Shown here: positions 1 to 64,000 of the stretch, one piece after another
How the letters are laid out: each line of letters begins with the position of its first letter
Numbering within the stretch: position 1 is the first letter of the stretch
Assembly: GCA_040390065.1 (NCBI GenBank)
Contig: JAZJZE010000009.1
Location: forward strand, 32,001-96,000
DNA: 64,000 bases
Origin: a bacterium
GTDB lineage: Archaea; Thermoplasmatota; E2; JACPAO01; JAHFTW01
Direction of reading: 5' to 3'
The notes under the pieces: model-generated
Seen by the model: the letters and a program-made list of their open reading frames with translations, nothing else
Databases searched by the model: none
Told to the model about the DNA's origin: nothing
Position numbers and translations under genes: made by a program

Positions 1-1
1 C

Positions 2-823
2 AACTCGGACGATGCCAGCCTCATCCTCCTTCTGGGAGCCGTCGCGTCCATCTCCGTCGTGGCGGCCCGCTTTGCCGAAGGCGACGCGCAACTGCTCGAC
101 CGCCGCACCGCGGAATTGGAGGCGGCATCCGAGGCCTTGCGCGAAGCGATGGCCGAGCGCGCCCGCATGTTCAACCAGATCGCACACGATCTCGCCAATC
201 CGCTAAGCCCCATCTTGCTGCAGACGCGCATCCTGGCCACCGCCGACGCCGAAGGCACTGCCAAGGGATTGGCCATCATCCGTCGCAACCTGGAACTCGT
301 GCAGCGCCAGGTGGACGACCTCAAGGAACTTGCACGGCTCGAAAGCGGACGCATGAAACTCACGATGGCGCCGCTCGACCTGAGCGCGCTTGCCCGCGAG
401 GCGGTTGAGTCCTTCCGCGCGGGGGCCCAGGAACGCCAATTGTCGCTCCAGGCCGCATCGACGGGGCCGCTTGTCGTCCCGGGCGACCGCGCTCGCATCA
501 ACCAGGCATTGTACAACCTCGTGGGCAACGCCCTCAAGTTCACGCCGAGCGGCGGAATGGTCTCGGTGAAGGCCGCCGCGGACGGGAACTTGGCGGTCAT
601 TGACGTGGTCGACACGGGTCGCGGCCTTTCCGCGGAGGACATCGCCCGTCTATTCCGGCCGTTCTCGCAAGCACACTCGGCCGGCGAGATTCCCGAGCGC
701 GGCAGCGGCTTAGGCCTGTACATCGCCAAAGGCATCGTCGAGGCCCACGGCGGCACCATCGGCGTCGCCAGCGCGGGCCGCGGCCAAGGCAGCACGTTCA
801 CGTTCCGATTGCCTCTAGGATGA
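2..823 (+). CDS. Sensor histidine kinase (HisKA + HATPase_c), 5' truncated by window edge
   Basis: H-box IAHDLANPL, N-box NLVGNALKFT, DTGRG and GSGLGL; frame open to position 2. Confidence 0.9.
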   Translation, partial: NSDDASLILLLGAVASISVVAARFAEGDAQLLDRRTAELEAASEALREAMAERARMFNQIAHDLANPLSPILLQTRILATADAEGTAKGLAIIRRNLELVQRQVDDLKELARLESGRMKLTMAPLDLSALAREAVESFRAGAQERQLSLQAASTGPLVVPGDRARINQALYNLVGNALKFTPSGGMVSVKAAADGNLAVIDVVDTGRGLSAEDIARLFRPFSQAHSAGEIPERGSGLGLYIAKGIVEAHGGTIGVASAGRGQGSTFTFRLPLG

Positions 824-861
824 CGGGTTCAAGAACGCCCAACGCCTGGCACGCCCAGCCC

Positions 862-1134
862 ATGGCGTTCAGTTTTCGGATTCTCGATGGACCAATCATT
901 CGGTTCAGCAAGACGTTTCGCTGGTCCAAAATCAAGGTCTGGCACGACGACATGCTCGTATACGAGGGGCGCCCAGCATCCGGCGAACCGGTACGCTACG
1001 AGGTCCGGGAAAAAGGCCGTGAAATTCCATATGTGATTGCCCTCGATGGAAACGTCTACGCGTGGACGCTTGGCGTTTGGCGAGATGGGGCACAGGTGCT
1101 GAAGGTCGCATATGGCCGAAGGACGAAGGCATGA
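862..1134 (+). CDS. Small hypothetical protein
   Basis: MAFSFRILDG... ORF; its stop overlaps the next start (ATGA 1131-1134). Confidence 0.6.
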   Translation: MAFSFRILDGPIIRFSKTFRWSKIKVWHDDMLVYEGRPASGEPVRYEVREKGREIPYVIALDGNVYAWTLGVWRDGAQVLKVAYGRRTKA

Positions 1135-1637
1135 CCGCCTCCGACGTCCTGCCTTACTTCCAACTTGCCTCCGCCGCAGGCATCGTGGTGGGCGCCTTCT
1201 TCGCCGGCTATCAACTGTGGCGTGGGGAGCAGCACCGCAAGGCCGCAGCCGCTCTGGCGACAGTGACGTCGTTCAACACGTCCGAATTCCGCAACGCGTT
1301 TGCCAAAGTGTACTCACTGCCGCTCGGCGCCGATGCGAAGCAGGTCCGGGACGCGGGCCGCGACATGGAGGACGCGGCGACCGCCGTCATGATGACGTTC
1401 GAGATGATTGGTGTCCTCGTCTACAACCGCATGGTGCCCATCGAGACGGTGGACCAGGCCATCGGGGGGTTCCTGCGTGAATCGTGGCGCCGCCTCGAGA
1501 AGTACGTCGCTGTCAAGCGCGTCGAGGTGCAGAGTCCGCGTTGGGGGGAATGGTACCAGTGGCTGTTCGAGCACTTGGCCGTGAACCCGCGCCGCGCCGA
1601 GGGCGCGTACCAGACGTTCAAGGATTGGCGGCCGTAG
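1131..1637 (+). CDS. Membrane-anchored hypothetical protein (DUF4760-like)
   Basis: N-terminal TM helix, FEMIGVLVY and WYQWL motifs; ATGA coupling. Confidence 0.65.
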   Translation: MTASDVLPYFQLASAAGIVVGAFFAGYQLWRGEQHRKAAAALATVTSFNTSEFRNAFAKVYSLPLGADAKQVRDAGRDMEDAATAVMMTFEMIGVLVYNRMVPIETVDQAIGGFLRESWRRLEKYVAVKRVEVQSPRWGEWYQWLFEHLAVNPRRAEGAYQTFKDWRP

Positions 1638-1639
1638 CG

Positions 1640-1855
1640 TCAGCTGAGTCCGGCGCCACGAAGCGACGCGAACGTGTCGTCGAACGTGCGTAGGAGGCCG
1701 AGCGCCGTGGACGCCGTCGCCGTCAGGACCAGCCAACCGCCGTCGACGACCGCATGCAGAAAAACGCCGTTGTCCGCGGCCAGGGCACGCAGCATGCGCG
1801 CCGCATCGGAGGGCGATTTGCAGTCGATGCGCAGCACGGCATGGTGGACCGTCAA
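1640..1855 (-). CDS. pcc1: KEOPS complex subunit Pcc1
   Basis: 71 aa, ALAADN...LLRTFDD pattern; TTG start overlaps the RecJ stop; conserved rps15-recJ-pcc1 order. Confidence 0.75.
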   Translation of the reverse strand: MTVHHAVLRIDCKSPSDAARMLRALAADNGVFLHAVVDGGWLVLTATASTALGLLRTFDDTFASLRGAGLS

Positions 1856-3270
1856 GCGGCCACCTTGACGAAGCCTTGGGCGACGAGGGCCGCATCGAGC
1901 GCGCCAAGGAATGCCTCGACGTCGGCGCTGCCGATGACCGCGCCGGCAGCGACGGGGTGACCGCCACCTTCCTTGCCGACAGCGGCCGCCGCGAGTTGGC
2001 AGGCGCGCCCCAAGTCGAGGCCCGCGCGGACTTGCTCCTCGGTGCCCCGCGTCGAGACCTGCACCAGACCATCGGGCCGCTTGGCCAGCACCGCGATGGG
2101 GCGCACTCGATCCTCGAGCATGACGGTCATGGCCACGCCGGCGACCATGCCCGTGTAGTCGGCGCGTTCGGTCCATGCCACGCCGACGGCGCGCCGCAGG
2201 TCCAGTCCCTTCTCGCGCAAGACGCGCAACCCTGCGACGAGCGCCACCTTGTAGCGGCGCAGGCAGGCCATCGCCTCGGCCTTGGCCGACGGGTCGCCCA
2301 TGAGGTACGCGATGCCCGTCGTGGGTTCGCCTTCGCGGCCGCAGGCGTCGACGATGCGGAAGACGTGCCGCAGGCTGGTGCCAAGGCGCACGTTGTGGTC
2401 GGTGGGTGCAACGAGGCGCGCAACGGCTTCCCGTTCGCCGGCGCCAAGCAAGCGAAGCGCGCACATGGAAACGAGGCGGGCCTGCTCCTCGGGGTTGAGG
2501 TCCTCGACGTCCGCCGTCGGGTTGAGCCCTTCGGCCTGCACGGCCTGCCACGCCGCCTGCGGATTGCCGTGCAGCCCGGGGATGGGTGGTCGGAAGCGTG
2601 CCATCGCCTCGGCGAGGTCGGCGCCGATGAAGCGCGGTTGCACGACTGGGGCCACGGTGCCATCCGCCCGGCAGCGCTCCAGGATTTCCAGGTTCCAGCC
2701 CTGCCACGACGGGCGCTGCTGCCAGTCCCCGATGGCGCCCGAAAGGCCGACGGAGGCCCAGCCCCACGCTTCGTCGCCACACAGGGCAAGGGCCAGGGCG
2801 ACGGCAGTGGTCGCGCCGGAGGCATCGCGCGAACCGTCGAGGCCGCACATGCGGGGGTTGACCATTGCGAAGCCGGGGGCGTCCGGCGTCAAGCCGTGCG
2901 GGTTATGGTGGTCCACGACGAGGACGGGGCGGTCGGGCGTGGCCGCGGCGGCGAGCAGGGCGGCGTGGCTCGTTCCCTTGTCGAGCAGGATGATTCCCTG
3001 GAACGGCTCGGCAAGGGCCGCGCGGTACGCGGCTTCGTCCTTGGCCCGGCTCGGCCGCGCCGTGAAGCGGTGCCCGATGCGCAGCAAAGCCCGGGCCGTG
3101 ACGGCAGCGGCACACAAGCCGTCGGCGTCCGTGTCGCAGGCCAGCAGCCAATGCGTGCCCCGGGGGCGGCCCTTGATGAGCACCGCAGCCCGCATGGCTG
3201 CCTCGCGCAGGGAGGACGTATCCGGCCGAGCGCCTGCGCTGCCCTCGCCCGGGATGTCCTCCATGGCCAC
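1852..3270 (-). CDS. RecJ-like DHH/DHHA1 phosphoesterase (archaeal RecJ/Cdc45 family)
   Basis: DADG, DHH, GAIGD and GGGHPVAAG motifs; located next to rps15. Confidence 0.88.
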   Translation of the reverse strand: MAMEDIPGEGSAGARPDTSSLREAAMRAAVLIKGRPRGTHWLLACDTDADGLCAAAVTARALLRIGHRFTARPSRAKDEAAYRAALAEPFQGIILLDKGTSHAALLAAAATPDRPVLVVDHHNPHGLTPDAPGFAMVNPRMCGLDGSRDASGATTAVALALALCGDEAWGWASVGLSGAIGDWQQRPSWQGWNLEILERCRADGTVAPVVQPRFIGADLAEAMARFRPPIPGLHGNPQAAWQAVQAEGLNPTADVEDLNPEEQARLVSMCALRLLGAGEREAVARLVAPTDHNVRLGTSLRHVFRIVDACGREGEPTTGIAYLMGDPSAKAEAMACLRRYKVALVAGLRVLREKGLDLRRAVGVAWTERADYTGMVAGVAMTVMLEDRVRPIAVLAKRPDGLVQVSTRGTEEQVRAGLDLGRACQLAAAAVGKEGGGHPVAAGAVIGSADVEAFLGALDAALVAQGFVKVAA

Positions 3271-3330
3271 GGCCAGAGGCTGGTCCGGTTAGCGTTTTTG
3301 GGGGACCGCAGGCGCGGGTGCGGCCGGTTC

Positions 3331-3483
3331 GTCGACCAGCAGCCGCGCGCCTTCGCGCGTGGCGCAATGGCCGCGCAAGCCCAACCGCGGCGTAACCTCG
3401 CTCGGCATCGGCACGCACAAATGGCGCGGTGCAGGCGCCTTCGCTGCGCTCAGTCGACCAGCAGCCGGGCGCCTTCGCGCGTG
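3331..3483. repeat. 31-bp direct repeat of the rps15 3' end (3331-3361 and 3453-3483)
   Basis: gtcgaccagcagccg(c/g)gcgccttcgcgcgtg, 30/31 identical. Confidence 0.9.
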
Positions 3484-3881
3484 TAGTTCCACTCAGGCGG
3501 CAGTTCGCCGCGGGACTGGTGGTACTTGGCCAGTCCACGGATGCGGGACTCCATGAGTTCGAGGCCGCGCAGGTTGTGCAGGTCGCGCGAGTTGGCCGCG
3601 AGGTGCTCCTGGAGGTGGATGGAGCGGGCGATCAGGTTCTGCAGGTCCTGCGGCAGCTTGCCGGAAAGGCCGCCGTCCTTGATGATCTGGGCGATCTTCT
3701 TGCCGGTGAGTTCCTGCACCGAGGGGACGCCGTAGGAGTCGCGAAGGATGAGGCCGATCATGGCCGGCTGCTTGCCTTCCTTGGCGAGTTCCAGGACCTT
3801 GGCCTCGGCCTCGCGGGGCAGGAGGGGCACCCAGGACGGGTGGGAATCGCGTACGGGCTTCGAGCTGGCGTGGCGGGACAT
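3450..3881 (-). CDS. rps15: 30S ribosomal protein S15 (uS15)
   Basis: IGLILRDSYGVP, PQDLQNLI, ESRIRGLAKY motifs; SD-like GAAGGTGA before the ATG. Confidence 0.95.
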   Translation of the reverse strand: MSRHASSKPVRDSHPSWVPLLPREAEAKVLELAKEGKQPAMIGLILRDSYGVPSVQELTGKKIAQIIKDGGLSGKLPQDLQNLIARSIHLQEHLAANSRDLHNLRGLELMESRIRGLAKYHQSRGELPPEWNYTREGARLLVD

Positions 3882-4125
3882 GGGTCACCTTCAATGCAGG
3901 AAGCGCACGGTCGTATCTCCGGGCTCACCGGGGACTACGAGGATACGCTTCCAAGGCTCGCGACAAGGAGCCGGTATAAGACGGTTACCCAAACCCTTGG
4001 ACGGACCGTGGACGGAGAGGCCACCGATGTGGCCGTTGACGGTGGATGCATCCGGCCCGTCGGCAAGCCTTTCGCCCCAAACGGCAATCCTGGGTTGCGC
4101 CTTTCAAGGGCGCATGAGGAACCGC

Positions 4126-4458
4126 ATGCTTCGAACCTTGACGATGACCAGCTTGTTGACGACCGCCTTGCTCGCCTTCGGTGCGCCGGCGACCGATGCG
4201 GCCCTGCCGGGATGCTACCAGACCCTGGATTCCCCCACCAGCCATTACTGGTGCGAAGCCCCGGGTCAGCGCCTCGACTGCTATCGCCAGACGGATGGCC
4301 ACTACGAGTGCCTCATGACCGGCGGCGTGCGCGGAGAGGCCGTCATGTGCCGTGCCGGCACCGATGTGCCGCCGGACTCCATCGTCTGCCGCGTCAACAA
4401 CGCCTGGGTGACTTGCGTCCGCATGGGCCCAGCCTTCTACTTCTGTGAAATCTTCTGA
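4126..4458 (+). CDS. Small secreted cysteine-rich protein
   Basis: Signal peptide followed by 8 regularly spaced Cys; GAGGA before the ATG. Confidence 0.7.
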   Translation: MLRTLTMTSLLTTALLAFGAPATDAALPGCYQTLDSPTSHYWCEAPGQRLDCYRQTDGHYECLMTGGVRGEAVMCRAGTDVPPDSIVCRVNNAWVTCVRMGPAFYFCEIF

Positions 4459-4520
4459 GCCCACACCGCGCTGGCCGGCCCCGGCCACAGGACACACTCG
4501 CACGCACTCGTGCCGCGGCT

Positions 4521-4793
4521 CTAGAGGCTGTTTCATAACTTCCAGGAAGCCTGCGCGCGCCGGTTTGCAAGCAGGGCTAGGGGGAGTTGCCGACCGCGTG
4601 GCACCGCCACGCCGAGGCAATTCCGACGACGCCATCCGCCGTAAAGCGGCGCGCCCTCCGGGTCATTTTCCGGCCACACACTCCCGTCGCGGGCGGCCTT
4701 GGCGGGCTTCCGGCCCGCCGGCGGCCGCCATCGCCAGGTTGCGAAGCCCGGAAAACGACGCAGGCACCCTGGCAGTTATGAAACGGCCTCTAG
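4521..4793 (+). mobile_element. MITE family A, copy 1 (273 bp including CTAG ends)
   Basis: ctaGAGGCTGTTTCATAACT...AGTTATGAAACGGCCTCtag terminal inverted repeats; homologous to 5480-5753. Confidence 0.8.
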
Positions 4794-5182
4794 GCAAACA
4801 GAAGGGGCTCGTCCGACGCGGTCATCGTGAAGCGGTTGGGGGACGTCCAGAAGTCCACGACGACCCAGACGGGTCCCTGCTTGGCGAAGGACTGCCCGAA
4901 GTCCGTGCCAGTGTCGGATTCGTAGGCCTTCACCTCGTGCATGCCGTTCGTCAAGGACATGTTGAAGGGCATCCAGTTGTGCTCGTCCTCCACGGGTGCC
5001 GCCCGGTCGAAGACGAGGACACCATCGACCCAGACCTTGATGTGCGCGGTGGGGTGCGCGAAGCTCTGGTTGCTGACGTAGAACTGTGCATCGCCGCCCA
5101 CAGTCTGGCCTGCCGGGGACGACGTGCAGCCGGAGGCGAGCAGCAGGCAGAAGAAAGCCGCAATGCGGACCAGGAGCATCAT
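4790..5182 (-). CDS. Hypothetical lipoprotein
   Basis: Lipobox LASGC; its TAG stop lies within the MITE CTAG end. Confidence 0.7.
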   Translation of the reverse strand: MMLLVRIAAFFCLLLASGCTSSPAGQTVGGDAQFYVSNQSFAHPTAHIKVWVDGVLVFDRAAPVEDEHNWMPFNMSLTNGMHEVKAYESDTGTDFGQSFAKQGPVWVVVDFWTSPNRFTMTASDEPLLFA

Positions 5183-5255
5183 CGCACCCTGGTGGGCTGC
5201 CACGCCTAAAAAGGGGTGGCAAAACGTTTGGCCGGGGCGTACGAGAGCGGGGACG

Positions 5256-5441
5256 TCAATAGCACGGGTGCGGGTAGGCGAAGTGGCACGGACGGAGGTT
5301 CTGCTGGATGCAGTCGACCTGGTCCTCGACGGGGGCGCGCGGGTCGAGGGCGCACGACGACGAGGCGGCGGCGGGGGCGGGCACGGCGATGACGGCCACG
5401 GTTCCGACGAGGAGGAGGGCGAGCACGAGTGCGGCGCGCAT
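5256..5441 (-). CDS. Small secreted 4-Cys peptide
   Basis: MRAALVLALLLVG signal peptide; short mature region with 4 Cys. Confidence 0.6.
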   Translation of the reverse strand: MRAALVLALLLVGTVAVIAVPAPAAASSSCALDPRAPVEDQVDCIQQNLRPCHFAYPHPCY

Positions 5442-5479
5442 GCCGACGCCATGGCGGAGTCCCGTCATGATTCTTGCGG

Positions 5480-5753
5480 CTAGAGGTCATTGCATAACTG
5501 CCAGGGTGCCTGCGTCGTTTTCCGGGCTTCGCAATCCTGGCGATGGCGGCCGCCGGCGGGCCGGAAGCCCGCCAAGGCCGCCAGCGCCAGGAGTGTGTGG
5601 CCGGAAAACGACCCGGAGGGCGCGCCGCTTTGCGGCGGATTGCGGGGTCACCTCGGCCTCGGCGTGGCCAGGCCACGCAGTCGGCCAAACTTCCTTACAC
5701 TCCTTGCAAACCGGCGCGCGCAGGCTTCCTGGAAGTTATGCAAGGACCTCTAG
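5480..5753 (-). mobile_element. MITE family A, copy 2 (inverted, 274 bp)
   Basis: ctaGAGGTCATTGCATAACT...AGTTATGCAAGGACCTCtag; interior is the reverse-complement homolog of copy 1. Confidence 0.8.
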
Positions 5754-6955
5754 CGGCGCGTGCTGCGGCGGAACGAGGCCGTGGAGCGCGTATGCATGAC
5801 GAGCTTGACGGCGACGAGGAGGCCGACGGCGGTGCCTGCGACGGCCAAGATGACGTCCTGAACTGGGTACTGCGGCGGCTTGGGGCGGCCGACGGCGGCG
5901 GACACGCCGGTGGTGCTTTCGAGGTTCTCCGTGCACGGGCTCATCTGGGCTCTTCCCTTGAGTCCGAACAGGACTGAATCCCACCACATGTTGAGGTCGA
6001 AATCGCTCGGCGGGGTCATCTCGATGTCGACTGCATAGTGGCCCGTGGCCATCTTGCCCGTCACTTGCAGGCCGTACATGCCGAGGTGGTCCAGGTCGAA
6101 GGGCAGGTCCACCTTGCCGTTCGTCGTCGCGTCAAAGGCCACCGTCTGGTTTGCCACCGCCGCGCCGATGGGCGAGAGCACCGTGAACGTGAGTTGGTTC
6201 AGGCCGGGCGGAGCGTCGGCCGACGTCGTGACGTGGGCGACGGCCTTGCCGCCATACTTCACGTTGGCAAACGGCCGGAACGCTTTGTACTCGGGCGCAT
6301 AGGAACCGAGACCCGCCGGCAGGTTGTCGGGCGATTCCGTGTGGAAGGTGGCCGGCTTCGGCGCCGCTCCGGTGGGCGAACGGACGCGCAGGTGGAACTC
6401 GCTCTGGCCGGCCACAGGTTTGGCTGCCAGGGCGTGCGTCGCGTCGTCGCGCAGGCCGTCGTTGGCTGCGAAGAAGGTCGCCGTGAATTCCTCGCCGTCC
6501 CCCACGGGGTCGGTGAAGTTGGCGCCGTTGACGCTGATGCGGGCCGTGCCCCACGCGGCGGCGCTGGCGAGCACCGCGGGGTGGTCGGGGCCGTCGTCGA
6601 GGGCGCCATCCAAGGTGATGTTCGTGGCAATGCCGCCTTGCTTGTCGCCGCCGCCGTGGAAGCTGCTGACGTCGATGGTGACGGGCGTGATGCCGTCCAC
6701 GACGCCGACCATGCGCACGATGCCGTGTTCGCGCTCCGGCCGCAACTGGGCAAGGGCGCACCCGGCAAAGACTGCCGTCGGGTGGCCCGTGGGCGCGGAA
6801 CCCAACGCCATCACACCCGATCCGCTTCCTCCGAAAGCCATGTAGTAGGTGACGCCGTCGACGCGACCGTACCCGGATTGCACGTCTGCGGCGCTGGAAG
6901 AGATTGCCAAGGCCACGAGGGCGGCGCCCGTGATGAGGATGGAACGGGCGTTCAC
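5750..6955 (-). CDS. Secreted protein with C-terminal TM anchor
   Basis: Signal peptide after GTG 6955 (GTGA overlap with upstream stop); C-terminal TM plus basic tail. Confidence 0.75.
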   Translation of the reverse strand: MNARSILITGAALVALAISSSAADVQSGYGRVDGVTYYMAFGGSGSGVMALGSAPTGHPTAVFAGCALAQLRPEREHGIVRMVGVVDGITPVTIDVSSFHGGGDKQGGIATNITLDGALDDGPDHPAVLASAAAWGTARISVNGANFTDPVGDGEEFTATFFAANDGLRDDATHALAAKPVAGQSEFHLRVRSPTGAAPKPATFHTESPDNLPAGLGSYAPEYKAFRPFANVKYGGKAVAHVTTSADAPPGLNQLTFTVLSPIGAAVANQTVAFDATTNGKVDLPFDLDHLGMYGLQVTGKMATGHYAVDIEMTPPSDFDLNMWWDSVLFGLKGRAQMSPCTENLESTTGVSAAVGRPKPPQYPVQDVILAVAGTAVGLLVAVKLVMHTRSTASFRRSTRR

Positions 6956-7569
6956 GGGGCCACCTTGGACTTGCGCGCGACTTGCTCGATGGCCGCCGTG
7001 TCGTCCCAGCCGGCCTGGAACTTGGCCAGGAATGCCGCGATGCTGAGCGGGATAGCCCCGCCGGCCAGGGCGAAGCCGGCCCCGAGGGTCGTGCGCCAGT
7101 AGCCGTCGCCGCGCAACTCGCTTGTAAACGGCGCGCTCGAGATGCCGACGCTGGCCGGCAAGCCAAACCACGTGACGGCCAGGGCGCCGGCAAGGGCAAG
7201 TGTCGCCACGCCGGATGCGGCGAGGCTGACGAAGCGGGGCACGACACGCTGGATGCCGGGCACCTCAGCAAGGAACACGATGGCCAGGCCGACGGCGGCG
7301 GCGAGGCTGAGCCACGACATGTCGCGCAGCCACTCGGCGTGCTTGGCTGGCTCGGCAACGGGGATGTCGCCGCGGGTCGTGCCTGGTCCGTCGTCCAGGG
7401 TCTGCCGCTGCACGCCCGTGTCTTGGGGCGGTTCCAGGCCGTTCGGGGGCGTGCGGCGGCCGCTCGAATGTTCGGCACTGAACCACGGGGCCATGACGGA
7501 TCCGGCCAGCATGGCGCCGGCGGCCAGGGCAAACGCGAGGGCCCACCAGGACTTCTCGATGGGCCTCAC
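6952..7569 (-). CDS. Membrane protein (about 4 TM)
   Basis: Four hydrophobic segments; GGAGGTG SD and GTGA overlap. Confidence 0.75.
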   Translation of the reverse strand: MRPIEKSWWALAFALAAGAMLAGSVMAPWFSAEHSSGRRTPPNGLEPPQDTGVQRQTLDDGPGTTRGDIPVAEPAKHAEWLRDMSWLSLAAAVGLAIVFLAEVPGIQRVVPRFVSLAASGVATLALAGALAVTWFGLPASVGISSAPFTSELRGDGYWRTTLGAGFALAGGAIPLSIAAFLAKFQAGWDDTAAIEQVARKSKVAP

Positions 7570-9695
7570 AGGGCACCTCCGCAGGCACAAGCCCCGACGG
7601 CGATGGGCACTGGCGGCAGGGCGCTGCGTGACGGCGGCAGCGGCTTCATGGCGTCCATGTTCTCCAGGAGGCTCCGCTGCGGGTAGTGGATTCCCGGCAC
7701 GGGGAACTGCGTCGTCGGGTCGACCGTGAGCGCAGGCAGGTTGAGGACGGTCTGGGGCCCGAGGGTAAGGTCCACGGGGGCCGGCGTCGCCGTCGCTTGG
7801 TGGTCGTCGTTGCTGCCCTGGAAGACCCACAGCACGAGGTGATGGCCTCTCGGGACGTTGACCTCGAGCGGCTCGAATTGCAGGCGGGCGACGTACTGCG
7901 TGCCCGGGGTCAACGTCTGCATTGTCTCGCCGCCCGCATAATAGCGCAGGTTGATCTGCCCGTGGCCGATGATTGGGACGCCGACGGGGTGCCAGCGCGG
8001 GACGGCGGCACTCGGTGGGGCAGCATAGGGTGCCCGGGCCGTGCCGTTGGCGTCCATGTCGAAAAGCCAGATCCCCAGTTGACCCCCGTCCCCCTGCGGC
8101 ACGAACGGCAGGGTCGCCGTCGGCATGCCGGAGATGTAGAGGTCTTGGGTCAACTCGGGACCGACGAGCTCCAGGATGGTGCCGTCCGCGTTGGGTGTGG
8201 TCGGCATGAGGCGTACGGTGGCCGTCGTCGCTCCATTGGCCTCGAGCTTGAGGTCGCCCGAAAGTTGCAATGGTGTCCAGTCGGGCTTCGCGGGCGGGAA
8301 CGAGTCGGCGTTGCGCCACTCGCCGAGGTTGTCCTCCACTTGGATGGACGGGCCCAGGTCGTGCGTCCGGTCGCCCTTGAGGTAGTGGTCCAGCCAGCGT
8401 GACAGGACCTCGGCGAAGTCGAGGCGGCAAGGCATGCTCACCCAGTCGGGCGTCGGGGTCAGGCACCTCGAATCGGGAAGCGCGTGGTCCCACTGGCCGT
8501 ACCATTCCTTCATCGGCAAGCCCTTGGCGCGCAGGGCCAGGTTGAACGGCACGACGGAGTGCGGGTCGACGTTCCAGTCTTGCAGGCCGTGGATGAGGAA
8601 GATGGAGCCGTTGTATTGGTCCAGCACCTGTTGGCGGTGGTCACGGATGGTCCAGTAGTCGGAGCCGGCGCTGCCGCGGTCTCCGGTGAGGGCTGAGACC
8701 TGCCCCATGGCCGCACCCCGGAAGGCTTCGGGACACACCAGGTTCTGCATGTCCTGGTACGGTTGGCGGCCGTTGGCTTCGGGCTGCGGCGCCGGGAACC
8801 CGGGCCAGTACGGCCACGGCAGCGGGGGCGGGATGGGCAGCGGAGGCCACGCGGGCCAGCCGCCAGGGACCTGGTTGTACGGCCAGCCGTCGCTGAAGCC
8901 GGACCCCCAGTAGACGGAGGCGTGCATGTACGCGCCGCGTGTCTCCGGCGTGCCGTTGTGGAACATGAGGTCGTAGATGTCGGGCAGCCCCGAGACCGGG
9001 ATGATGGCCTTGAGGTGGGTGTTGCCCGTGGCCGCGACCTCCCACGGCGTCGAGCCGTCATAGGAGACGCCAATCATCGCGATGTTACCGTTCGACCACG
9101 GCTGCTCGCCAAGGTACGTGATGGCCTGGTCGAGGTCATGCATCTCGGACGGGCCCATGAGGTCCATGCAGCCGCCGGACGTTCCGGTGCCACGCACGGC
9201 CAGTTGCACGACGGCGTAGCCGCGCGGCAGGAAGTTGCTGAGGCTGAAGCGCGTCGTCTGGCCCGGCCAGTCGATGGTGTCGTCGACGAGCTGGTCGGCT
9301 TGGCAGGACATGGCGCCGCTCTTGCAGTGCTGGCCAATCTCGTAGTACGGCCCGGCGTCCACGATGACCGGCACCGTGCCGGTCACGTTCATCGGGCGCC
9401 AGATGGCCATCGTGATGAACACGGTGCCGTCGCTCGAGGTCTCGCCAAGCGGCGAGGCGTACGCCGGCAAGGTCGAGCGCAGGTGGATGACTTCGGGGTG
9501 GCCTGCGACAAAGGCGCCGGCCTGCAGCACCGTCGACGTCGAGCCGAACGTGTAATTGCCTTCGAAGACGCCGGGATTCTTGTACGGCGCATCGACGTCG
9601 AAGTCATAGTAAGGCTCAACGCCGCCGACGCAGCCCGACAGGGCCGCGATCGCCAGGAGGGTCAATGCAAACGCCACGCGGCGCCCGCCCTGCAA
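7566..9695 (-). CDS. CocE/NonD family (peptidase S15) hydrolase lipoprotein
   Basis: Lipobox LSGC, RGTGTSGG, nucleophile motif GVSYDG, HGLQDWNV, WDH; start uncertain (TTG 9695 or GTG 9677). Confidence 0.85.
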   Translation of the reverse strand: MQGGRRVAFALTLLAIAALSGCVGGVEPYYDFDVDAPYKNPGVFEGNYTFGSTSTVLQAGAFVAGHPEVIHLRSTLPAYASPLGETSSDGTVFITMAIWRPMNVTGTVPVIVDAGPYYEIGQHCKSGAMSCQADQLVDDTIDWPGQTTRFSLSNFLPRGYAVVQLAVRGTGTSGGCMDLMGPSEMHDLDQAITYLGEQPWSNGNIAMIGVSYDGSTPWEVAATGNTHLKAIIPVSGLPDIYDLMFHNGTPETRGAYMHASVYWGSGFSDGWPYNQVPGGWPAWPPLPIPPPLPWPYWPGFPAPQPEANGRQPYQDMQNLVCPEAFRGAAMGQVSALTGDRGSAGSDYWTIRDHRQQVLDQYNGSIFLIHGLQDWNVDPHSVVPFNLALRAKGLPMKEWYGQWDHALPDSRCLTPTPDWVSMPCRLDFAEVLSRWLDHYLKGDRTHDLGPSIQVEDNLGEWRNADSFPPAKPDWTPLQLSGDLKLEANGATTATVRLMPTTPNADGTILELVGPELTQDLYISGMPTATLPFVPQGDGGQLGIWLFDMDANGTARAPYAAPPSAAVPRWHPVGVPIIGHGQINLRYYAGGETMQTLTPGTQYVARLQFEPLEVNVPRGHHLVLWVFQGSNDDHQATATPAPVDLTLGPQTVLNLPALTVDPTTQFPVPGIHYPQRSLLENMDAMKPLPPSRSALPPVPIAVGACACGGAL

Positions 9696-9699
9696 GGCC

Positions 9700-11715
9700 T
9701 CACGCTCCGGTGGCTGCCTTCGGGCGGGCCTTGGGCACGACGCGCACGGTCGGCGCATTCGTGGCAAGGGCCAGGGCGGCTTCCAGGTCGCCGACGAAGG
9801 AGATCTGGACGCGGTCCTTGTAGACCTGGTTCAAGAGGACGTCGTTGCGGTTCGCCGAGGGCACGACGACGTGGTTGTAGCCATTGTCCACGGCGCTCTC
9901 GATCTGTTGCGTGACACCGCGCACGGCGCGCAGCCCACCGCCGACGGCGAGTCCGCCGATGAGGACGACGTCTTGGCGCACCGGCAGCTTGCGCAGGGCC
10001 GAGATGGCACTGACCGCCAGGGCGACGCCGCACGCCGTCGCGTCGACGCCTTCCTGCGGCACGAGGCTCTGCAGGTGGATGTCGCTCGTCGAGATGACGT
10101 CTGGCGCCAGGGTCTTGAGGAGCGACGCCACCGTCTGGCACTGCGTCTTGCCGGAGTCCTCGATGCCGCCGCCGAACTCGATGTGGCCGCCTTGGCGGCT
10201 GATGGGCGGTGTGACGACGGCTGCGATGGGGACCATGAGGCCGGCGGGCTCGCCGACCTCGCCCGTGCCGACGACGCCGGCGCCGACGGCGCGGCCGATG
10301 GCGGTCCCGGAGGGGACTGCGACGTCGTGGTCGTGGCGCGCGTCGAGGGCCGACTGCGCGATCTGCTGCTCGAGGCTGCGGCTGAGGATCTTGGCGCGGC
10401 GCACGTCGTCGGACGTGACGGCCTTGCGGCCTTGGCTCTGGGCGATGTCGCCGGCGGTGCGCACGAGACCTCCGAGTTCACGCAGGCGGAGGGTGAGTTT
10501 GCCGCGTTGGCCGCTGCGGCGCTGGCCTTCCAGGATGACTTCGGCGATGGCGTCGCGTTCGAAGTGCGGGATGCGGCCGTCGCGGGTGACTTCCTGGGCC
10601 ACGAAGCGGCACAGCTTGAGGCGGTTGTCGTGCGTGTCCGGCATGCTGGAGTTGACGTAGACTTCGTAGCCGTAGCCGCGGATGCGCGAGCGCAGGGCGG
10701 GGTGCATGCCCTTGTGGACGCCATCGGGCGGCTGCACGGCGTCGAGGTTGCCGGCGGCAACAAGGATGAACTCGCAGGGCACAGGGTCGGTGCGCACCAT
10801 GGCACCCGAGGATGTCTCGGATTGGCCCACGATGGAGTATTGTCGGTCCTGCATGGCCGTGAGAAGCGACTGCTGCGAGTCGAGGCGCAGCACGTTGATC
10901 TCGTCGATGAACAGGATGCCCTTGTGGGCGCGGTGGATGGCGCCGATTTCAACCCGCTCGTGGGTGGGCGTCTCGAGGCCGCCCGACTGGAACGGGTCGT
11001 GGCGCACGTCGCCCAAGAGGGCGCCGGCGTGCGAGCCGGTGCCGTCGACGTACGCAGCGTGGGTCTCCTTCTTGGGATCGTGGCCGATAAGGAGTTTCGG
11101 CACGGCGAAGACGACGGAGTCCTTGCGCTGCTTGAAGATCATGAAGGCGAACAATGCGGCCAGCGTCAGCACGCCGAAGGCCATGATGTCGGGTTCGGTC
11201 TTGTGGAAGAAGCCCATGTAGATGCCGAGGCCGAGGAGGCCGCCGATGGCGGCGTAACCGATGACGGTCATGGCGACCTTGCGGCGGCGGGCGCGGCGGC
11301 GCATCGTCGTCAGGACGGTCGGGCCCTTGCCGGCGTCGACGCTGGCGATGCGCGGCTGGTTCGGGTCGGCGGCGTTGTGGTAGCTCATCACGTCCGAGAG
11401 TTTCTCGGGCGGCAGCATCTCCGACATGGCCTTCGCGATCATCGACTTGCCCGTGCCCGGGTCGCCGATGAGCAGCAGGTGGCGCTTCTGGCCGGCGGCC
11501 TTCTGCGCGGCGGCGACGGCGTGGTCTTGGCCGATGACCTGTTCGATGAGTGTTGCGGAGACGGGGACATCGTTGGAGGACTTGATGGTCGTCTGCTTGG
11601 CAATCCATTCGTACGGGTCGGTGATGAGTGCACCGTTGGTCGGAGCCTTGGCGGCGCCGTTGCCATTTGCGCTGGCGCCGTTGGTCGGGGTCTTGGGGTT
11701 CGTTTCACGGGGCAT
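9700..11715 (-). CDS. lonB: LonB-family membrane AAA+ protein with degenerate protease active site
   Basis: Walker A GDPGTGKS, 2-TM insert, HDPFQSGGL, Walker B FIDEI, RSRIRGYG; GDSA replaced by ATAC and catalytic Lys replaced by Gln. Confidence 0.9.
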   Translation of the reverse strand: MPRETNPKTPTNGASANGNGAAKAPTNGALITDPYEWIAKQTTIKSSNDVPVSATLIEQVIGQDHAVAAAQKAAGQKRHLLLIGDPGTGKSMIAKAMSEMLPPEKLSDVMSYHNAADPNQPRIASVDAGKGPTVLTTMRRRARRRKVAMTVIGYAAIGGLLGLGIYMGFFHKTEPDIMAFGVLTLAALFAFMIFKQRKDSVVFAVPKLLIGHDPKKETHAAYVDGTGSHAGALLGDVRHDPFQSGGLETPTHERVEIGAIHRAHKGILFIDEINVLRLDSQQSLLTAMQDRQYSIVGQSETSSGAMVRTDPVPCEFILVAAGNLDAVQPPDGVHKGMHPALRSRIRGYGYEVYVNSSMPDTHDNRLKLCRFVAQEVTRDGRIPHFERDAIAEVILEGQRRSGQRGKLTLRLRELGGLVRTAGDIAQSQGRKAVTSDDVRRAKILSRSLEQQIAQSALDARHDHDVAVPSGTAIGRAVGAGVVGTGEVGEPAGLMVPIAAVVTPPISRQGGHIEFGGGIEDSGKTQCQTVASLLKTLAPDVISTSDIHLQSLVPQEGVDATACGVALAVSAISALRKLPVRQDVVLIGGLAVGGGLRAVRGVTQQIESAVDNGYNHVVVPSANRNDVLLNQVYKDRVQISFVGDLEAALALATNAPTVRVVPKARPKAATGA

Positions 11716-11717
11716 GG

Positions 11718-13787
11718 TCACTTTCCTCCTTTGGCGATGGACACGGAGAGGTCTTTCCTGCGGTTGGCGAAGAAGGCGCCGGCAATGAGTGCGGCCGTGG
11801 TGATGCCGGCAGCGGGCAGCAGGACGCCGGTGGCCGTTGAACTCGTGGCCGCGGCTGGAATCGGTGGCGGGGGTCCCTGGCCGGCCGCAAACGCCGGCCC
11901 GCGCAGGTTCGTCACCTCGACGAGTTCCGCGAACTGGACTTGGCCGTAGTCGCCGATGGCGAAGAACTCGCGTTGGTAGTGCAGGCTCAGTTCGTCCTTC
12001 TTGCCGCCGGGCTCGGTGAAGTTGAAGTTGCCTTCGGGCAGTTGCAGGAAGTCGTCCTTCGTGTCGTCGTAGGCGGCCTCGGGCGCCTGCATGAGGTCGG
12101 GGTCGCTCGTGCGGTTGCCGATGTTTCCGATGTCCATGTCATGCTTGTAGAGGACACCGTAGTTCTCGTCCAGCGCAATGATGGTCTTGTGCAGGTGCGG
12201 CGAGAGCGCGGTCTTCGGGACGCCGACGGACGTCCCCGAGGACTGGATGCGCGTCTTGAGGATGAGGTGCACGACGCCCGAATATTCACGGTAGATGAGG
12301 TCCTGCACGTTCGCGTCTGTCACGCGGAACGAGGGATTCACGGGCAGGATCTTGTCGCCGTACGAGGTGAGCGGGTTCCAGTCGATGCCATGGCGATCCT
12401 CGGTGTAGTGGCCAAAGGCCGCAAGGAAGCGCAACTGGCCATCCGTCGTGGCCTGTGTGGAGAGGAGCGCGAGGCGGCCGTCCGAGCGCACGCCAAGCCG
12501 GGCGTTGCCGCCGACGATGGGGGAGGCGCCGAGGTATTGCGGCTTGCCACCCGATGGGTCCATGCGGAACAGTTCGACCGTGCCGGGCACCGCGGTGGGG
12601 TCCCAGCGGAACTGGCCTTCCTCGGGCGCGACGACGCAGCCCACGTACAGGTATCCGTCCGACAGAACTGGATTCGTGCTCGAGGAGCACGGCCCAATTG
12701 CCTCGTCGCGGCTTTGGTAGCGGTACGTGTCGTTCACTTCCAGACCCGTCCACGCGACGCCGATGACGCTGCGCGGCGTGCCGGGCTCGAGCGGCTGCGA
12801 GGTGTTGCCGGCCGCGGCGGCGGTGGCACGGCGGGGCGCGGATGCGATCGCCGATCCGCCACTGGTGGCATGGCCCGCTGCTGCGCGCTGGGTGTCGGTC
12901 ACGCCGGGCGGCGGGCATGTGACGGGCGTCTGCAGGCCTGCCATGTTGTTGCTCTCCTCCCAGGCGGTTCCGTCGGTCTTGACGTAGTAGCCCGCGGCCT
13001 CGACGGCATCGGGGTCGGCGTTGCACGGCGGCGGCGCGATAGGCTTGGCAAGATGTTCGCTCCACACGAGGGTCATGTTGTCCTGTGCGGGGTCGAAGAG
13101 GAACCAGAGTTGGCTGATGGCGCTGTCGTTGTACACGGGGCCCAGGAATTCGGCGTGGTATTCGCCGTCCTGGTGACTGTTGATGTTGGACAAGTCGCTG
13201 AACTTCTGCGCCGCGAGGATGTACCGGAACCCGGTCTTTCCGCCAGGCTCGGCGTACAGGGAACCGACGAAGACCTGGCCGTACGGGTTGATGGTGATGG
13301 CGGTCGTCTCGCCGAAGGCGCTTTCGCCGACCTTGCCGGGGGGAAGGAACGGGTTGTCGGTCCACGACGCTCCGCCATCGCGTGAGGTGAACGTGGTGAA
13401 GTCCTGGCCGCAGCGACTCTTCGTGGTGGGTCCGCGACCGTTGCAGAAATTGATGCCCGTCGCGCCATACGAACCGCCGTGCAGGCTGGCGATGACGAGG
13501 TTGTTCGGGTCCGACGGGTCGACCGCGATGGAGGGGTCGCCCATCTCGTCCTGCTCGTCGACGGCGCGTATGGGACAACCGACGCCCGGGGAATTGGTGC
13601 TGATGCTGCCGCGGCCTTGCGGGCAGGCGATGAAGATGGCATACTCGACGCCCGTGCCGCCCGCCTGGGCCGCAGCCGGGGGCGAGGCGGAGATGGGCAT
13701 CAGGCAGAGGACCAGGAATCCGGCCAGGAGAAGCCTCCAAGCCGCCGGGTGCCGTGCCGTGGTTGCCGCGTCGGGATGGCGGGCCAT
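11718..13787 (-). CDS. Secreted Asp-box/sialidase-like protein with C-terminal TM anchor
   Basis: Signal peptide, DPSIAVDP, SRDGGASW Asp-box, C-terminal TM plus RRK. Confidence 0.75.
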   Translation of the reverse strand: MARHPDAATTARHPAAWRLLLAGFLVLCLMPISASPPAAAQAGGTGVEYAIFIACPQGRGSISTNSPGVGCPIRAVDEQDEMGDPSIAVDPSDPNNLVIASLHGGSYGATGINFCNGRGPTTKSRCGQDFTTFTSRDGGASWTDNPFLPPGKVGESAFGETTAITINPYGQVFVGSLYAEPGGKTGFRYILAAQKFSDLSNINSHQDGEYHAEFLGPVYNDSAISQLWFLFDPAQDNMTLVWSEHLAKPIAPPPCNADPDAVEAAGYYVKTDGTAWEESNNMAGLQTPVTCPPPGVTDTQRAAAGHATSGGSAIASAPRRATAAAAGNTSQPLEPGTPRSVIGVAWTGLEVNDTYRYQSRDEAIGPCSSSTNPVLSDGYLYVGCVVAPEEGQFRWDPTAVPGTVELFRMDPSGGKPQYLGASPIVGGNARLGVRSDGRLALLSTQATTDGQLRFLAAFGHYTEDRHGIDWNPLTSYGDKILPVNPSFRVTDANVQDLIYREYSGVVHLILKTRIQSSGTSVGVPKTALSPHLHKTIIALDENYGVLYKHDMDIGNIGNRTSDPDLMQAPEAAYDDTKDDFLQLPEGNFNFTEPGGKKDELSLHYQREFFAIGDYGQVQFAELVEVTNLRGPAFAAGQGPPPPIPAAATSSTATGVLLPAAGITTAALIAGAFFANRRKDLSVSIAKGGK

Positions 13788-13877
13788 GTCAGCCGTCCAG
13801 GTGGGCGGGCCCTACAAAAGAATATTGTACGCTGTATCCGCGGCCTCCTGGTCGAGGACGGGTGTGCGATGCCCGTT

Positions 13878-15254
13878 TCAGAGCAGCGATGGGCCTTGCT
13901 GCAAGGTGCCGAAGTAGACATCCGTTCCCTGCACGGCGATGCCCAGGCCAGTGCCAAGGGTGCTGGACGCGAAGGCCACGACGGGTTGGCCATTGGGCGC
14001 GATTGCGACCTCGAAGAAGTCGAGGAGGCTGCGGTCGGCGGCCAGGCAGCCGGTGCCGCTCGTGCACACCGAACCGACGTGGTTCGGCGTCTGCGTGAGG
14101 GTGACAGTCGCCGAGACGGGACTTACCTGGTCGGCCGTGACGGATTCCCACAACTTGACGTTCCATTCGTCGGGGAGGGCCTCGCCGGGCACGCCGACGA
14201 CGCTCTCGTACCAGACGACGGCGATGCGACCTGCGGCGCCAGCTGCGACCCAGGGGAAACGCGCATCCTTCAGCGGGTCGGAGATGAGTTGTGGCGTCGA
14301 CCACGTCTTTCCCTGGTCGTGCGACACGGCGAGGTACGTCCCATAGCGGGCTGCCTCCTCGGGCGGCGCTTGGCCGGCGGGCAGGCCGGTCGCGTCCGCG
14401 GAGTAGACGAGGTAGGCAGTGCCGTTGCCGTCCACCGCTACGACGGGGAAGTCGCTGGCGTAGGCGTTGGGCTCGACGGGACTCGTGCGCGGCAGGGTCG
14501 CGACGTCGGCACCCGTCCAGCTCTTGCCCTCGTCGGCCGACGCATACACGTGCACGACGGCGGGTGCGACGCCCGCGGTCTCGGCCTGGTCTACGTCGGC
14601 GATGTAGAGCAAGCCCGAGACCGGGTCGTGCGTCACCGGGCCCTCGTCGCCGTCGGGGCCGACGACGCTCTTGGGTTGCCACGTCGCGCCGCCATCCGTG
14701 GACGCGCGGAACTCGAGGGCGCCTTTGCCGCCTGCGGAGCCGCGCCACGTGGTGTAGATGTGGCCGTCGGGCGTCGCGTCGATCCATTCCCGGTCGGCGC
14801 CGGTCTTTTCGGACACGTCGAAGGCCTTGGGGAAGGTCTCGCCGCGGTCGCTGCTGGCCTGGAAAGGCACGGGGCCCGCCGCGCCGAAGAGGCCGAGCCA
14901 GTACAGGGTGCCCGCGCCGTCGACGGCGATGTCGCCGTCGCCGCCGCCTTGAGCGTCCTTCGCAGCGGCCGCGGTCCACGTCTTGCCGCCGTCGTCGCTG
15001 CGCCAGAATGCCAGGGGCGTCGAGATGTAGAGCGTGCCGTCCGGGGCGACTGCGATGTTGGGCTCCGCTCCGCCACCCGGGGAGCCGACGAGGACTTCGG
15101 GCGCAGCCTGCAGCGTGCCCAAGGTTGGCCGACCCGTCTCGACCGCCGTCGTCGTGGTCGTGGTGGAGGTGGTGGTCGTCTGCACTGCCGGCTGCGAGCA
15201 ACCGGCGGCAAGCAGCGCAATGGCCAGAAGGCCGAAGGCGGTTTGCACTCGCAT
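13878..15254 (-). CDS. BNR/Asp-box beta-propeller lipoprotein (sialidase-like)
   Basis: Lipobox AAGC, Thr-rich linker, five SxDxGxTW-type repeats. Confidence 0.85.
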   Translation of the reverse strand: MRVQTAFGLLAIALLAAGCSQPAVQTTTTSTTTTTTAVETGRPTLGTLQAAPEVLVGSPGGGAEPNIAVAPDGTLYISTPLAFWRSDDGGKTWTAAAAKDAQGGGDGDIAVDGAGTLYWLGLFGAAGPVPFQASSDRGETFPKAFDVSEKTGADREWIDATPDGHIYTTWRGSAGGKGALEFRASTDGGATWQPKSVVGPDGDEGPVTHDPVSGLLYIADVDQAETAGVAPAVVHVYASADEGKSWTGADVATLPRTSPVEPNAYASDFPVVAVDGNGTAYLVYSADATGLPAGQAPPEEAARYGTYLAVSHDQGKTWSTPQLISDPLKDARFPWVAAGAAGRIAVVWYESVVGVPGEALPDEWNVKLWESVTADQVSPVSATVTLTQTPNHVGSVCTSGTGCLAADRSLLDFFEVAIAPNGQPVVAFASSTLGTGLGIAVQGTDVYFGTLQQGPSLL

Positions 15255-15298
15255 GGAGCGGGCCACGGCGCGGGCCCGTTTAGGCTTGCGCCACGGGG

Positions 15299-16618
15299 TC
15301 ACCACTTGACCCAGGCGAGACCGACGGCCATGAGGAGCCCCGCGACGAGGTGCAGTTGGATGGTCATGGCGCACGCCTTTGCGAGGCTGCGCTTGGCGTA
15401 GTTCTGGATGACTTTCATGATGGCGTAGGCGCCAAGCAGCGCGGCGGCAAGGCCGATGAGCGCGCCCTTCGTGAAGACGCCCGCCGCAACGAGGGCGGCC
15501 AGAGCCGCAAAGGCGCCGAGGACGATGACCAGGTAGCCCCAACGCGCACGGCGCGTCCCAAGGGTCGCAACGAGGTGGTTCTTGCCCGTGTGCAAGTCGC
15601 CGGCCACGTCGGGGAACTCGTTGACCCAGAGGATGGCGAGCGTCAGCAGGCCGATGGGGATCCCTACGAGGAAGGTGTTGACGCTGACTTGCCCGGAGAT
15701 GCCGTAGATGGCGCCGGCGGTGAGGAGCGGACCGAAGTTGAGGAACGTGGCCAGTTCGCCGAGCCCGCGGCGGGCCGACAGGCGGATCGGCGGCGCCGTG
15801 TAGAAGAAGCCCATGAGCGCCCCGACGGCGCCGAAGGCACCCACCCACACCTTGCCCATGGCGATGAGCGCCACGCCGAGGGCGGCTGCCACGACGATGC
15901 TCGCCGTGCCGACGAGGAACATGCCGCGCGGCGTGATGAGGCCGAGTTCGATGGAGCGCGAGCCGCCCGAGAACGGCAGGAAGTAGTCGTTGTTGGCCTG
16001 GTCGGTGCCTGCCCGCCAATCCCAGTAGTCGTTGAACGTGTTGGCCGCCAGGTGCAGTGCCAGACCGCCAGCGAGGACGAGCGCGAAGGCAACCCAGTCG
16101 AGCGTCATGGTGGGCTGCGTGGCGATCCAGGCCGCCGCGAGGAGGATGGGCACGAGCGTTGCCGTGAGGAAAGGCAGGCGGCCGATGACGACGCCCTTGA
16201 AGATGCGCGTCGCGAAGGCGGTCTTCGGCGTCGCAGCCGCCGGGTCGACGGAATCGAGGACCGTCGTGGTGCCGCAGTAGCCGGCCTGCTCGCCCTCGGT
16301 GCGGCCCCGGTGGAAGGTGGGCGTGATGCGGATGTGCGCGGCGAACCTGCTGCCGTCCTTGCGCACGAAGACCGTGTCCGTCTCAAAGGAGCCCTTCGTG
16401 CGTGCCTCCTTCAACCAATGCGGGACGTGGCCGAGCACGACCTCGCCGGGCGAGAACAGGGACACGCGGCGCTTGCCGATGACCTCGTCCGGCGCGTAGC
16501 CGAAGATGTGGTGCGCGCCCTCGTTGTAGGTCTCGATGCGTCCTTCCATGTCGCAGGTGATGACGCTGACGGCCTCTTTGTGGGGTTGGAGGCGGGGCGG
16601 AGAGGGTGCCTTGGCCAT
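15299..16618 (-). CDS. menA: PAS domain fused to MenA-like (UbiA family) prenyltransferase
   Basis: N-terminal PAS (NEGAHHIFGY, RKDGS); NTFNDYWD, YTAPP.RL..RGLGE and NEFPDVAGD motifs. Confidence 0.85.
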   Translation of the reverse strand: MAKAPSPPRLQPHKEAVSVITCDMEGRIETYNEGAHHIFGYAPDEVIGKRRVSLFSPGEVVLGHVPHWLKEARTKGSFETDTVFVRKDGSRFAAHIRITPTFHRGRTEGEQAGYCGTTTVLDSVDPAAATPKTAFATRIFKGVVIGRLPFLTATLVPILLAAAWIATQPTMTLDWVAFALVLAGGLALHLAANTFNDYWDWRAGTDQANNDYFLPFSGGSRSIELGLITPRGMFLVGTASIVVAAALGVALIAMGKVWVGAFGAVGALMGFFYTAPPIRLSARRGLGELATFLNFGPLLTAGAIYGISGQVSVNTFLVGIPIGLLTLAILWVNEFPDVAGDLHTGKNHLVATLGTRRARWGYLVIVLGAFAALAALVAAGVFTKGALIGLAAALLGAYAIMKVIQNYAKRSLAKACAMTIQLHLVAGLLMAVGLAWVKW

Positions 16619-16710
16619 GGTGGTCGCTTGCGCTTACAGGAGGGGCGTGATAAGCGTTGACGACGGACACAACTGGTGAGAAGTTGTATCGCCGGCGCAC
16701 GAAGGGGAAC

Positions 16711-16958
16711 GGGGCCGCCGGGGGGCCTGAAAGACCGGGAAGCCACGGAAAAAATCCGGAAAGCGACCTTTGCCGTCTTCGGCGACTTCGCTGTCTTTCA
16801 GGCATGGGCGGCCTGGGGGAACCGGAGACGAGCGGAGAACAGGAACCCATTCCCGTTCTCTTCACGAGATTCCTGTTCTCCGAGGCCCCCCACACTCACC
16901 ACGCGGCCACTTCGTTCGCGGCGCCGCCGTCGGAGGACGCGGTGGCCAGTCGTTGGCC
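16711..16958 (-). repeat. Structured intergenic repeat family B, copy 1
   Basis: Core GGAGAACAGGAATC-N20-GGTTCCTGTTCTCC plus GCCTGAAAGAC/GTCTTTCAGGC stem. Confidence 0.9.
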
Positions 16959-16976
16959 AGCAGCGAAGTCGAGCGC

Positions 16977-18203
16977 CTACTCGGCCGGGACGTCGAGGCG
17001 GACCTTGCGCATCTTGGCGGCGGCCTTCTGCCAGCCCTCGACGCGCTTCGAAGTGATCTTGGTCCCGAGCACGTTGGTCTCCAGCGTGTCGAGGTAGTTG
17101 TTGACTTGGTTGGCGATGGCGTCGGGGCTGCGGCGCTTCAGTTCCGCGATGCCTTGGATGCCGGCGCGGGCTAGGGCTTCGGCGTACTGCTTGCCCACAC
17201 CGCTGATCTTCATGAGCTCCCCCATGTGCTGCCACTGTTCGACGGTCTTCTTCGGGACGCCGACGCGCTTGCCGAGGGATTCCGGCTCCTCGTAGGCGAG
17301 GCGGGCCGTCGTGAGGACGCCGGCTTGGGCGAGTTTGGCGCCGTAGATGCGGCCGATGCCTTCGATGTCCTCGACGTTGTGGATGTCGCCCGTGTAGTCG
17401 TAGTAGGCCCGCGATGCGGACCCGTTCGTGCCCGCGCGCTTGGCGAGGCGTTCCTCGAGTTCCGAGATGAAACCGCGGCCGTCGGCCTTGCGGCCGGTGC
17501 GCGGGACGGCTTCCTCGGTCGGCTCAGCCTCGGTCGCGGCACCGGTCGGCCAGTACTTCTCGCGCACGTCGGCGGGAAGACGTGCACGAACGTCCTCGGG
17601 GATGGAGGCGAGGCGCTTCTCGTCCATGACGACGACCGGCTTCTGCGAGTTGCGCAGCGGCAGTTCGGCGGCTTGGCCGTTGGGCGGCCCAGCAAGCAGG
17701 ATGCGCAGCTTGAGTTGGTTGCCCTGGTTGTCGATGGGGATGTACGTGTTCGTGTACAACGCCGACTCGACGGTGCGGGGCGTCACGAACGGGTACAGCT
17801 TGTTGCGGCGCTCGTACTTGCCGTACGCGTGGTACATCTGCGGCAGCGCCCCGAGGTTGTAGACGACCATCTCCGGGCCCTTGCCGAGGCCGTCGGGTTC
17901 GCCGAGTGTTGCCTCGAAGGCGTCGCGGGCGGCGTTCTCGGCGGCAAGACGGGCCGCTTCTTCCGCCTCGGCGCGCCGGTTGCGGCGTTCGTCGCTGGAG
18001 CGGATGAGGATGGCAAGAAGGATCAGGCAGACGAGGGCGGCAAGGACGACGCCGACCCAGAGCGCGACGGTCGGAGCGTCTTTCACCCACGGGAAGTCGG
18101 CCTGGTCGGTCGACTTGGCCCAGAGGAGGAACAAGAAGAACATGGTGACCAGGAACAGGACCACGAAGGAGACGGTGCCAAGGATCCGTTTGCCGCTGGC
18201 CAT
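16977..18203 (-). CDS. Membrane protein with C-terminal DUF4332-like helix-hairpin-helix domains
   Basis: Two N-terminal TMs; IEGIGRIYGAKL and ISGVGKQYAEAL HhH repeats. Confidence 0.75.
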   Translation of the reverse strand: MASGKRILGTVSFVVLFLVTMFFLFLLWAKSTDQADFPWVKDAPTVALWVGVVLAALVCLILLAILIRSSDERRNRRAEAEEAARLAAENAARDAFEATLGEPDGLGKGPEMVVYNLGALPQMYHAYGKYERRNKLYPFVTPRTVESALYTNTYIPIDNQGNQLKLRILLAGPPNGQAAELPLRNSQKPVVVMDEKRLASIPEDVRARLPADVREKYWPTGAATEAEPTEEAVPRTGRKADGRGFISELEERLAKRAGTNGSASRAYYDYTGDIHNVEDIEGIGRIYGAKLAQAGVLTTARLAYEEPESLGKRVGVPKKTVEQWQHMGELMKISGVGKQYAEALARAGIQGIAELKRRSPDAIANQVNNYLDTLETNVLGTKITSKRVEGWQKAAAKMRKVRLDVPAE

Positions 18204-18234
18204 CAGTTATCGGGCCTTCCAAGGGGGCGGCTCT

Positions 18235-18846
18235 TTATGGTTTTGCTGTTTGATTTCTGGAGGCCGCCAGGTAGGCCGCCAGGGCGCGGGCGGCAACCCC
18301 CCTGTGACTCAGGGCAGCTTTCACTGTTGGAGGCACCTCCGCGAAGGTCCGGCCATCGCCTTGCGAACCGGGGGGGACGAGCGGCCGGAAGACGGGGTCG
18401 AAGCCGAAACCGCCCCCGCCGGCGGCGGCGGTGGCGACAAAGCCCCGGCATGCGCCTGCAAAGTGGCGCCGGTGGAGCCCTGCCTCGTCGCGCTCCACGA
18501 GGAGGATGTCGGCGTTGAACGACGCGACGCGGTCCTTCGGGGCAATCCCGGCCATGAGGCGCAAGAGGCCGGGGACGCCGATCGTGTCGAGGGCATGACG
18601 ACTGTAGACGCCCGGAAAGCCTCGCAAGGCCGCGACGAACAGGCCCGAGTCCTCGAGGATGAATGGCGGCCGCACCCCGGACGCCAGCAGGTGGTCGGCG
18701 CCGGCCTCGGTGACCTGGTCCAGGGTGGACGCCTGTAGCTCCGGGTAACCACGAGCGTCCTGCACCACCTCGACGCCGATGGGCGCTAACAGCAAGGTCA
18801 TTTCGGCTACTTTGCCGGCATTGGTGGTGACGAAGGTGAGTCTCAC
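18235..18846 (-). CDS. rdgB: Non-canonical purine NTP pyrophosphatase (RdgB/HAM1)
   Basis: TTNAGK, EDSGL, GFPGVYS, GFGFDPVF, SHRG motifs. Confidence 0.95.
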   Translation of the reverse strand: MRLTFVTTNAGKVAEMTLLLAPIGVEVVQDARGYPELQASTLDQVTEAGADHLLASGVRPPFILEDSGLFVAALRGFPGVYSRHALDTIGVPGLLRLMAGIAPKDRVASFNADILLVERDEAGLHRRHFAGACRGFVATAAAGGGGFGFDPVFRPLVPPGSQGDGRTFAEVPPTVKAALSHRGVAARALAAYLAASRNQTAKP

Positions 18847-20519
18847 CTGTAGCGCCCCCGCGAACGGATGGCATCGAGGCGCACGATGGCGGCTGGCGCG
18901 CAGCGGGCTCGGCTGTAGGCGCCCAGGAATGCCGCAAACAGGTCGTGGCTGCGCGGCTCTGTGGCCTCCAGTGCCTCCTCGAGCAGATGCAGGTCGACGC
19001 CGCGCGGTTCGGGCTCATCGGAGAACGACCCGAGGCCGAAGTCGATGAGGACGACGCGGCTGGCGGCGCCCGCGTCGGGGACGAGGACGTTGCTCGTCGT
19101 CAGGTCGCCATGCGACAGGCCGGCATCGTGCAGGCGACCGACGGCGGTGCCGAGGGCCGCAAGCCTTGTGCAGGCCACGTCGTCGGCGTCATGTCGCAGC
19201 GTGGCTTGCAGCGACTCGCCCGCAATGGGCTCGAGGGCCATGGCCGTTTCCTTGCGGTCCACGTCGTGCACGATCGGCACGGCCACTCCGGCACGCCTTG
19301 CGGCGACGAGCAGGTGTGCCTCGTCCCTGGTGCGGGCCGCCCGGATCGCTGCGTCGAGCCGGGCATCGCGGTACGCTTTGGGCAATCGGCGTTTCTGCAG
19401 GACCGCGGCGCCGAGGAAGCGGGCGGGTTCGAGCACGGCTTCCGCCCCGCCAAACGGCCGTGGCAAGCTGGCCATTGGGGCCTCGTCGCTGCGCCATGTC
19501 ACGGCGACCTGGTCGGTGCGTTCGTACGGGGTCACGGCGCTTGTTTCGGGTGTCAGGACGTCGCCCACGGCGAGTTTCGCGGTGCCCAGCCATGCAATCA
19601 TCGCGCCGTTGTCCACCAGCACGTCGCGGGGCGGGCAGTGCATCGTCGCGCCGCGCTCGTTGCACATGAGGCGCGCCATGTCCTGCAGACGCGCGTTGCA
19701 GGCGACGCCACCCCCCAGGGCCAACTCGTTGCGCCCCGTGTGGGCCAAGGCGCGCTCGGCCGTCTCGACGAGGGCGGCGAAGGCGTGCTCCTGGAAGGCG
19801 CGGCACACCTCCGGAAGCGGCACGCCGTCCGTGACGAGTCGCGATGCGGCCGTCGCCAGGCCGGCGAAGCTGACGTCCATGCCCTTGACCGTGTACGGCA
19901 GGTCGCGCCAGGAGTCGCGCGCCGCAGTGGCCGCAAGGCGCTCGACCTCGGGGCCGCCGGGGAACGGGATGCCCTGCTCGCGGGCGAACTTGTCGAGGGC
20001 GTTGCCCAGGCCGACGTCGAGCGTCTCACCGAAGACGCGGTATCGCCCGCGCACGTAGGCGAGGACTTGCGTGTTGGCGCCGGACACGTAGAGGAGCATC
20101 GGGTCCTTCGCGTCGGTGAGGCCGCGCGCGATCTCCAAGTGCGCGACACAGTGGTTGACGCCAATCAGCGGCTTGCCGGCGGCGATGGAGAGGGAGCGCG
20201 CCATCGTCGCCGCGACGCGCAGGCATGGCCCGAGACCCGGGCCTTGGCTGAAGGCGACAGCCTCCAAGTCCTTCGGGGAAAGGCCCGCCGCGTCGAGGGC
20301 TTTCTCCAGGAGCGCCGGCCCGACCTCGCCGTGGTGGTGGGCGGCTTCGCGCGGGTGGATGCCCATGGCCGCCTCGTCCGGGCCCGGCGGCGGCGGGCGC
20401 ACCATCGACCTCTCGTTGGCGAGGATGCGGCACTTGCCGGAGCTGTCGCGCTCCACGATGCCGACGCCCAACGTGTGGGCCGTGCCTTCGATGCCGAGGA
20501 CTGCCAACGCCGCGGCCAC
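18843..20519 (-). CDS. kae1: Bifunctional Kae1/Bud32 (t6A synthase and protein kinase)
   Basis: GIEGTAHT, NHCVAH, SGANTQ, DNGAMIA, followed by kinase motifs HGDLTTSN and IDFGL. Confidence 0.95.
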   Translation of the reverse strand: MAAALAVLGIEGTAHTLGVGIVERDSSGKCRILANERSMVRPPPPGPDEAAMGIHPREAAHHHGEVGPALLEKALDAAGLSPKDLEAVAFSQGPGLGPCLRVAATMARSLSIAAGKPLIGVNHCVAHLEIARGLTDAKDPMLLYVSGANTQVLAYVRGRYRVFGETLDVGLGNALDKFAREQGIPFPGGPEVERLAATAARDSWRDLPYTVKGMDVSFAGLATAASRLVTDGVPLPEVCRAFQEHAFAALVETAERALAHTGRNELALGGGVACNARLQDMARLMCNERGATMHCPPRDVLVDNGAMIAWLGTAKLAVGDVLTPETSAVTPYERTDQVAVTWRSDEAPMASLPRPFGGAEAVLEPARFLGAAVLQKRRLPKAYRDARLDAAIRAARTRDEAHLLVAARRAGVAVPIVHDVDRKETAMALEPIAGESLQATLRHDADDVACTRLAALGTAVGRLHDAGLSHGDLTTSNVLVPDAGAASRVVLIDFGLGSFSDEPEPRGVDLHLLEEALEATEPRSHDLFAAFLGAYSRARCAPAAIVRLDAIRSRGRYR

Positions 20520-20561
20520 GCCGGGACGCGGCCTTAAGGGCTCGCCGACGCCGCAGGGCCT

Positions 20562-21920
20562 CTAGGTCGGTCGGCGCCGGCCGATGTGCAGGGCACGCTC
20601 GATTGGGCCGTCGCGGTGGTACAGGTCCAGCACACCGATCAATTCCTTGAGGAATTCCGGGAACCACGCGAAGGCTGCAAAGGCGATGAGCACCATGGCA
20701 ACGAGTGAGCCGCCCTTGCCGACGGCGTCATGCATGACCCAGAAACTCGCCTGGCCTTGGCCGTAGAACCAGATGATGCCGGTATTTCGCAGCAGGTTCA
20801 GGACGTACACGACGGTGGCGACGATGACGCTGGCGGCGATGCGCTTGCGCCACGGCGCCGTCGTGCCGATGAACAAGCCGACGAAGAGCATGATGGACTG
20901 CAATGCGGTGCAGGCGAGGATGATGGAGACGGGGATGACGAGCGTCGAGCCGCCGGTGGGGTCGAAGTGCGTGATGGATTCCCAGGCGCCGTGCGGCGGC
21001 GGCGGAAGCGTCCCGAGGTGGCTGTGGTAGCCGAAGGAAGCGAGGTTGGCGCCGAGGTCGCTCGTGGACTCGACGGTCTGGGCGCAGTGCTGGACGATGT
21101 ACGGGCTCGCGCCGACGGCCGGGTCGGCGGCATACGTCTGGCCACCGAAGCAGTAGTCGAGGCCGACTTGGGCCCCTTGCCCGAAGAAGTTCAGCGTCCA
21201 CAGCGTGTGCTTCGACACGGCGAGGATGAGCCACACGCGCACGGGCTCGATCTTGTCGATGACGAAGTAGGCGCCGGCGGCGACGAACGTCGAGATGTTG
21301 AGGAAGCGCACCGTGTGGTTCTCGACGCGGCGCATCTCGGAGAGCCACTGGTGGTACGCGAGGTAGGTGAAGAAGTACGTCCCCACGATGGCGAAGAACA
21401 GGTTGACGTAGTCGCCGTTCTCCTCGACGAACAGGTCCTGCGCCACGAGCGCCCAGTAGAAGGCGAAGAGGAGCCAGCCGGCCATCGTGATGGATTTGGC
21501 CCAGTTGCGCTGGATGAAGCCGAAGCCCAAGAGGCCGAGGCCAGCAAAGAGCGGCACGTCGGTCCATCCGTCCCATGCCTTCGTCGCCGTCGGGTTGAGG
21601 TGCCAACTGTACAAGCGGGCGAGGAAGAAGCCGATGAGCGTCATGCCGGTGGCAAGGGCTAGCCAGAACAAGGTCACGTTGCGCGGGTCGTGCGCCAATT
21701 CGTCTGGCGTGGATGGCTCGCCGGCGTACGGGTGCGGGCGCTCGGGTCGCTTGGAACGGCCGAACCAGCCCCGGCGGACGGCGGGCGCTGCCGTCGGAGG
21801 GGCGCCATCGGAGGTGGGCGTAGCCGGCGACGCGGCAGGTGCCGAGGTGGGCGCAGGCGGCGGGGCCCCTGGACCTGCGGCCGCGTTGGACCGACTTGGA
21901 CGGGCGGCCGGAGTCTCCAC
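20562..21920 (-). CDS. artA: Archaeosortase (ArtA-like)
   Basis: Multi-TM protein with IILACTA catalytic Cys and LNLLRN Arg motif. Confidence 0.8.
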   Translation of the reverse strand: METPAARPSRSNAAAGPGAPPPAPTSAPAASPATPTSDGAPPTAAPAVRRGWFGRSKRPERPHPYAGEPSTPDELAHDPRNVTLFWLALATGMTLIGFFLARLYSWHLNPTATKAWDGWTDVPLFAGLGLLGFGFIQRNWAKSITMAGWLLFAFYWALVAQDLFVEENGDYVNLFFAIVGTYFFTYLAYHQWLSEMRRVENHTVRFLNISTFVAAGAYFVIDKIEPVRVWLILAVSKHTLWTLNFFGQGAQVGLDYCFGGQTYAADPAVGASPYIVQHCAQTVESTSDLGANLASFGYHSHLGTLPPPPHGAWESITHFDPTGGSTLVIPVSIILACTALQSIMLFVGLFIGTTAPWRKRIAASVIVATVVYVLNLLRNTGIIWFYGQGQASFWVMHDAVGKGGSLVAMVLIAFAAFAWFPEFLKELIGVLDLYHRDGPIERALHIGRRRPT

Positions 21921-21995
21921 GCTCGCGCGACTTGCCCCGTCCGCCTAAAGGTTGTGGTCAGTCGGTTTGGCCGGACCACCGCGGGCAAAGCCTTG

Positions 21996-22793
21996 ATGGG
22001 CGGCGCCGTCCACCCGCGCGTGCCGGAGGCGCCGCAGAGGATCGTCTCGCTCGTCCCGAGCCACACGGAGACGCTTCATGCCCTCGGCTTGGGGGACCGC
22101 GTCGTCGGGCGCACGCGCTTCTGCATCCACCCAGAACCATGGGCCGAAACCGTCCCCGCCGTCGGCGGCACGAAGGACGCATCCCTTGACAAGATCCTGG
22201 CGTTGCGGCCGGACCTCGTTGTCGCGGACAAGGACGAGAACCCGAAGGCGCTGGTCGAGGCCCTGCAAGCTGCCGGCGTCGCCGTGCTTTGGTCCGACAT
22301 CGCCACCGTCGAGGACGCGGCCGGCTTCGTGGCACGCCTGGCGGCGCAGTGCGGTGTTGCCGACGCGGGCCGCGCCCAATCCGACGCCATCCTGCAGGCG
22401 CTTGCCGAGGTGCGGGGAGCTGGGCGAGGCGTCGCGGTCTTCTGCCCGATCTGGCATGCGCCGTGGATGACGTTCGATGCAACGGCCTACCCAAGCGCCG
22501 TACTCGACGCCGTGGGCTTGCACAACGCGTTTGCCGGCCACGCCGGGACGCGGTACTTCGAGGTGACCGAGTCCGACGTCGCGGCGTCGCAGGCGTCGTG
22601 GGCCCTGCTGCCGACCGAACCGTTCCCGTTCCACAAGCGCCGCGCCGCGATTGACACGGCCGGACTCGGCCGCTGCGGACAAACCGACCGCGTCCGCGTC
22701 ATCGACGGCGAAGCCCTGACGTGGTTCGGCGTACGCACGGCGCCGGGGCTGCGCGAGCTTGCAAAAGTGGCGCGCGAATTGGCTCAGACTTGA
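21996..22793 (+). CDS. Helical-backbone metal receptor (BtuF-like)
   Basis: RIVSLVPSHTE, VGRTRFC, VGGTK, EPFPF, DGEALTWFG motifs. Confidence 0.85.
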   Translation: MGGAVHPRVPEAPQRIVSLVPSHTETLHALGLGDRVVGRTRFCIHPEPWAETVPAVGGTKDASLDKILALRPDLVVADKDENPKALVEALQAAGVAVLWSDIATVEDAAGFVARLAAQCGVADAGRAQSDAILQALAEVRGAGRGVAVFCPIWHAPWMTFDATAYPSAVLDAVGLHNAFAGHAGTRYFEVTESDVAASQASWALLPTEPFPFHKRRAAIDTAGLGRCGQTDRVRVIDGEALTWFGVRTAPGLRELAKVARELAQT

Positions 22794-24838
22794 CGGCGGC
22801 GCCGGGCCAACACGGCAACCAACCCCAGGGCCGCCGCTAGCCAGGCGATCTCCAATCCCGGCGTCGATTTGTGGTTCGCAGCTTCCAGGACCTTGGCGCG
22901 TTCGGCTGCATCGTATTTCCCGAGGCCGCCGTGCAGGTCCTCGAACGCCGCGGTTTCCGATCCCGCGGTGCCGGAGCCTGCCGAACCGTTGGCGTCGCCG
23001 GGCGAAGTGGACCCAGTCGACGTCGTCGACATGCCGGACGGCGTCGGTCCAGCCATGGCCTTGGGCGATCCGTCCATGACGCAGTAGTCGTAGCAGCCGC
23101 CGCCGTACATCATCTGGCCGCGGGTCAGCACGACGTCGAACGGTGAGTCGCCGGCCGGGACGTCGAGGACGCCCTGCCAGACGAAGTAGCCGTACATCGA
23201 GACGGTGACCTGGTGGTAGCCGCTGCGGAGGCCCACCTTGTAGGAGCCGTCGCGGTCCGTCTGCGCGTAGCCGCCGGCGTTGTTGTCCATGTTGTAGAAC
23301 GAGATCGTCGCCTGGGGGATGGCCTTGTGCGACGTGCCGTCGACCAGGTAGCCGGACACGGTTGCGTCGGGGTGCGGCTTGGGGCGCAGCTGGATGTCGA
23401 GCTTGGTGTCCGCGTTGGCCGTAAGGTTGAGCGTTCCAATCCACGGGAAGTACTCCGGCCCGCACGTCGTGGCCGAACTGTGGTCCGCGTTCGTCGTCGT
23501 CGAGCACGACCTCCATGTGTCATAGTAGACGTTAACGGTCGCGTAGCCGGGGGTCACCATGGCCTCGAAGGAGCCGTCGGACTGCACCTTGATGGCGCAG
23601 CCGTTGTTTCCAGGGTACGGGTACATGGCCGGCGAGGCTTGCGCCGAACCGGTCGCCGTCGCGCTGCCGCCGCTGTACGTCGGCTCCGACGCCGTCACGC
23701 TCATGGGGTACACTTGTGAGCCGCCGCCGTCGCTGCACTCGTAGACGCCGAATTCCGGCGAGTTGACGTTGATCGAGACGTAGCCGAGGCCGCGACCGGT
23801 CTCCGCGTCGGTGACGTGGCCGACGAGGTGGGCCGTCTTGTCCGGGAACTTCGTGAGCTTGACGTCGACCTGGACGGTCTGGCCCTTCTCCACGTACTGC
23901 GACGTGTAGAACGAGGCATAGCCCGCCTGGTTGACTTGGACGTTGACACTGGAGCCGCCGAACACCTTGACGGCGTAGCGGCCGTCGGACCCGGTGGTCG
24001 CCGATGTGTCGCCGCCGTAGCAGCACGGACGGACGCAGGACTGCGTCGGTGCGCCGGCGTTCGGAGGCGGTGGCGCGCAAGCGTAGTCGGGTTGTGGCTC
24101 GGCGCAGCAGCCGCCGTTGTAGTCGTAAACGTGCACGACGATTCCCGAGAGGGGCGTGGCATGTTGGTCCGTGACAACGCCCTGCACCGTGGCATCGCGG
24201 CCGGGTTCGGCCGCAACCTTGAGCAAGACGACGGCGGTGCCATCGACGAACGCTTCCTGACTGAGCACCATGACGCCGTTGCGCACGACGTTGAACGTGC
24301 GGTACCCACCGACCGTGGTCACCTGGAAGCCGCCATCGGGTCCCGTGGTTGCCGCCGAGGAGTCGCCGCCAGGGCAGCACACCTTGACGTACGCGTCCGC
24401 GACGCCCTTGCCGTTTGCGTCCACGACCTGGCCCGTGGCCGCCACCTTGGTGCCGGAGAGGGCCACGTCATGGATGGTGCCGCCCTTGACGGCCACCATG
24501 GCGGATCCGTCCGCAAAGCCCGCATGGCTCACGGCGAGGTCGTAGTCGCCATCGGCCAGCGACGAGAACTGGTAGGAGCCGTGGGCGTCCGCCTCAACCG
24601 TCTGGTCGACGGCCCCGACCGCCGTGCCGGCAGCGCCCGGTTTCGTCAAGTGGACCGACGCTGCGGGGATGCCATCGATGCGACAGGCCCCGGGGCTCGT
24701 CCCGTTGAAGCCCTCCACGGTGCACACGAGGCCCGCGAGGGAGGAGTTGTTCACCTGGGCTTCGGCGCCGTGCAGGAGAGGTGTGGCGGGGGCCAGGACG
24801 AAAATCGCCGTGGCGATGATGGCAGCAAAGCCGCGCAT
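22784..24838 (-). CDS. Secreted carboxypeptidase-regulatory-like repeat protein with PGF-CTERM-like tail
   Basis: Repeated G.V.D...T..DG.Y units; tail KSTPGL-TM-RRRR. Confidence 0.8.
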   Translation of the reverse strand: MRGFAAIIATAIFVLAPATPLLHGAEAQVNNSSLAGLVCTVEGFNGTSPGACRIDGIPAASVHLTKPGAAGTAVGAVDQTVEADAHGSYQFSSLADGDYDLAVSHAGFADGSAMVAVKGGTIHDVALSGTKVAATGQVVDANGKGVADAYVKVCCPGGDSSAATTGPDGGFQVTTVGGYRTFNVVRNGVMVLSQEAFVDGTAVVLLKVAAEPGRDATVQGVVTDQHATPLSGIVVHVYDYNGGCCAEPQPDYACAPPPPNAGAPTQSCVRPCCYGGDTSATTGSDGRYAVKVFGGSSVNVQVNQAGYASFYTSQYVEKGQTVQVDVKLTKFPDKTAHLVGHVTDAETGRGLGYVSINVNSPEFGVYECSDGGGSQVYPMSVTASEPTYSGGSATATGSAQASPAMYPYPGNNGCAIKVQSDGSFEAMVTPGYATVNVYYDTWRSCSTTTNADHSSATTCGPEYFPWIGTLNLTANADTKLDIQLRPKPHPDATVSGYLVDGTSHKAIPQATISFYNMDNNAGGYAQTDRDGSYKVGLRSGYHQVTVSMYGYFVWQGVLDVPAGDSPFDVVLTRGQMMYGGGCYDYCVMDGSPKAMAGPTPSGMSTTSTGSTSPGDANGSAGSGTAGSETAAFEDLHGGLGKYDAAERAKVLEAANHKSTPGLEIAWLAAALGLVAVLARRRRQV

Positions 24839-24917
24839 GGCATTCCGATGTGCTGCTTCAGGCTATATACGTCCGGTGATGGGAGGGGTTTTCCCCAACC
24901 GCCCGCGCAATGCCGCA

Positions 24918-26051
24918 TCAACGCTTCTTGGAGGCGGGGGCCGGCGCGTCCGGAGCCATCCCAGTCTCGGTCGGCTTGCCTTTGCGGTCCACGATGCGTT
25001 CCGCCTCGGCCTGCTCCTGCTCCATCTCCTTGGAGAGCTGGTCGAGTTCCTTCTTGATGTCGCTGTGGCGGGGGATGTCGCCCAGGACGTCGTCCGCGGA
25101 GCCAATCATCTTCTCGAGGGCCGTGGCATCGCCAATCTTGCCGGCCGGAGCATCCGGCGCGACGCCGAGGAAGTTCGAGATGCCCTGCAGCGCCTTCGTG
25201 ACCTCGAAGGGCAGGACGATCTTGGTCGCGGCGCCCTCGCCGAGTTGCCCGAGGGCATCGAGCGACAGCACCGACAGCGCCTTTGAATCGAGGGCGACGG
25301 CGCCCAGGGCGAGGATGCGCAGGGCCTGCGCCCGGCCTTGGCTGTTGAGGATCTGGGCCGTGCGGTTGCCTTCCGCTTCGAGGATCTGCGATTGGCGGAC
25401 CCCTTCGGCCTGCAGGATGCGGCTGCGCTTCAGGCCCTCGGCTTCCAGGATTGCGGCACGCTTCTGGCCGTCCGCCTTCAGGATGGCGGCGCGGCGTTCG
25501 CGTTCCGCGGACGTCTGCTCCTCCATGGCGCGCTTGACGCGCTCCACCGGGTCGACCTCGCGGATCTCCACGGATTCGACCTTGACGCCCCACGCGTCGG
25601 TGGCCTCGTCGAGGGTGTCCCGCAGCCGCGTGTTGATCTTCTCGCGCGAGTTCAGGACTTCGTCGAGTTCCATGTCGCCGATGACGCTGCGCAGCGTCGT
25701 CTGGGCAAGGGCCACGGTCGCGAAGCGGTAGTCAGCCACCTCGAAGGTCGCCCGCTCGGGGTCGACGATCTTGGTGTAGATGATGGCGTCGACGTTCGTG
25801 GGCGAGTTGTCCTTCGTGATGACCTCTTGGCGCGGCACCTCGAGGACGGCGGTGCGCATGTCCAGGCGGACGACGCGCGAGCCCATCGGGATCACGAGGT
25901 TGACGCCGGTGTTGAGCTTGCCACGGTACTTGCCGAGGAAGATGTAGAGGCCCTGCTCGTAAGGCTGGATGATGCGGATGGACGACGCAAGGAGCAGCAT
26001 GATGAGGATCGCTGCGACAATCCCCAGGACGACGAAGATGGGCTCCACCAT
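24918..26051 (-). CDS. SPFH/band 7 (stomatin/QmcA-like) protein
   Basis: QEVITKDN, AQTTLRSVIG, AERERRA motifs. Confidence 0.92.
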   Translation of the reverse strand: MVEPIFVVLGIVAAILIMLLLASSIRIIQPYEQGLYIFLGKYRGKLNTGVNLVIPMGSRVVRLDMRTAVLEVPRQEVITKDNSPTNVDAIIYTKIVDPERATFEVADYRFATVALAQTTLRSVIGDMELDEVLNSREKINTRLRDTLDEATDAWGVKVESVEIREVDPVERVKRAMEEQTSAERERRAAILKADGQKRAAILEAEGLKRSRILQAEGVRQSQILEAEGNRTAQILNSQGRAQALRILALGAVALDSKALSVLSLDALGQLGEGAATKIVLPFEVTKALQGISNFLGVAPDAPAGKIGDATALEKMIGSADDVLGDIPRHSDIKKELDQLSKEMEQEQAEAERIVDRKGKPTETGMAPDAPAPASKKR

Positions 26052-26158
26052 GGTCCGCGCCGAGACAGGTCCAGGCCTTGAAGTTTGGCCGACCGCCTCG
26101 CCGCCGACCGCCCGGTCCCAACCGCTTTAAGCCCGGCGGCCACCTCGATGGCTTGGCC

Positions 26159-27562
26159 ATGCCGGAGCTTGCGGAACTGCGGCGCATCGTCGAGGCGCAC
26201 TTCCGGGTGTACGAGGCTCGCGAGCAGGTGCACAAGGGCCACGTCGGGGCGCGCTTCTTCTACGTCATGGTGCCGCCGGGGGAGTTCGACCGGCGGTACG
26301 ACGCCGTGCAAGCGGAGATGAAGGCCAAGCACCCGGAGCTTCTCACGTTCGTGCGTCGCGAGGGCGGCGAGGACATCATCTTCGTCGCGGAGCGCCCGCC
26401 CGCGCCGCGCCTGCGCGTCGGCCTGCACCTAGGGCTCCTGCTCGCGACGGTCGTCACGACGGCTCTTGCCGGCGCCATTGCGTGGCATGGATACTCGCAG
26501 CCTCGCGACACCAACCCGGCCGGCTTCTTCACGACGGCCAGCATCGCGTGGGGCGCCCTGACGTTCGCGGTGCCGCTCATGGCCATCCTCGGGGCGCAAG
26601 CCGCCTTCACGTTCCTTGCCGGCCGGCGGCGAGGCATGCACCCGGCCCTGCCGCTCTTCATCCCCGCTCCGCCCATCGTTCTCCCCTTCGGCACGTTCGG
26701 CGCCTTCAGCGTCGTGAAGGAACCCTTCGCCGACCGCAAAGCCATGTTCGATGTCGGCGTCGCGGGGCCTCTTGCGGGCTTCGCTCTAGCCGTCCCCATC
26801 CTCATCCTGGGGATGTTCCTCACGTCGTCCGGCGCCCACGCCGTCCCCGACATCGGCCGGCCCACGGCATGGATCGACCAGCCCTTTGCGACGGACAACC
26901 GCACGACGGGCCAGGCCGCGCTGCACCTGGAGCACCCGGTCGCCGGAATCGCGGTGTGGAACGTGACCGGGCCAGGTGACGCCGGCGGCGATTGGGCGTA
27001 TTCGGCGCAAGCCACGCTTCACCTCGCAAACGGCACGGTCTTGTCGGACGACCTGGCGAGCCACAAGCTCGCCGCCGGAAAATCGGAGCGCCGCACCATC
27101 CTCATCCCGGCCAACGTGACGTCCGCGGACATCACTCTCACGTGGGACGACCATTTCGTGCGTTTCGGCGACCCGCTCCTGGTCATTCTGCTGCAGCCCC
27201 TCTTCCCCCACGACGGCGACTATCTCACCCATCCCCTGTTCCTTGCCGGCTGGGTCGGCCTTCTGATCGGCAGCATCAAGCTCCTGCCCATCGGCCAACT
27301 CGACGGCGGACGCGTCTCCCGCGCCATCCTGGGAGACAACAGCCTGTGGCTTGCCCGCGGCGTCTTTGCCGCCCTCGTCCTGCTGTCCTTCATCGTGTTC
27401 GACACGTGGATCTTCATCGCCTTCTTCGTCTTCGCCCTCGGCCTGCAGCACCCGCCGCCGCTCAACGACCGAAGCAAGGTCGAAGGTCGCCGCCTGGTCG
27501 TCGCCGCCATCGCCGTGGCCATCCTCGTGCTGACGTTCATCCCCGTCCCCATCCAGGTCTAG
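26159..27562 (+). CDS. Site-2 protease (M50) homolog with zinc motif lost
   Basis: PFGTFGAF, FDVGVAGPLAG, LLPIGQLDGG retained; HExxH position reads QAAFT. Confidence 0.85.
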   Translation: MPELAELRRIVEAHFRVYEAREQVHKGHVGARFFYVMVPPGEFDRRYDAVQAEMKAKHPELLTFVRREGGEDIIFVAERPPAPRLRVGLHLGLLLATVVTTALAGAIAWHGYSQPRDTNPAGFFTTASIAWGALTFAVPLMAILGAQAAFTFLAGRRRGMHPALPLFIPAPPIVLPFGTFGAFSVVKEPFADRKAMFDVGVAGPLAGFALAVPILILGMFLTSSGAHAVPDIGRPTAWIDQPFATDNRTTGQAALHLEHPVAGIAVWNVTGPGDAGGDWAYSAQATLHLANGTVLSDDLASHKLAAGKSERRTILIPANVTSADITLTWDDHFVRFGDPLLVILLQPLFPHDGDYLTHPLFLAGWVGLLIGSIKLLPIGQLDGGRVSRAILGDNSLWLARGVFAALVLLSFIVFDTWIFIAFFVFALGLQHPPPLNDRSKVEGRRLVVAAIAVAILVLTFIPVPIQV

Positions 27563-27563
27563 C

Positions 27564-28277
27564 ATGCTCGACCCCCTCCGCCTCGACGCCGTCGTCTTCG
27601 ACCTCGACGACACGCTCGTCAACTGGCGAGAGGCCGAGGCGGGCGCCATCGGGGACCTGGCACGCAGCGAGTTCGCGCCGCGCGGATTCGGCGAAGCCCG
27701 TGTCCGCGCCACGTACGACGAGGTCATGGCCGAGAACATGCGCTCCTGGGCGCAACTGCGCCGCTGGTGGTACATCTCCGAACGCCTGCACCTGTTGTCC
27801 GAGCGCCTAGGGACGGCCGTCGACCTGCCCGGCACGCACCTCGCCGAGACATTCGGCCGCGACGTGACGCGCCGCTTGGCGCTCCTCGACGGAGCGGTCG
27901 AGGCATTGCGGGCCGCGCGGCGCCATGGCCGCAAGACGGCGCTCCTCACGAACGGCCGCGGCGAGACGCAGCGCCCCAAGATCCTACGCTTTGGCCTCGA
28001 CCGCGAGGTCGACTTCGTCGGCATCACGGGCGAACTCGGCTCGTGGAAACCCGACGCCGAGGCCTTCCACAAGGTGCTTCGCGAACTCGGCGTCGAGCCG
28101 CACCGTGCCACCATGGTCGGCGACTCCGTCGACTTCGACCTCGTCCCCGCGAAGGCGTTGGGCATGCAGACGGTCATGGTTGGTGGAGCGCCCAACGAGG
28201 CAGCCGACCACCACGTCGCGACACCGGGCCACCTGGTCGGCCTATTGCCGGCGCCTGCGCCGCCCGTCAAGCGCTGA
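27564..28277 (+). CDS. HAD family hydrolase
   Basis: FDLDDTL, LTNG, KP, VGDS..FD motifs. Confidence 0.92.
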   Translation: MLDPLRLDAVVFDLDDTLVNWREAEAGAIGDLARSEFAPRGFGEARVRATYDEVMAENMRSWAQLRRWWYISERLHLLSERLGTAVDLPGTHLAETFGRDVTRRLALLDGAVEALRAARRHGRKTALLTNGRGETQRPKILRFGLDREVDFVGITGELGSWKPDAEAFHKVLRELGVEPHRATMVGDSVDFDLVPAKALGMQTVMVGGAPNEAADHHVATPGHLVGLLPAPAPPVKR

Positions 28278-28280
28278 CAC

Positions 28281-28595
28281 CGCGGGGCGAGTGTGGGGGG
28301 CCTTGGAGAACAGGAATCTCGTGGAGAAAACAGGAATGGGTTCCTGTTCTCCGGGCGTCTCCGGTTCTCCCACGCCGCCTTTGCCTGGAAAACCAGGAAA
28401 AGCGTCTTCCCTTCTTCGGCGTTTTTCTGGACGTTCACGCCCCCGGCGGCCCCGCGCGCGGCTTCGCCTCGCGCGCTTGCCACGCCCTCGCACGCCCGCG
28501 CTGCGCGGCGGGCTGCTCGCCCCGACCGGGGGCGCTCCGCTTCGCGTCGTTCGATTCCCTCCTGGATGTCGGCACCGCCGGAGGCCGGGGAATCG
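28281..28595 (+). repeat. Structured intergenic repeat family B, copy 2
   Basis: Core hairpin plus CCCCGGCGGCCCC and GCTCGCCCCGACCGGGGGC modules. Confidence 0.9.
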
Positions 28596-28690
28596 GCGGT
28601 TGGCCTGGGTCGGGCAGGTTTCCGCCCTTGCCGGGCATGCGAGATGCCGTGCGCGAAACGCTCAAGGGGATGCCGCCGCTCGGCGCCCCC

Positions 28691-29053
28691 ATGCAGACGT
28701 ACCCCGTCAAGCCCGGCCACGCCGCCAAGGTCGACTTTGCCATGGTCTTCGACGCCTGCTTCGACGCGCACAAGAAGGACGGCGACTGGTACTCGGGCGC
28801 CTTCGGCTCCATGCCACAGATCAAGGCGCGCTACGAGGGCAAGAAGGAGCTCCAGGTCGACACGCTCACCGACAAGTCGTTCGCCATCAAGGTCGCAGGC
28901 GGCGACAAGGCCGCCTTCGCCGTGGCCGCCGACACGCAGCGCCGCTGGAACGAGTTCCTCGAAGCCATCACCGGGTACGATGCCAAGGCGCGCAGCAAGA
29001 AGATCCAGGAATTGGCCAAGAAGGGCGCCAAGGAACTGCCCAAGGGCGCCTGA
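28691..29053 (+). CDS. Conserved archaeal protein (DUF5611-like)
   Basis: MQTYPVKPGH...WNEFLEAITGYDAKARSKK pattern. Confidence 0.7.
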   Translation: MQTYPVKPGHAAKVDFAMVFDACFDAHKKDGDWYSGAFGSMPQIKARYEGKKELQVDTLTDKSFAIKVAGGDKAAFAVAADTQRRWNEFLEAITGYDAKARSKKIQELAKKGAKELPKGA

Positions 29054-29094
29054 GCGACGATTCCCCTTAAGAGGGAGCCTTCCGTCGGCCGGCT

Positions 29095-29730
29095 GTGGTA
29101 CGCCTTGCGCGCGGCAGCCTACCCTGGCTTGCCGGCCCCCCGGTCGTCGCCTTCCTCTTCGCCGCCATCGGGCGTCGCACCGGAACCGACGTGTGGTACT
29201 GGCTGTCCATTGGCGCCATGCTGGTGTTCCTCTTCTTCCTGGCCTTCTTCCGTGACCCCCAGCGCGTCGTGGCCAACGGTCTTGCCAGCCCGGCCGACGG
29301 CAAGGTGCGCGCCATGGAGACCGTGGTCGACGCCGACGTCGGCGCCGCCGACCTTCTGTCCATCTTCATGTCGCCCAAGGACGTGCACGTCAACCGCATG
29401 CCCCTCGACGGGACCGTCCTCGCCGTCCTTCACTTCCCGGGCAGCCACGTCCCCGCGTTCAAGAAGGAGTCCGAACGCAACGAGCGCGTCGAGGTCCTGC
29501 TGGACACGGCCATCGGGCGCGTCAAGGTCACCTTGATCGCCGGCACGGTCGCCCGCCGCATCGTGCCGTACATCGAGGAAGGGCAACGCCTGGCGAAGGG
29601 CCAACGCATCGCGCTCATCCGATTCGGTTCGCGTTGCGACCTGCTGGTCCCCGAGGGCCGCATCCGCTGGAAGGCCCACGCCGGCGACCAGGTCCAGGCC
29701 GCGGCGACCTCGTTGGGGGACCTGGCGTGA
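29095..29730 (+). CDS. psd: Phosphatidylserine/archaetidylserine decarboxylase
   Basis: FFRDP, SPADG, DVHVNR, FGSR autocleavage motif. Confidence 0.92.
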   Translation: MVRLARGSLPWLAGPPVVAFLFAAIGRRTGTDVWYWLSIGAMLVFLFFLAFFRDPQRVVANGLASPADGKVRAMETVVDADVGAADLLSIFMSPKDVHVNRMPLDGTVLAVLHFPGSHVPAFKKESERNERVEVLLDTAIGRVKVTLIAGTVARRIVPYIEEGQRLAKGQRIALIRFGSRCDLLVPEGRIRWKAHAGDQVQAAATSLGDLA

Positions 29731-30548
29731 GTGACGAGGGGCGCCCCAGTGGCTCGCTTCGCGGCTACCTGCACGCCGCCTTGCGCGACGAATGGGATGG
29801 CCTCGAACGCATCAACCGCGACCTGCGGCTTGCGGACCTGTTCACGATCCTGAACGCCGTCATGGGGCTGACGGCCCTCATGGTCGCTGCCCACGCGGCC
29901 GGTGCGGACGAGGCGACGCGTTGGCACTCGATCCGCATCGCCATCGAACTCGTCATGGTCGGCGTCATCATGGACGGCGTCGACGGCGCCGTCGCGCGCC
30001 TCGGCAAGGGCAACGGGCCGCTCGGCGCTGTCCTCGACACGCTGGCTGACGCCCTCACGTTCGTGACCACGAGTGCCGTGCTTGCGTTCCTGAGCTTCGA
30101 CCTGTCGCGTTGGAGCCCCTCGCTCGTCGCGGCCATCGTCGTGCCCATCGGCTTCTACGCCGTCTGCGGACTCCTGCGCCTGGCCCGCTTCGAGTCGCTG
30201 CGCGACGACGGCAAGACGCGCCACTACTTCTCCGGCATGCCGACGCCCGCCGCCGCCGTCACCTTGCTGTCCTTGGTGCAACTGCACGTGGCGCCCTGGG
30301 TCATCGTGGTAGCGGCCTTCTATCTCGGCATCCTCATGGTGACCCGCGTGCGCTTCCCCAAACTGCGCGGCTGGCTCGCCGTGGCGACCGTCGCCATCCT
30401 GCTTGCCATCCTGGTGTCGTTCGAGAACGCGACGCTGCAGACGTCGCTGACCTGGGGCCTTCTGGGCTTCATGGCCCTGTACGTCGTGGCCGGACCCTTC
30501 TACGTCCTGGCCCGTGAAGGCGCCCGCTTCGAGGCGGCCGCCCCATGA
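29727..30548 (+). CDS. pssA: CDP-alcohol phosphatidyltransferase (archaetidylserine synthase-like)
   Basis: DGVDGAVAR...G..LDTLAD, LRLARF, FSGMPTP; coupled to psd. Confidence 0.88.
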   Translation: MSDEGRPSGSLRGYLHAALRDEWDGLERINRDLRLADLFTILNAVMGLTALMVAAHAAGADEATRWHSIRIAIELVMVGVIMDGVDGAVARLGKGNGPLGAVLDTLADALTFVTTSAVLAFLSFDLSRWSPSLVAAIVVPIGFYAVCGLLRLARFESLRDDGKTRHYFSGMPTPAAAVTLLSLVQLHVAPWVIVVAAFYLGILMVTRVRFPKLRGWLAVATVAILLAILVSFENATLQTSLTWGLLGFMALYVVAGPFYVLAREGARFEAAAP

Positions 30549-32035
30549 CCCCGCTGCCCCCAGCGCCCCCCAGCGGCCAGGCCCCGTCGGGCATCCCCCA
30601 GAGGCGCAGGAAATCCTCCATCCGCACGGCCACGGAGTCGGTGCAGGAGCAGTTCCTCGACCGCGTCCGCCAGGTCGCGAAAGACCCGACCCTGGCCTTG
30701 CCGGAACCCTTGGGGGAAGAGGCGGGGCCGCTGCGCCGGCTGCGCCGGAGCTTCGAGGCCGGCAAGCTGCCGTTCTCCGCGCGCTTCGACAAGGGCCTGC
30801 TCGGGGCGCTGCGAGCTGTGCGCGACATCGCCACCCAGGACGAGGCGCCGCGCATGCTGGACGCCCGCGTCGACGGCAACCGGCGCTTCTTCCTGACGCG
30901 CGGCCACGTCAACAAGCTGTGCTGCCTCGGCGTGCAGAACTGGGACGACCCGCTCGCCCTGATGCTGGCGTACGGCCCCATCGCCATCAAGCATCACCTG
31001 CACCTGTTCGCTGGGTCCGACTTGTGGTGCAGTGGGACGAAGCCCGCGCCGCCCGCGCAGTGGTTCCGGGACCTGGCCGAGCGCACGGACTTGGACCTCG
31101 CGGTCGACGGGCAGGGCGCGGCCTGCCCGCACGCCGACCGGCCGCGCGTCAGCCTGGACTTCCGGCAGGGTCCATCGATCCTCGTCTGCGGCGCCTGCGG
31201 CCACGGCGCGCGCAACCTGCACACCCACCTCACGAACCGCTACGTCTGCGACCAGCCAAGCAGGCCTGTCGACGTGCGCGTCGTCCTGGCTGGCGGCGGC
31301 ACGGCACCCGTGGGCGACGGCCTCGTGGCGGCGTACCGCGTCGGCAAGATTGACGAAGCGGAACTGCTCGGATCCGCCCTCAAGGCCTGGCACAAGGAAG
31401 CGCGCAGCGCCGGCCGCTTCGCCGTGGCCGGCCGCGACTTCGGCACGGACCAGGACGCATTCCTCGACGCCCTTGCGCTCAGCCCGTGGGAGCGCGAAGC
31501 CGTGCGCCGCATCACGGCTGGTGGCCACGTCGGCGCCCACAGCGCCGCCGCCGACGTCCTGGCCGACCACCGCGACACCTTGGCTACTGGCGTCGAGGCC
31601 ATCCTGCCCGGCGAGGGCGAGGCCTTCGTGCGCAGCCACGCCGGCACGGAGGCGCGCAGCCTGCTGCGCCTGGCCCACGACGAGGCCGAGCGCCGCTCCA
31701 AGACCCGCGACCTGCCCGCCATCGCGGCCGGCCTTGGCCCGCTGGGCCAATGGATCGACGGGTTTGCCCGCGAGGCGCGGACCCTCGAGCGAGCCCAGCT
31801 TCTTGCCAACGTGCGCAGGCTCATCCCGCAGAGCCGGCACCCGGCCCACTTGTACGCCTTCCTCTGCGCCATCGGCCTCGAAGCCGAAGGCGAGCGCAGC
31901 TTCAACCATGAACAGAAGGAGGCGGGGGCGCATTGGGCGCCGCTTGCGAAATCCGTGATGGCCGCAACCGGCGACGCGTACCGGGACGCCGTGCTTTCGT
32001 ACCTGCGCGAGACCGGCGCCGGCGAGACAGCCTGA
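30545..32035 (+). CDS. Hypothetical protein
   Basis: 496-aa ORF with host-like codon use and ATGA coupling; CPH and CxxC motifs. Confidence 0.75.
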   Translation: MTPLPPAPPSGQAPSGIPQRRRKSSIRTATESVQEQFLDRVRQVAKDPTLALPEPLGEEAGPLRRLRRSFEAGKLPFSARFDKGLLGALRAVRDIATQDEAPRMLDARVDGNRRFFLTRGHVNKLCCLGVQNWDDPLALMLAYGPIAIKHHLHLFAGSDLWCSGTKPAPPAQWFRDLAERTDLDLAVDGQGAACPHADRPRVSLDFRQGPSILVCGACGHGARNLHTHLTNRYVCDQPSRPVDVRVVLAGGGTAPVGDGLVAAYRVGKIDEAELLGSALKAWHKEARSAGRFAVAGRDFGTDQDAFLDALALSPWEREAVRRITAGGHVGAHSAAADVLADHRDTLATGVEAILPGEGEAFVRSHAGTEARSLLRLAHDEAERRSKTRDLPAIAAGLGPLGQWIDGFAREARTLERAQLLANVRRLIPQSRHPAHLYAFLCAIGLEAEGERSFNHEQKEAGAHWAPLAKSVMAATGDAYRDAVLSYLRETGAGETA

Positions 32036-32049
32036 GGCCTTGCGCCGCC

Positions 32050-32616
32050 CTAACCCATGACGAACGTCATGCGGGGCACGTCGTTTTGTGCCCGGACGAC
32101 GGCCGTGGCGGATACGACGGCGCTCCACAGTGGCAGCGTCACGGCGTGGTGGTCATGCAGCGCGGGGCGGTGCGTCACCGTGACGACCACGTGGTGGCCT
32201 TCCATGATGCCGATGTAGTCGCTCGAGCCGGTGAAGGGCACGCGGGTCACCGTCCCGGCCGGAAGGGCCACGAGGGTGGCATCGGCGTCCGGCAGGGCCA
32301 GGCAGTCGACGGCAACGCCAAAATCCTGCGTCCAGATGATGGCGCCGACTTCGAGGTCCTGGACGATGACGTCGAGCAGGCCGCAGCGCCCGGCGATCAA
32401 CGGCTGGATGTAGAGGGTCGCCGCCGTCGGGTTCGTGATGTGCAGCCAGCCGGAGATGGTGCCGTGCGACAGAGCGGAGGCGTTGATTTCCAGGGTGACG
32501 GGGACCTGCGGCGCCAGGGACAACGGCTCGCCGATCGGGGGCGGCTGGGGCGGTGAGCCGGTTTGCGCGCAGCCGGCCAACAGGCACACGGCGGCGACGA
32601 GGAGGATGGCACGCAT
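32050..32616 (-). CDS. Hypothetical lipoprotein
   Basis: MRAILLVAAVCLLAGC lipobox. Confidence 0.7.
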   Translation of the reverse strand: MRAILLVAAVCLLAGCAQTGSPPQPPPIGEPLSLAPQVPVTLEINASALSHGTISGWLHITNPTAATLYIQPLIAGRCGLLDVIVQDLEVGAIIWTQDFGVAVDCLALPDADATLVALPAGTVTRVPFTGSSDYIGIMEGHHVVVTVTHRPALHDHHAVTLPLWSAVVSATAVVRAQNDVPRMTFVMG

Positions 32617-32703
32617 GACGCCTGCATTGACGGTCCACCTCATCCACGTTGGGAATTGGTTGGGCGCAAGCCGTACCTCCACGTCCCTCGGCGGGGCGCC
32701 TGA

Positions 32704-33666
32704 TTACGTCGTCCCTTGCGCGAGGATGCGCGTCGCGAGGGCTGCAAGACCCGTGCCCTTCTTGGGCTCGGCCTCGAGCTTCTGCACCGCGACGGCGTCG
32801 TTGAAGGTCTGGCGCTTCTCTTCGTAGAAGATGCCGGTGGCCCAGTGGTCGTTCATGGCGGCGTGCAGGCCCGCGAACTTGTCGCCAACGGCGTGCGTCG
32901 TCTCGAGGTTGCGCTGGTTCGCCTTAGCGGCCTCGTAGATGTCATGGAACGTGACACATGGGCTGATGACCTGCACGAAGGCGTACCCGTCGTGCTGGAT
33001 GGCCTTCTTGATGATGTCCGTGAGTTCCTTCACCTTGCCAGAGTAGGCGCGCGCGACGAACGTGGCGCCCGAGATGATGGCGAGGGCCATCGGGTTGAGC
33101 GGCTGGTCCGCCGACTTGCCCGTGCCGGCAAAGGGCGTCGACTTCGTCTTGAGGCCCAGTTCGGACGTCGGCGAGGCTTGGCCCTTCGTGAGGCCGTAGA
33201 TCTCGTTGTCCATCATGATGTAGGAGATCTTCGGGTTGCGCCGCGCGGTGTGCACGAAGTGGCCCGCGCCGATGGCCATGCCGTCGCCGTCGCCACCGAC
33301 GGCGATGACGGTCTTCTCGGGCATGGCAAGCTTCAGGCCGACTGCGACGGGGAGGCTGCGGCCGTGCACGGCGTGGAAGCCGTAGGCGTTCATGAAGTGG
33401 GGAAAGCGGCTGCTGCAGCCGATGCCCGAGACGAAGGTCACGTCGTGGGGCAGGATCTTCAGGTCCGCCAGGGCTTTCTGCATGGCGGCGAGGACGGCGA
33501 AGTCGCCGCAGCCCGGACACCAGACGGGCGGCAGGGTGCCCTTGTAGTCCTTGGCCGTGAGGTCCGCGCCGACGACCGGCAGCGGCTTCGCGATTGGTGC
33601 GACGTGGTCGGCCTCGGGCAGGGCGTGGCCGGGGCTTGGGACCTTGGCGAGAGCACCTTCGCTCAT
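32704..33666 (-). CDS. korB: 2-oxoacid:ferredoxin oxidoreductase beta subunit
   Basis: WCPGCGDF, GIGCS, GGDGD, NEIYGLTKGQ motifs; substrate specificity not determinable. Confidence 0.93.
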   Translation of the reverse strand: MSEGALAKVPSPGHALPEADHVAPIAKPLPVVGADLTAKDYKGTLPPVWCPGCGDFAVLAAMQKALADLKILPHDVTFVSGIGCSSRFPHFMNAYGFHAVHGRSLPVAVGLKLAMPEKTVIAVGGDGDGMAIGAGHFVHTARRNPKISYIMMDNEIYGLTKGQASPTSELGLKTKSTPFAGTGKSADQPLNPMALAIISGATFVARAYSGKVKELTDIIKKAIQHDGYAFVQVISPCVTFHDIYEAAKANQRNLETTHAVGDKFAGLHAAMNDHWATGIFYEEKRQTFNDAVAVQKLEAEPKKGTGLAALATRILAQGTT

Positions 33667-35435
33667 CGCAGGACCTCCCGGGCGGGCGGCGCCATGGCCT
33701 TGGCAGGCGTCTTGCGGTTGGCGAGCACGGTCTCGATCTTCTCCTTGATCTCAAGCCAGGTGAGGGGGCTGCCCTGCACCTTGTTGAGGCGGTGGAAGTG
33801 CTTGACGACGTGCTTGCGCAGCAGGCCCTCGAGTTGGCCGGTGTAGTTCATCTCGGCCACGATGACCTCGGGGGCCTTCTCGATCACGTCGAGGAAGCCT
33901 TCGCGGGGCAACGGGTTGAGGATCTTCGTGACGAGGTAGCCGACCTTCTTGCCCTCGGCGAGGGCCTGCGTGACGGCCTCCTTGGCGGGGCCCTTGGTGC
34001 TGCCCCACGTGACGACGAGGACGTCCGGGTTCTCGTCGCCGAAGCGCTCCGTCGCCATCGGGTACTTCCACGCGTCGTCGATCTTGTGGATGCGCTTCGC
34101 GATCATGGCCTCGTGGTTGGCGCCCGTGTAGTTCGGGTTGCCGTACTCGTTGTGCTCGAGGCCCTCGGCCGTGTGCACGCCGCCGGGCATACCGGGGATC
34201 GACTGCGGCGAGACGCCGTCCGAGGTGAACTTGTAGCGCTTGTAGTCCGCCAAGTCCTCGGATGTCGCGAACTTGCGGTTGACGATGGGCGTGCCCGTCG
34301 CCTTCAGGCTGGGGACATTGATGTTCTCGGTGCGGTTGGAGAGCGAATGGTCGGTGGCCAGGATGACGGGGACCTGGTACTTCTCCGCCATGTTGAACGC
34401 CCAGATGGTCTGGAAGAACGAGTCACGCACGCCGGCGGGGGCGAGCACGATGCGCGAGGCCTCGCCGTGCGAGCCGTAGACCATCTCGTTCAGGTCCGAC
34501 TGCTCGGGCTTGGTCGGCAGGCCCGTCGAGGGGCCGCCGCGCATGCAGTTGACGATGACGATGGGCAGTTCCGCCGTCGACGACAGGCCGAGGAGTTCCT
34601 GCATGAGGGAGAAGCCGGGGCCGGACGTCGCCGTCATGGCTTTCTTGCCGGCGTAGCTGGCGCCGAGGCAGTGCGCGATGGCGGACATCTCGTCCTCGGC
34701 CTGGATGCAGGTGTGGCCGAATTTCGGCATCTCGTTGGCGAGGGTCTCGAGGATGCTGGATGCCGGCGTGATGGGGTAGCCGGCGTAGAAGTCGCAGCCC
34801 GCGACCAAGGCGCCAAGCGCGATGGCGTCGTTGCCGTTGAGGAGGATGCGCTCCTCCTCGTGGTGGCCGATCTTGAGGCCGCCCTGGTGCTTCAAGGCCA
34901 ATGTCGCGACGTGCGTGTACGCGGCGTCGACGGCCTTGTCGTTGAGTTCGAGGAGCTTCGGGTTCTTGCCCTTGTACTTCTTCTGCATCGTCTTCTTGAT
35001 CTCGCCAGCCGGGATGTTGTACAGCGCGGCGACAGTGGCGACGGCGAAGACGTTCTTCGACTTCGGCGAGCCGATGGCCTTGACGAGTTCGTCGAAGGGC
35101 ACGGCGTACAGGTGGACGTCGGAGCGCGTCGGCGGCTTCGGCACCTGCCCGGGGTCGTACAGGATGACGCCGCCCTTGCCGACGGTTGCCGCGTGGTTGT
35201 CGATGGCTTCCTGGTTGAAGGCGCACAGGCAGTCGACGCCGGTGCCGGCGGACAGGACTTCCTCGTTGCTGCTGCGCACCTGGTACCAGCAATGGCCGCC
35301 CTTGATCTCGGCGGGGTACGACTCGAAGGTGAAGACGTTGAAGCCGATGTCGGAGAGCGCCAGGCAGCAGATCTCGCCGGCCGAGATGACGCCTTCACCG
35401 GATTCGCCCGCGAACCTGAACGTGTAGCTGGCCAT
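33663..35435 (-). CDS. korA: 2-oxoacid:ferredoxin oxidoreductase alpha subunit
   Basis: GESGEG, YPITP, QAEDE, TSGPG, RGGPSTG motifs. Confidence 0.93.
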   Translation of the reverse strand: MASYTFRFAGESGEGVISAGEICCLALSDIGFNVFTFESYPAEIKGGHCWYQVRSSNEEVLSAGTGVDCLCAFNQEAIDNHAATVGKGGVILYDPGQVPKPPTRSDVHLYAVPFDELVKAIGSPKSKNVFAVATVAALYNIPAGEIKKTMQKKYKGKNPKLLELNDKAVDAAYTHVATLALKHQGGLKIGHHEEERILLNGNDAIALGALVAGCDFYAGYPITPASSILETLANEMPKFGHTCIQAEDEMSAIAHCLGASYAGKKAMTATSGPGFSLMQELLGLSSTAELPIVIVNCMRGGPSTGLPTKPEQSDLNEMVYGSHGEASRIVLAPAGVRDSFFQTIWAFNMAEKYQVPVILATDHSLSNRTENINVPSLKATGTPIVNRKFATSEDLADYKRYKFTSDGVSPQSIPGMPGGVHTAEGLEHNEYGNPNYTGANHEAMIAKRIHKIDDAWKYPMATERFGDENPDVLVVTWGSTKGPAKEAVTQALAEGKKVGYLVTKILNPLPREGFLDVIEKAPEVIVAEMNYTGQLEGLLRKHVVKHFHRLNKVQGSPLTWLEIKEKIETVLANRKTPAKAMAPPAREVLR

Positions 35436-35495
35436 GCCTTGGTCCCTGTTGGGCCTTCGAGACGGAAGAGCCCTGCGTCGGCCCACTTCCGGGCT

Positions 35496-35505
35496 TTATA
35501 AAAGC
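35496..35505 (-). promoter_or_regulatory. TATA box upstream of the oxidoreductase alpha gene
   Basis: TTTTATAAAG on the minus strand in a GC-rich background, about 60 bp upstream of the ATG. Confidence 0.55.
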
Positions 35506-35598
35506 GTTCAGTTAAGAGGCAGGATTTGCACGGGTTTTGGCCCCGGGGTGCGACGGTTTCTCGTGGAAAACCGTCCCGAGGCAGGGGGTAAACACTGT

Positions 35599-36945
35599 TT
35601 AGGGCGGGGCGGGCTGGTTGAAGCCGGGCCACGCCGATGAGGGACCGAAGTAGGAATCCATGGCCCCGGTGTTCGCATCAAATCCCACGTAGGCAAGAAT
35701 AAACGAGTTGCCGCCGGCCGACTTGAAACTCACCTGATACTCCGCCCAACCGCTAGCCGGATCCCGCGGCGCGTAGAACTGCGGAAAGCCGTACAGCACA
35801 GAAACCCTTGCCACGTCGTCCTGCCCCGGAAGCCCGAGCCGGGCAAAGTCCGCGAGCACGTCTGGGAGCGAGGCCGCCGGCCAAGGACTCGCGCGAATCT
35901 GGCCGCAGGTCATGCCGTCAGCCGCCACCTTGTGCGCCGCCGACCTCGTGACTTCAATTTGAGGCTGCGATAGTGGCGTGTCGTCCTGCATCCATTTTAT
36001 CTGATAGGTGGCAGAGAAGTTGTCGTCTTCCAGCACGGTGAACGTTGCTCCCTCGTGGGTGGTGTTGTAGGGGATGAGCAAGGGGGTCAGGCCCACCGTT
36101 GAAACGTACGGCGCGGAGAGGTCGGCAATCCAGATGCACGCTTTCGACCAGTCGACGCCCTTCGCCGTGTCCGAGGACTTGAGCTTGTCAAGCCATTCCA
36201 ACGCCGTGAAGCGACTTCCAAGGGCCTTCTCCCCTTCCCCTGGGAACATCTGGCCCTGCCACGCGGCCTGCGGGGGCGGCTGGCCCTCCAGGGGGAGGTA
36301 ATCCGCGCGCCCGAGCTCGGCCCCGTCCTGGTAGGACACGACGTCGAAGCCAGGCCCGTGGTCGGCGATGAGCCGATCGTCGGAGCCGGCATAGGTGTAA
36401 TCACCCACATAGTCGTCGTGCATGAAGAAGTGTGGGCCAGGCCGCTTGACGTCGAGCATTGGGTGGCCATTGACCGCAACTTCGTGGGCGTCGAGTGCCA
36501 CGGGTGGGCGACCCGACGCGTCGACAAGGGCGCCGTCACGGCGAAACTTCAGGAGAAGACCAAGACCGTAGGGAGCTGGCCGGCCCGCCTCCTTCCATTC
36601 GAGCCGCATGGAGCGCGTGCATTGTTCTTCCTTGTCCCTGTTGCAGCCCTGCCAGTAGGCGACGACTCGCAGGTCGGCATCGAGAAACCAGATGGGATTT
36701 GGGTCCAATGGGCGATCGAGGTCAACGAACAGTCTGTACACCTTCACGATGGACCCGTTGGTCCACGGAACCGTAACGGGTCCGTCCAACGTCAGCGCAA
36801 CACGTTTGCCATCCCTGTCGACAAGGTCGGCATGAAAGCCGCGCAAAGTTCTCAGCTCGGTGGGGGCCTCGGGCGTGAGGCAGCCGCAGGTCGCGGCAAG
36901 CAGCATGCCGAAAGCGAACGGGATCGGCACCCAACGAGAGCTCAT
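35599..36945 (-). CDS. Hypothetical lipoprotein-like protein (lower-GC island)
   Basis: Signal with TCGC; ATGA-coupled to upstream gene; atypical codon use. Confidence 0.7.
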   Translation of the reverse strand: MSSRWVPIPFAFGMLLAATCGCLTPEAPTELRTLRGFHADLVDRDGKRVALTLDGPVTVPWTNGSIVKVYRLFVDLDRPLDPNPIWFLDADLRVVAYWQGCNRDKEEQCTRSMRLEWKEAGRPAPYGLGLLLKFRRDGALVDASGRPPVALDAHEVAVNGHPMLDVKRPGPHFFMHDDYVGDYTYAGSDDRLIADHGPGFDVVSYQDGAELGRADYLPLEGQPPPQAAWQGQMFPGEGEKALGSRFTALEWLDKLKSSDTAKGVDWSKACIWIADLSAPYVSTVGLTPLLIPYNTTHEGATFTVLEDDNFSATYQIKWMQDDTPLSQPQIEVTRSAAHKVAADGMTCGQIRASPWPAASLPDVLADFARLGLPGQDDVARVSVLYGFPQFYAPRDPASGWAEYQVSFKSAGGNSFILAYVGFDANTGAMDSYFGPSSAWPGFNQPAPP

Positions 36946-37631
36946 GGCATCGAATGATACGTTGCGTCCGTTTGGGCCGGGTCGGTGCAGTGCAAGCACG
37001 CCGAAAGGCCGGTCACGACGACCTCAACGTGTGCCGTAAACGCCGTCCCAAAGGTCATCTTCTGGTTGTCCTCCGCCCAAAACGTCCAGCACTCATCGCC
37101 GGTCGCACTTTGCGAGAACGAGCACGTAACGGTCGGGAAGTCGTCGACTGGGCGCTCGGGTCCATAGAACTGCCCGTCCACACTCGCCGACCCGGCTGTG
37201 CCGCGCCCGCCACCCCCTCCGCCACCGGCCGCATACCCGCAATCCCAGGGGGTGCCCGGATAGGTCATGCTAGAACAGAAGGACCATTGGTCCACTTGGG
37301 CCCAGGCATCTGCAATCGCATAAACGCCATCGAGGCCCTCCGTGACTCCACTCGTGTTGGGCCCGCGGGTTTCGACCAGCGCCCCGACGACGTTTCCGGC
37401 GTCCCCGACCGACGGCCTCGTCCAGACGCAACTGGGCCCCTCCGAAGTGTGGTCGCCCTCGTCAGGGATGCAATGCGGCACAGGCGCGGAACCAATGACA
37501 TCCGCAATGTTCGCACCAATGCAGGATTTCAGGGACGAATAGGTTGCGCACTGCGTGGTCACGGCCTGACCCGGAAACGGGAGGGCTGCCATGACCATGA
37601 GACATGCTACGGTTGGCATTAGGGTTTTCAT
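36942..37631 (-). CDS. Secreted Cys-containing hypothetical protein (lower-GC island)
   Basis: Signal peptide MKTLMPTVACLMVMAAL; multiple Cys. Confidence 0.65.
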   Translation of the reverse strand: MKTLMPTVACLMVMAALPFPGQAVTTQCATYSSLKSCIGANIADVIGSAPVPHCIPDEGDHTSEGPSCVWTRPSVGDAGNVVGALVETRGPNTSGVTEGLDGVYAIADAWAQVDQWSFCSSMTYPGTPWDCGYAAGGGGGGGRGTAGSASVDGQFYGPERPVDDFPTVTCSFSQSATGDECWTFWAEDNQKMTFGTAFTAHVEVVVTGLSACLHCTDPAQTDATYHSMP

Positions 37632-37668
37632 GCGACGCACCGCCCCGGTCAGGAGGCAGCCGCGGGAC

Positions 37669-37683
37669 GGGGGGGGGGGGGGG
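37669..37683. repeat. G15 homopolymer tract
   Basis: 15 consecutive G, 38 bp upstream of the ATG at 37631 (minus strand). Confidence 0.9.
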
Positions 37684-37757
37684 CCAATATCAATGTTGGT
37701 ATGGCGCCATTGCATCATTCACTGGATGTGGCCGCAGAGCCCAGCTAGCTGTCCGCG

Positions 37758-39146
37758 TCATGCGCGCCGCTTCGCCGCTAGCACCGCCGCCGCGATTGCC
37801 ATGAAGGCGAGCGGCATGGGACTGGGCTTTGGATTGTCGGTAGTGCTCGTCTGGGCGACCGGCCCGGAACCCTGCACCACTTGCACGGTGAGGTGCTCGG
37901 CGAGCACGTTGTCCTTGCCGCCCGCAGCGTACGTGAGCGTCGCATTGACGACGTAGTCGCCGGGCGTGGCCGTCTTGGGGACGCTCACGACGAGTTTCTG
38001 CGGCAGCGTCGTGCCTGGCGGGACGGGGACATGGTTCGGGTCCCATGCGTGGCACGGGTTGTCTTTCGGGCAGTTCCACGCCACCGGGTCCGTCGCCTCG
38101 GCGAAGGGGTGGCCGGTGCCACCGCCCGAGTTCGTGATGTTGAAACTGAACGTCGCCGTGCCGCCGGGGGCCGCCGTCTTCAGCACGCGGTCGACCGTCT
38201 CCACGAGGATTGGCTGCGAGTCCGTGATGGCGCCGCCCGCGACGCTGGACCCGATGTGGATGTCCTTCACCGCCCGGTTGCCGGCAAGGTCCGTTGCCTC
38301 GACGCGGATCACGTCAGCGGCCGTGAGGTCGCGGTCCGTCCACTCGTAGGCGGGCCCATACCTTTCGCACGCCTGGCCCGGGGCACCGCTGCAGGGAGGC
38401 GCGACGACCCCGCCGACGCCGTAGGGGCCGTAGTCGGGTTCGTAGTCCGCGTCCCACAGGCGGCCCTCCCAGTCCTTGAGTTGGGCTGTGATGTCCTTGC
38501 CATTCAAGAGAACGGTGTGGGAGGCCAGCGGTTCGCCAAACTCGATGGTGAGCTTGTGGCCGGACAGCGCGGTGCCGTCGCCGGGGAGGACGATGGGCCA
38601 AGGCGCCGTCTTGTCATGCTTGAGCATCTGCGCCGGGTCGCCGTCGCACTTCTCCTGCGCCGGCGTCGTCTGTGTGTCGCAGTTGTCCACGACGGCCTTC
38701 GCCCAGAAGCGCGCGAGTTCGTTGTTGTTCGCATCGTACGCATGCACGGCGGCCGCGTAGGTTCCGTCCGGCACGAGCGGCGTCTTGATGGGGATGAAGA
38801 AGCCGTCCGACGGCTCGCGGTCGGCGCGGTAGTTGGGGACGTAGGTTCCCGTCACCCAGACCGGCGTGCCGCACATCTGCTGATCGAAGTCGTACGTGTA
38901 CGGCCCGAAACTGAAGCCGAACACCTTGATGTCGGCGGCCTTGGCACCGATGGCCTGGAACTGCACGAAGAACTGCCCCTGCGCATGGATGAAACCGTCC
39001 TGCTGCGGCTGCAAGTCCGGGTTGCGGAAGACCAGCAGGAGGCTGTCGTCGACGGGACAGTGGTGAGCCTGGGCGGCTGCGGGAGGAGCCCACGACAGCG
39101 CGAACGCGGCCAACACGACGAAGGGCAGGACCCGGGCGACGGACAT
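37758..39146 (-). CDS. Secreted Ig-like protein with C-terminal sorting-type tail
   Basis: Signal peptide; NEW3/CARDB-like C-terminal domain; tail KPSP-TM-KRRA. Confidence 0.78.
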   Translation of the reverse strand: MSVARVLPFVVLAAFALSWAPPAAAQAHHCPVDDSLLLVFRNPDLQPQQDGFIHAQGQFFVQFQAIGAKAADIKVFGFSFGPYTYDFDQQMCGTPVWVTGTYVPNYRADREPSDGFFIPIKTPLVPDGTYAAAVHAYDANNNELARFWAKAVVDNCDTQTTPAQEKCDGDPAQMLKHDKTAPWPIVLPGDGTALSGHKLTIEFGEPLASHTVLLNGKDITAQLKDWEGRLWDADYEPDYGPYGVGGVVAPPCSGAPGQACERYGPAYEWTDRDLTAADVIRVEATDLAGNRAVKDIHIGSSVAGGAITDSQPILVETVDRVLKTAAPGGTATFSFNITNSGGGTGHPFAEATDPVAWNCPKDNPCHAWDPNHVPVPPGTTLPQKLVVSVPKTATPGDYVVNATLTYAAGGKDNVLAEHLTVQVVQGSGPVAQTSTTDNPKPSPMPLAFMAIAAAVLAAKRRA

Positions 39147-39209
39147 GCAACTGGCAGCGCACGCGGCGGGGAAAAGCGTTTCCGGAAAACCTGCGGGTCA
39201 AGGGCCAAC

Positions 39210-39739
39210 GAGGGATTCGTCAAACCTCCGACGGCGCTGCCGACCTCGACGACGGGTCAACAGATGCAACCGATGCAACCGATGACCACGACGCTCCATC
39301 GGACAGCAGGAATCCTGCGTGCCAACACCCGCCGACTGATCCGTCATCCTCCGGCGGCTGCGACGTCAAGGACGGAAGCGACGGACGCGGCGCGCAGGGC
39401 CCCCCGGTCGGGGCGAGCGAATGCGCCGCGAGGCGCGCAGAGCGAGGGCTTGGCGAGCCGAGCGCAGCGATGGCTGGGGCCGCCGGGGGGCCTGAAAGAC
39501 AGGGAAGCGAACGAAAAAAACCGGAAAGCGACCTTTCCAGCCTTCGGCGACTTCGCTGCTTTTCAGGCAAAGGCGGCCTCGGAGAACCGGAAACGACGGA
39601 AGAACAGGAACCCATTCCCGTCCTCCCCACTAGATTCCTGTTCTCCAAGGCCCCCCACACCCCGCCACGCGGCCACCTCGTTGCCCGCGCCGCCGTCGGA
39701 GGTCGGCGTGGCCGGTCGTTGGCTCTGCTTCGCGCGACC
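39210..39739 (-). repeat. Structured intergenic repeat family B, copy 3 (longest, with internal insert)
   Basis: All modules present; 39664-39739 is the exact reverse complement of 52911-52986. Confidence 0.9.
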
Positions 39740-39840
39740 AATGCGTTGGGAGGGGCCGGAGGAGTCGCGGCCTTGGGGCGGCCGCCGATGGCATCATCGC
39801 TCGGAGCAGAGTCTATCGGGACGTCCCGCCTGCGCCTGTC

Positions 39841-40389
39841 GTGGCCAAGCGCGCCAGTGCCTTGCCCGTGCGCATCCGAACGGGCCGCGTCGGCGACCTT
39901 GGCTGGATGTTCTACCGTCAAGCCGTCGTGTACGCCGAGGAATTCGGGTACAGCCCGGTCTTCGAGCGCTACGTGTCGCATGGCTTGGCTCCGTTCCTCG
40001 ACGACTTCGACGCCGGCAAGGACCGGATCTGGATGGCGTCACGCGGTGCCGAACGGCTGGGCTTCATCGCCATCCAACACGACCCGACGCGGCGCGGCTG
40101 GGCGAAGCTGCGCTGGTTCCTCGTCGAGAAGGAGGCGCGTGGGCTCGGCGTCGGACGCAGGCTCATGCAGGCCGCGCTCGCCTTCGCCCGCAAGGCCGGA
40201 TACCGCGGTGTGTACTTGTGGACCGTCGACGACCTCGCGGCCGCGCGGCGCGTCTACGTGACGAGCGGATTCGTCCTCGTGCACGAGGCCACCGAGCCGT
40301 GCGAGTGGGCGCCGTGGGGGCACGAGCAGAGATGGGAGCTCGAGTTGGCGCGCCGACCGCGGCGGGCACGCTCACCTGCAAAGCACTAA
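39841..40389 (+). CDS. GNAT family N-acetyltransferase
   Basis: [19 protein letters not shown] acetyl-CoA motif, AARRVY. Confidence 0.88.
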
Positions 40390-40423
40390 ATGGCACGTGG
40401 CCGTAGGGGAATTCCCGTTGCAT

Positions 40424-42085
40424 ATGACCAAGTACGTGGTCGTGACGGGCGGTGTACTCTCGGGGCTCGGCAAGGGCATCACGACGAGCAGCATCGGGAC
40501 GTTGCTGAAAGCGCGCGGAATCAGCCTCACGGCTGTCAAGATCGACCCGTACCTCAACTCGGACGCGGGCACGATGAACCCATTCGAGCACGGCGAGGTC
40601 TTCGTCCTGAACGACGGCGGCGAGGTGGACCTCGACTTGGGGAACTACGAAAGGTTCCTCGACATCCCGCTCGGGCGTGACAACAACATCACGACCGGCA
40701 AGGTGTACAAGGCTGTCATCGACAAGGAGCGCCGCGGCGATTACCTTGGCAAGACGGTGCAGATCGTGCCGCACATCACGAACGAGATCCGGGAGTGGAT
40801 CAAGCGCGTGGCCAAGAAGAGCAACGCGCAAGTCTGCCTCGTCGAAGTCGGCGGCACCGTGGGTGACATCGAGTCCGCGCCGTTCCTGGAGGCCATCCGG
40901 CAACTGCACCGCGAAGTCGGTCACGACAACCTGTTCCTCATCCACACAAGCCTGGTCCCCGTGGTGGGCGCCGTGGGCGAACAGAAGACCAAGCCGACGC
41001 AGCACACGGTGCGCGACCTCAAGGCCATCGGCTTGCACCCCGACATGATCGTCTGCCGCAGCGCGCAACCGCTCGTGCCCGAGATCCGCGAGAAGATCGC
41101 CAGTTTCTGCGACGTGGACGAGGCCGCCGTCATCTCGGCGCACGACGCGCGTACCATCTACGAGGTGCCCCTTATCCTGGAGGAGCAAGGCGTGCCCGAC
41201 TACATCCTGCAGCGCCTCGGCATGGCCAAGACGAAGGATGCAAAGCCGCCGGAGCTTGGGACGTGGCGCGACCTCGTGGACCGCATCCTCAACCCGCACC
41301 ACGAGGTCACCGTGGCCTTCGTCGGCAAATACACCGACCTGTCCGACTCGTACCTCAGCATCAACGAGGCGCTGCGGCACGCGGGCGCCAGCCTTGACAC
41401 GAAGGTGAAGATCGCCTACATCGAAGGCGAGGACCTGGAGGAGGACGACCGCGAGGCGTGGCGGCGCTTGCGGGAAGCGGACGCCATCCTCGTCGGCCCC
41501 GGCTTCGGCTCGCGTGGCACCGAGGGCAAGATCCGCGCCATCCAGCACGCCCGCGAAGGCGGCATCCCGTTCCTCGGCATCTGCCTCGGCATGCAGCTGT
41601 CATGCGTCGAGTTCGCGCGCAACGCGTGCGGCCTGCCTGGCGCCAACTCGACGGAGATGGACCCGGACACCAAGCACCCCGTCATCTGCATCCTGCCCGA
41701 GCAGTACGAGATCGCGGAACTCGGAGGCACCATGCGCCTTGGCGCCTACGAATGCGTCCTTGCGCCCGGCTCCTTGGCGGCCGACACATACGGCGCCAAC
41801 GTCGTGACGGAACGGCACCGCCACCGCTACGAGATGAACCCAGAGTACACCGCGACGCTCGAGGCGAAAGGCCTCGTCTTCTCAGGACGCATGCCGGACC
41901 GGCCCATCATGGAGATCATCGAGTTGCCACGCGACGTGCACCCGTACTTCATCGGCAGCCAGTTCCACCCCGAGATGAACTCCAGGCCCCAGAAGCCCGG
42001 CCCGCTCTTCGTCGGCCTCGTCGAGGCGGCACTCATCCAGAAAGGTGTCCTGAACCCCGGCCCTGAACCCGTGGCGGCAGCCTAG
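40424..42085 (+). CDS. pyrG: CTP synthase
   Basis: [29 protein letters not shown] motifs. Confidence 0.98.
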
Positions 42086-42156
42086 AGCCCCTGGCTTCGC
42101 GTTTTATACGCGACCCGAGATGGCACGCCGCGCGGCGCCCGCCCGCGGTGTTCACA

Positions 42157-42846
42157 ATGGCCCACGACCGTTCAACCAGCGCAAAGATCATCGCCGAATT
42201 CATCGGCACGTTCACGCTCATCTACGTCGGCATCCTGGTCTTGTCCAACGGCGGCGGCGCCGGCCTGACGGGCGCAGCCTTGGCCCACGGCCTCGCCATC
42301 GCCGTCATGGTAAGCGCCACCATGATGATCTCCGGAGGCCACCTCAACCCGGCCGTCACCTTCGGTGCCTGGGTCGGCGGCAAGATCCGCGGCGGCGAAG
42401 CCATGTCCTACGTCCTTGCCCAACTGGCCGGAGGCGCAGCGGGCGGCCTGCTTGCCAAACTGTCCCTCGGCGGTGTGAATGGCGGCGCCGGCGTCCCAGC
42501 CCTCGGGCACTACGCCGACGGCACTGCCGTCCCCGTCGAAGCGGGCATCCTCATCGAAGCCGTCCTGACGTTCTTCCTCGTCTTCGTGGTCTACGGCACG
42601 GGCATCGACGCACGCTTTGGCGGCCGCATCGGCGGCTTGGCCATCGGGCTGACCGTCGCCCTCGACATCCTGGCCGGCGGACCCTTGACGGGCGCGGCCA
42701 TGAACCCGGCGCGCTGGTTCGGCGCGGCGCTCCCCGCACAGCAGTGGAGGCAAGCCAGCGTCTACCTGGTCGGCCCTCTGTTGGGCGGGGCATTGGCCGG
42801 GCTGGTCTATTCGAGGTTCCTCTCAGCCAAGCCATCGCAGGCTTAG
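42157..42846 (+). CDS. Aquaporin (MIP family)
   Basis: SGGHLNPAVT and AMNPAR motifs. Confidence 0.95.
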   Translation: MAHDRSTSAKIIAEFIGTFTLIYVGILVLSNGGGAGLTGAALAHGLAIAVMVSATMMISGGHLNPAVTFGAWVGGKIRGGEAMSYVLAQLAGGAAGGLLAKLSLGGVNGGAGVPALGHYADGTAVPVEAGILIEAVLTFFLVFVVYGTGIDARFGGRIGGLAIGLTVALDILAGGPLTGAAMNPARWFGAALPAQQWRQASVYLVGPLLGGALAGLVYSRFLSAKPSQA

Positions 42847-42852
42847 TCCGGT

Positions 42853-45261
42853 CTAGCTCCGGCGGCGCAACAGCACGACCATGAGGGCCACGATGAGTGC
42901 CGCCGCGGCTGCCGCGCCGAGGATGACGCTCAGCCACGCGCCCTTCGAGGGTGCCGGCGATGCCAGCCCTGCGGGGACTGCGTCCGGAGTGGCCGCGGAG
43001 GGGCCGCTGCCGGCCGCCAGGAAGCGGCTCTCCTGGCAGACGTCGCCGACGCCGTCGCGGTCGAGGTCGTCCTGCTGCAGGTTGGATGCGTACGGGCAGT
43101 TGTCCACGCCGTTTGCCACGGTGTCGCCGTCGATGTCGGGGTCGCACGCGTCACCGAGGCCGTTGCCGTCCAGGTCTGCCTGCGTCGGGTTGGCGTTGTC
43201 GGGGCAGTCGTCGGCCGCGTTGACGATGGCGTCATTGTCGCGGTCGGCGTCGCACACGTCGCCCTTGCCGTCGAGGTCCAGGTCCGCCTGGCCCGGGTCG
43301 GCGATGAAGACGCAGTCATCGACGGCGTTGGGCCAACCGTCGCCGTCGACGTCCGAGCCGGCCACCGCCGGGTCGACGCCGTCGTGTGGCGGGCGCGGCG
43401 CCTGGCCGTTGTCTTGCGAAATGGTGGGCTTCAGGCACGGCGGGTTCTGCACGACGCCAATGATTTGCGTCATGGTACCCGTGTTGCCGTTGGCATCCAT
43501 GACGGTCAGGGTGACGATGTAGTCGCCCGCGGCCTGGTACTCGTGCATGGGGCTCTGGTCGGTGCTGGTGCCGCCATCGCCGAAGCTCCAGTCCCACGCG
43601 ATCACGGCCCCGCCGTTCGGGAGGGGGGCCGTCGTGTCGCTGAAGAAGACCGGGGGCAGGCCGCAGCCGCTTTGGATCCACTTCCAGCTCGCCGGCGGGG
43701 GCGGCGGGGGCGGGATGACGAGCGGGTTGCCTCCGCCGGTGTCGTACATGTAGGCGGTGTCCGCGCCCAGCCCAGTCAACTGCGCGACGATCGGGAAGTC
43801 GCCTTGCACGAGGAACGTGCCGCCGCTGCTGGCCGTGCTGGCCGGGAGCTTGGGCGTCATGCAGGAGTACCCTGACGAGCCGATGGGCCGGCCGGTCGGG
43901 GGCAGGGACACGATGGACAGCACACCCGTCGGGTCTGCGGAGTACAGCGTGAGGGCGGTCGTCGACGCGTAGCCGATGTAGAGGTGGTTCTCCCATGACG
44001 GGTCGGCGTAGAACCAGTGCGCCTTCACGGAGAGGTCGAGTGGCGACAACTCCATGATGGCCGGGTCGCCGTACCAACCGATTGCCTGGTACGCGCTCGT
44101 CGGGTTCTGCGTCGGGCTGACGGTTTGCGAAACCCTGCTGTGGGCAAGGTACTGGACGACATGGATGGGGGCGTCGGAGGTGATGGCCGTGTCCTTCACG
44201 AAGCGGAATTGGCGCCAGGTCGTGCTCGTGACCGAGGCCGTGGTGATTCCAGAGGTGTCGGGGACGGCGAACTGAATGTTGGCGGTGCCGGAGACGGCGC
44301 GGATGCGCAGCCAGTCGACGCCGGGGCCGTCGTCGGTGAATGCCGGGCTGTCTCCGGTTCCGCTCATGTTGGATGCGGCGGCGCACATGACGTAGACTTG
44401 GCCGGCGAGACTGTCGGGCAGCATCTCCTCGTTGATCGTGTCGCAGGAATCATCCTCGAGGTCGACGCACACTGAACCGGCGAACACCGCGCAAGCGGTG
44501 GAGCAGGTGATGCGGGAGCCGGTGAGGTCGGCGAGCGCACCGCAGCCGAGGGGGTCGGGGCTCGAGAAGGGCCAGACCGTGCACTTGACGTCGCCTTCCT
44601 TGCCCATGACGTGCAGCGCGTCGCCGCGGTTGGCCAGCGTATATGTGTAGACGGTGCCCGGCGTCATGACGGGCACGGCGGTCGGAGCAGGCGGGAGGGC
44701 CACGCTGGCCGACGTCGGCGCGCTCACCGTCACGGTGACGGTCGTCGAGGCCTTGATGGCAATGACGGTAAAGAACGCCGGCTGGGGATTGAGGTACTGG
44801 ATGTTGTTGGCGGCCGTCGCGACGCTGTAGACCTTCCCGAGCTTGCTTTCGGGCAGCAACTTGGTGGCGTCCGTCGTGGCGCTCGTGCCCTGCACTGCCG
44901 TGATCTGCATGACTTCCCAGTTGTTGTCAGGGGTCGTCGCCGTGTACGTGGCGGCGTTGCTGATCTGCGTCGTCAAGTAGAGTTCGCCGTACGCATACTG
45001 TCCCGTCATGGCGGGATTGACGATGGTGCCCGCGACGATTGCAGTACCGGCCTTTTCGAAGGTGACCTGCTGCGTGCTAAGCGATCCGGCGTTGGTGGCC
45101 GAGATGACGGTCGTGGGCTGGATGGGCCCGGCGGTCGTCGTCGTGGGCAGACCCACGGACCAGTAGATTGCGGCGTCCGAGTCATGGGGCAGTGCCACCA
45201 TCAGAAGGGCGCCAGCGCCGACGAGGGCGAGTCCGAACAAGAGGCCAGAGCGGTGCATCAT
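42853..45261 (-). CDS. Surface protein with IgGFc-binding-like, PKD and TSP type-3 domains (paralog 1)
   Basis: LLPE..LG, DLTGSRI..AVFAG, WSFGDG PKD motif, DxDxDGxxDxC repeats, TM-RRR tail. Confidence 0.85.
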   Translation of the reverse strand: MMHRSGLLFGLALVGAGALLMVALPHDSDAAIYWSVGLPTTTTAGPIQPTTVISATNAGSLSTQQVTFEKAGTAIVAGTIVNPAMTGQYAYGELYLTTQISNAATYTATTPDNNWEVMQITAVQGTSATTDATKLLPESKLGKVYSVATAANNIQYLNPQPAFFTVIAIKASTTVTVTVSAPTSASVALPPAPTAVPVMTPGTVYTYTLANRGDALHVMGKEGDVKCTVWPFSSPDPLGCGALADLTGSRITCSTACAVFAGSVCVDLEDDSCDTINEEMLPDSLAGQVYVMCAAASNMSGTGDSPAFTDDGPGVDWLRIRAVSGTANIQFAVPDTSGITTASVTSTTWRQFRFVKDTAITSDAPIHVVQYLAHSRVSQTVSPTQNPTSAYQAIGWYGDPAIMELSPLDLSVKAHWFYADPSWENHLYIGYASTTALTLYSADPTGVLSIVSLPPTGRPIGSSGYSCMTPKLPASTASSGGTFLVQGDFPIVAQLTGLGADTAYMYDTGGGNPLVIPPPPPPPASWKWIQSGCGLPPVFFSDTTAPLPNGGAVIAWDWSFGDGGTSTDQSPMHEYQAAGDYIVTLTVMDANGNTGTMTQIIGVVQNPPCLKPTISQDNGQAPRPPHDGVDPAVAGSDVDGDGWPNAVDDCVFIADPGQADLDLDGKGDVCDADRDNDAIVNAADDCPDNANPTQADLDGNGLGDACDPDIDGDTVANGVDNCPYASNLQQDDLDRDGVGDVCQESRFLAAGSGPSAATPDAVPAGLASPAPSKGAWLSVILGAAAAAALIVALMVVLLRRRS

Positions 45262-45291
45262 GGATGCTCGACCGGAACACTTGCGGGCCGG

Positions 45292-45313
45292 TATATACGG
45301 ATTCTCCTGCAAT
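45292..45313 (-). promoter_or_regulatory. Conserved promoter motif TTGCAGGAGAATCCGTATATA
   Basis: Near-identical copy at 50320-50341 upstream of paralog 3; TATA about 30 bp from the ATG. Confidence 0.7.
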
Positions 45314-45329
45314 TGCGCGGAAATCCAGC

Positions 45330-47771
45330 TTACTGGCGACGGCGGGCGACGACGACCACCAGGAGGGCCAGGAGGGCCGCGGCGCCGACGATTCCAGCAA
45401 GGACGCCAAGCCAGCCGGAAGCGCCGGCGACCGGGGCCGACAGCGCTGTGTCCGTCTTGTCGAGGGGGCGCGAGGCGTCGGGCTGAGCGGCATCCGGCAT
45501 CGACATCGCGTCGCAAGCGTCGCCGACCTGGTTGCCGTCGCGGTCATCTTGGTTGGCGTTGGCCACGCGTGCACAGTTGTCCACGGCGTTCAGGACCTTG
45601 TCGCCATCCACGTCGGAGTCGCAGGCATCGCCGAGGCCGTTGCCGTCGAGGTCGCTCTGCTCGGCGTTCGGCGTCGTCGGACAGTTGTCTGCCGCGTTGA
45701 GCACGCCGTCATTGTCAGCATCCTTGTCGCAGGAATCGCCCATCTCGTCCAGGTCCGTGTCGTTCTGCGCCGAGTTGGCGACGAAGACACAGTTGTCCAG
45801 GGCATTGCGGATGCCATCGCCGTCGGCATCGTCGCCGGCGATCGCGTCATCGACGCCGTCATGCGGCGGGCGCTGAGCGTGGCCGTTGTCCTCGGAGATG
45901 GTGGGTTGGATGCAGACCTCGCCCTGGGTGGCGGCGACTTGCTGTGTTGCCGTGTCCGTGAAGCCGTTGGCGTCGGTCGCGGTCTCCGTGACGGTGTAGT
46001 CGCCGGCCGCTCCGTAGGTGTGCACAGGGTTCTGGTCCGTGCTCGAACCGCCATCGCCGAAGGTCCAGGAGTACATCGTGTACGGCGGGGTGCCGCCCGA
46101 CGTCGAGTCGGTGAACTGGATGGGGTGGACGCCGCAGCCGCTGTTGGCGGGGGTCCACTTGAAGTCCACGACGAAGGCCGGCGGCGGCAGGGCGGGCGAT
46201 CCGCCGCTGTCGTACCAGTAGCCGGACACCGCCGCAAGGCCCAGCAGTTGAACGGACGCGGGCCCGCTGGTCAAGACGTGGTGCTGGCCGCCCGTGGTGC
46301 TCGTGTCGACCGGGGTCGTGCAGCCGAAGCCTGTGCTGCCAATCACCCGCGTCATCGAGCTGGGCACGGCGGCGCCGTTGTCGAGGATGGACGTGCCAAG
46401 AGGGGCGCCGATGTAGATGTGGTTCTCGTAGCCGGGGAAGGCGTACATCCAGTGGTCCTGGAGGGCGTGCTCCATGGGCGTCACGGCGACGTCCGCGGGG
46501 GCGCCCCACGTGAAGAACGTGTACTGTGCGCTGGCGACGGGGTTGGCGCCCGCGGCGAGCGTGTCGACGTTGACGTCGAGGTAGTCCATGACCAGGATTG
46601 GGGCCGAGGACGTGACGACGGTGTCCGCGTCGAGGTAGAACTGCGACCAGGCGGTGGACGTGACGGTTGCGCTGATGATGGACGGCGCCGCGCCGAAGCT
46701 GGGGCGCACCGGAGACGAGAAGAACACCGTCGCGGTGGCCCCCGTTGCCTGGATGCGCAGGAAGTCCATCTGGCTGGTCGGGCCACTCATGTTGCCGGCG
46801 CAGATGACGTACGTGAAGCCGGCGGCGCTGTCGGGCAGCATCTGCTCGTTGATGATGTTGCAGTTGCCGCCGTCGCCGTTGTTCCAGCAGCCGGTGCCGG
46901 CGAAGACCGCGACGGCGTGGCTCGCCGTGATGCGCGAACCCGTCAAGTCGTAGGTGAAGCAGGGGGCGCCGCTGCCACCCAGGATGAACCATGGCACGAA
47001 GGCCGGGACGCAGTCGGGGTTGCCAAGGTTGCCGGATTCGACGTGCAGCGCCTGGCCGCGGTTGAGGGTGAAGACGTGCGTGGTGCTGGCAATCATGGCG
47101 GGGATCTGGTCCGGGGCCGCGCAAGGGCCGCCCGCGGTGGGGCATCCCGCGCTGGCTGCGGTGTCCGCACTAGGGGTCACGGTGACCTGCGTGTTGTCCT
47201 TGGTGGCGATGACGGTGAAGTAGTTCGGGTTGGGCGGGTAGTAGACGCCGCCGGTCGACTCGTCGTTGGCGGCCGTGAAGACCCAGTAGGTCGTGCCGAG
47301 CTGCGAGCGCTCCAGGGCGTGGGACGCATCGGCGCCGCCGCCATTTGCTCCGGGGGCAAGGCCGCCGGCCGCTGCGGTCAACTGGTGGACCTCGGACGGC
47401 TGCACGGTCTGGACGAAGTAGACGCCCGTGTTGCTGATCTGGCTGCCCTGAAGATAGTCGTTGAACTGCAGGGTGCCGACGGCGCCAGGGCTCACGGGAA
47501 ACGTGGAGACGGCCGTGGTCGCGCCCGCCGTGACCTTGTTGAGCGTGACGGTGTCAAGGGCGGTCCCGACGTTGGTGACGGCAAGCGAGGTACTGACGCT
47601 GACGGGCGGGCCCGGGGTGCAGACCAGGCTGCACAGGCTTCCGCCCGTGTCCGGCAGGCCGACGACCCAGTACTCGTTTGCGTCGGCGTGGTGCGGCATG
47701 GCGACCAGCAAGGCCGCGATGCCCAATCCAAACGTCAGCAATCCAGCAACGCGCAAGCTCCCGCACTCCAT
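45330..47771 (-). CDS. Surface protein with IgGFc-binding-like, PKD and TSP3 domains (paralog 2)
   Basis: Same architecture and PTISEDNG...RPPHDGVD linker. Confidence 0.85.
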
Positions 47772-47930
47772 GACAACCGAGAGGTCCACTTACGGGGAAG
47801 TATGAAAGGATTGTCGTTGGTAAGTGATAGTAAAGGAACGGTCTAGGCCAATCATGTAGAGGCATCTTTTCGGCCTCCAAACGAGGACCGGTTCGACCCT
47901 CCAGACTGGCCGGTTTCCAGGGATGACCGG

Positions 47931-50291
47931 CTAGTTCCGTGCCCGCCGGACGACGACGAGCATGACCAAGGCCAGGACGAGCACGGCAAGACCGGCGGCG
48001 GCCACGACGGCCATCCAGCCCGCCTGGGCACCATGCGGGGCGGAGAGCGAGGCGGGCGTGGCATCGAGCGGCCTGGAGCCTTGGAGCGCGGCGGCGGCAC
48101 CGACCGTCCGGTCGTCGCACGCGTCGCCCTGCTGGTCGCCGTCCGTGTCGACTTGCTCGGCGTTTGGCACCATGACGCAGTTGTCCGCGGCGTTCAGGAC
48201 CTTGTCCCCGTCGATGTCGAGGTCGCAAGCGTCGCCCATGCCGTTGCCGTCCTGGTCGGTCTGGTCCGCATTCGGCGCGGTCGGGCAGTTATCTGCCGCG
48301 TTGAGGATGCCGTCGTTGTCCGCGTCCTTGTCGCAGGCATCGCCGATGTGGTCGAGGTCGGCGTCGTCCTGGGCGGCGTTGGCTACGAAGACGCAGTCGT
48401 CGACCGCGTTGAGGATGCCGTCGCCGTCGGCGTCTGCCCCTGCGATGGCGGGATCGACGCCGTCATGCGGCGGCCGCGGCGCGTGGCCGTTGTCCTCCGA
48501 GATGGTCGGGCCCATGCAGACGCCGCCGTCGACGACGGAGACAATCTGCGTGGACGAGGAGGGAAGGTCGTTGTCGTCCGTGACGGTCAGGGTGACGGCA
48601 TAGTCGCCGGGGGCGCCGTACTGGTGCGTCGGGTTCTGGTCCGTACTGGTCCCGCCGTCGCCGAAGTTCCAGAACCAAGACGTGATGGGCACGTCGCCAT
48701 CGGTGGACGTGTCCTTGAACGAGACGGGCTGCATGCCGCACCCGCTTCCCGGCGTGCCCTTGAACGACGCCGTCGGCCCGACGGGCGGCGGGATCACGCT
48801 CGGCGGCGAGCCGATGTCGTACAGGTATGCGCCGTCCAGGCCCTCTCCTGTCACTTGCGCCGTGAGGCGGCCACCCGTCATGTCCTCGAGATGGTATGTG
48901 CCGCCGGTCGCTGGGTCCAGAAGCGCCGTGGTGCAGGAGAAGTTCGTGGCGCCGATGGGCCGGGCTCCCGTCATGAGGGCGCCGTTGAGGTGCAGGACGG
49001 CGATGTTGGAGTGTGCGATGTTGATGTAATTGTAGAACGTCTCGGCCGTGGAGAAGTCGTGGACCGGCGTGCCCTTGTCGATGGGGCGGATCTCCGTCTC
49101 GGCCGGGTCGCCGTAGCCCTGCTGCGGGTAGTAGTAGCCGATGGTGTTGGCCGGGATCTTGATGCCGGCCCCCGGGATGTTCATCGTCGCCCAGGCCATG
49201 AACTGCAGGATGTGGATGGGCTGGTCCGACGTCACGACCGTGTCGGCCTTCATGTAGAACGTCGTCCACGCCGTCGACGAGACGGTGGCCGTCGTCGTGG
49301 CGGCGCTGTACGCCGGTCGGAACGGCGAATAGTCCGTTGGTCCAGGCTGCGTCGCCACGGGCACCGCGAAGTTGATGGTCGCCGTTCCCGCGACGGAGCG
49401 AATCATGATCATGTCGAGTTGGCCGTAGTTGCTGGCCACTGAACTGCAAAGGGCAAACGTGTTGCCCATCGAGTTGTCCGGCAGTTGCTGGGTGAAGATG
49501 ATGTCACCGCGCTGGTCCTCGATGAGGGCTCCATTGTTGCCGGCGAAGACCGCCACACCGGTCGTGGCCACGATGCGCGTGCCGGCGAAGTTGCAGTTTG
49601 CGCCACCGAGGTGGAACAGGTTCTGCGCAGCCGCCGATTCGACGTGCAGGACTTCGCCGCGGTTGACCGTGAACGTTGTGGGGCTGACCATCGTCGGCAC
49701 CTGGCCGGGCACGACGCTCGGGGAGTTGGGACAGACGGGGTAGACCGTCACTTGCGTGTTCATCTTGATGGACACGACGTCGAAGAAACTCATGTCCTGC
49801 GCGTAGCCGTTGATGGACCCGCCGACGGGGTCCTTCCATGCGCCGATCGTGTACGTCGTTCCGAGCTCCTGCTCGGGCAGCAGGCGCGTGCCGTCCATGG
49901 ACTTGGTGGACGAGTCGGCGGGGTCGATCTGCCAGACGTTGTACTCGTTGCCGCCTGGAGTCGTGATCCAGTACACGGACTGGCTGCTGATTTGGCTGCC
50001 CTGCAGTTGGTCGTTGTAGTTGAAAATCCCGGTCGTGCCGGTCGGGATGACCAGCGCCTGCGTCGGCGTCGGCGAAAGGATGCTGCCGAAGGTCACGAGC
50101 CCCGTGGGGCCCGCGTTCGTGACCAACACGTTGGTGGTCGCCTGCGGGGGACCGATGAGGGCGCTCGTCGACGGGACGCCAATCGTCCAGTACGTGTTGG
50201 CCGACGCGTGGTGGGACAGCGCCAGAAGCGCGAGCCCGGCGCCGGCGACGGCGATGACCGCAAAAAGTGCATGATTGCCCTTGACCACCAT
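47931..50291 (-). CDS. Surface protein with IgGFc-binding-like, PKD and TSP3 domains (paralog 3)
   Basis: Same architecture and linker. Confidence 0.85.
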
Positions 50292-50319
50292 GGGAATCGC
50301 AGGTTGACCACCCTGGCGC

Positions 50320-50341
50320 TATATAGGGATTCTCCTGCAAT
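50320..50341 (-). promoter_or_regulatory. Conserved promoter motif TTGCAGGAGAATCCCTATATA
   Basis: Matches 45292-45313. Confidence 0.7.
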
Positions 50342-50405
50342 CACGACGTTTCCGCCCGGTCGAATTGCCAATGTCGCAGCAAGCTTGGCCGTCGCGTCGT
50401 CACGC

Positions 50406-50873
50406 CTACAGGTGCTTGCGGACTTCGTCCACGCCAACCCAAACCGTGGGGTCCTCCGACTTGGACGTCCACGTCACAGTCCCGTCCCCGCCGACGACCA
50501 TGACGCCACGCTTTGCGACGTTGTGGATGCCAGCCACCGTCGTCGACTCCCAGATCTTGCCCAGGACCTCGCGGTTCGGGTCGGAGAAGATGCCGTGCTC
50601 GAGGTTGTGCATCTTGGCGAACTGCACGTTGCCGTGCTGCGAATCCGTGCTGAAGCCGTACACGGCCACGCCGAGGCCCTTGAAGGCCGCGAGGTTGTCC
50701 CGGACCTCGCACATCTCCTTCGTGCACACCCCGGAAAACGCGATCGGGAAGAACGCGAGGACGACAGGCTTGCCGGCTGCGACCTTCGAGAAGGTGGCAT
50801 CCGCGTGCCCCTCCTTGGTTGCGAGTTTGAGCGTGAAATCGGGGAGCTTGGAGCCGACTGCGGGGATGGCCAT
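50406..50873 (-). CDS. Peroxiredoxin (AhpC/TSA family)
   Basis: FFPIAFSGVCTKE peroxidatic motif, SDPNRE, AKRG. Confidence 0.9.
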   Translation of the reverse strand: MAIPAVGSKLPDFTLKLATKEGHADATFSKVAAGKPVVLAFFPIAFSGVCTKEMCEVRDNLAAFKGLGVAVYGFSTDSQHGNVQFAKMHNLEHGIFSDPNREVLGKIWESTTVAGIHNVAKRGVMVVGGDGTVTWTSKSEDPTVWVGVDEVRKHL

Positions 50874-50959
50874 GGGGGCGGCGAGAGGCAGGCCGTACAA
50901 AATCGCGACGACGCTTCGACGCCGATCTTTTAGGCCAGCCCAACGACCCATTCGCGCTG

Positions 50960-51381
50960 TCCTGCGACGGCGGCGGAACACGGATTGCGACGAATCCGTC
51001 ATGACACGCGCGTAGGCCCCCGGTCGGGGCGAGCTGGTATTGCGAGCGCCTCGGCGCGAGCATGCCGGGGGTCGCCGGGGCCGGCAGGCCCCCCGGCGGG
51101 GGGAAACGGGCGGGGGGCCGCAGCCCTCCGCCGCGATGTCGCGAGGCGAAGCCGAGGCAGGACATCGCAAATGATCGACCTGTTTTCAGGTCGCGCGAGG
51201 GCCGCCGGGGGGCCTGAAAGACCACGAAGCCACCGAAAAACCCGGAAAGCGATGTTTCCAGTCTTCGGCAACTTCGTAGTATTTCAGGCAAGGGCAGCCT
51301 GGGAGAACAGGAGCCGAACGGAGAACAGGAACCCATTCCCGTTCTCTCCACTGGATTCCTGTTCTCCCAGGCCTCCCACAC
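50960..51381 (-). repeat. Structured intergenic repeat family B, copy 4
   Basis: Core hairpin, GCCTGAAA/TTTCAGGC module and GCTCGCCCCGACCGGGGGC, with an extra hairpin-rich insert. Confidence 0.88.
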
Positions 51382-51430
51382 TGGATCGAGCCGTTGCCGC
51401 CCGGACCACCGCCACCGATGCGAGAGGAGT

Positions 51431-52795
51431 TCAGGCGACGAGGCCGCGCAACTTCACGCATTCCGCCACGCGGCCGACGGCGACGACGTAGGCGGCCGTG
51501 CGCATGTCGACCTTGTGCTTGGCGGACGCATCGTGCACGGCGTGGAAGGCGCTCGTCATCTTCGCGTCGAGCTTCTGGTACACCTCGGAAGCCGGCCAGT
51601 AGTAGCCGTACAGGTTCTGCACCCACTCGAAGTAGGAGACCGTGACGCCGCCGGAGTTGGCGAGGAAGTCCGGGATGTCCAGGACACCGTTCGTGTGCAG
51701 GATGACGTCGGCCTCCGGTGTCGTGGGGCCGTTGGCGAGTTCGAGGACGATCTTGGCCTTGACGTTGTTGGCGTTGCCGCCGTGGATCTGGTTCTCGATG
51801 CCGGCGGGGATGAGCACGTCGACCTTCAGTTCCAGGAGTTCCTCGTTCGTGATCTTCTTCGAGCCGGGGAAGTTGCCGACGTGGCCCTTGCGTTGCTTGA
51901 AGTCGTGCACCGCGGCGTAGTCGAGGCCCTTGGCGTTGTAGATGCCGCCCTTGGAGTCGGAGACGGCGACGACCTTCGCGCCGAACATCTCGGTCACGAG
52001 CTTGTGGGCGAAGTCGCCGGCGTTTCCGTAGCCTTGGATGGCGACGGTGGCGCCCCTGAGGTTGAGTTTCTTCGCCTTGGCCGCTTCGCGCAGGTGGTAC
52101 ATGCCGCCCTTCGCGGTGGCATCGCCGCGGCCGGCCGAGCCGCCGAGGGCCAGGGGCTTGCCCGTGATGAAGCCGGGTTCGTTGGCGCCGTGGATGACCG
52201 ACATCTCGTCCATCATCCACGCCATGATCTGCGGTGTGGTGTACACGTCCGGCGCGGGGACGTCCTTGTACGTGCCAACAATCTGGGCCACGGCGCGCAC
52301 CCAGCCGCGGCTCAGGCGCTCGAGTTCACGCGGACTCATCTTCTTCGGGTCGCAGATGACGCCGCCTTTGCCGCCGCCGTACGGGATGTCGGCGACGGCG
52401 CACTTCCACGTCATCCACGCGGCCAGCGCGCGGACGGTGTCGGCGGTCTCGTCGGGGTGGAAGCGGATGCCGCCCTTCGTCGGGCCACGCGCATCATTGT
52501 ACTGGCAGCGGAAACCCGTGAACGTCTTGGTGCGGCCGTTGTCCATGCGCACGGGGATGCGCACTTGCAGGAAACGCTGCGGCTCGGACAAGTACTCGTG
52601 CATCGCCTTGTCGAGGCCCATGACCTTTGCCGCCTTGGCGAGTTGCGACTGCGCGATCTTGAAGGGGTTCAGTTCCTCGGGGGCGACGACGGCGGACTTG
52701 CGTGCGCCCTGCATGGCGACGTCGGCGGTGGCCTTTCCGCTGGAGCCGTTCTTGACGGCGGGCTTCTTCACTTGGACAGTCGTGGTTCGGGCCAT
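51431..52795 (-). CDS. gdhA: Glutamate dehydrogenase
   Basis: [32 protein letters not shown] motifs. Confidence 0.96.
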
Positions 52796-52910
52796 GAAGG
52801 ACACCCCGAGAAGGGTGTGCGGCGATGTTGGGTCCAGCACGTAAAGGAATCGATTGAGCCGAGGAGACGGAACAAATCCGTGTTCCCGCCCGGTCTGCGG
52901 ATGCGGCACC

Positions 52911-53270
52911 GGTCGCGCGAAGCAGAGCCAACGACCGGCCACGCCGACCTCCGACGGCGGCGCGGGCAACGAGGTGGCCGCGTGGCTGGGCGTGGGGGGC
53001 TTGGGAGAACCGCAATCAAGTGGAGAGAAGGGGAATGGGTTGCGGTTCTCCGTAGGTCTCCGGTTCTGCCAGGCCGCCCCCGCCTGACCATGCGGTTACA
53101 ACCGTCGTGCCAGGGCCCCCGGCGGCCCCAGCCATCGCTTCGCTCGGCTTGCCACGCCCTCGCTCTGCGCGCTTCGCGACGCATTCGCTCGCCCCGACCG
53201 GGGGCGCTCCGCTTCGCCATCTTGGATTCCCACATGGAACTCGCCGGCGTCGGAGGCAGACGAATCCCTC
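52911..53270 (+). repeat. Structured intergenic repeat family B, copy 5
   Basis: Core with compensatory changes: GGAGAACCGCAATC / GGTTGCGGTTCTCC. Confidence 0.9.
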
Positions 53271-53411
53271 ACCCAGCGTGGACAAGCAGGTTGGCACGCA
53301 TGCGGGCCCAGCCGTCAACCCCTTGAGCGGGTATTCCGCGGCGTATCGGTTGCATCTGTTGACCGGTCGGCTTCGTGACGCCGCGGAACCGGCCTGCCCT
53401 TCCCCTTCCGT

Positions 53412-53861
53412 CTAGTCCTCGAGCCGCGGCGCGAACCCTTCTTTCACGACGTTCAGCACCAGTCGCGTGCGCGTCTCCTTGACGTGTTTGTGCTGCAGCG
53501 TGCCCTTGACGAAGCGGTCGAGGTCGGGCGTGTCCTTGAATTTCCCGACGAAGACGGTGTCCATCTCGCCGGTGACGTCGTAGACGGCGACGATGTGCGG
53601 GTCTTTGGCGAGTTCCTGTTGCACTTCGCTGAGGTGGCCGCCGGCGATCTTCATCTCGATCAAGGCGCAGATGCCGAAGCCCAGTTTCTGCGCGTCCACC
53701 TCGGGCAGGAAGCGTTTGATGATGCCGGACTCGCGCAGGCGCTTGATGCGGTTGTGCACGGTGCCGACCGTCGTCCCGGCTTGCGCCGCGATTTCGCGGA
53801 AGGGCGTGTGGGCGTCCTTCATGAGGATGCCCAGGATGCGGCGGTCCAGCGCGTCAATCAC
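53412..53861 (-). CDS. Lrp/AsnC transcriptional regulator
   Basis: LDRRIL, HTH TVHNRIKRL, YDVTGEMD. Confidence 0.93.
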   Translation of the reverse strand: MIDALDRRILGILMKDAHTPFREIAAQAGTTVGTVHNRIKRLRESGIIKRFLPEVDAQKLGFGICALIEMKIAGGHLSEVQQELAKDPHIVAVYDVTGEMDTVFVGKFKDTPDLDRFVKGTLQHKHVKETRTRLVLNVVKEGFAPRLED

Positions 53862-54017
53862 GGGTACGCTTCAAGCCTGAACATGGTTTAGAAAGCTGCC
53901 GCAACGATGCAACGGCGTCCAACGGTCTTGGCCTCCTGGATTCCTCCTGGGCCACGTGCAACCCGCCAGCCGTTTACCGGCAAGCCGCAAGTGACGGTGC
54001 AAGCCAAGACCGATGCG

Positions 54018-54165
54018 CGGCCACGTCAACCTCCGCCGGCGGCGCCGGCACCGAGGTGGCCGGGTGGCTGCGCGTGGGAGGCCTGTGAGAACAGGAATCT
54101 CGTGGACGGAAGGGGAATGGATTCCTGTTCTCCTATGGTCTCCGGTTCTCCCAGGCCGCCCACAC
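54018..54165 (+). repeat. Structured intergenic repeat family B, copy 6 (short)
   Basis: CGGCCAC..GTGGCCG module plus core hairpin only. Confidence 0.88.
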
Positions 54166-54184
54166 TTCGCACGGCGGCGCTGGA

Positions 54185-55141
54185 CTACGCCAATCTCTCG
54201 AACAAGTCCGCCACGAGGAGCGGCAACAGCACGGTCGCGTCGCCTTCGACGGTCTCCCAGACGGCGTCCTCCTTGACTTTTCCCCAACTCACGGCTTCGC
54301 GCACGCGGGCGCCGCTCAGGCTTCCATCCCATTCGGGTGCGCTCGTGATGTAGACGACGGTGTCGAGGCCGCCGCGGAACTGCGACCACCAGATGACGTG
54401 GTGCTTGGAGATGCCGCCGCCGATCATGAGGGAGCCCAGGCGTTTGGCGCCGAAGACGAAGTCGGAGAGTTCCTGCTCGTCCTTGAGGAGGTCGAAGCGG
54501 ATGTCGCGGTGCTGCTGGTACGTCATCCAGACCTGCGCGCCCACGGATCCGTCGGTCGGGCCCGGCACGAAGACTGGGATCTTGTTCTTCCACGCCCAGT
54601 ACAGGATGGATTCCTCGTGGTTCTCCTCGCGGCCGGCCCATTCGCCGAGTTTCGCGCAGAGTTCGCGCGTGCCGAAATGCTTGGCCCCGGATTGGTACCA
54701 CTCCTCCAAGAGCGGCCGGAGCTTCGCCTCGAGGACTTCGCCGTAGGACGTGTTGGGGACGAGGACGTTGCCGAGGCGGTTGACGCCGGCCTGGTGGAGT
54801 TGGCGGTCGTCCATTTCGAACGACCCGGAAAGGTACGGCTCCCACAGCCGGGCGAGGTCGTGGTCGAGGGTGCCGCACGTTGTGATGATGCAGTCGACGA
54901 GTTTGTGCTTCACGAGGTCACGGATGACGCCGCGCGTGCCCGTCGCGCAGAGCGCCGCCGGGAAACTGAGGATGACTTTCTCGTCCTTGTTGGCGACCAT
55001 GCGGTGCAGCATGTCCGAGGCGTCGGCGAGTTTCTTCGCCGTGAAGCCTCCGGCAGCCGACCACTGCTCCATGAGTTGGCGAACCCGCAGCGGCTTCGCA
55101 ACCGAGAGGTCCTTGACTTCCGGATGCGCAGACAGGTCCAC
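54185..55141 (-). CDS. dys: Deoxyhypusine synthase
   Basis: GVNRLGN, TDGSVG, GGGISKH, DGSLSGA..EAVSWGK; start uncertain. Confidence 0.95.
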   Translation of the reverse strand: MDLSAHPEVKDLSVAKPLRVRQLMEQWSAAGGFTAKKLADASDMLHRMVANKDEKVILSFPAALCATGTRGVIRDLVKHKLVDCIITTCGTLDHDLARLWEPYLSGSFEMDDRQLHQAGVNRLGNVLVPNTSYGEVLEAKLRPLLEEWYQSGAKHFGTRELCAKLGEWAGREENHEESILYWAWKNKIPVFVPGPTDGSVGAQVWMTYQQHRDIRFDLLKDEQELSDFVFGAKRLGSLMIGGGISKHHVIWWSQFRGGLDTVVYITSAPEWDGSLSGARVREAVSWGKVKEDAVWETVEGDATVLLPLLVADLFERLA

Positions 55142-55321
55142 GGCCGGGCGACGCCGGGGCAGGGTTTCAAGCTGTTGCGCGGTGGCCGGGTGCCACGGTG
55201 AATCCAATGCGCACCGATGCACCAATGTGAATCCGTGTCATGCCCGACCATGCATTGGGGTTGGATTCATTGGGCCGCATGGGAGCCGTCGGCTTTCCAT
55301 CGATTGCGAAGCAGGCGGCCA

Positions 55322-56557
55322 TCACGCCGCGGCGATGTCCTTGTGCGGCAGGGGCGTCCGCTCGACCTCGATGCGCGTCGCGGTCGGGTGCACTTCGCTA
55401 AGCCAACCGGTGCAACCCAAAGCCTCGAACTCGCCGGCATCGGCCAGCTCTTCTGCCACGGCGGGCGCGGTCTCGATGCGGTCGCCCACGACGGCGACCC
55501 AGTCGATGGGCACCTCGTACTCCGTGCGCAGCCGCTCGGCCAATTCGCCAAGGGCACCATCGGCCCGCGACGTGGGCTGCAGGACGCCGAAGACGAGCGT
55601 TCCCTCCTCCGTCTGCTCGTCGAAGGGGCGCATGGTGCGGTCGGCGCGGCGGCGGAAGCGCTGCATGAGTTGGATGGCGTCCTTGTATGGGCTGCTGCAG
55701 AAGTGCACTGCAAAGCGCGACGTGCCCCGGCTTGCGCCCATCGTGCCGCGCCCACGGGCGTCGCTTGACCACGCCGCAAGAACGCGTTCCCCCGTGGCGC
55801 GGCTGCCAGCCACGCGCTGCGACTCGTCGTCGGCCGACTGATAGCCGCGACGCCGCAGTTCGGCCACGTTGGGGTCGGAGAATTCGAGTTCGTTGAGGTT
55901 GAGGCCATTGCACCCGGCCGCTTCGGCCCAGCGCGCCATGGCAAGGATGTCGTCTTCGTGATTGGGGATGCAGGGCACCTCGATTGTCGCCGTGAGTCCG
56001 ACGCGGACGGCTTCGGCGACGGCGGGGGCGTGCCACGATTTGCCCATCGCGGCGAAATCGGAGACCTCGGGGTGGAAGCGCATCTCGTCGAGGCCGGCCT
56101 CCTTGAGTTTGGCGATCCACGCGAGGTCGAAGGCGCAACTCGTGTAGAGGTGGATGTGGAACTGCGGGCCGTAGGCGGACTTGAGGGCTTTCACGACGTC
56201 GACGACGCGGTCCGGGACGACCATGGGGTCACCGCCGGTGATGCCGGCGCCCTTCGCCCCAATGAGGTTGCATTCGTCGAGAAGGTCCCGCCACCGGATG
56301 GCGTCCGGCTGACCGGCCGGTCCCGGATGGATGGGGCGCTCGTTGGCGAAGATGACGTCGCGGTACATCTTGTCGCGGGACACGGGGCAGTAGAAGCACT
56401 CCTTGTCGCACAGGCCCGTCACGAACAGCACGAGTTTGGCGCCTTCACGGCACTGCATGCAGCCCATGGGAAGGACGCCCACGTGTTGACTGCCGGCGTA
56501 TTTCTCACCCGCCATGGGCAACTGCACCAGGTCTGGCCCTCCGAGGGGGTGCGCCAC
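55322..56557 (-). CDS. Radical SAM protein (uncharacterised archaeal family)
   Basis: GC..C..GAKLVLFVTGLCDKECFYCP CxxxCxxC motif, ITGGDP, DEMRFH. Confidence 0.9.
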   Translation of the reverse strand: MAHPLGGPDLVQLPMAGEKYAGSQHVGVLPMGCMQCREGAKLVLFVTGLCDKECFYCPVSRDKMYRDVIFANERPIHPGPAGQPDAIRWRDLLDECNLIGAKGAGITGGDPMVVPDRVVDVVKALKSAYGPQFHIHLYTSCAFDLAWIAKLKEAGLDEMRFHPEVSDFAAMGKSWHAPAVAEAVRVGLTATIEVPCIPNHEDDILAMARWAEAAGCNGLNLNELEFSDPNVAELRRRGYQSADDESQRVAGSRATGERVLAAWSSDARGRGTMGASRGTSRFAVHFCSSPYKDAIQLMQRFRRRADRTMRPFDEQTEEGTLVFGVLQPTSRADGALGELAERLRTEYEVPIDWVAVVGDRIETAPAVAEELADAGEFEALGCTGWLSEVHPTATRIEVERTPLPHKDIAAA

Positions 56558-56611
56558 GGCGCTTTCCAGGGCTGCACCGGTATAAGCCCTATGGCGTTGC
56601 GGTCGACGGCC

Positions 56612-56842
56612 TTAGCGGATCCAGGACGCCACGGGGTGCTGGTAGTCCATCATCTCGCCCAGGGTCGCCATCGTCGGTGCCGGGGGAAGGCCCCATTGCG
56701 CCACGGTCCATCCGCTTGGGTTGGCCTCGCGGCGGCCGTGTTCTGGGCAGTGGTACGATTCCGTGGCAAGGCCATGGTGCGTGCTGATGGTGCGGGCCAC
56801 GGAGTTGCCGCAGACTGGGCAAGCGCCGGTGGCGAGTCTCAT
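56612..56842 (-). CDS. Small CPxCG zinc-finger-like protein
   Basis: CPVCG...CPEHG; fills the gap upstream of the radical SAM gene. Confidence 0.5.
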   Translation of the reverse strand: MRLATGACPVCGNSVARTISTHHGLATESYHCPEHGRREANPSGWTVAQWGLPPAPTMATLGEMMDYQHPVASWIR

Positions 56843-56950
56843 GCGGGCCATGATGGGAAGAAGCCGGGGGTGGTATTCGGCATCTCGGGCCGGGCGAGTG
56901 AAAGTACCACGCGCCGCAGCCATCATATGGGGGCGTTGCAAGTCCCGGCT

Positions 56951-58525
56951 ATGCTTCGCCCCCTTGCCGTGACGTGCGCCTTGGCCATGCTGGTGCCGCT
57001 GCTTGCTGGCTGCTCCACGCCCGCACCGCCGCCGCCCCCCGCGCCGGCGTCGGCCCTGATCCACGTCGTCGACCTCGACGGCCACGCGGTCCCGTACGCG
57101 GCCGTGGCGGTCCGGCATGGCAGCACGACCGTCCTGGTTTTCAGCGCCGACAAGGACGGCACCCTCAGCCGCGACCTCGTCTCCGATGCGGCCACGCGCG
57201 TGCGCGTCGCGAAGCACGGCTACCTGCAGGAGGAGTTCCAGGGCGGTCAACTGGGCGCAGTGGTGACGCTGCCGCCGGCCCCGGACGGCCTGTCGTCGGA
57301 ACTGAACCGCGCGGGCATCCTGGCCTTCGACCCTCCCGTCGACCTCCTGTGCACGCAGCCGGACCAAGTACCCGGCCAAGCCGAATGCGGCCAGTTCGGC
57401 GAGCCCGTCGTCGAAGTCGCCGGCGACGGCGCCATCTGGGCAAGTGCAACGTGCTGCATCGGCAAGGCGCCACCGATCTGGACGTCGCGCGACCACGGCA
57501 AGACCTTCCAGCAGTTGCGCAACCCCGACACGGGCTTGGTGCGCGACTCCTTCGGCATCGAAGGCGACTTCGCCATGGACGACGTCGGCAACGTCTACTT
57601 CTTCGACATCAGTGCAGCCACGATCTGGTTCACGAGCTACAAGGCCGACGGCACGCACCGCTGGACCGTGCCCTGGGCGGGCCCGCCGCTGGTCGACCGC
57701 CCGTGGGTGCGCGCCGGCGCCGAGAACCACGTCTGGCTGTTCTACAACACCGGCTCGGCCACGAACGAGTACGCAAGCGTCGACGGCGGCATGACGTGGA
57801 GCCCGACGCCGGTGCACTCCTTCCCCCTTTGCCTCGGCAATCCAGGGCAGGGGCCAGCCCGCGACGACCTCTACCTCGCTGCGGCGTGCGGCGACAAACT
57901 CATGGTCTGGACCAGCCACGACGGCGGCGTGACGTGGGACGCCGGCGACGAAGTCCCCATGCCCGACGTGCCGTACAGCGAGACGAACGGCCGCGGCATC
58001 GAAGTGATGAACCCGTCGACTGCCGACGAGGCCGGCAACCTGTACGTCCCCTTCACGCACTTCGTCGACGCGAAGAATGCCCAGAATGCAGTCTTCATGG
58101 CGCGCCGCGACGCCGCGGGCAACTGGTCGGTGCCGGCGCAGGTCTCGCCGGCGGGGATGAACCACCTGCCATGGCCCGCTGCCGGACGCGCCGGCCACGT
58201 CGGCTTTGCCTGGTACTTCTCCGAGGGGACCTTCACTCGCGAGCAGGACGCGGACTGGCGGCTCTGGGCCGCGGCCAGCGTCGATGCCGATGCGGGCAGC
58301 CCGCACTACCAAATCACCGTCGTGGACCCGACCATCCTGCAGCACGGCGGCTTCGGGCGTTCGCTTGGCGACTTCATCGAGGCCGACCTGACACCGGACG
58401 GCAAGATCGTGATCGTCTACGCCAAACGCGTCGAGGGCAACCTCGTCAACGTCTTTGCCCAGACGGACGGCATGCTGGAATTGACGCCGCAGGTCTTCCG
58501 AAACGGGCCGCACCCGAACAAGTAG
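56951..58525 (+). CDS. BNR/Asp-box lipoprotein
   Basis: Lipobox LAGC; SRDHGKTF, SVDGGMTW and SHDGGVTW repeats. Confidence 0.82.
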   Translation: MLRPLAVTCALAMLVPLLAGCSTPAPPPPPAPASALIHVVDLDGHAVPYAAVAVRHGSTTVLVFSADKDGTLSRDLVSDAATRVRVAKHGYLQEEFQGGQLGAVVTLPPAPDGLSSELNRAGILAFDPPVDLLCTQPDQVPGQAECGQFGEPVVEVAGDGAIWASATCCIGKAPPIWTSRDHGKTFQQLRNPDTGLVRDSFGIEGDFAMDDVGNVYFFDISAATIWFTSYKADGTHRWTVPWAGPPLVDRPWVRAGAENHVWLFYNTGSATNEYASVDGGMTWSPTPVHSFPLCLGNPGQGPARDDLYLAAACGDKLMVWTSHDGGVTWDAGDEVPMPDVPYSETNGRGIEVMNPSTADEAGNLYVPFTHFVDAKNAQNAVFMARRDAAGNWSVPAQVSPAGMNHLPWPAAGRAGHVGFAWYFSEGTFTREQDADWRLWAAASVDADAGSPHYQITVVDPTILQHGGFGRSLGDFIEADLTPDGKIVIVYAKRVEGNLVNVFAQTDGMLELTPQVFRNGPHPNK

Positions 58526-58528
58526 GCG

Positions 58529-58879
58529 CTAGCGCCACGTCGAGTAGCGGTCGAGGATGTTGAGGATCTTCTGCTGCGTCGCGGCGTCGACGATCTTCTC
58601 CTTGACCTTGTCGTTGAGCCAGACCTTGGCTTCCTGCACGGCGTCGCGCGAGCCCTTCGCCCACATCGTCTGGATGAGGGAGTTGTGCTGCTCCGGCGCC
58701 ACGGGGCTGGCCTTCAGGATGTCCTGCAGGTCGTACTTGAAGTAGTTCGCCTTGGATTGGTCGAGCATCTTCTCGCGTTGTCGCGACTCGCGGGAGTTGC
58801 GGTTGGCTTGGTTGTGCTTGGGCGGACGCGGGGTGCCGGGGACGGCCGGGACTCGGGGTGCGCGCAAGCGACGTGCCAC
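58529..58879 (-). CDS. Small hypothetical protein
   Basis: Host-like codon use; TATA-like CTTTATA about 25 bp upstream. Confidence 0.7.
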   Translation of the reverse strand: MARRLRAPRVPAVPGTPRPPKHNQANRNSRESRQREKMLDQSKANYFKYDLQDILKASPVAPEQHNSLIQTMWAKGSRDAVQEAKVWLNDKVKEKIVDAATQQKILNILDRYSTWR

Positions 58880-59012
58880 ATCGACGGCTTAGCCACCGCG
58901 GTATAAAGGCGGGACGGTGGTGGCCCATTGCCGCCGAGGCCGGCCAGCACGCGCCCTGCCGCCGCGGTCGAAAGCCCGCCACGCTCATGTGCGGCCGGCC
59001 CGTGCCGCCATC

Positions 59013-60275
59013 GTGCCGAAGGCAACGCCCCGCGCCGCCCCGATTGCCGATGCCGAGGAGGGCGCCCGGCGCATCGCTTGGGCGGGCCGCCACATGGAAC
59101 TGCTGGCCGCCATCCGCACGCGCCTCGAGGACGAACAGCCCTTCGACGGCCTGCGCATCGGTTTGGCGTTGCACGTCGAAGCCAAGACCGCGAACCTCGC
59201 TCTCGCGCTGCAGGCGGGCGGGGCCGACGTGCGGCTTGCCGGCTGCAACCCGGAGTCGACGGATGACCGCGTCGTGGCGGCGCTCAACGCACAGGGGCTT
59301 CCGACGCGCGCCCGCAAGGGCCAGTCGTCGCAGGAGTACTACGCGGCACTCGACTGGGTGCTCGATGGCAAGCCGCACCTCGTCGTCGACGACGGCGGCG
59401 ACCTCGCGTTCCTCGCCCACGGCAAGCGCCGCGACGTGCTGCGCGGCATCCGCGGCGGGGCGGAAGAGACCACGACGGGCGTTCTGCGGCTGCGCGCCAT
59501 GGCCGCCGACGGCAAACTCAAGTTCCCCGTGCTCGACGTCAACGGCGCACAGATGAAGCACCTCTTCGACAACCGCTACGGCACGGGGCAATCCACGTTC
59601 GACGGCATCTTCCACGCCACGAACCTCCTCATCGCGGGCAAGAACGTCGTCGTCGCAGGGTACGGTTGGTGCGGCCGCGGCATCGCGGCGCGAGCCAAGG
59701 GGCTGGGAGCCACGGTGACGGTGACCGAGGTCGACCCGGTGAAGGCCATCGAGGCACGCCTCGACGGGCACCAGGTCGCCACGATGGAGCAGGCTTGCAA
59801 GACCGCGGACTTCATCGTCACGGCCACCGGCTGCAATGCCGTCATCGATGCCCGGCACGTCCCGCATCTCAAGGACGGCGTGGTGCTCGCCAACGCCGGC
59901 CACTTCGACAACGAGGTCGACAAGCCCAGCCTCAAGAAAGCCTCCCGCAGCGTCCAGACGGTCCGCGAGGGCGTGACGGAGTACCTGTTGCGCGACGGCC
60001 GCACCATCCACCTCCTCGCCGACGGCCGCCTCGTCAACCTCGCATCAGGGCAAGGCCACCCCGTCGAGATCATGGACATGAGTTTCAGCCTGCAGGCCCT
60101 CGCACTCGAACACCTCGCGAAGAACGCGGCCACGATGAAACCGGGCGTGCACGCCCTGCCGACGGACCTCGACCAGGAAGTGGCCCGCCTCAAACTGGCG
60201 ACGCTGGGCATGTCCATCGACACGCTCACCAAAGGCCAGCGCGCCTACCTCTCGGGCTGGGAGCATGGAACATGA
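59013..60275 (+). CDS. ahcY: Adenosylhomocysteinase
   Basis: LHVEAKT, EETTTG, FDNRYGTGQS, GYGWCG, GRLVNL; start uncertain. Confidence 0.96.
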   Translation: MPKATPRAAPIADAEEGARRIAWAGRHMELLAAIRTRLEDEQPFDGLRIGLALHVEAKTANLALALQAGGADVRLAGCNPESTDDRVVAALNAQGLPTRARKGQSSQEYYAALDWVLDGKPHLVVDDGGDLAFLAHGKRRDVLRGIRGGAEETTTGVLRLRAMAADGKLKFPVLDVNGAQMKHLFDNRYGTGQSTFDGIFHATNLLIAGKNVVVAGYGWCGRGIAARAKGLGATVTVTEVDPVKAIEARLDGHQVATMEQACKTADFIVTATGCNAVIDARHVPHLKDGVVLANAGHFDNEVDKPSLKKASRSVQTVREGVTEYLLRDGRTIHLLADGRLVNLASGQGHPVEIMDMSFSLQALALEHLAKNAATMKPGVHALPTDLDQEVARLKLATLGMSIDTLTKGQRAYLSGWEHGT

Positions 60276-61228
60276 GCGTCGCTGCCACGAACGGCCAAGG
60301 CGCCGCACCCTTCGTCGCCATCCTCGGCCACAGCAACCTCGACATCCACTTGCAAGTCAAGGACTTGCCCAAGCCCGGCCAGAGCAGCGCCGTCCTGCAC
60401 CGGCGCACGGCGTGGGGTGGCACGGCTGCCAACATCGCGCACCAAGCCGCCGGCCTTGGCGTGCCCGCACGACTGTGGTCACTCGTCGGCGACGATTTCC
60501 CCCCGGCATGGCGCCAGGCCCTGACCCTTGCCGGCGTCGACACCGCTGGGCTGCGCGAAGTCCCGGGGCGGGCAACCCCGACCTGCTTCGTGGTCACGGA
60601 CCTCCTGGACCGCCAGAGCTACCTCATGGACGAGGGGGCGATGGCGGACATGGCGCAGAACGCACCGGACGCAGCCGTCCTGGACGGCATCGCCGCCGGC
60701 GGCTGGCTGCACATGGCGACAGGCGACCCGCTCGTGTACGCCGTCGCAGCCGACGCGGCACGTGAACGCGGCCTCCAGGTGGCCCTCGACCCTGGCCAGG
60801 AGATGCGTTGGCGGTACGACCGCCGCGCCTTCGAGGGTTTGCTGAACCTGAGCCACGCCTTCTTCGTGAACGAGGAGGAGTTGCGCGTCGCCGCCGACTT
60901 CCTGCGCTACGGCGCGCCGGAACAGTTTCTGGACCACGTCGACACCGTCGTCGTGACGCGGGGCGCAAGCGGAGCGAGCCTGTACCGGCGCAAGGCCAAG
61001 ACGCTGCACTTGCCCGCATTCCCGACGAAGATCGTGGACCCGACAGGGGCCGGTGACGCCGTCCGCGCCGGATGGTACGCAGCCCTGCATGCGGGCAAGC
61101 CGATGGAGACGGCTTTGCGGTGGGGCCTTGCGGCGGCGAGCCTCGTCGTCCGCCATGTCGGGGGCCAGACCCACGTCGTGACGCGCGCAGAACTCGACGC
61201 CGTGCTGGCGACCACCTCGGCGGCGTAG
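60272..61228 (+). CDS. PfkB family sugar/nucleoside kinase
   Basis: GGTAAN, N..E, DPTGAGD motifs; ATGA-coupled to ahcY. Confidence 0.92.
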   Translation: MSVAATNGQGAAPFVAILGHSNLDIHLQVKDLPKPGQSSAVLHRRTAWGGTAANIAHQAAGLGVPARLWSLVGDDFPPAWRQALTLAGVDTAGLREVPGRATPTCFVVTDLLDRQSYLMDEGAMADMAQNAPDAAVLDGIAAGGWLHMATGDPLVYAVAADAARERGLQVALDPGQEMRWRYDRRAFEGLLNLSHAFFVNEEELRVAADFLRYGAPEQFLDHVDTVVVTRGASGASLYRRKAKTLHLPAFPTKIVDPTGAGDAVRAGWYAALHAGKPMETALRWGLAAASLVVRHVGGQTHVVTRAELDAVLATTSAA

Positions 61229-61229
61229 C

Positions 61230-62240
61230 CTACAGGTGGGCCACCACGCCGAGGCCGCCGCGGAAGGCGCCGAAGACGGTGGGGTCCTGCAGCAGCGGTA
61301 CGACCTCGTAGCCCACCACGGGCGGGCCGGCAGTCGGCTGTGGCATCAAGATCGCCCGCAAAGCCGCGCCGACGCGCGTCGGTTCGGCAAACCGCGTCCC
61401 GGCGTACCCTTGCCGGACCTCACGGATCTCGAAGCCCACGACGTGTTGGCCCGGCGCATCCGCCGGCGCGCCCCACTGCACGAGCGTGCTACCGCCAGCG
61501 GCGGGCGTGGCCGACGCCCACGGGACCCGCGGGCCCATCTCGACCCAGTGCTCCTTGATCTCATGTTGGATGGCGGGGTCGCCGGCAATCGGGGGCAAAG
61601 GCACGAGCACGTCCTGGGGCGGGGGGGCCGCCTCCTGCGTCAACCAGCCAGAGGCCGGTCGCGACGGGGCGGCGGGGCCGGCCGGTACAGGCTCGGGCGG
61701 CCACGGTTCCGGCGCGGGCTCCTCCCCTGCGGCGGACGGCTCGGCAGGGGCGTCCGTCCACGTGGTCTCGGCGTCCCGCCACCCGGACCGGGCCTTGCGG
61801 CGCTGCGTGGCGATGATCCCCGTGGTTGCGGCCCCCAGGCCCACGACGGCGAGCGTCGCGAACACGAGGGGCAGCAGGCCGCCGCCGGAGTCGCCGCCCG
61901 ACGCGCCGCCCAAGTCGCCGCCGCCCGAGGATTGGACGGCGAAGCTCGACGTCTTGACGAGCGTGCCGTCGCAGTAGAGACGCATCGTATAGGTCCCGGT
62001 CCTGGTGAGGGTGAAGGAATGCGACCCTGCGGTTCCCTGTCCGGTCCAGTGCAGGGTCTCGGGGCCGGAGACTGCCGCCTCGAAGGCCATCGGGTCGCCG
62101 ACGAAGACGTCGAAGTTGGCCTCGACGTCGACGGGCGCCTGCCACGGCTGCGGGTCGGTCGGCACCGCGATGTAGGGCGTGCACGACGCCTGCGCAGCGG
62201 GAACCGCAACCAGGAGCAGGGCAGCGACCACCAGGCGCAC
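61230..62240 (-). CDS. Hypothetical secreted/single-pass membrane protein
   Basis: Signal peptide, Ig-like region, TM, Pro-rich cytoplasmic tail. Confidence 0.7.
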   Translation of the reverse strand: MRLVVAALLLVAVPAAQASCTPYIAVPTDPQPWQAPVDVEANFDVFVGDPMAFEAAVSGPETLHWTGQGTAGSHSFTLTRTGTYTMRLYCDGTLVKTSSFAVQSSGGGDLGGASGGDSGGGLLPLVFATLAVVGLGAATTGIIATQRRKARSGWRDAETTWTDAPAEPSAAGEEPAPEPWPPEPVPAGPAAPSRPASGWLTQEAAPPPQDVLVPLPPIAGDPAIQHEIKEHWVEMGPRVPWASATPAAGGSTLVQWGAPADAPGQHVVGFEIREVRQGYAGTRFAEPTRVGAALRAILMPQPTAGPPVVGYEVVPLLQDPTVFGAFRGGLGVVAHL

Positions 62241-62325
62241 GCGGGGCAAGCGGCCAAACCGGGCATAAGGGCTACGGCGGGCCGCCGTCGTCGCCATTTT
62301 GTAGCAATCCCTCCTGCCCGGCCCC

Positions 62326-63237
62326 GTGCCCGCCGCCGCCTCCATCCCTGAGGCCATCACGACGACCAGTCTGCCATTCAAGGTGTTCCGGCGCGGCAAG
62401 GTGCGCGACGTGTACGACCTCGGCGACAAGCTGCTCATGGTCGCGACGGACCGCATCTCCGCCTTCGACGTCGTGCTCGACCCCGGCATCCCGCAGAAGG
62501 GCGCCATCCTGACGCAATTGTCGAATTTCTGGTTCAAGCTGCTGCGCGACGAGGTCCCGAACCACCTCATCGCCACGGACGTCGCCAAGTACCCGAAGGA
62601 TTTGGCACCGCACGCGGCCTTGCTGCGCGGCCGCAGCGTCCTCGTCGAGAAGCTGAAGCCCATCCCCATCGAGTGCGTGGTGCGCGGCCACATCTCGGGC
62701 TCGGGGTGGAAGGAGTACCAGAAGAAGGGCAGCATCTGCGGCATCCCCTTGCCGGCGCAACTGCAGGAATCGCAGCGCCTGCCCGAGACCATCTTCACGC
62801 CGAGCACCAAGGCCGAAGTCGGGCACGACGAGAACATCTCCTTCGCGGACGCGGCCCACCTCGTCGGCGACGAGACCGCCGAGTACCTGCGGGACACGAG
62901 CATCCGCATCTATGAGCACGCGCGGCAGTACGCGGCGGCGCGCGGCATCATCATCGCCGACACCAAGTTCGAGTTCGGCACGCGCGACGACGGAACCATT
63001 GTCCTCATGGACGAGATCCTGACCCCGGACAGTTCGCGGTTCTGGCCGGCGGACCAGTTCGCTCCCGGCAAGGGGCAGCCGTCGTACGACAAGCAGTTCC
63101 TGCGCGACTGGCTGGAGACGCAGCCATGGGACAAGACGCCGCCCGGGCCCAAGCTGCCGCCGACCGTCGTGGCGGGGACGCAGAAGCGCTACCTCGAGGC
63201 GTACACCAAGATCACCGGCACGGCGTTCAGCCTTTAG
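62326..63237 (+). CDS. purC: SAICAR synthase
   Basis: GKVRDVY, TDRISAFD, ADTKFEFG, TPDSSRFW motifs. Confidence 0.97.
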   Translation: MPAAASIPEAITTTSLPFKVFRRGKVRDVYDLGDKLLMVATDRISAFDVVLDPGIPQKGAILTQLSNFWFKLLRDEVPNHLIATDVAKYPKDLAPHAALLRGRSVLVEKLKPIPIECVVRGHISGSGWKEYQKKGSICGIPLPAQLQESQRLPETIFTPSTKAEVGHDENISFADAAHLVGDETAEYLRDTSIRIYEHARQYAAARGIIIADTKFEFGTRDDGTIVLMDEILTPDSSRFWPADQFAPGKGQPSYDKQFLRDWLETQPWDKTPPGPKLPPTVVAGTQKRYLEAYTKITGTAFSL

Positions 63238-63254
63238 ACCCGGGAGAATCCGGC

Positions 63255-63601
63255 GACCGGCAATTGCGGCCTCCACGACGGCAATTTGGGCGAGGTGGCC
63301 GCGGGGCGCGTTTCGGCACCGACGGAACGGTCGATTCGACGGCTCGCAGCCACTGTACGTTCTGTGGAGTTCGCTGGAGCGGCTGTGTGTGGGAAGCCTT
63401 GGAAAACAGGAATCAAAGGGAGAGAAGGGGAATGGGTTCCTGTTCTCCGGCCGGCTCCTGTTCTCTCAGGCCGCCCTTTCGAAGCGGCGCCAGGGGACAA
63501 CGCTGCCGCCTTGCTGGTTCGCCCGTCGGCGTCATCGGCGTTAGCCCATTTCGCGGCCCGGGTTGGCGCCATTCCTCCATGCCATCGCCGCCGTCGGAGG
63601 T
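63255..63601 (+). repeat. Structured intergenic repeat family B, copy 7 (diverged)
   Basis: Core at 63385-63476, GAGGTGGCCGCG and CGCCGCCGTCGGAGG modules. Confidence 0.85.
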
Positions 63602-63705
63602 CCACGGGAATGGGTTGCCGACCCAGGGAAGCAGGGAACCCCTTGCGCCGAATCAAAACTCCCCTTCAATAGGCCTATAAAGAACGGACCTTTGGAAACG
63701 ACTGC

Positions 63706-64000
63706 ATGCGTGTCCCGGTGGCCGAGCGCCTCCTTGCAGTGGTGGGATACGTCCCGTTCCTGTTCTGGGTGCCGGTCATCCTGCGCCGCGACTCCATGTT
63801 CTGCCAATTCCACGGCCGCCAGTCTGGCGTCCTGTGGGGCCTGTGGTTCCTGCCGAGCCTCATCCTCTTCGTGGCCTCCGTCTGGCTCCTGGGTGGCAGC
63901 GGTGGCGGCAAGAGCCTGGACACCATGCAGGTCGTGGTCTTCGGCATCCTCATGGTGCTCGGCATCCTGTACCTCGTCATGGCCTTCGTGGGCATCGTGA
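63706..64000 (+). CDS. Membrane protein (DUF4870-like), 3' truncated by window edge
   Basis: MRVPVAERLLAVVGYVPF...QFHGRQS; CTATAAAG about 30 bp upstream; absent from the ORF track. Confidence 0.7.
   Translation, partial: MRVPVAERLLAVVGYVPFLFWVPVILRRDSMFCQFHGRQSGVLWGLWFLPSLILFVASVWLLGGSGGGKSLDTMQVVVFGILMVLGILYLVMAFVGIV

Follow-up and report, generated by a model that had tools for sequence, protein, structure and literature searches.

A LonB paralog lacking the Ser-Lys dyad is encoded beside a predicted surface propeller protein in a Thermoplasmatota genome

Organization of the locus

The window analysed in this study is a stretch of 64,000 nucleotides from a Thermoplasmatota MAG. It carries on its minus strand a paralog of the membrane protease LonB without the catalytic dyad, which we name LonB*, preceded by the gene of a putative surface protein (f1) and followed by two further genes. 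The features of the locus are as follows.

11718..13787, minus strand: f1, 689 aa, the partner of LonB*, with an N-terminal signal/TM segment, a beta-propeller ectodomain, a Pro-rich stalk, a C-terminal TM helix (about residues 652-674) and a 15-aa basic tail
9700..11721, minus strand: LonB*, the dyad-less LonB paralog, an ORF of 673 aa from the GTG at 11721 or 671 aa from the ATG at 11715
11443..11466, minus strand: Walker A GDPGTGKS, LonB* residues 86-93 (from the translation)
11131..11325, minus strand: TM hairpin inside the AAA+ module, LonB* residues 133-197 (AF2 helices 133-172 and 179-197; hydrophobic sequence)
10900..10914, minus strand: Walker B LFIDE, LonB* residues 270-274 (from the translation)
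10669..10692, minus strand: Arg-finger region RSRIRGYG, LonB* residues 344-351 (from the translation)
10027..10053, minus strand: degenerate Ser motif EGVDATACG, with Ala563 (10033-10035) on the catalytic Ser column
9892..9921, minus strand: degenerate Lys motif RGVTQQIESA, with Gln606 (9904-9906) on the catalytic Lys column
7566..9677, minus strand: S15/CocE-NonD family hydrolase (Peptidase_S15, 145.3 bits; PepX_C; TIGR00976, 141.3 bits, cut-off 66.3)
5750..7171, minus strand: f6, a predicted surface protein with a C-terminal TM anchor; its start is uncertain, the listed ORF opening at the first start codon

The first-pass annotation described the gene as a full-length LonB with no frameshift, in which the AAA+ motor motifs and the TM insert are intact, and both points hold. 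The translated ORF is free of stops and frameshifts and scores 646.7 bits against TIGR00764 (cut-off 516.6), with positions 4-592 of the 608 in the profile aligned; the Pfam matches are Lon_C (PF05362, 41.4 bits, cut-off 21.1) and LonB_AAA-LID. On translating the coordinates, Walker A and B, sensor-1, the Arg-finger region, sensor-2 and the TM hairpin are all retained, and both hydrophobic helices fall between Walker A and Walker B. The ATG at 11715, the end coordinate given in the first-pass annotation, has a GGAGG 9 nt ahead, which is spelled by the last codons of f1, and the f1 stop overlaps the LonB* GTG.

The AF2 model of LonB* (pLDDT 83.4) has a TM-score of 0.83 by target against 3k1j and superposes on the A. 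fulgidus LonB protease domain with an rmsd of 2.2-2.3 A over 188-190 columns. Identity to the T. onnurineus chains is 43-48% over the Foldseek aligned columns. LonB* thus has the domain order and fold of archaeal LonB (T. onnurineus 3K1J; A. fulgidus 1Z0x series), namely an AAA+ module with a two-helix TM insert, LID and Lon_C, and all ATPase motifs are identical. Its fold, and very probably its assembly too, is that of the archaeal membrane Lon protease.

Loss of the Ser-Lys dyad

LonB carries its catalytic Ser in the motif [E/D]GDSA[S/T] (PMC2605481); both this Ser and the Lys at +43 are replaced in LonB*. Ala563 lines up with the catalytic Ser, and Gln606 with the catalytic Lys, when HMMER is used to align LonB* with protease-domain chains of A. 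fulgidus LonB (1z0c and relatives, E 3e-26) and with 3k1j, the LonB of T. onnurineus (E 8.7e-162). The canonical LonB of the same genome (EGVEGDSAS...GGVTAKIEAA) puts the two residues on identical columns, and the spacing of the dyad positions is 43 residues in both proteins. The Ser-to-Ala replacement and the Gln at +43, first read from the bare sequence, are therefore borne out by the alignments and by the genome's own canonical copy. The deposited 3k1j chain, which we take to be an engineered mutant, has Ala at both dyad positions, so the valid references are the 1z0c-type chains and the canonical paralogs. LonB* lacks the Ser-Lys pair, 43 residues apart, that defines a LonB peptidase (MEROPS S16 type). 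Its relatives carry the name 'ATP-dependent protease LonB' in public records; because the dyad columns hold Ala563 and Gln606, that label should be withheld from LonB* in classification and annotation.

The first-pass annotation named two observations that would speak against a lost peptidase, close orthologs keeping Ser-Lys and an adjacent Cys serving as nucleophile. As to the former, the Ser+Lys pair occurs in none of the 114 database relatives for which both positions are covered, and it is likewise absent from 39 low-scoring LonB copies from 28 related genomes and from six copies from other families of the phylum; all 32 high-scoring (canonical) copies examined have it. The Ser column reads A13/G6/S2 and others in clade A, and S in 31/31 canonical sequences, while the Lys column reads Q9/K4/M3 and others in clade A, and K in 31/31 canonical sequences. 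As to the latter, the Cys next to the dyad column is not conserved, being present in 12 of 22 clade-A sequences and replaced by Leu in subclade B and Ile in subclade C.

A peptidase with a non-canonical nucleophile and base, either the neighbouring Thr or Cys or a conserved Ser with Lys536 or His549, is very unlikely. Some clade members do retain one dyad residue (Gly+Lys in 7, Ser+Met or Ser+Gln in 11 of 123 rows), and subclades B and C have newly invariant residues at the old dyad positions (Met 33/33; Gly+Arg 11/11), suggesting that the pocket there is not simply drifting. However, the dyad-less lineage has no conserved Ser, Thr or Cys of its own, and S574, K536, D547 and H549 show the same degree of conservation in canonical LonB, which does not use them as its catalytic pair. 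The Thr and Cys that flank the dyad column vary between sequences, and we reject either as the nucleophile on this ground; the clade-A dyad columns vary freely (A/G/S/P; Q/K/M/V/L/A/D/E), and many further cleft positions that are invariant in canonical LonB are relaxed here. Judged from its sequence, the peptidase site of LonB* is dead.

Phylogeny and selection of the dyad-less lineage

The dyad-less sequences form one clade with at least three subclades. In a FastTree phylogeny of 107 rows the dyad state needs a single change (support 98), and in quick IQ-TREE phylogenies of 58 rows the SH-aLRT value is 100 with all columns, with ATPase-only columns and with protease-only columns. Walker A GxPGTGKS, Walker B D273 and E274, the sensor-1 N and LRLRELGG are invariant in all 66 dyad-less sequences, and HPALRSRIRGYGYE, in the Arg-finger region, is identical in these 66 and in 31 of 31 canonical sequences. 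LonB* belongs to an old Thermoplasmatota lineage of single origin, which coexists with the housekeeping LonB. A search of an open-access library, at the level of titles and abstract openings, brought up no account of such a lineage.

Substitution rates were compared between the LonB* type and canonical LonB in 28 genome pairs. The dN/dS values are 0.39 against 0.20 for the protease domain, 0.19 against 0.14 for the C-terminal ATPase part and 0.92 against 0.69 for the TM insert, and only this paralog-to-paralog comparison is meaningful, since dS is about 0.5-1.3 with very high GC3 and is near saturation. Among the canonical-invariant positions, 38 are relaxed in the LonB* type; 29 of these lie in the protease domain, 27 of the 29 being positions other than the dyad. 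The protease domain of LonB* is relaxed yet still constrained. A conserved dyad-less clade under selection, for which the first-pass annotation had asked, is thus found.

The idea that the gene is a pseudogene in decay, or an artefact of assembly or annotation, can hardly be entertained. One related copy (G025:C64) contains an in-frame TAA, but the ORF is unbroken in 44 of 45 loci examined, the ATPase motifs are invariant, dN/dS stays far under the value for the TM insert, which is unconstrained, and the lineage is conserved over many genera and several families; these conservation data refute such a reading.

Meanwhile, a LonB-family match is present in 296 of 301 genomes of the phylum, and all 15 sampled genomes of the window's order have extra LonB copies. 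The genome of the window encodes one canonical LonB and two dyad-less paralogs. The canonical copy lies on the same contig (C9, 488932-490773), about 445 kb from LonB*, and is the active lonB for which the first-pass annotation had suggested looking elsewhere in the genome. With its catalytic motif lost, its AAA+ module intact under purifying selection and a canonical paralog with Ser-Lys kept beside it, LonB* is a pseudoprotease.

The partner gene f1

Where the sequence upstream of the LonB* type extends for 1.5 kb or more, f1 adjoins it in 39 of 39 loci, upstream and co-oriented in 38 and downstream in one. In contrast to LonB*, which has this obligate neighbour, canonical lonB has f1 beside it in none of 31 loci (26 with at least 600 nt upstream). 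The start of LonB* lies -4 to +3 nt from the f1 stop in 26 of 29 loci scored by script. The f1 tree mirrors the LonB* subclades with five label changes, the minimum possible, and the pairing spans at least three deep subclades and three taxonomic groups. In the phylum, f1 is found in 20 of 301 genomes, comprising all 15 sampled genomes of the window's order, G122, and the four genomes outside the order whose dyad-less LonB copies were verified. A genome can hold as many as three or four dyad-less paralogs, each with its own cognate f1 (G002, G025). These adjacency counts overstate the number of independent observations, since the genomes share descent, and adjacency is not absolute for f1, because one f1 paralog of this genome (C1:342710-344551) stands without a neighbouring LonB. 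A nucleotide-level constraint can account for some of the clade-specific conservation in the f1 tail, as the tail codons spell the GGAGG-type ribosome-binding site of LonB*.

The AF2 model of f1 (pLDDT 80.4) has a beta-propeller fold. Its best propeller match is YncE (VIA Z 25.1, rmsd 3.0 A over 298 residues), followed by WD40, lectin, Ycf48 and sialidase propellers with Z 19-23, and no family stands out. Sequence and profile searches of f1 against Pfam, NCBIfam and PDB gave no match. Sialidases use an Arg triad, a Tyr/Glu pair and an Asp for catalysis. Two observations serve only as leads towards the BNR/sialidase family, namely an Atlas feature search (score 0.90) and a single Asp-box-like motif, SRDGGASW, and in the sequence alignment of 44 f1 proteins a single Arg (R125) is invariant. 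None of these 44 family members matches the BNR_2 or BNR Pfam models at E < 0.1, and Foldseek TM-scores are just 0.27-0.47; with no Pfam, NCBIfam or PDB-profile match either, a sialidase assignment is unsupported.

A complex prediction with LonB* 40-460 and f1 620-689, both as alignments, scored 0.00, a value that, with the controls not run, speaks neither for nor against contact. Among proteins of 1179-3365 aa no f1-LonB fusion was found, a blank that is weak evidence; the eight matches have 41-47% identity, and seven of the eight are intein-bearing LonBs of other archaea.

Proposed role of LonB*

Adjacency, gene overlap, mirrored trees and shared distribution form a pattern typical for subunits of one complex. 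We infer from sequence that the ATPase of LonB* works, that LonB* forms hexamers, and that it contacts f1 and acts on it as a motor. LonB* is probably a proteolytically dead AAA+ motor dedicated to the surface protein f1. f1 and LonB* would be made from one transcript by coupled translation, and f1 would be a single-pass surface protein with its propeller outside the cell, one TM helix and a short basic cytoplasmic tail. The LonB* ring would lie against the membrane from the cytoplasmic side, its pore facing the bilayer, where it may spend ATP acting on f1, or jointly with it, through the TM helix and tail. LonB* would then be a dedicated unfoldase, a dislocase or an assembly or force-transducing motor, and its inert protease domain might serve as an oligomerisation scaffold.

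Alternatively, LonB* might be a general membrane-protein chaperone or unfoldase, and the proximity of f1 might reflect inherited operon structure or co-regulation only; we consider this quite improbable. The complex prediction gave no verdict, and the genes downstream of the LonB* type vary by subclade (an S15 peptidase in A, acyl-CoA carboxylase genes in B, BNR/FG-GAP proteins in C), indicating that some of the synteny is mere inheritance. However, f1 alone stays beside LonB* across all subclade splits and taxonomic groups, and the stop/start overlap, the mirrored trees and the matching phyletic distribution are likewise at odds with a chance neighbour.

It is also unlikely, though less strained, that LonB* is a non-catalytic subunit in mixed hexamers with canonical LonB, tuning protease activity or substrate choice, with f1 as an adaptor or substrate; ClpR, the non-catalytic subunit of chloroplast Clp cores, is an analogue. 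The data are compatible with such hetero-oligomers. A canonical LonB is encoded in the same genome, but as nearly every genome of the phylum has one, this co-occurrence is uninformative. Both paralog types share identical Arg-finger and other inter-subunit ATPase elements, so mixed active sites are chemically possible, and the protease domain, which mediates Lon ring contacts, is still constrained in LonB*. On the other hand, f1 never adjoins the canonical gene, which here lies far from LonB*, the TM insert and the protease surfaces have strongly diverged between the paralog types, and several dyad-less paralogs with cognate f1s in one genome fit separate dedicated complexes better. The strongest clue to function, absent from the first-pass annotation, is the obligatory f1 that is coupled to LonB* and diverges with it, together with the diversification of the lineage into several cognate pairs. 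It speaks for a machine dedicated to its partner rather than for a subunit that merely modulates the housekeeping LonB.

Within the preferred reading of an f1-dedicated motor, we tentatively suggest that LonB* and f1 may constitute a new archaeal two-component trans-membrane machine. The dead AAA+ ring might grip the f1 TM helix and tail and do ATP-driven mechanical work, such as extraction and recycling, assembly, or transmission of force or signals to the surface. Such a machine would have duplicated and diverged, giving three or more cognate pairs, of which some cells would hold several, with one branch linked to secreted S15 peptidases.

Comparison with known systems

The dyad-less Lon_C fold is reused as a non-catalytic module on P-loop ATPases in RadA/Sms, ComM/YifB and BrxL. 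LonB* matches these proteins with E values of 1e-7 to 1e-17 over one domain each; they have other architectures, are soluble and are DNA-related or defence proteins, whereas LonB* is a full-length membrane LonB paralog. FtsH with HflK/HflC is a membrane AAA+ protease with single-pass partners whose bulk lies across the membrane. The arrangement proposed for LonB* and f1, in which a cytoplasmic AAA+ ring has TM-anchored partners outside the cytoplasm, has a precedent here. Unlike LonB*, FtsH is proteolytically active, and HflK/C are SPFH-domain proteins whereas f1 is a propeller; no homology of HflK/C to f1 was found.

LonC is the second-best structural match group to the LonB* model (TM-score about 0.6). 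Represented by MtaLonC of Meiothermus taiwanensis and TTC1975 of T. thermophilus, it is described as a third Lon lineage, related to LonB, that has lost one activity and kept the hexameric chamber (PMC3391209). It mirrors LonB*: LonC retains the Ser-Lys peptidase and has a degenerate, ATPase-dead AAA-like module and no TM segments, while LonB* has kept the ATPase motifs and the TM insert and lost the peptidase dyad. The chloroplast FtsH pseudo-proteases (FtsHi) have lost the catalytic motif, have an intact and essential AAA+ module, coexist with active paralogs and provide the ATP motor in a larger membrane complex (PMC8197885). By analogy, FtsHi would be the best functional counterpart of LonB*, being likewise a membrane AAA+ pseudoprotease beside a canonical paralog. 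FtsHi form hetero-hexamers with FtsH12. They differ from LonB* in belonging to the M41 zinc metalloprotease family and not to the S16 Ser-Lys family, in residing in eukaryotic organelles and in having no f1-like partner.

A lineage that drops proteolysis and keeps the motor would turn the Lon scaffold into a pure AAA+ machine, as happened to FtsH in chloroplasts, and the coupled surface propeller f1 offers a testable handle on motor function at the archaeal membrane. To our knowledge, LonB is the sole membrane-bound ATP-dependent protease in most archaea. The LonB* type passes the TIGR00764 equivalog cut-off and is publicly named a protease, so these uncultured heterotrophic archaea are credited with more proteases than they have, and LonB* warrants a family model of its own.

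Other genes of the neighbourhood

A defence system was considered and rejected: in a PADLOC search f1, the S15 gene and f6 had no match, and those of LonB* covered partial domains only (BrxL, E 7e-10, across Lon_C; RtcR-type AAA). A scan with sigma-70 promoter and terminator models, which are not applicable to archaea, gave nothing above shuffled expectation. f6 has no match in Pfam or NCBIfam. The S15 gene probably starts at the GTG at 9677, 22 nt past the LonB* stop, and its product has a lipobox-like signal, MAFALTLLAIAALSGC, and a GVSYDG motif. In clade A the S15 gene lies directly downstream of LonB* in 11 of 11 loci, and f6 follows the S15 gene in eight of the 11.

A dyad-less LonB paralog in the window

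The window encodes a LonB paralog, here called LonB*, without the Ser-Lys catalytic dyad that defines canonical LonB. Its parts, all on the minus strand, are as follows.

9700..11721, minus: LonB* ORF, 673 aa from GTG, uninterrupted
11443-11466, minus: Walker A
11131-11325, minus: two-helix hydrophobic insert
10900-10914, minus: Walker B
10669-10692, minus: RSRIRGYG

The likelier start is the ATG at 11715, which is also the end coordinate given in the first-pass annotation, two codons inside the GTG ORF and with GGAGG 9 nt before it; the identical protein in a database record has 671 aa. The curated LonB model TIGR00764 matches LonB* at 646.7 bits (cut-off 516.6) over profile positions 4-592 of 608, and the Pfam domains are Lon_C and LonB_AAA-LID. 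The full-length gene, intact motor and transmembrane (TM) insert reported by the first-pass annotation are thus borne out, as are the Ser to Ala and Lys to Gln replacements that it had read from the sequence: when LonB* is aligned with HMMER to LonB chains of solved structure, its EGVDATACG falls on EGVEG(D)SAS and RGVTQQIESA on GGVTQKIEAA, which places Ala563 in the nucleophile Ser column and Gln606 in the Lys column 43 residues on. The 3k1j chain sequence has Ala at both dyad sites, presumably by engineering, and the proper dyad references are therefore the A. fulgidus chains and the canonical LonB of the window's genome. The AF2 model of LonB* (pLDDT 83.4, protease domain mostly >90) has a TM-score of 0.83 (by target) to 3k1j and lies within 2.2-2.3 A of the A. 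fulgidus protease domain.

The genome assembly (G000; 2.68 Mb, 50 contigs, 89% complete) contains three TIGR00764 matches, of which only one is a predicted catalytic LonB. An active LonB elsewhere in the genome had been suggested, and the copy on contig C9 answers to it.

TIGR00764 matches in the window's genome
C9:488932-490773: canonical LonB, 863.5 bits, EGVEGDSAS...GGVTAKIEAA
C11:22013-23851: second dyad-less paralog, 649.1 bits, GADVSALGA...EGITQMIEGA, Ala and Met in the dyad columns
Window LonB*: 646.6 bits in the genome-wide search

A conserved dyad-less lineage

The best 120 database relatives of LonB* are all from Thermoplasmatota MAGs where the source names an organism, and none of the 114 that cover both dyad columns (of 119 non-query proteins) has Ser+Lys. 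Scores of TIGR00764 are bimodal in 41 related genomes: each has a single copy at 860-947 bits, and extra copies score 617-714 bits. All 32 high-scoring copies fetched (31 full length, one partial) have Ser+Lys in an almost invariant motif; none of the 39 low-scoring copies, the window and C11 copies included, has it. At least one dyad-less copy is found in 28 of 31 genomes of the window's order, the other three being 74-83% complete. As judged from these sequences, the dyad-less state marks a conserved lineage and not an accident; a test for such a clade had been proposed in the first-pass annotation, which would have abandoned its reading had close orthologs kept Ser-Lys.

Among 301 genomes of the phylum with completeness of at least 80%, at least two LonB-family matches are present in 15/15 genomes of the window's order and at most one in each of 64 genomes from other orders of the same class. 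Only five sampled genomes outside the order have at least two: G045, G064, G071 and G092 (families f14 and f31), whose six extra copies are all dyad-less, and G236, with two copies at canonical level by score. A few genomes, such as G122 and G275, have a lower-scoring single match.

In a FastTree phylogeny of 107 rows, leaving out five partial or aberrant ones (P0018, L038, L073, L074 and P0137), a single branch (support 98) separates all 72 dyad-less rows from the rest. The identical split was obtained by quick IQ-TREE analysis of 58 rows (SH-aLRT 100), and again with ATPase-only or protease-only columns. Since ATPase-only columns recover it too, convergent decay does not account for the grouping, and the unrooted trees are consistent with a single origin of dyad-less LonB. 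Deeper branches exist beside three main subclades.

Subclades of dyad-less LonB: Ser site; Lys site; dyad columns
A (window copy): GVDAxAxG; RGVTQxIExA; variable
B (C11 copy): GADVxALGA; EGVTQMIEGA; Met in the Lys column in 33/33
C: AEGIG; RATLQRIEAA; Gly+Arg in 11/11

One subclade-C copy (L038, G025:C64:12123-13958), the only interrupted one among 45 loci, is split by an in-frame TAA into 83-aa and 569-aa ORFs, a possible pseudogene or sequencing error.

Among more distant 50%-identity cluster representatives, Ser+Lys is present in 44 and absent in about 11, several of which have a badly degenerate C-terminal domain. In eight distant LonB-like proteins (P0137, P0146, P0152, P0155, P0160, P0167, P0202 and P0256) Walker A is intact (GTGKS; GIGKS in P0202) and the Ser motif is unrecognisable, although some alignments may be unreliable. 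They suggest that other, independent LonB-like ATPases with a degenerate protease domain exist beyond the lineage studied here. Intein and LAGLIDADG domains are present in 7/8 LonB homologs (P0323-P0330; 1184-1567 aa) whose sources include Nanoarchaeota and Micrarchaeota.

Constraint on motor and protease domain

Motifs were compared between 66 dyad-less sequences (22 A, 33 B and 11 C) and 31 canonical ones. Walker A, the Walker B Asp-Glu, the sensor-1 Asn, HPALRSRIRGYGYE and LRLRELGG are invariant in 66/66 dyad-less sequences, and the same in the 31 canonical. Of the positions with at least 97% invariance in canonical LonB, 38 are <60% conserved in the dyad-less set, and 29 of these lie in the protease domain. 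In subclade A the Ser column holds Ala (13), Gly (6), Ser (2) and others, and the Lys column Gln (9), Lys (4), Met (3) and others, amid the fixed neighbours G565, A567, S574, T604, Q605, E608 and A610. The Cys beside Ala563, once raised as an alternative nucleophile, does not fit that role, being present in only 12 of the 22 subclade-A sequences and replaced by Leu in B and Ile in C. Comparison of conservation turned up no Ser, Thr or Cys whose conservation is particular to the dyad-less lineage; canonical LonB conserves S574, K536, D547 and H549 just as well. In subclades B and C (e.g., loci L002 and L044) the dyad columns are not drifting but hold new, fixed residues, and in C the preceding position is an invariant Glu. 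The former active-site pocket may thus have come under a new constraint.

The dN/dS comparison proposed in the first-pass annotation was run by the Nei-Gojobori method on 28 pairs from eight genomes holding both subclade-A and canonical copies.

dN/dS by region (at this GC3 dS approaches saturation, and the values are meaningful only as a comparison between paralogs)
Protease domain: subclade A 0.39; canonical LonB 0.20
ATPase, C-terminal part: subclade A 0.19; canonical LonB 0.14
TM insert: subclade A 0.92; canonical LonB 0.69

By this comparison, the rate of evolution of the dead protease domain is about double that of the live one; the dead domain is relaxed yet clearly still constrained. 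Taken as a whole, the sequences make it very probable that LonB* is peptidase-dead and under selection.

A surface-protein gene paired with LonB*

Immediately upstream of LonB* lies a gene of the family f1.

11718-13787, minus: f1, 689-aa ORF

The TGA of f1 and the GTG of LonB* overlap, and the GGAGG before the LonB* ATG comes from the final f1 codons, AAA GGA GGA AAG. Neighbour-gene clustering over all dyad-less loci places an f1 homolog beside LonB* in subclades A, B and C. A recount by profile HMM, independent of ORF picking, found f1 in 43 of 45 dyad-less loci, the two others having <125 nt of upstream sequence. Where at least 1.5 kb is available, f1 is directly upstream and co-oriented in 38/39 loci, and directly downstream in the remaining one (L049). 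In contrast, f1 is present in 0/31 canonical-LonB loci, 26 of which have at least 600 nt upstream. For 42 same-strand junctions, a script chose a LonB* start in 29, and 26 of these lie -4 to +3 nt from the f1 stop (15 as 4-nt overlaps); in the 13 where it chose none, an ATG or GTG was seen by eye no more than about 10 nt from the f1 stop, which it overlaps in two. In locus L058 (G010:C11), one of the 38 with f1 upstream, a subclade-B LonB* has an in-frame multi-TM N-terminal extension of about 230 aa whose ATG abuts the f1 stop; the extension is a polytopic membrane domain fused to LonB* or else a small gene that was not recognised as such.

The f1 tree mirrors the LonB* subclades, with five label changes for six groups, the minimum possible. 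In the phylum sample f1 occurs in 20 of 301 genomes (15 of the window's order, G045, G064, G071, G092 and G122) and was not found in the other 281; the sole LonB match of G122 is at the dyad-less score level (E 4.4e-197). The G122 f1 homolog (C65:85479-87113) contains one in-frame TGA. Related genomes are non-independent observations of the pairing, which is kept through every subclade split and is present in three taxonomic groups. By gene order, f1 is the obligate partner gene of LonB*, and it is probable that the two function together. A third f1 paralog of the window's genome (C1:342710-344551; L083 4911-6845), nearest to subclade-A f1 at about 50% identity, has no LonB gene beside it at its locus; it might cooperate in trans with the window LonB* or act on its own.

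No match to f1 was found among Pfam, NCBIfam, PADLOC or PDB profiles, and its 54 database relatives are all unnamed or 'hypothetical protein', those with a named organism being from Thermoplasmatota. Every member has an N-terminal hydrophobic signal/TM segment, a large ectodomain in which four Cys are invariant, a Pro-rich stalk, a C-terminal TM helix and a basic tail of 12-16 residues. The AF2 model is a beta-propeller (pLDDT 80.4, pTM 0.78). YncE is its best match, at Z 25.1 with an rmsd of 3.0 A for 298 residues; WD40, lectin, Ycf48 and sialidase propellers come next, all at Z 19-23 and none clearly ahead. The BNR/sialidase-like suggestion from Atlas (score 0.90) is a lead only. The tail motifs are subclade-specific (NRRKxxxAAxAKGx in A, VKRRVAHFAVAEDK in B and KRKKTAVEAPSL in C); however, the terminal parts of the tails encode the GGAGG-type ribosome-binding site of LonB*, and therefore their conservation is no evidence for a protein-level recognition motif.

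Possible role and relation to known systems

In Lon rings, substrate is threaded through the pore of the ATPase to reach the protease chamber; the TM hairpins of LonB hold the ring at the cytoplasmic membrane face. LonB* could be a dedicated AAA+ motor acting on or with f1, which it would engage through the f1 TM helix and tail, the inert protease domain being retained for ring assembly. This model is the most economical because the motor is intact, the chamber is dead, and the co-translated, single-pass f1 has only a short cytoplasmic tail; a specific pulling or force-transducing action on f1 is a tentative picture. Mixed rings of LonB* and canonical LonB seem unlikely, though they would be compatible with the f1 link and not exclusive of it. 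The proposed dedicated motor would resemble chloroplast FtsHi, FtsH paralogs without HEXXH that form an ATP-driven motor in a membrane complex (PMC8197885). LonC keeps the peptidase and has lost the ATPase (PMC3391209), and is the mirror image of LonB*, which keeps the motor without the peptidase dyad.

Pseudoproteases are already well known as a class; new here are an archaeal Ser-Lys Lon-family pseudoprotease lineage, its diversification and its obligate surface-propeller partner. Full-text searches of open-access papers and bioRxiv found no description of the lineage or the f1 pairing. Public records label dyad-less relatives, which pass the TIGR00764 equivalog cut-off, 'ATP-dependent protease LonB', an annotation error worth correcting.

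Wider neighbourhood

Across the LonB* subclades, f1 is the only universal neighbour. In 11/11 subclade-A loci an S15/CocE-NonD hydrolase gene follows LonB*, and after it come a small TM protein (f7, six loci) and another anchored surface protein (f6, eight loci); in other families, a deeper A-like group has the S15 gene upstream of f1 instead.

7566-9677, minus: S15/CocE-NonD hydrolase; GTG start 22 nt past the LonB* stop, lipobox-like ...LSGC, GVSYDG motif
5750-7171, minus: f6, anchored surface protein

Subclade-C LonB* has BNR_2 or FG-GAP proteins downstream, and subclade B acyl-CoA carboxylase genes. In many genomes the genes immediately after subclade-B LonB* (e.g., at L045 1149-4691) are those for biotin carboxylase, biotin carboxyl carrier protein and carboxyltransferase, with f2 at 16 loci and f3 at 14, probably as inherited synteny without a functional link. 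Two further genes of the window are of note.

15299-16618, minus: 439 aa, N-terminal PAS fused to a UbiA-family prenyltransferase, an unusual sensor-enzyme fusion
16977-18203, minus: 408 aa, N-terminal TM segment and C-terminal DUF4332/helix-hairpin-helix

Follow-up and report, generated by a model that had tools for sequence, protein, structure and literature searches.

What are the short repeats scattered between the genes of a 64-kb stretch of archaeal DNA (hereafter the window), and how did they come to be there? The host genome, G000, is an archaeal MAG (89% complete, 50 contigs, 2.68 Mb), and a first-pass annotation of the window had described seven copies of a modular repeat with covarying stems that was either REP/BIME-like or a multicopy structured ncRNA. 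The comparisons presented here replace this unassignable "structured repeat" by a concrete pairing between a repeat family and one small protein family. Judged from sequence, the repeats are likely to be gene-less, non-autonomous REPIN/MITE-like members of a family of terminal-inverted-repeat cassettes that carry a PDDEXK_3 gene, and the nuclease of these cassettes probably moved them.

Repeat copies in the window

All seven copies are real and were located by a covariance model (Table 1). The arm motif GGAGAACAGGAATC, searched with at most 3 mismatches, has 26 matches in the window for 3.31 expected, a number reached in none of 100 shuffles. Core coordinates correspond to R1 covariance-model matches on contig C9, from which 32000 was subtracted to give window positions, and mosaic extents were taken from BLAST coverage. 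By this coverage, the starts initially given as 50960 and 63255 had to be corrected to 51027 and 63380. The placement of the seven copies as strictly intergenic is confirmed by heuristic gene calls and extends to 29/29 copies in the genome, 3 of which are overlapped only by 5' extensions of stop-to-stop frames. Module maps further indicate that the core sits in mosaics with other repeat modules; mosaic 3, for instance, contains an upstream hairpin module, the core, a GCCTGAAAGAC hairpin module, a GGCCCCCCGG-ended module and others.

Table 1. Core copies, repeated mosaics and nonamer modules located in the window
Feature	Window position	Strand	Evidence
Core copy 1 (terminus, arms A1 and A2, inverses, terminus)	16801..16897	-	R1 C9:48801-48897, 108.2 bits
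Copy 1, repeated mosaic	16711-16957		BLAST coverage
Core copy 2	28289..28385	+	R1 C9:60289-60385, 99.1 bits; DNA fold z -3.85
Copy 2, mosaic	28280-28608		BLAST coverage
Core copy 3	39566..39662	-	R1 C9:71566-71662, 102.1 bits; fold z -5.62
Copy 3, mosaic (longest of the seven)	39190-39738		Module map and BLAST coverage
CATCGGTTG/CATCTGTTG nonamer module, end of mosaic 3	39247..39288	-	ca. 22 genome copies
Core copy 4	51287..51383	-	R1 C9:83287-83383, 112.5 bits; fold z -7.04, nested long hairpin
Copy 4, mosaic	51027-51382		BLAST coverage
Core copy 5, variant arms AACCGCAATC / GGTTGCGGTT	52988..53084	+	R1 C9:84988-85084, 103.6 bits
Copy 5, mosaic	52905-53290		
Short copy of the CATCTGTTG nonamer module, downstream of mosaic 5	53345..53369	+	BLAST C9:85345-85369, 96% over 25 nt
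Core copy 6, complete right terminus CCCAGGCCGCCCACAC	54070..54166	+	R1 C9:86070-86166, 102.3 bits; fold z -3.94
Copy 6, mosaic	54005-54164		BLAST coverage
Core copy 7, without flanking modules	63385..63481	+	R1 C9:95385-95481, 97.6 bits; folds poorly, z -0.84
Copy 7, repeated DNA	63380-63478		BLAST coverage

The core is a non-coding palindrome of ca. 97 nt, which consists of a terminus (GTGTGGGnGGCCTGG), two iterated GAGAAC-GGAAT arms and then their inverse, and which is bounded by the terminal inverted repeats GTGTGGGAGGCCTGGGA ... TCCCAGGCCGCCCACAC. Within the arms, a short motif is repeated in direct orientation (A1, GAGAACAGGAAT; A2, GAGAAGGGGAAT), and the corresponding inverses follow. 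Spacer lengths are constant, as initially reported, in 7/7 window copies, and no indel occurs in columns 7-93 in 23 of the 27 genome copies that were aligned. The 20-nt segment taken for a free spacer is in fact occupied by a third conserved arm (GAGAGAAGGGGAATG), with an entropy of 0.64 bit versus 1.07-1.09 for the true spacers. Overall, the variability of arms and termini is 2-3 times below that of the spacers, a difference more readily reconciled with some ongoing constraint than with decay alone.

Distribution and insertion context

G000 holds 29 copies with a mean pairwise identity of 80%, 16 of them on one contig. This amounts to one copy per 92 kb rather than the one per 9 kb extrapolated from the window, which is a local cluster. 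BLAST comparison of the core with 40 relatives gave no match outside G000. Relatives became visible only with the covariance model, which detects diverged copies in four congeners (18 in G010, 6 in G008 and one each in G009 and G012) and has 0 matches in 28 genomes outside the genus. Copies in congeners keep the terminus (GTGTGGGnGGCCTGGGA...TCCCAGGCCnCCCACAC) but have different arms, and sister subfamilies within G000 also share the terminus of the core.

Ten congeners retain synteny around GDH-AsnC-DHS, with spacers that are unalignable and filled with other hairpin families. The core family occupies the orthologous GDH-AsnC spacer only in G000, where other species have other hairpin families, and it is absent from the spacer orthologous to that of copy 5 in 5 congeners. 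No clean empty site was seen because the orthologous spacers are too diverged, and no direct repeat indicating a target-site duplication was visible at the flanks of the 29 copies; their dispersal nonetheless suggests that the repeats have transposed. Contigs from two DNA runs, one of which is possibly the source sample, break at the repeats, where the summed depth rises, and contain no joint that cleanly removes a copy. A 20-mer scan with GGCCTNGGAGAACAGGAAYC of metagenome contigs, a set from which records close to G000 may be missing, returned 28 stretches, none of which is a real copy; the one with a weak model match (23 bits) looks like coding sequence.

Nuclease cassettes that share the terminus

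No transposase was initially visible in the window, but a partner gene exists outside of it. Four genomes of the genus have the terminus of the core on both sides of a gene encoding a GxxExxY (PDDEXK_3) nuclease. The full cassette is composed of a terminus, (GTGT)GGGnGGCCTGG, a 9-11 nt motif iterated 2-4 times in direct orientation, the gene, whose product is a PD-(D/E)XK nuclease of ca. 120-150 aa, the inverse iterations and the inverse terminus. In G000, such a gene (C5:19085-19418), split over two frames by a frameshift, lies between GGGCGGCCTGGAAAAACAGTGAAC and its inverse, and two gene-less copies (C11:27534 and C11:32439) match both ends of this cassette over 28/30 and 38/45 nt. In G008, the gene at C10:99426 is flanked at both ends by GGGGGGCCTGGGAGAACA, with 17/18 and 19/22 nt identical to the core terminus and the start of A1. 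The same terminus is carried by the G012:C21 and G004:C9 cassettes. When the 39 cassettes of the genus are ranked by the likeness of both flanks to the core ends, these four occupy the first four places, with scores of 30, 25, 24.5 and 22; the remaining 35 range from 13 to 19.

Inverted repeats around such genes are a general feature. Flanking inverted arrays (score of at least 14) were detected at 29/39 PDDEXK_3 genes of the genus versus 1/109 shifted control windows, and at 20/24 genes versus 1/83 controls in a phylum sample, so that 49 of 63 genes in the two samples lie between inverted arrays as compared to 2 of 192 control windows. Exceptions are the 10 genus genes with no detectable inverted flank, two of which (G002:C5 and G010:C141) are members of the matching protein clade described below. 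Another GxxExxY gene of G000 (C17:28754-29089) is flanked by three copies of CAACAGATG on one side and three of CATCTGTTG on the other; the CATCGGTTG/CATCTGTTG nonamer module of the window is a gene-less relative of these arms. For the other mosaic modules, comparison with the cassette loci gave nothing tying a module to a cassette, and a single 16-nt module match (E = 0.02) was read as chance.

Between core and cassettes, the arms match over their first 7 nt only, a likeness at the level of the superfamily. No full-length element with exactly GAGAACAGGAAT arms was found in G000, in which every such end is paired inside a gene-less core; the link to the cassettes is thus carried by the terminus, the 7 nt of arm found in a congener and a correspondence at clade level. 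The intact gene on G000:C3 is a weaker candidate for the cognate partner: its own inverted repeat is weak (10.5), it ranks 10 of 39 and its protein falls in another clade. Its right flank has 13 nt (GAACAGGAATCCA) in common with arm A1.

The cassette protein

The intact proteins of the G008:C10, G012:C21 and G004:C9 cassettes fall in a single clade of 5 rows (support 97/86), and the fragments of the frameshifted G000:C5 gene are most similar to G004:C9 (63%) and G008:C10 (60%). This gene is the only G000 member of the matching clade, and no intact cognate gene is present in the 89%-complete assembly. Terminus type follows protein clade, and closely related proteins have arm motifs in common (G009:C8 with G001:C50; G008:C36 with G012:C33), as would follow from recognition of the arms by the protein.

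A structure model of the protein (pLDDT 89) displays a PD-(D/E)XK fold resembling those of Cas4 SSO0001, lambda exonuclease and Hjc. In an alignment of 34 sequences, E81 and K83 do not vary and D71 is retained in 90% or more, so that the modelled product is plausibly a nuclease. Neither a single protein nor the 34-row profile found a credible match among PDB sequences. GxxExxY / PDDEXK_3 is a large family of unknown function that occurs in bacteria, archaea and viruses. Its entry in a superfamily survey gives the function as "Unknown" (PMC3424549). In the papers examined that name the PDDEXK_3 family, no mention of repeats was found, and no published description of gene-less derivatives of its cassettes was found.

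Proposed origin of the repeats

In the scenario that best accounts for these data, loss of the gene would join the two ends of a cassette and yield the ca. 97-nt palindrome, in the order terminus, A1, A2, inverse A2, inverse A1, terminus, which as a single strand folds into one long nested hairpin. The cognate nuclease would read the terminus together with the iterated motifs of the arms, and copy or move both full and gene-less elements by a mechanism akin to that of a RAYT on REPINs or of a transposase on MITEs. Landing in intergenic DNA, often next to or within elements of the same class, may then build up the mosaics. As the G000 gene of the matching clade is frameshifted, the 29 G000 copies are probably immobile and decaying, and whatever they do today, for example by recombining with one another or by forming hairpins in read-through transcripts, would be a by-product.

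An unlikely alternative is that cassettes and gene-less copies are indeed mobile or duplicated, with the nuclease as mere cargo (of a homing, addiction or defence type, or with the arrays as its own operator) and the repeats spread by a host pathway or by an enzyme missing from the assembly. Cargo would agree with the absence of inverted flanks at 10 of the 39 genus genes, with the persistence of 29 copies despite the frameshift in the clade's only G000 gene, and with three orthologous, highly diverged PDDEXK_3-like genes (G000:C1, G004:C35 and G008:C43) that lie at one conserved locus without arms. Against it stand the concordance of terminus type and arm motifs with protein phylogeny and the lack of any other enzyme candidate: the profiles for Y1_Tnp (PF01797; positive in 6/14 control genomes), the TnpB-type zinc ribbon (PF07282), DUF559 and 23S_rRNA_IVP have 0 matches each in the 89%-complete G000 assembly.

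Should the nuclease be the engine of these cassettes, REPIN/MITE-like elements would have a new enzymatic means of colonising genomes, in effect a counterpart of the RAYT-REPIN system driven by a nuclease, and a large orphan family would gain a function. Tentatively, GxxExxY / PDDEXK_3 proteins at large might be the mobilising enzymes of undescribed compact selfish elements, each reading its own 9-11 nt arms and spreading both its cassette and gene-less hairpin satellites; the family of the window could then be one swarm orphaned by the frameshift of its nuclease. Gene-less copies in any event fill intergenic DNA and accumulate in the same spacers across species, and even if the nuclease is not the engine, hairpin mosaics account for a large share of variable intergenic sequence and of assembly breaks in these genomes.

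Folding of the core

It was also considered whether the core could be a structured ncRNA family, or a cis-acting RNA hairpin that serves as terminator or mRNA-stabiliser as transcribed REPs do, with selection on the fold of its GTGGG strand. This is very unlikely, even though the core does fold well: the minimum-energy DNA structure of 5 of the 6 full copies is a nested end-to-end hairpin, and z ranges from -3.2 to about -7.0 in 5 of the 6. The forward strand is the better RNA folder in 23/27 copies, and the higher conservation of arms than of spacers would also be expected of an RNA. The compensated changes described in copy 5 are confirmed, with two doubly compensated pairs (columns 24/58, C-G, and 26/56, C-G), as is the U-A pair of copy 6 (29/53). 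Those of copy 5 join A1 to the adjacent inverse arm and not to its end-to-end partner, which counts against derivation from a cassette.

Covarying stems do not emerge from the 27 genome copies, in which 85.1% of cells are paired as compared to 84.6% with shuffled partners (80/500 shuffles as high), with a covariation score of 0.087 versus 0.075 (14/500 as high). The covariation is weak and not distinguishable from chance reassortment. Over the same 27 copies, neither the fold first proposed (a stem between A1 and the inverse arm next to it, combined with a pseudoknot) nor the nested end-to-end hairpin does better than shuffled partners. The argument for one folding strand hangs on a single column: G.U pairs outnumber A.C pairs (55 versus 29), but 17 of them derive from the one inherited pair 29/53. 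With respect to tandem neighbour genes the copies are randomly oriented, 11 lying in the same direction and 10 in the opposite one. Rfam gives no family for the repeat, with 0 matches at gathering score over the whole window; sub-threshold matches are of the generic miRNA-hairpin type, the best being mir-671 (35.6 bits versus a gathering score of 65). The direct iteration of one motif in the arms is a feature that a fold does not require, and neither it nor the terminus held in common with gene-bearing cassettes is explained by folding. The designation as a multicopy structured ncRNA is thus unsupported. Random orientation, the occupancy of the GDH-AsnC spacer in G000 only and the nested DNA hairpin argue instead for an element that behaves at the DNA level.

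Comparison with known repeat systems

The least probable reading, that of a classical MITE whose parent IS, with a conventional transposase, is absent from the 89%-complete assembly of 50 contigs since assemblies fragment at multi-copy insertion sequences, agrees with the terminal inverted repeats, subterminal iterated motifs, small size and dispersed intergenic copies, with unitig-level contigs that end at repeats and with the presence in G000 of another, textbook MITE family of 275 bp, but no IS with a known transposase and these ends was found, only PDDEXK_3 genes lie between such termini in the four genomes, self-comparison of the assembly gave no repeated segment above 500 bp bearing them and target duplications are not seen. 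The cassette origin retained here shares with MITE/IS pairs small, dispersed, non-coding copies made of the ends of a longer element joined after gene loss, with terminal inverted and subterminal repeats. It departs from them in that the sole gene of the full-length form is outside known transposase families, in that boundaries merge with other modules, and by the lack of visible target-site duplication.

Bertels and Rainey reportedly described in 2011 REP/REPIN elements with a RAYT gene (REPtrons) in bacteria. The likeness of the core to REP/BIME elements is one of appearance: in both cases, short palindromes confined to one species or genus lie between genes in mosaics with other modules, and a usually low-copy gene with the same repeats on both sides accompanies many scattered gene-less hairpin copies. 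The core is not a member of that class, as G000 shows no Y1/RAYT gene and the terminus begins with GTGTGGG; the partner here is a PD-(D/E)XK (GxxExxY) nuclease and not an HUH Y1 transposase, and the host is an archaeon with a low copy number (29). Di Nocera et al. (2013, PMC3733652) describe REPs as imperfect palindromes of 20-40 nt with a conserved GTAG or CGTC head. Neither this head nor this size is found in the core, a ca. 97-nt unit with a terminus of 15-17 nt and iterated 9-11 nt motifs.

PATEs are non-autonomous derivatives of IS200/IS605-type elements in haloarchaea and, like the core, are archaeal, palindrome-rich and gene-less; they differ from the core family, for which neither a Y1 TnpA nor a TnpB zinc ribbon was found in G000 and in which the full-length form of a sister subfamily bears a PDDEXK_3 gene. 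Finally, conserved ends around a variable palindromic middle are also a feature of integron attC sites, to which the core compares by analogy only.

Copy number and anatomy of the repeat

The window DNA is judged archaeal from two of its genes, one for a Kae1-Bud32 fusion and one for deoxyhypusine synthase. The source assembly (G000), in which the window occupies C9:32001-96000, comprises 2.68 Mb in 50 contigs, with 67% GC and an estimated completeness of 89%. A covariance model derived from 27 genome copies was used to locate the cores and places all seven copies proposed for the window by the first-pass annotation; the arm motif, with up to 3 mismatches, occurs there 26 times versus 3.3 expected, a number reached in 0 of 100 shuffles. 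Genome-wide, 28 core copies of at least 76 bits and one degenerate copy (C2:47153) were counted, which gives one per 92 kb and not one per 9 kb as initially estimated. Contig C9 carries 16 of these 29 copies (binomial P = 1.5e-4), and the window, with 7 versus 0.69 expected, was selected on account of that cluster.

The core is ca. 97 nt long. Its 5' half is composed of GTGTGGGnGGCCTGG, arm A1 (GAGAACAGGAATC), 5 variable nt and arm A2 (GAGAGAAGGGGAATG), and its 3' half of an inverse arm GGTTCCTGTTCTCC, 6 variable nt, a second inverse arm TCTCCGGTTCTCC and CAGGCCGCCC(ACAC). A third conserved arm lies within the stretch previously taken as a 20-nt spacer. Columns of the termini and arms have an entropy of 0.33-0.64 bit, those of the two genuine spacers 1.07-1.09 and those of the flanks 1.03-1.09. 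Around the core lies a mosaic, with an optional hairpin module of ca. 70 nt upstream and up to ca. 350 nt of modules downstream, and every module is also found alone at other G000 sites. One module of ca. 90 nt, which begins with GGCCCCCCGGCGGCCCC and ends with CCGGGGGGCC, is itself a palindrome-ended repeat present at 20-30 further places in G000. Outside the window, two 355-bp mosaics made of core and downstream modules (C9:265800-266154 and C9:270739-271093) are 99% identical and inverted; the 4.6 kb between them contain two family-B DNA-polymerase-like gene pieces separated by small unrelated ORFs, and the pair looks like a recent repeat-mediated duplication or inversion.

Repeat features of the window and modules of the mosaic (window coordinates)
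Feature	Position	Strand	Extent of repeated DNA	Remark
Core copy 1	16801-16897	-	16711-16957	covariance-model match
Core copy 2	28289-28385	+	28280-28608	covariance-model match
Core copy 3	39566-39662	-	39190-39738	covariance-model match
Core copy 4	51287-51383	-	51027-51382	covariance-model match
Core copy 5	52988-53084	+	52905-53290	covariance-model match
Core copy 6	54070-54166	+	54005-54164	covariance-model match
Core copy 7	63385-63481	+	63380-63478	covariance-model match
Downstream mosaic module				hairpin, GCCTGAAAGAC...GTCTTTCAGGC
Downstream mosaic module				unit, GGCCCCCCGG...CCGGGGGGCC
Downstream mosaic module				nonamer unit, CATCGGTTG/CATCTGTTG
Mosaic module, ca. 90 nt	39401-39492	-
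Separate textbook MITE, ca. 275 bp, two copies	4515-4796, 5475-5760
Repeated coding segments	43034-43596, 45507-46068, 48104-48741			three adjacent large genes

Folding and orientation

Pairs were counted for two fold models over 27 core copies, with shuffled partners as control. The fold of the first-pass annotation combines an outer stem, a helix of A1 and its neighbouring inverse arm, and a pseudoknot formed by A2. In it, 85.1% of cells are paired versus 84.6% after shuffling (as high in 80 of 500 shuffles), with a covariation score of 0.087 versus 0.075 (14 of 500); pairing in the nested end-to-end fold was not above shuffles either. The covarying stems reported earlier hold only in part: the two compensated pairs of copy 5 and the U-A pair of copy 6 are real but isolated, with overall pairing close to that of shuffles, and pair 24/58, a compensated position of copy 5, is plainly broken in five copies. 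Folded as ssDNA, five of six full-length copies adopt a nested long hairpin (z -3.2 to -7.0) in which the termini pair together and A1 pairs with the last arm; for copy 7 the fold is poor (z -0.84). For a single folding strand, proposed from G.U pairs, the counts are 55 G.U versus 29 A.C, but 17 of the G.U derive from one inherited pair (29/53).

Between tandem genes, 11 copies run in the direction of the genes and 10 in the opposite one, the others lying between convergent (5) or divergent (3) genes. Rfam gave no match in the window at gathering score and, below threshold, generic eukaryotic miRNA-hairpin models only. Because covariation is weak, orientation random and Rfam without a match, we found nothing in favour of a dedicated RNA gene, and the multicopy structured ncRNA first suggested is unlikely.

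Relatives and arm variation

BLAST with the core found no match in any of 40 relatives; the covariance model detected diverged copies in 4 of 12 congeners and none in 28 genomes outside the genus. Congener copies retain the terminus GTGTGGGnGGCCTGGGA...TCCCAGGCCnCCCACAC and differ in their inner arms (GGAAACGAGGAA in G010, CACAGAA-type in G008, GGGATT nonamers in G009 and G012), and sister subfamilies within G000 likewise combine this terminus with different arms (GGGATT nonamers; GGAAAAACAGTGAACC). The arms of one element vary jointly, including both direct iterations per side, a change that is not required by a fold; since all arms change together, they may be multiple sites bound by one protein. 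The same spacer is occupied by differing hairpin families in different species. In the GDH-AsnC spacer of congener G011 (contig C17, locus L132), a hairpin element with arms GAAACAGGAATTACTGG lies exactly within the loop of a second one, whose arms are GGAACAAGACGTGCACGGAATTCACGGAACC; this nested insertion suggests that such elements target one another or hairpin loops.

Association with GxxExxY nuclease cassettes

A RAYT/TnpA(Y1) or IS200/605 partner, as sought following the first-pass annotation, was not found: searches of the 89% complete G000 gave no Y1 transposase, TnpB zinc ribbon, 23S-IVS protein or DUF559. A search for PDDEXK_3 genes, named GxxExxY proteins in NCBIfam, returned intact genes at C17:28754 and C3:83972, a frameshifted one at C5:19085-19418 and a fragment on C1. 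The C5 gene is flanked by GGGCGGCCTGGAAAAACAGTGAAC... and its inverse, and two gene-less copies (C11:27534 and C11:32439) agree with this cassette at each end (28/30 and 38/45 nt). The C17 gene is flanked by CAACAGATG-type nonamer arrays, which match the nonamer module of the mosaics. PDDEXK_3 genes are present in 13 of 13 genomes of the genus, and inverted flanking arrays (score of at least 14) occur at 29 of the 39 genes examined versus 1 of 109 control windows shifted within the same loci. In a phylum sample, the gene was found in 15 of 121 genomes; outside the genus, 20 of the 24 genes with sufficient flank have the inverted-array design, versus 1 of 83 controls.

The terminus GGGnGGCCTGG occurs on both sides of four cassettes (G000:C5, G004:C9:50333, G012:C21:47431 and G008:C10:99426), and in the last of these the ends (GGGGGGCCTGGGAGAACA...) extend from the terminus over the initial 7 nt of arm A1 (17/18 and 19/22 nt). 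A ranking of all 39 cassettes on how closely their two flanks resemble the ends of the core consensus puts these four first (30, 25, 24.5 and 22), the other 35 scoring 13-19. Their three intact proteins fall within one five-row clade (support 97/86, 36-row tree), and the two C5 protein fragments best match those of G004:C9 (63%) and G008:C10 (60%); elsewhere in the tree, the members of several close protein pairs also have arm motifs in common. For the G008:C10 protein, a minimal PD-(D/E)XK fold is predicted (pLDDT 89); among solved chains it comes nearest, with modest TM-scores, to Cas4 SSO0001, lambda-type exonucleases and Hjc. Among 34 aligned proteins, E81 and K83 are invariant and D71 occurs in at least 90%. 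A gene-bearing element with the exact arms of the core family was found neither in G000 nor in the searched metagenome contigs.

The repeat is best read as two cassette ends joined upon gene loss and later multiplied: a cassette would lose its gene, its ends would join into a gene-less core, and the core would then multiply. Common termini, relatives that carry the gene and a terminus type that follows the protein clade are shown directly by these data; they agree as well with the nested hairpin, with orientation being random and with the differing hairpin families found in one spacer across species. The nuclease would bind the arms and move the elements, in the role of a RAYT or transposase, with the repeat akin to a REPIN or MITE. 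Transposition probably dispersed the copies; neither a target duplication nor an empty site was observed at them. The 29 copies are presumably now orphaned, because the sole gene of the matching clade in G000 (assembly 89% complete) is frameshifted.

In many cassettes (loci L061-L087 and L117-L124, from left arm to gene start), a motif GGCCAAC(N4-6)G(T/G)CCGA lies immediately upstream of the nuclease gene and could be a promoter, operator or second recognition site; the upstream mosaic module of the core family starts with a similar GCCAACGACCGGCCAC. A stretch resembling the GGCCCCCCGGCGGCCCC-starting module follows the GxxExxY cassette of G004:C14. Three PDDEXK_3-like genes (G000:C1:389148-389276, G004:C35:7742-8050 and G008:C43:7137-7454) are highly diverged, sit on long branches, have no inverted flanks, share a conserved downstream gene and may represent a domesticated or decaying ortholog.

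Comparison with known systems

The REP/BIME-like assignment made initially is apt for the way the element works, which resembles REPIN-RAYT or BIME, but the repeat has neither a Y1 gene nor a GTAG/CGTC head. It also works like MITE/IS pairs, but it lacks a known parental transposase and target duplications were not observed, so that the element belongs to neither class as defined. For the sister subfamily, a likeness to IS200/IS605-derived PATEs is contradicted by the lack of Y1 and TnpB matches in G000 and by the PDDEXK_3 gene of its C5 cassette. The function of PDDEXK_3 is given as 'Unknown' in PMC3424549, and the titles and abstracts retrieved on palindromic repeats, MITEs, REPINs and the nuclease superfamily describe no such cassettes. 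Two further papers that name GxxExxY, PDDEXK_3, TIGR04256 or PF13366 mention the family in passing.

Other repeats in the window

The coding segments repeated in three adjacent large genes, the third of which encodes IgGFc-binding, PKD and TSP type-3 domains, are unrelated to the hairpin repeats. Finally, the MITE has sharp boundaries, inverted ends of ca. 30 nt (TAGAGGYCRTTKCATAACTGCCAGG...) and CTAG/TA at each edge, and occurs in ca. 16 copies in G000, several of them at contig ends.
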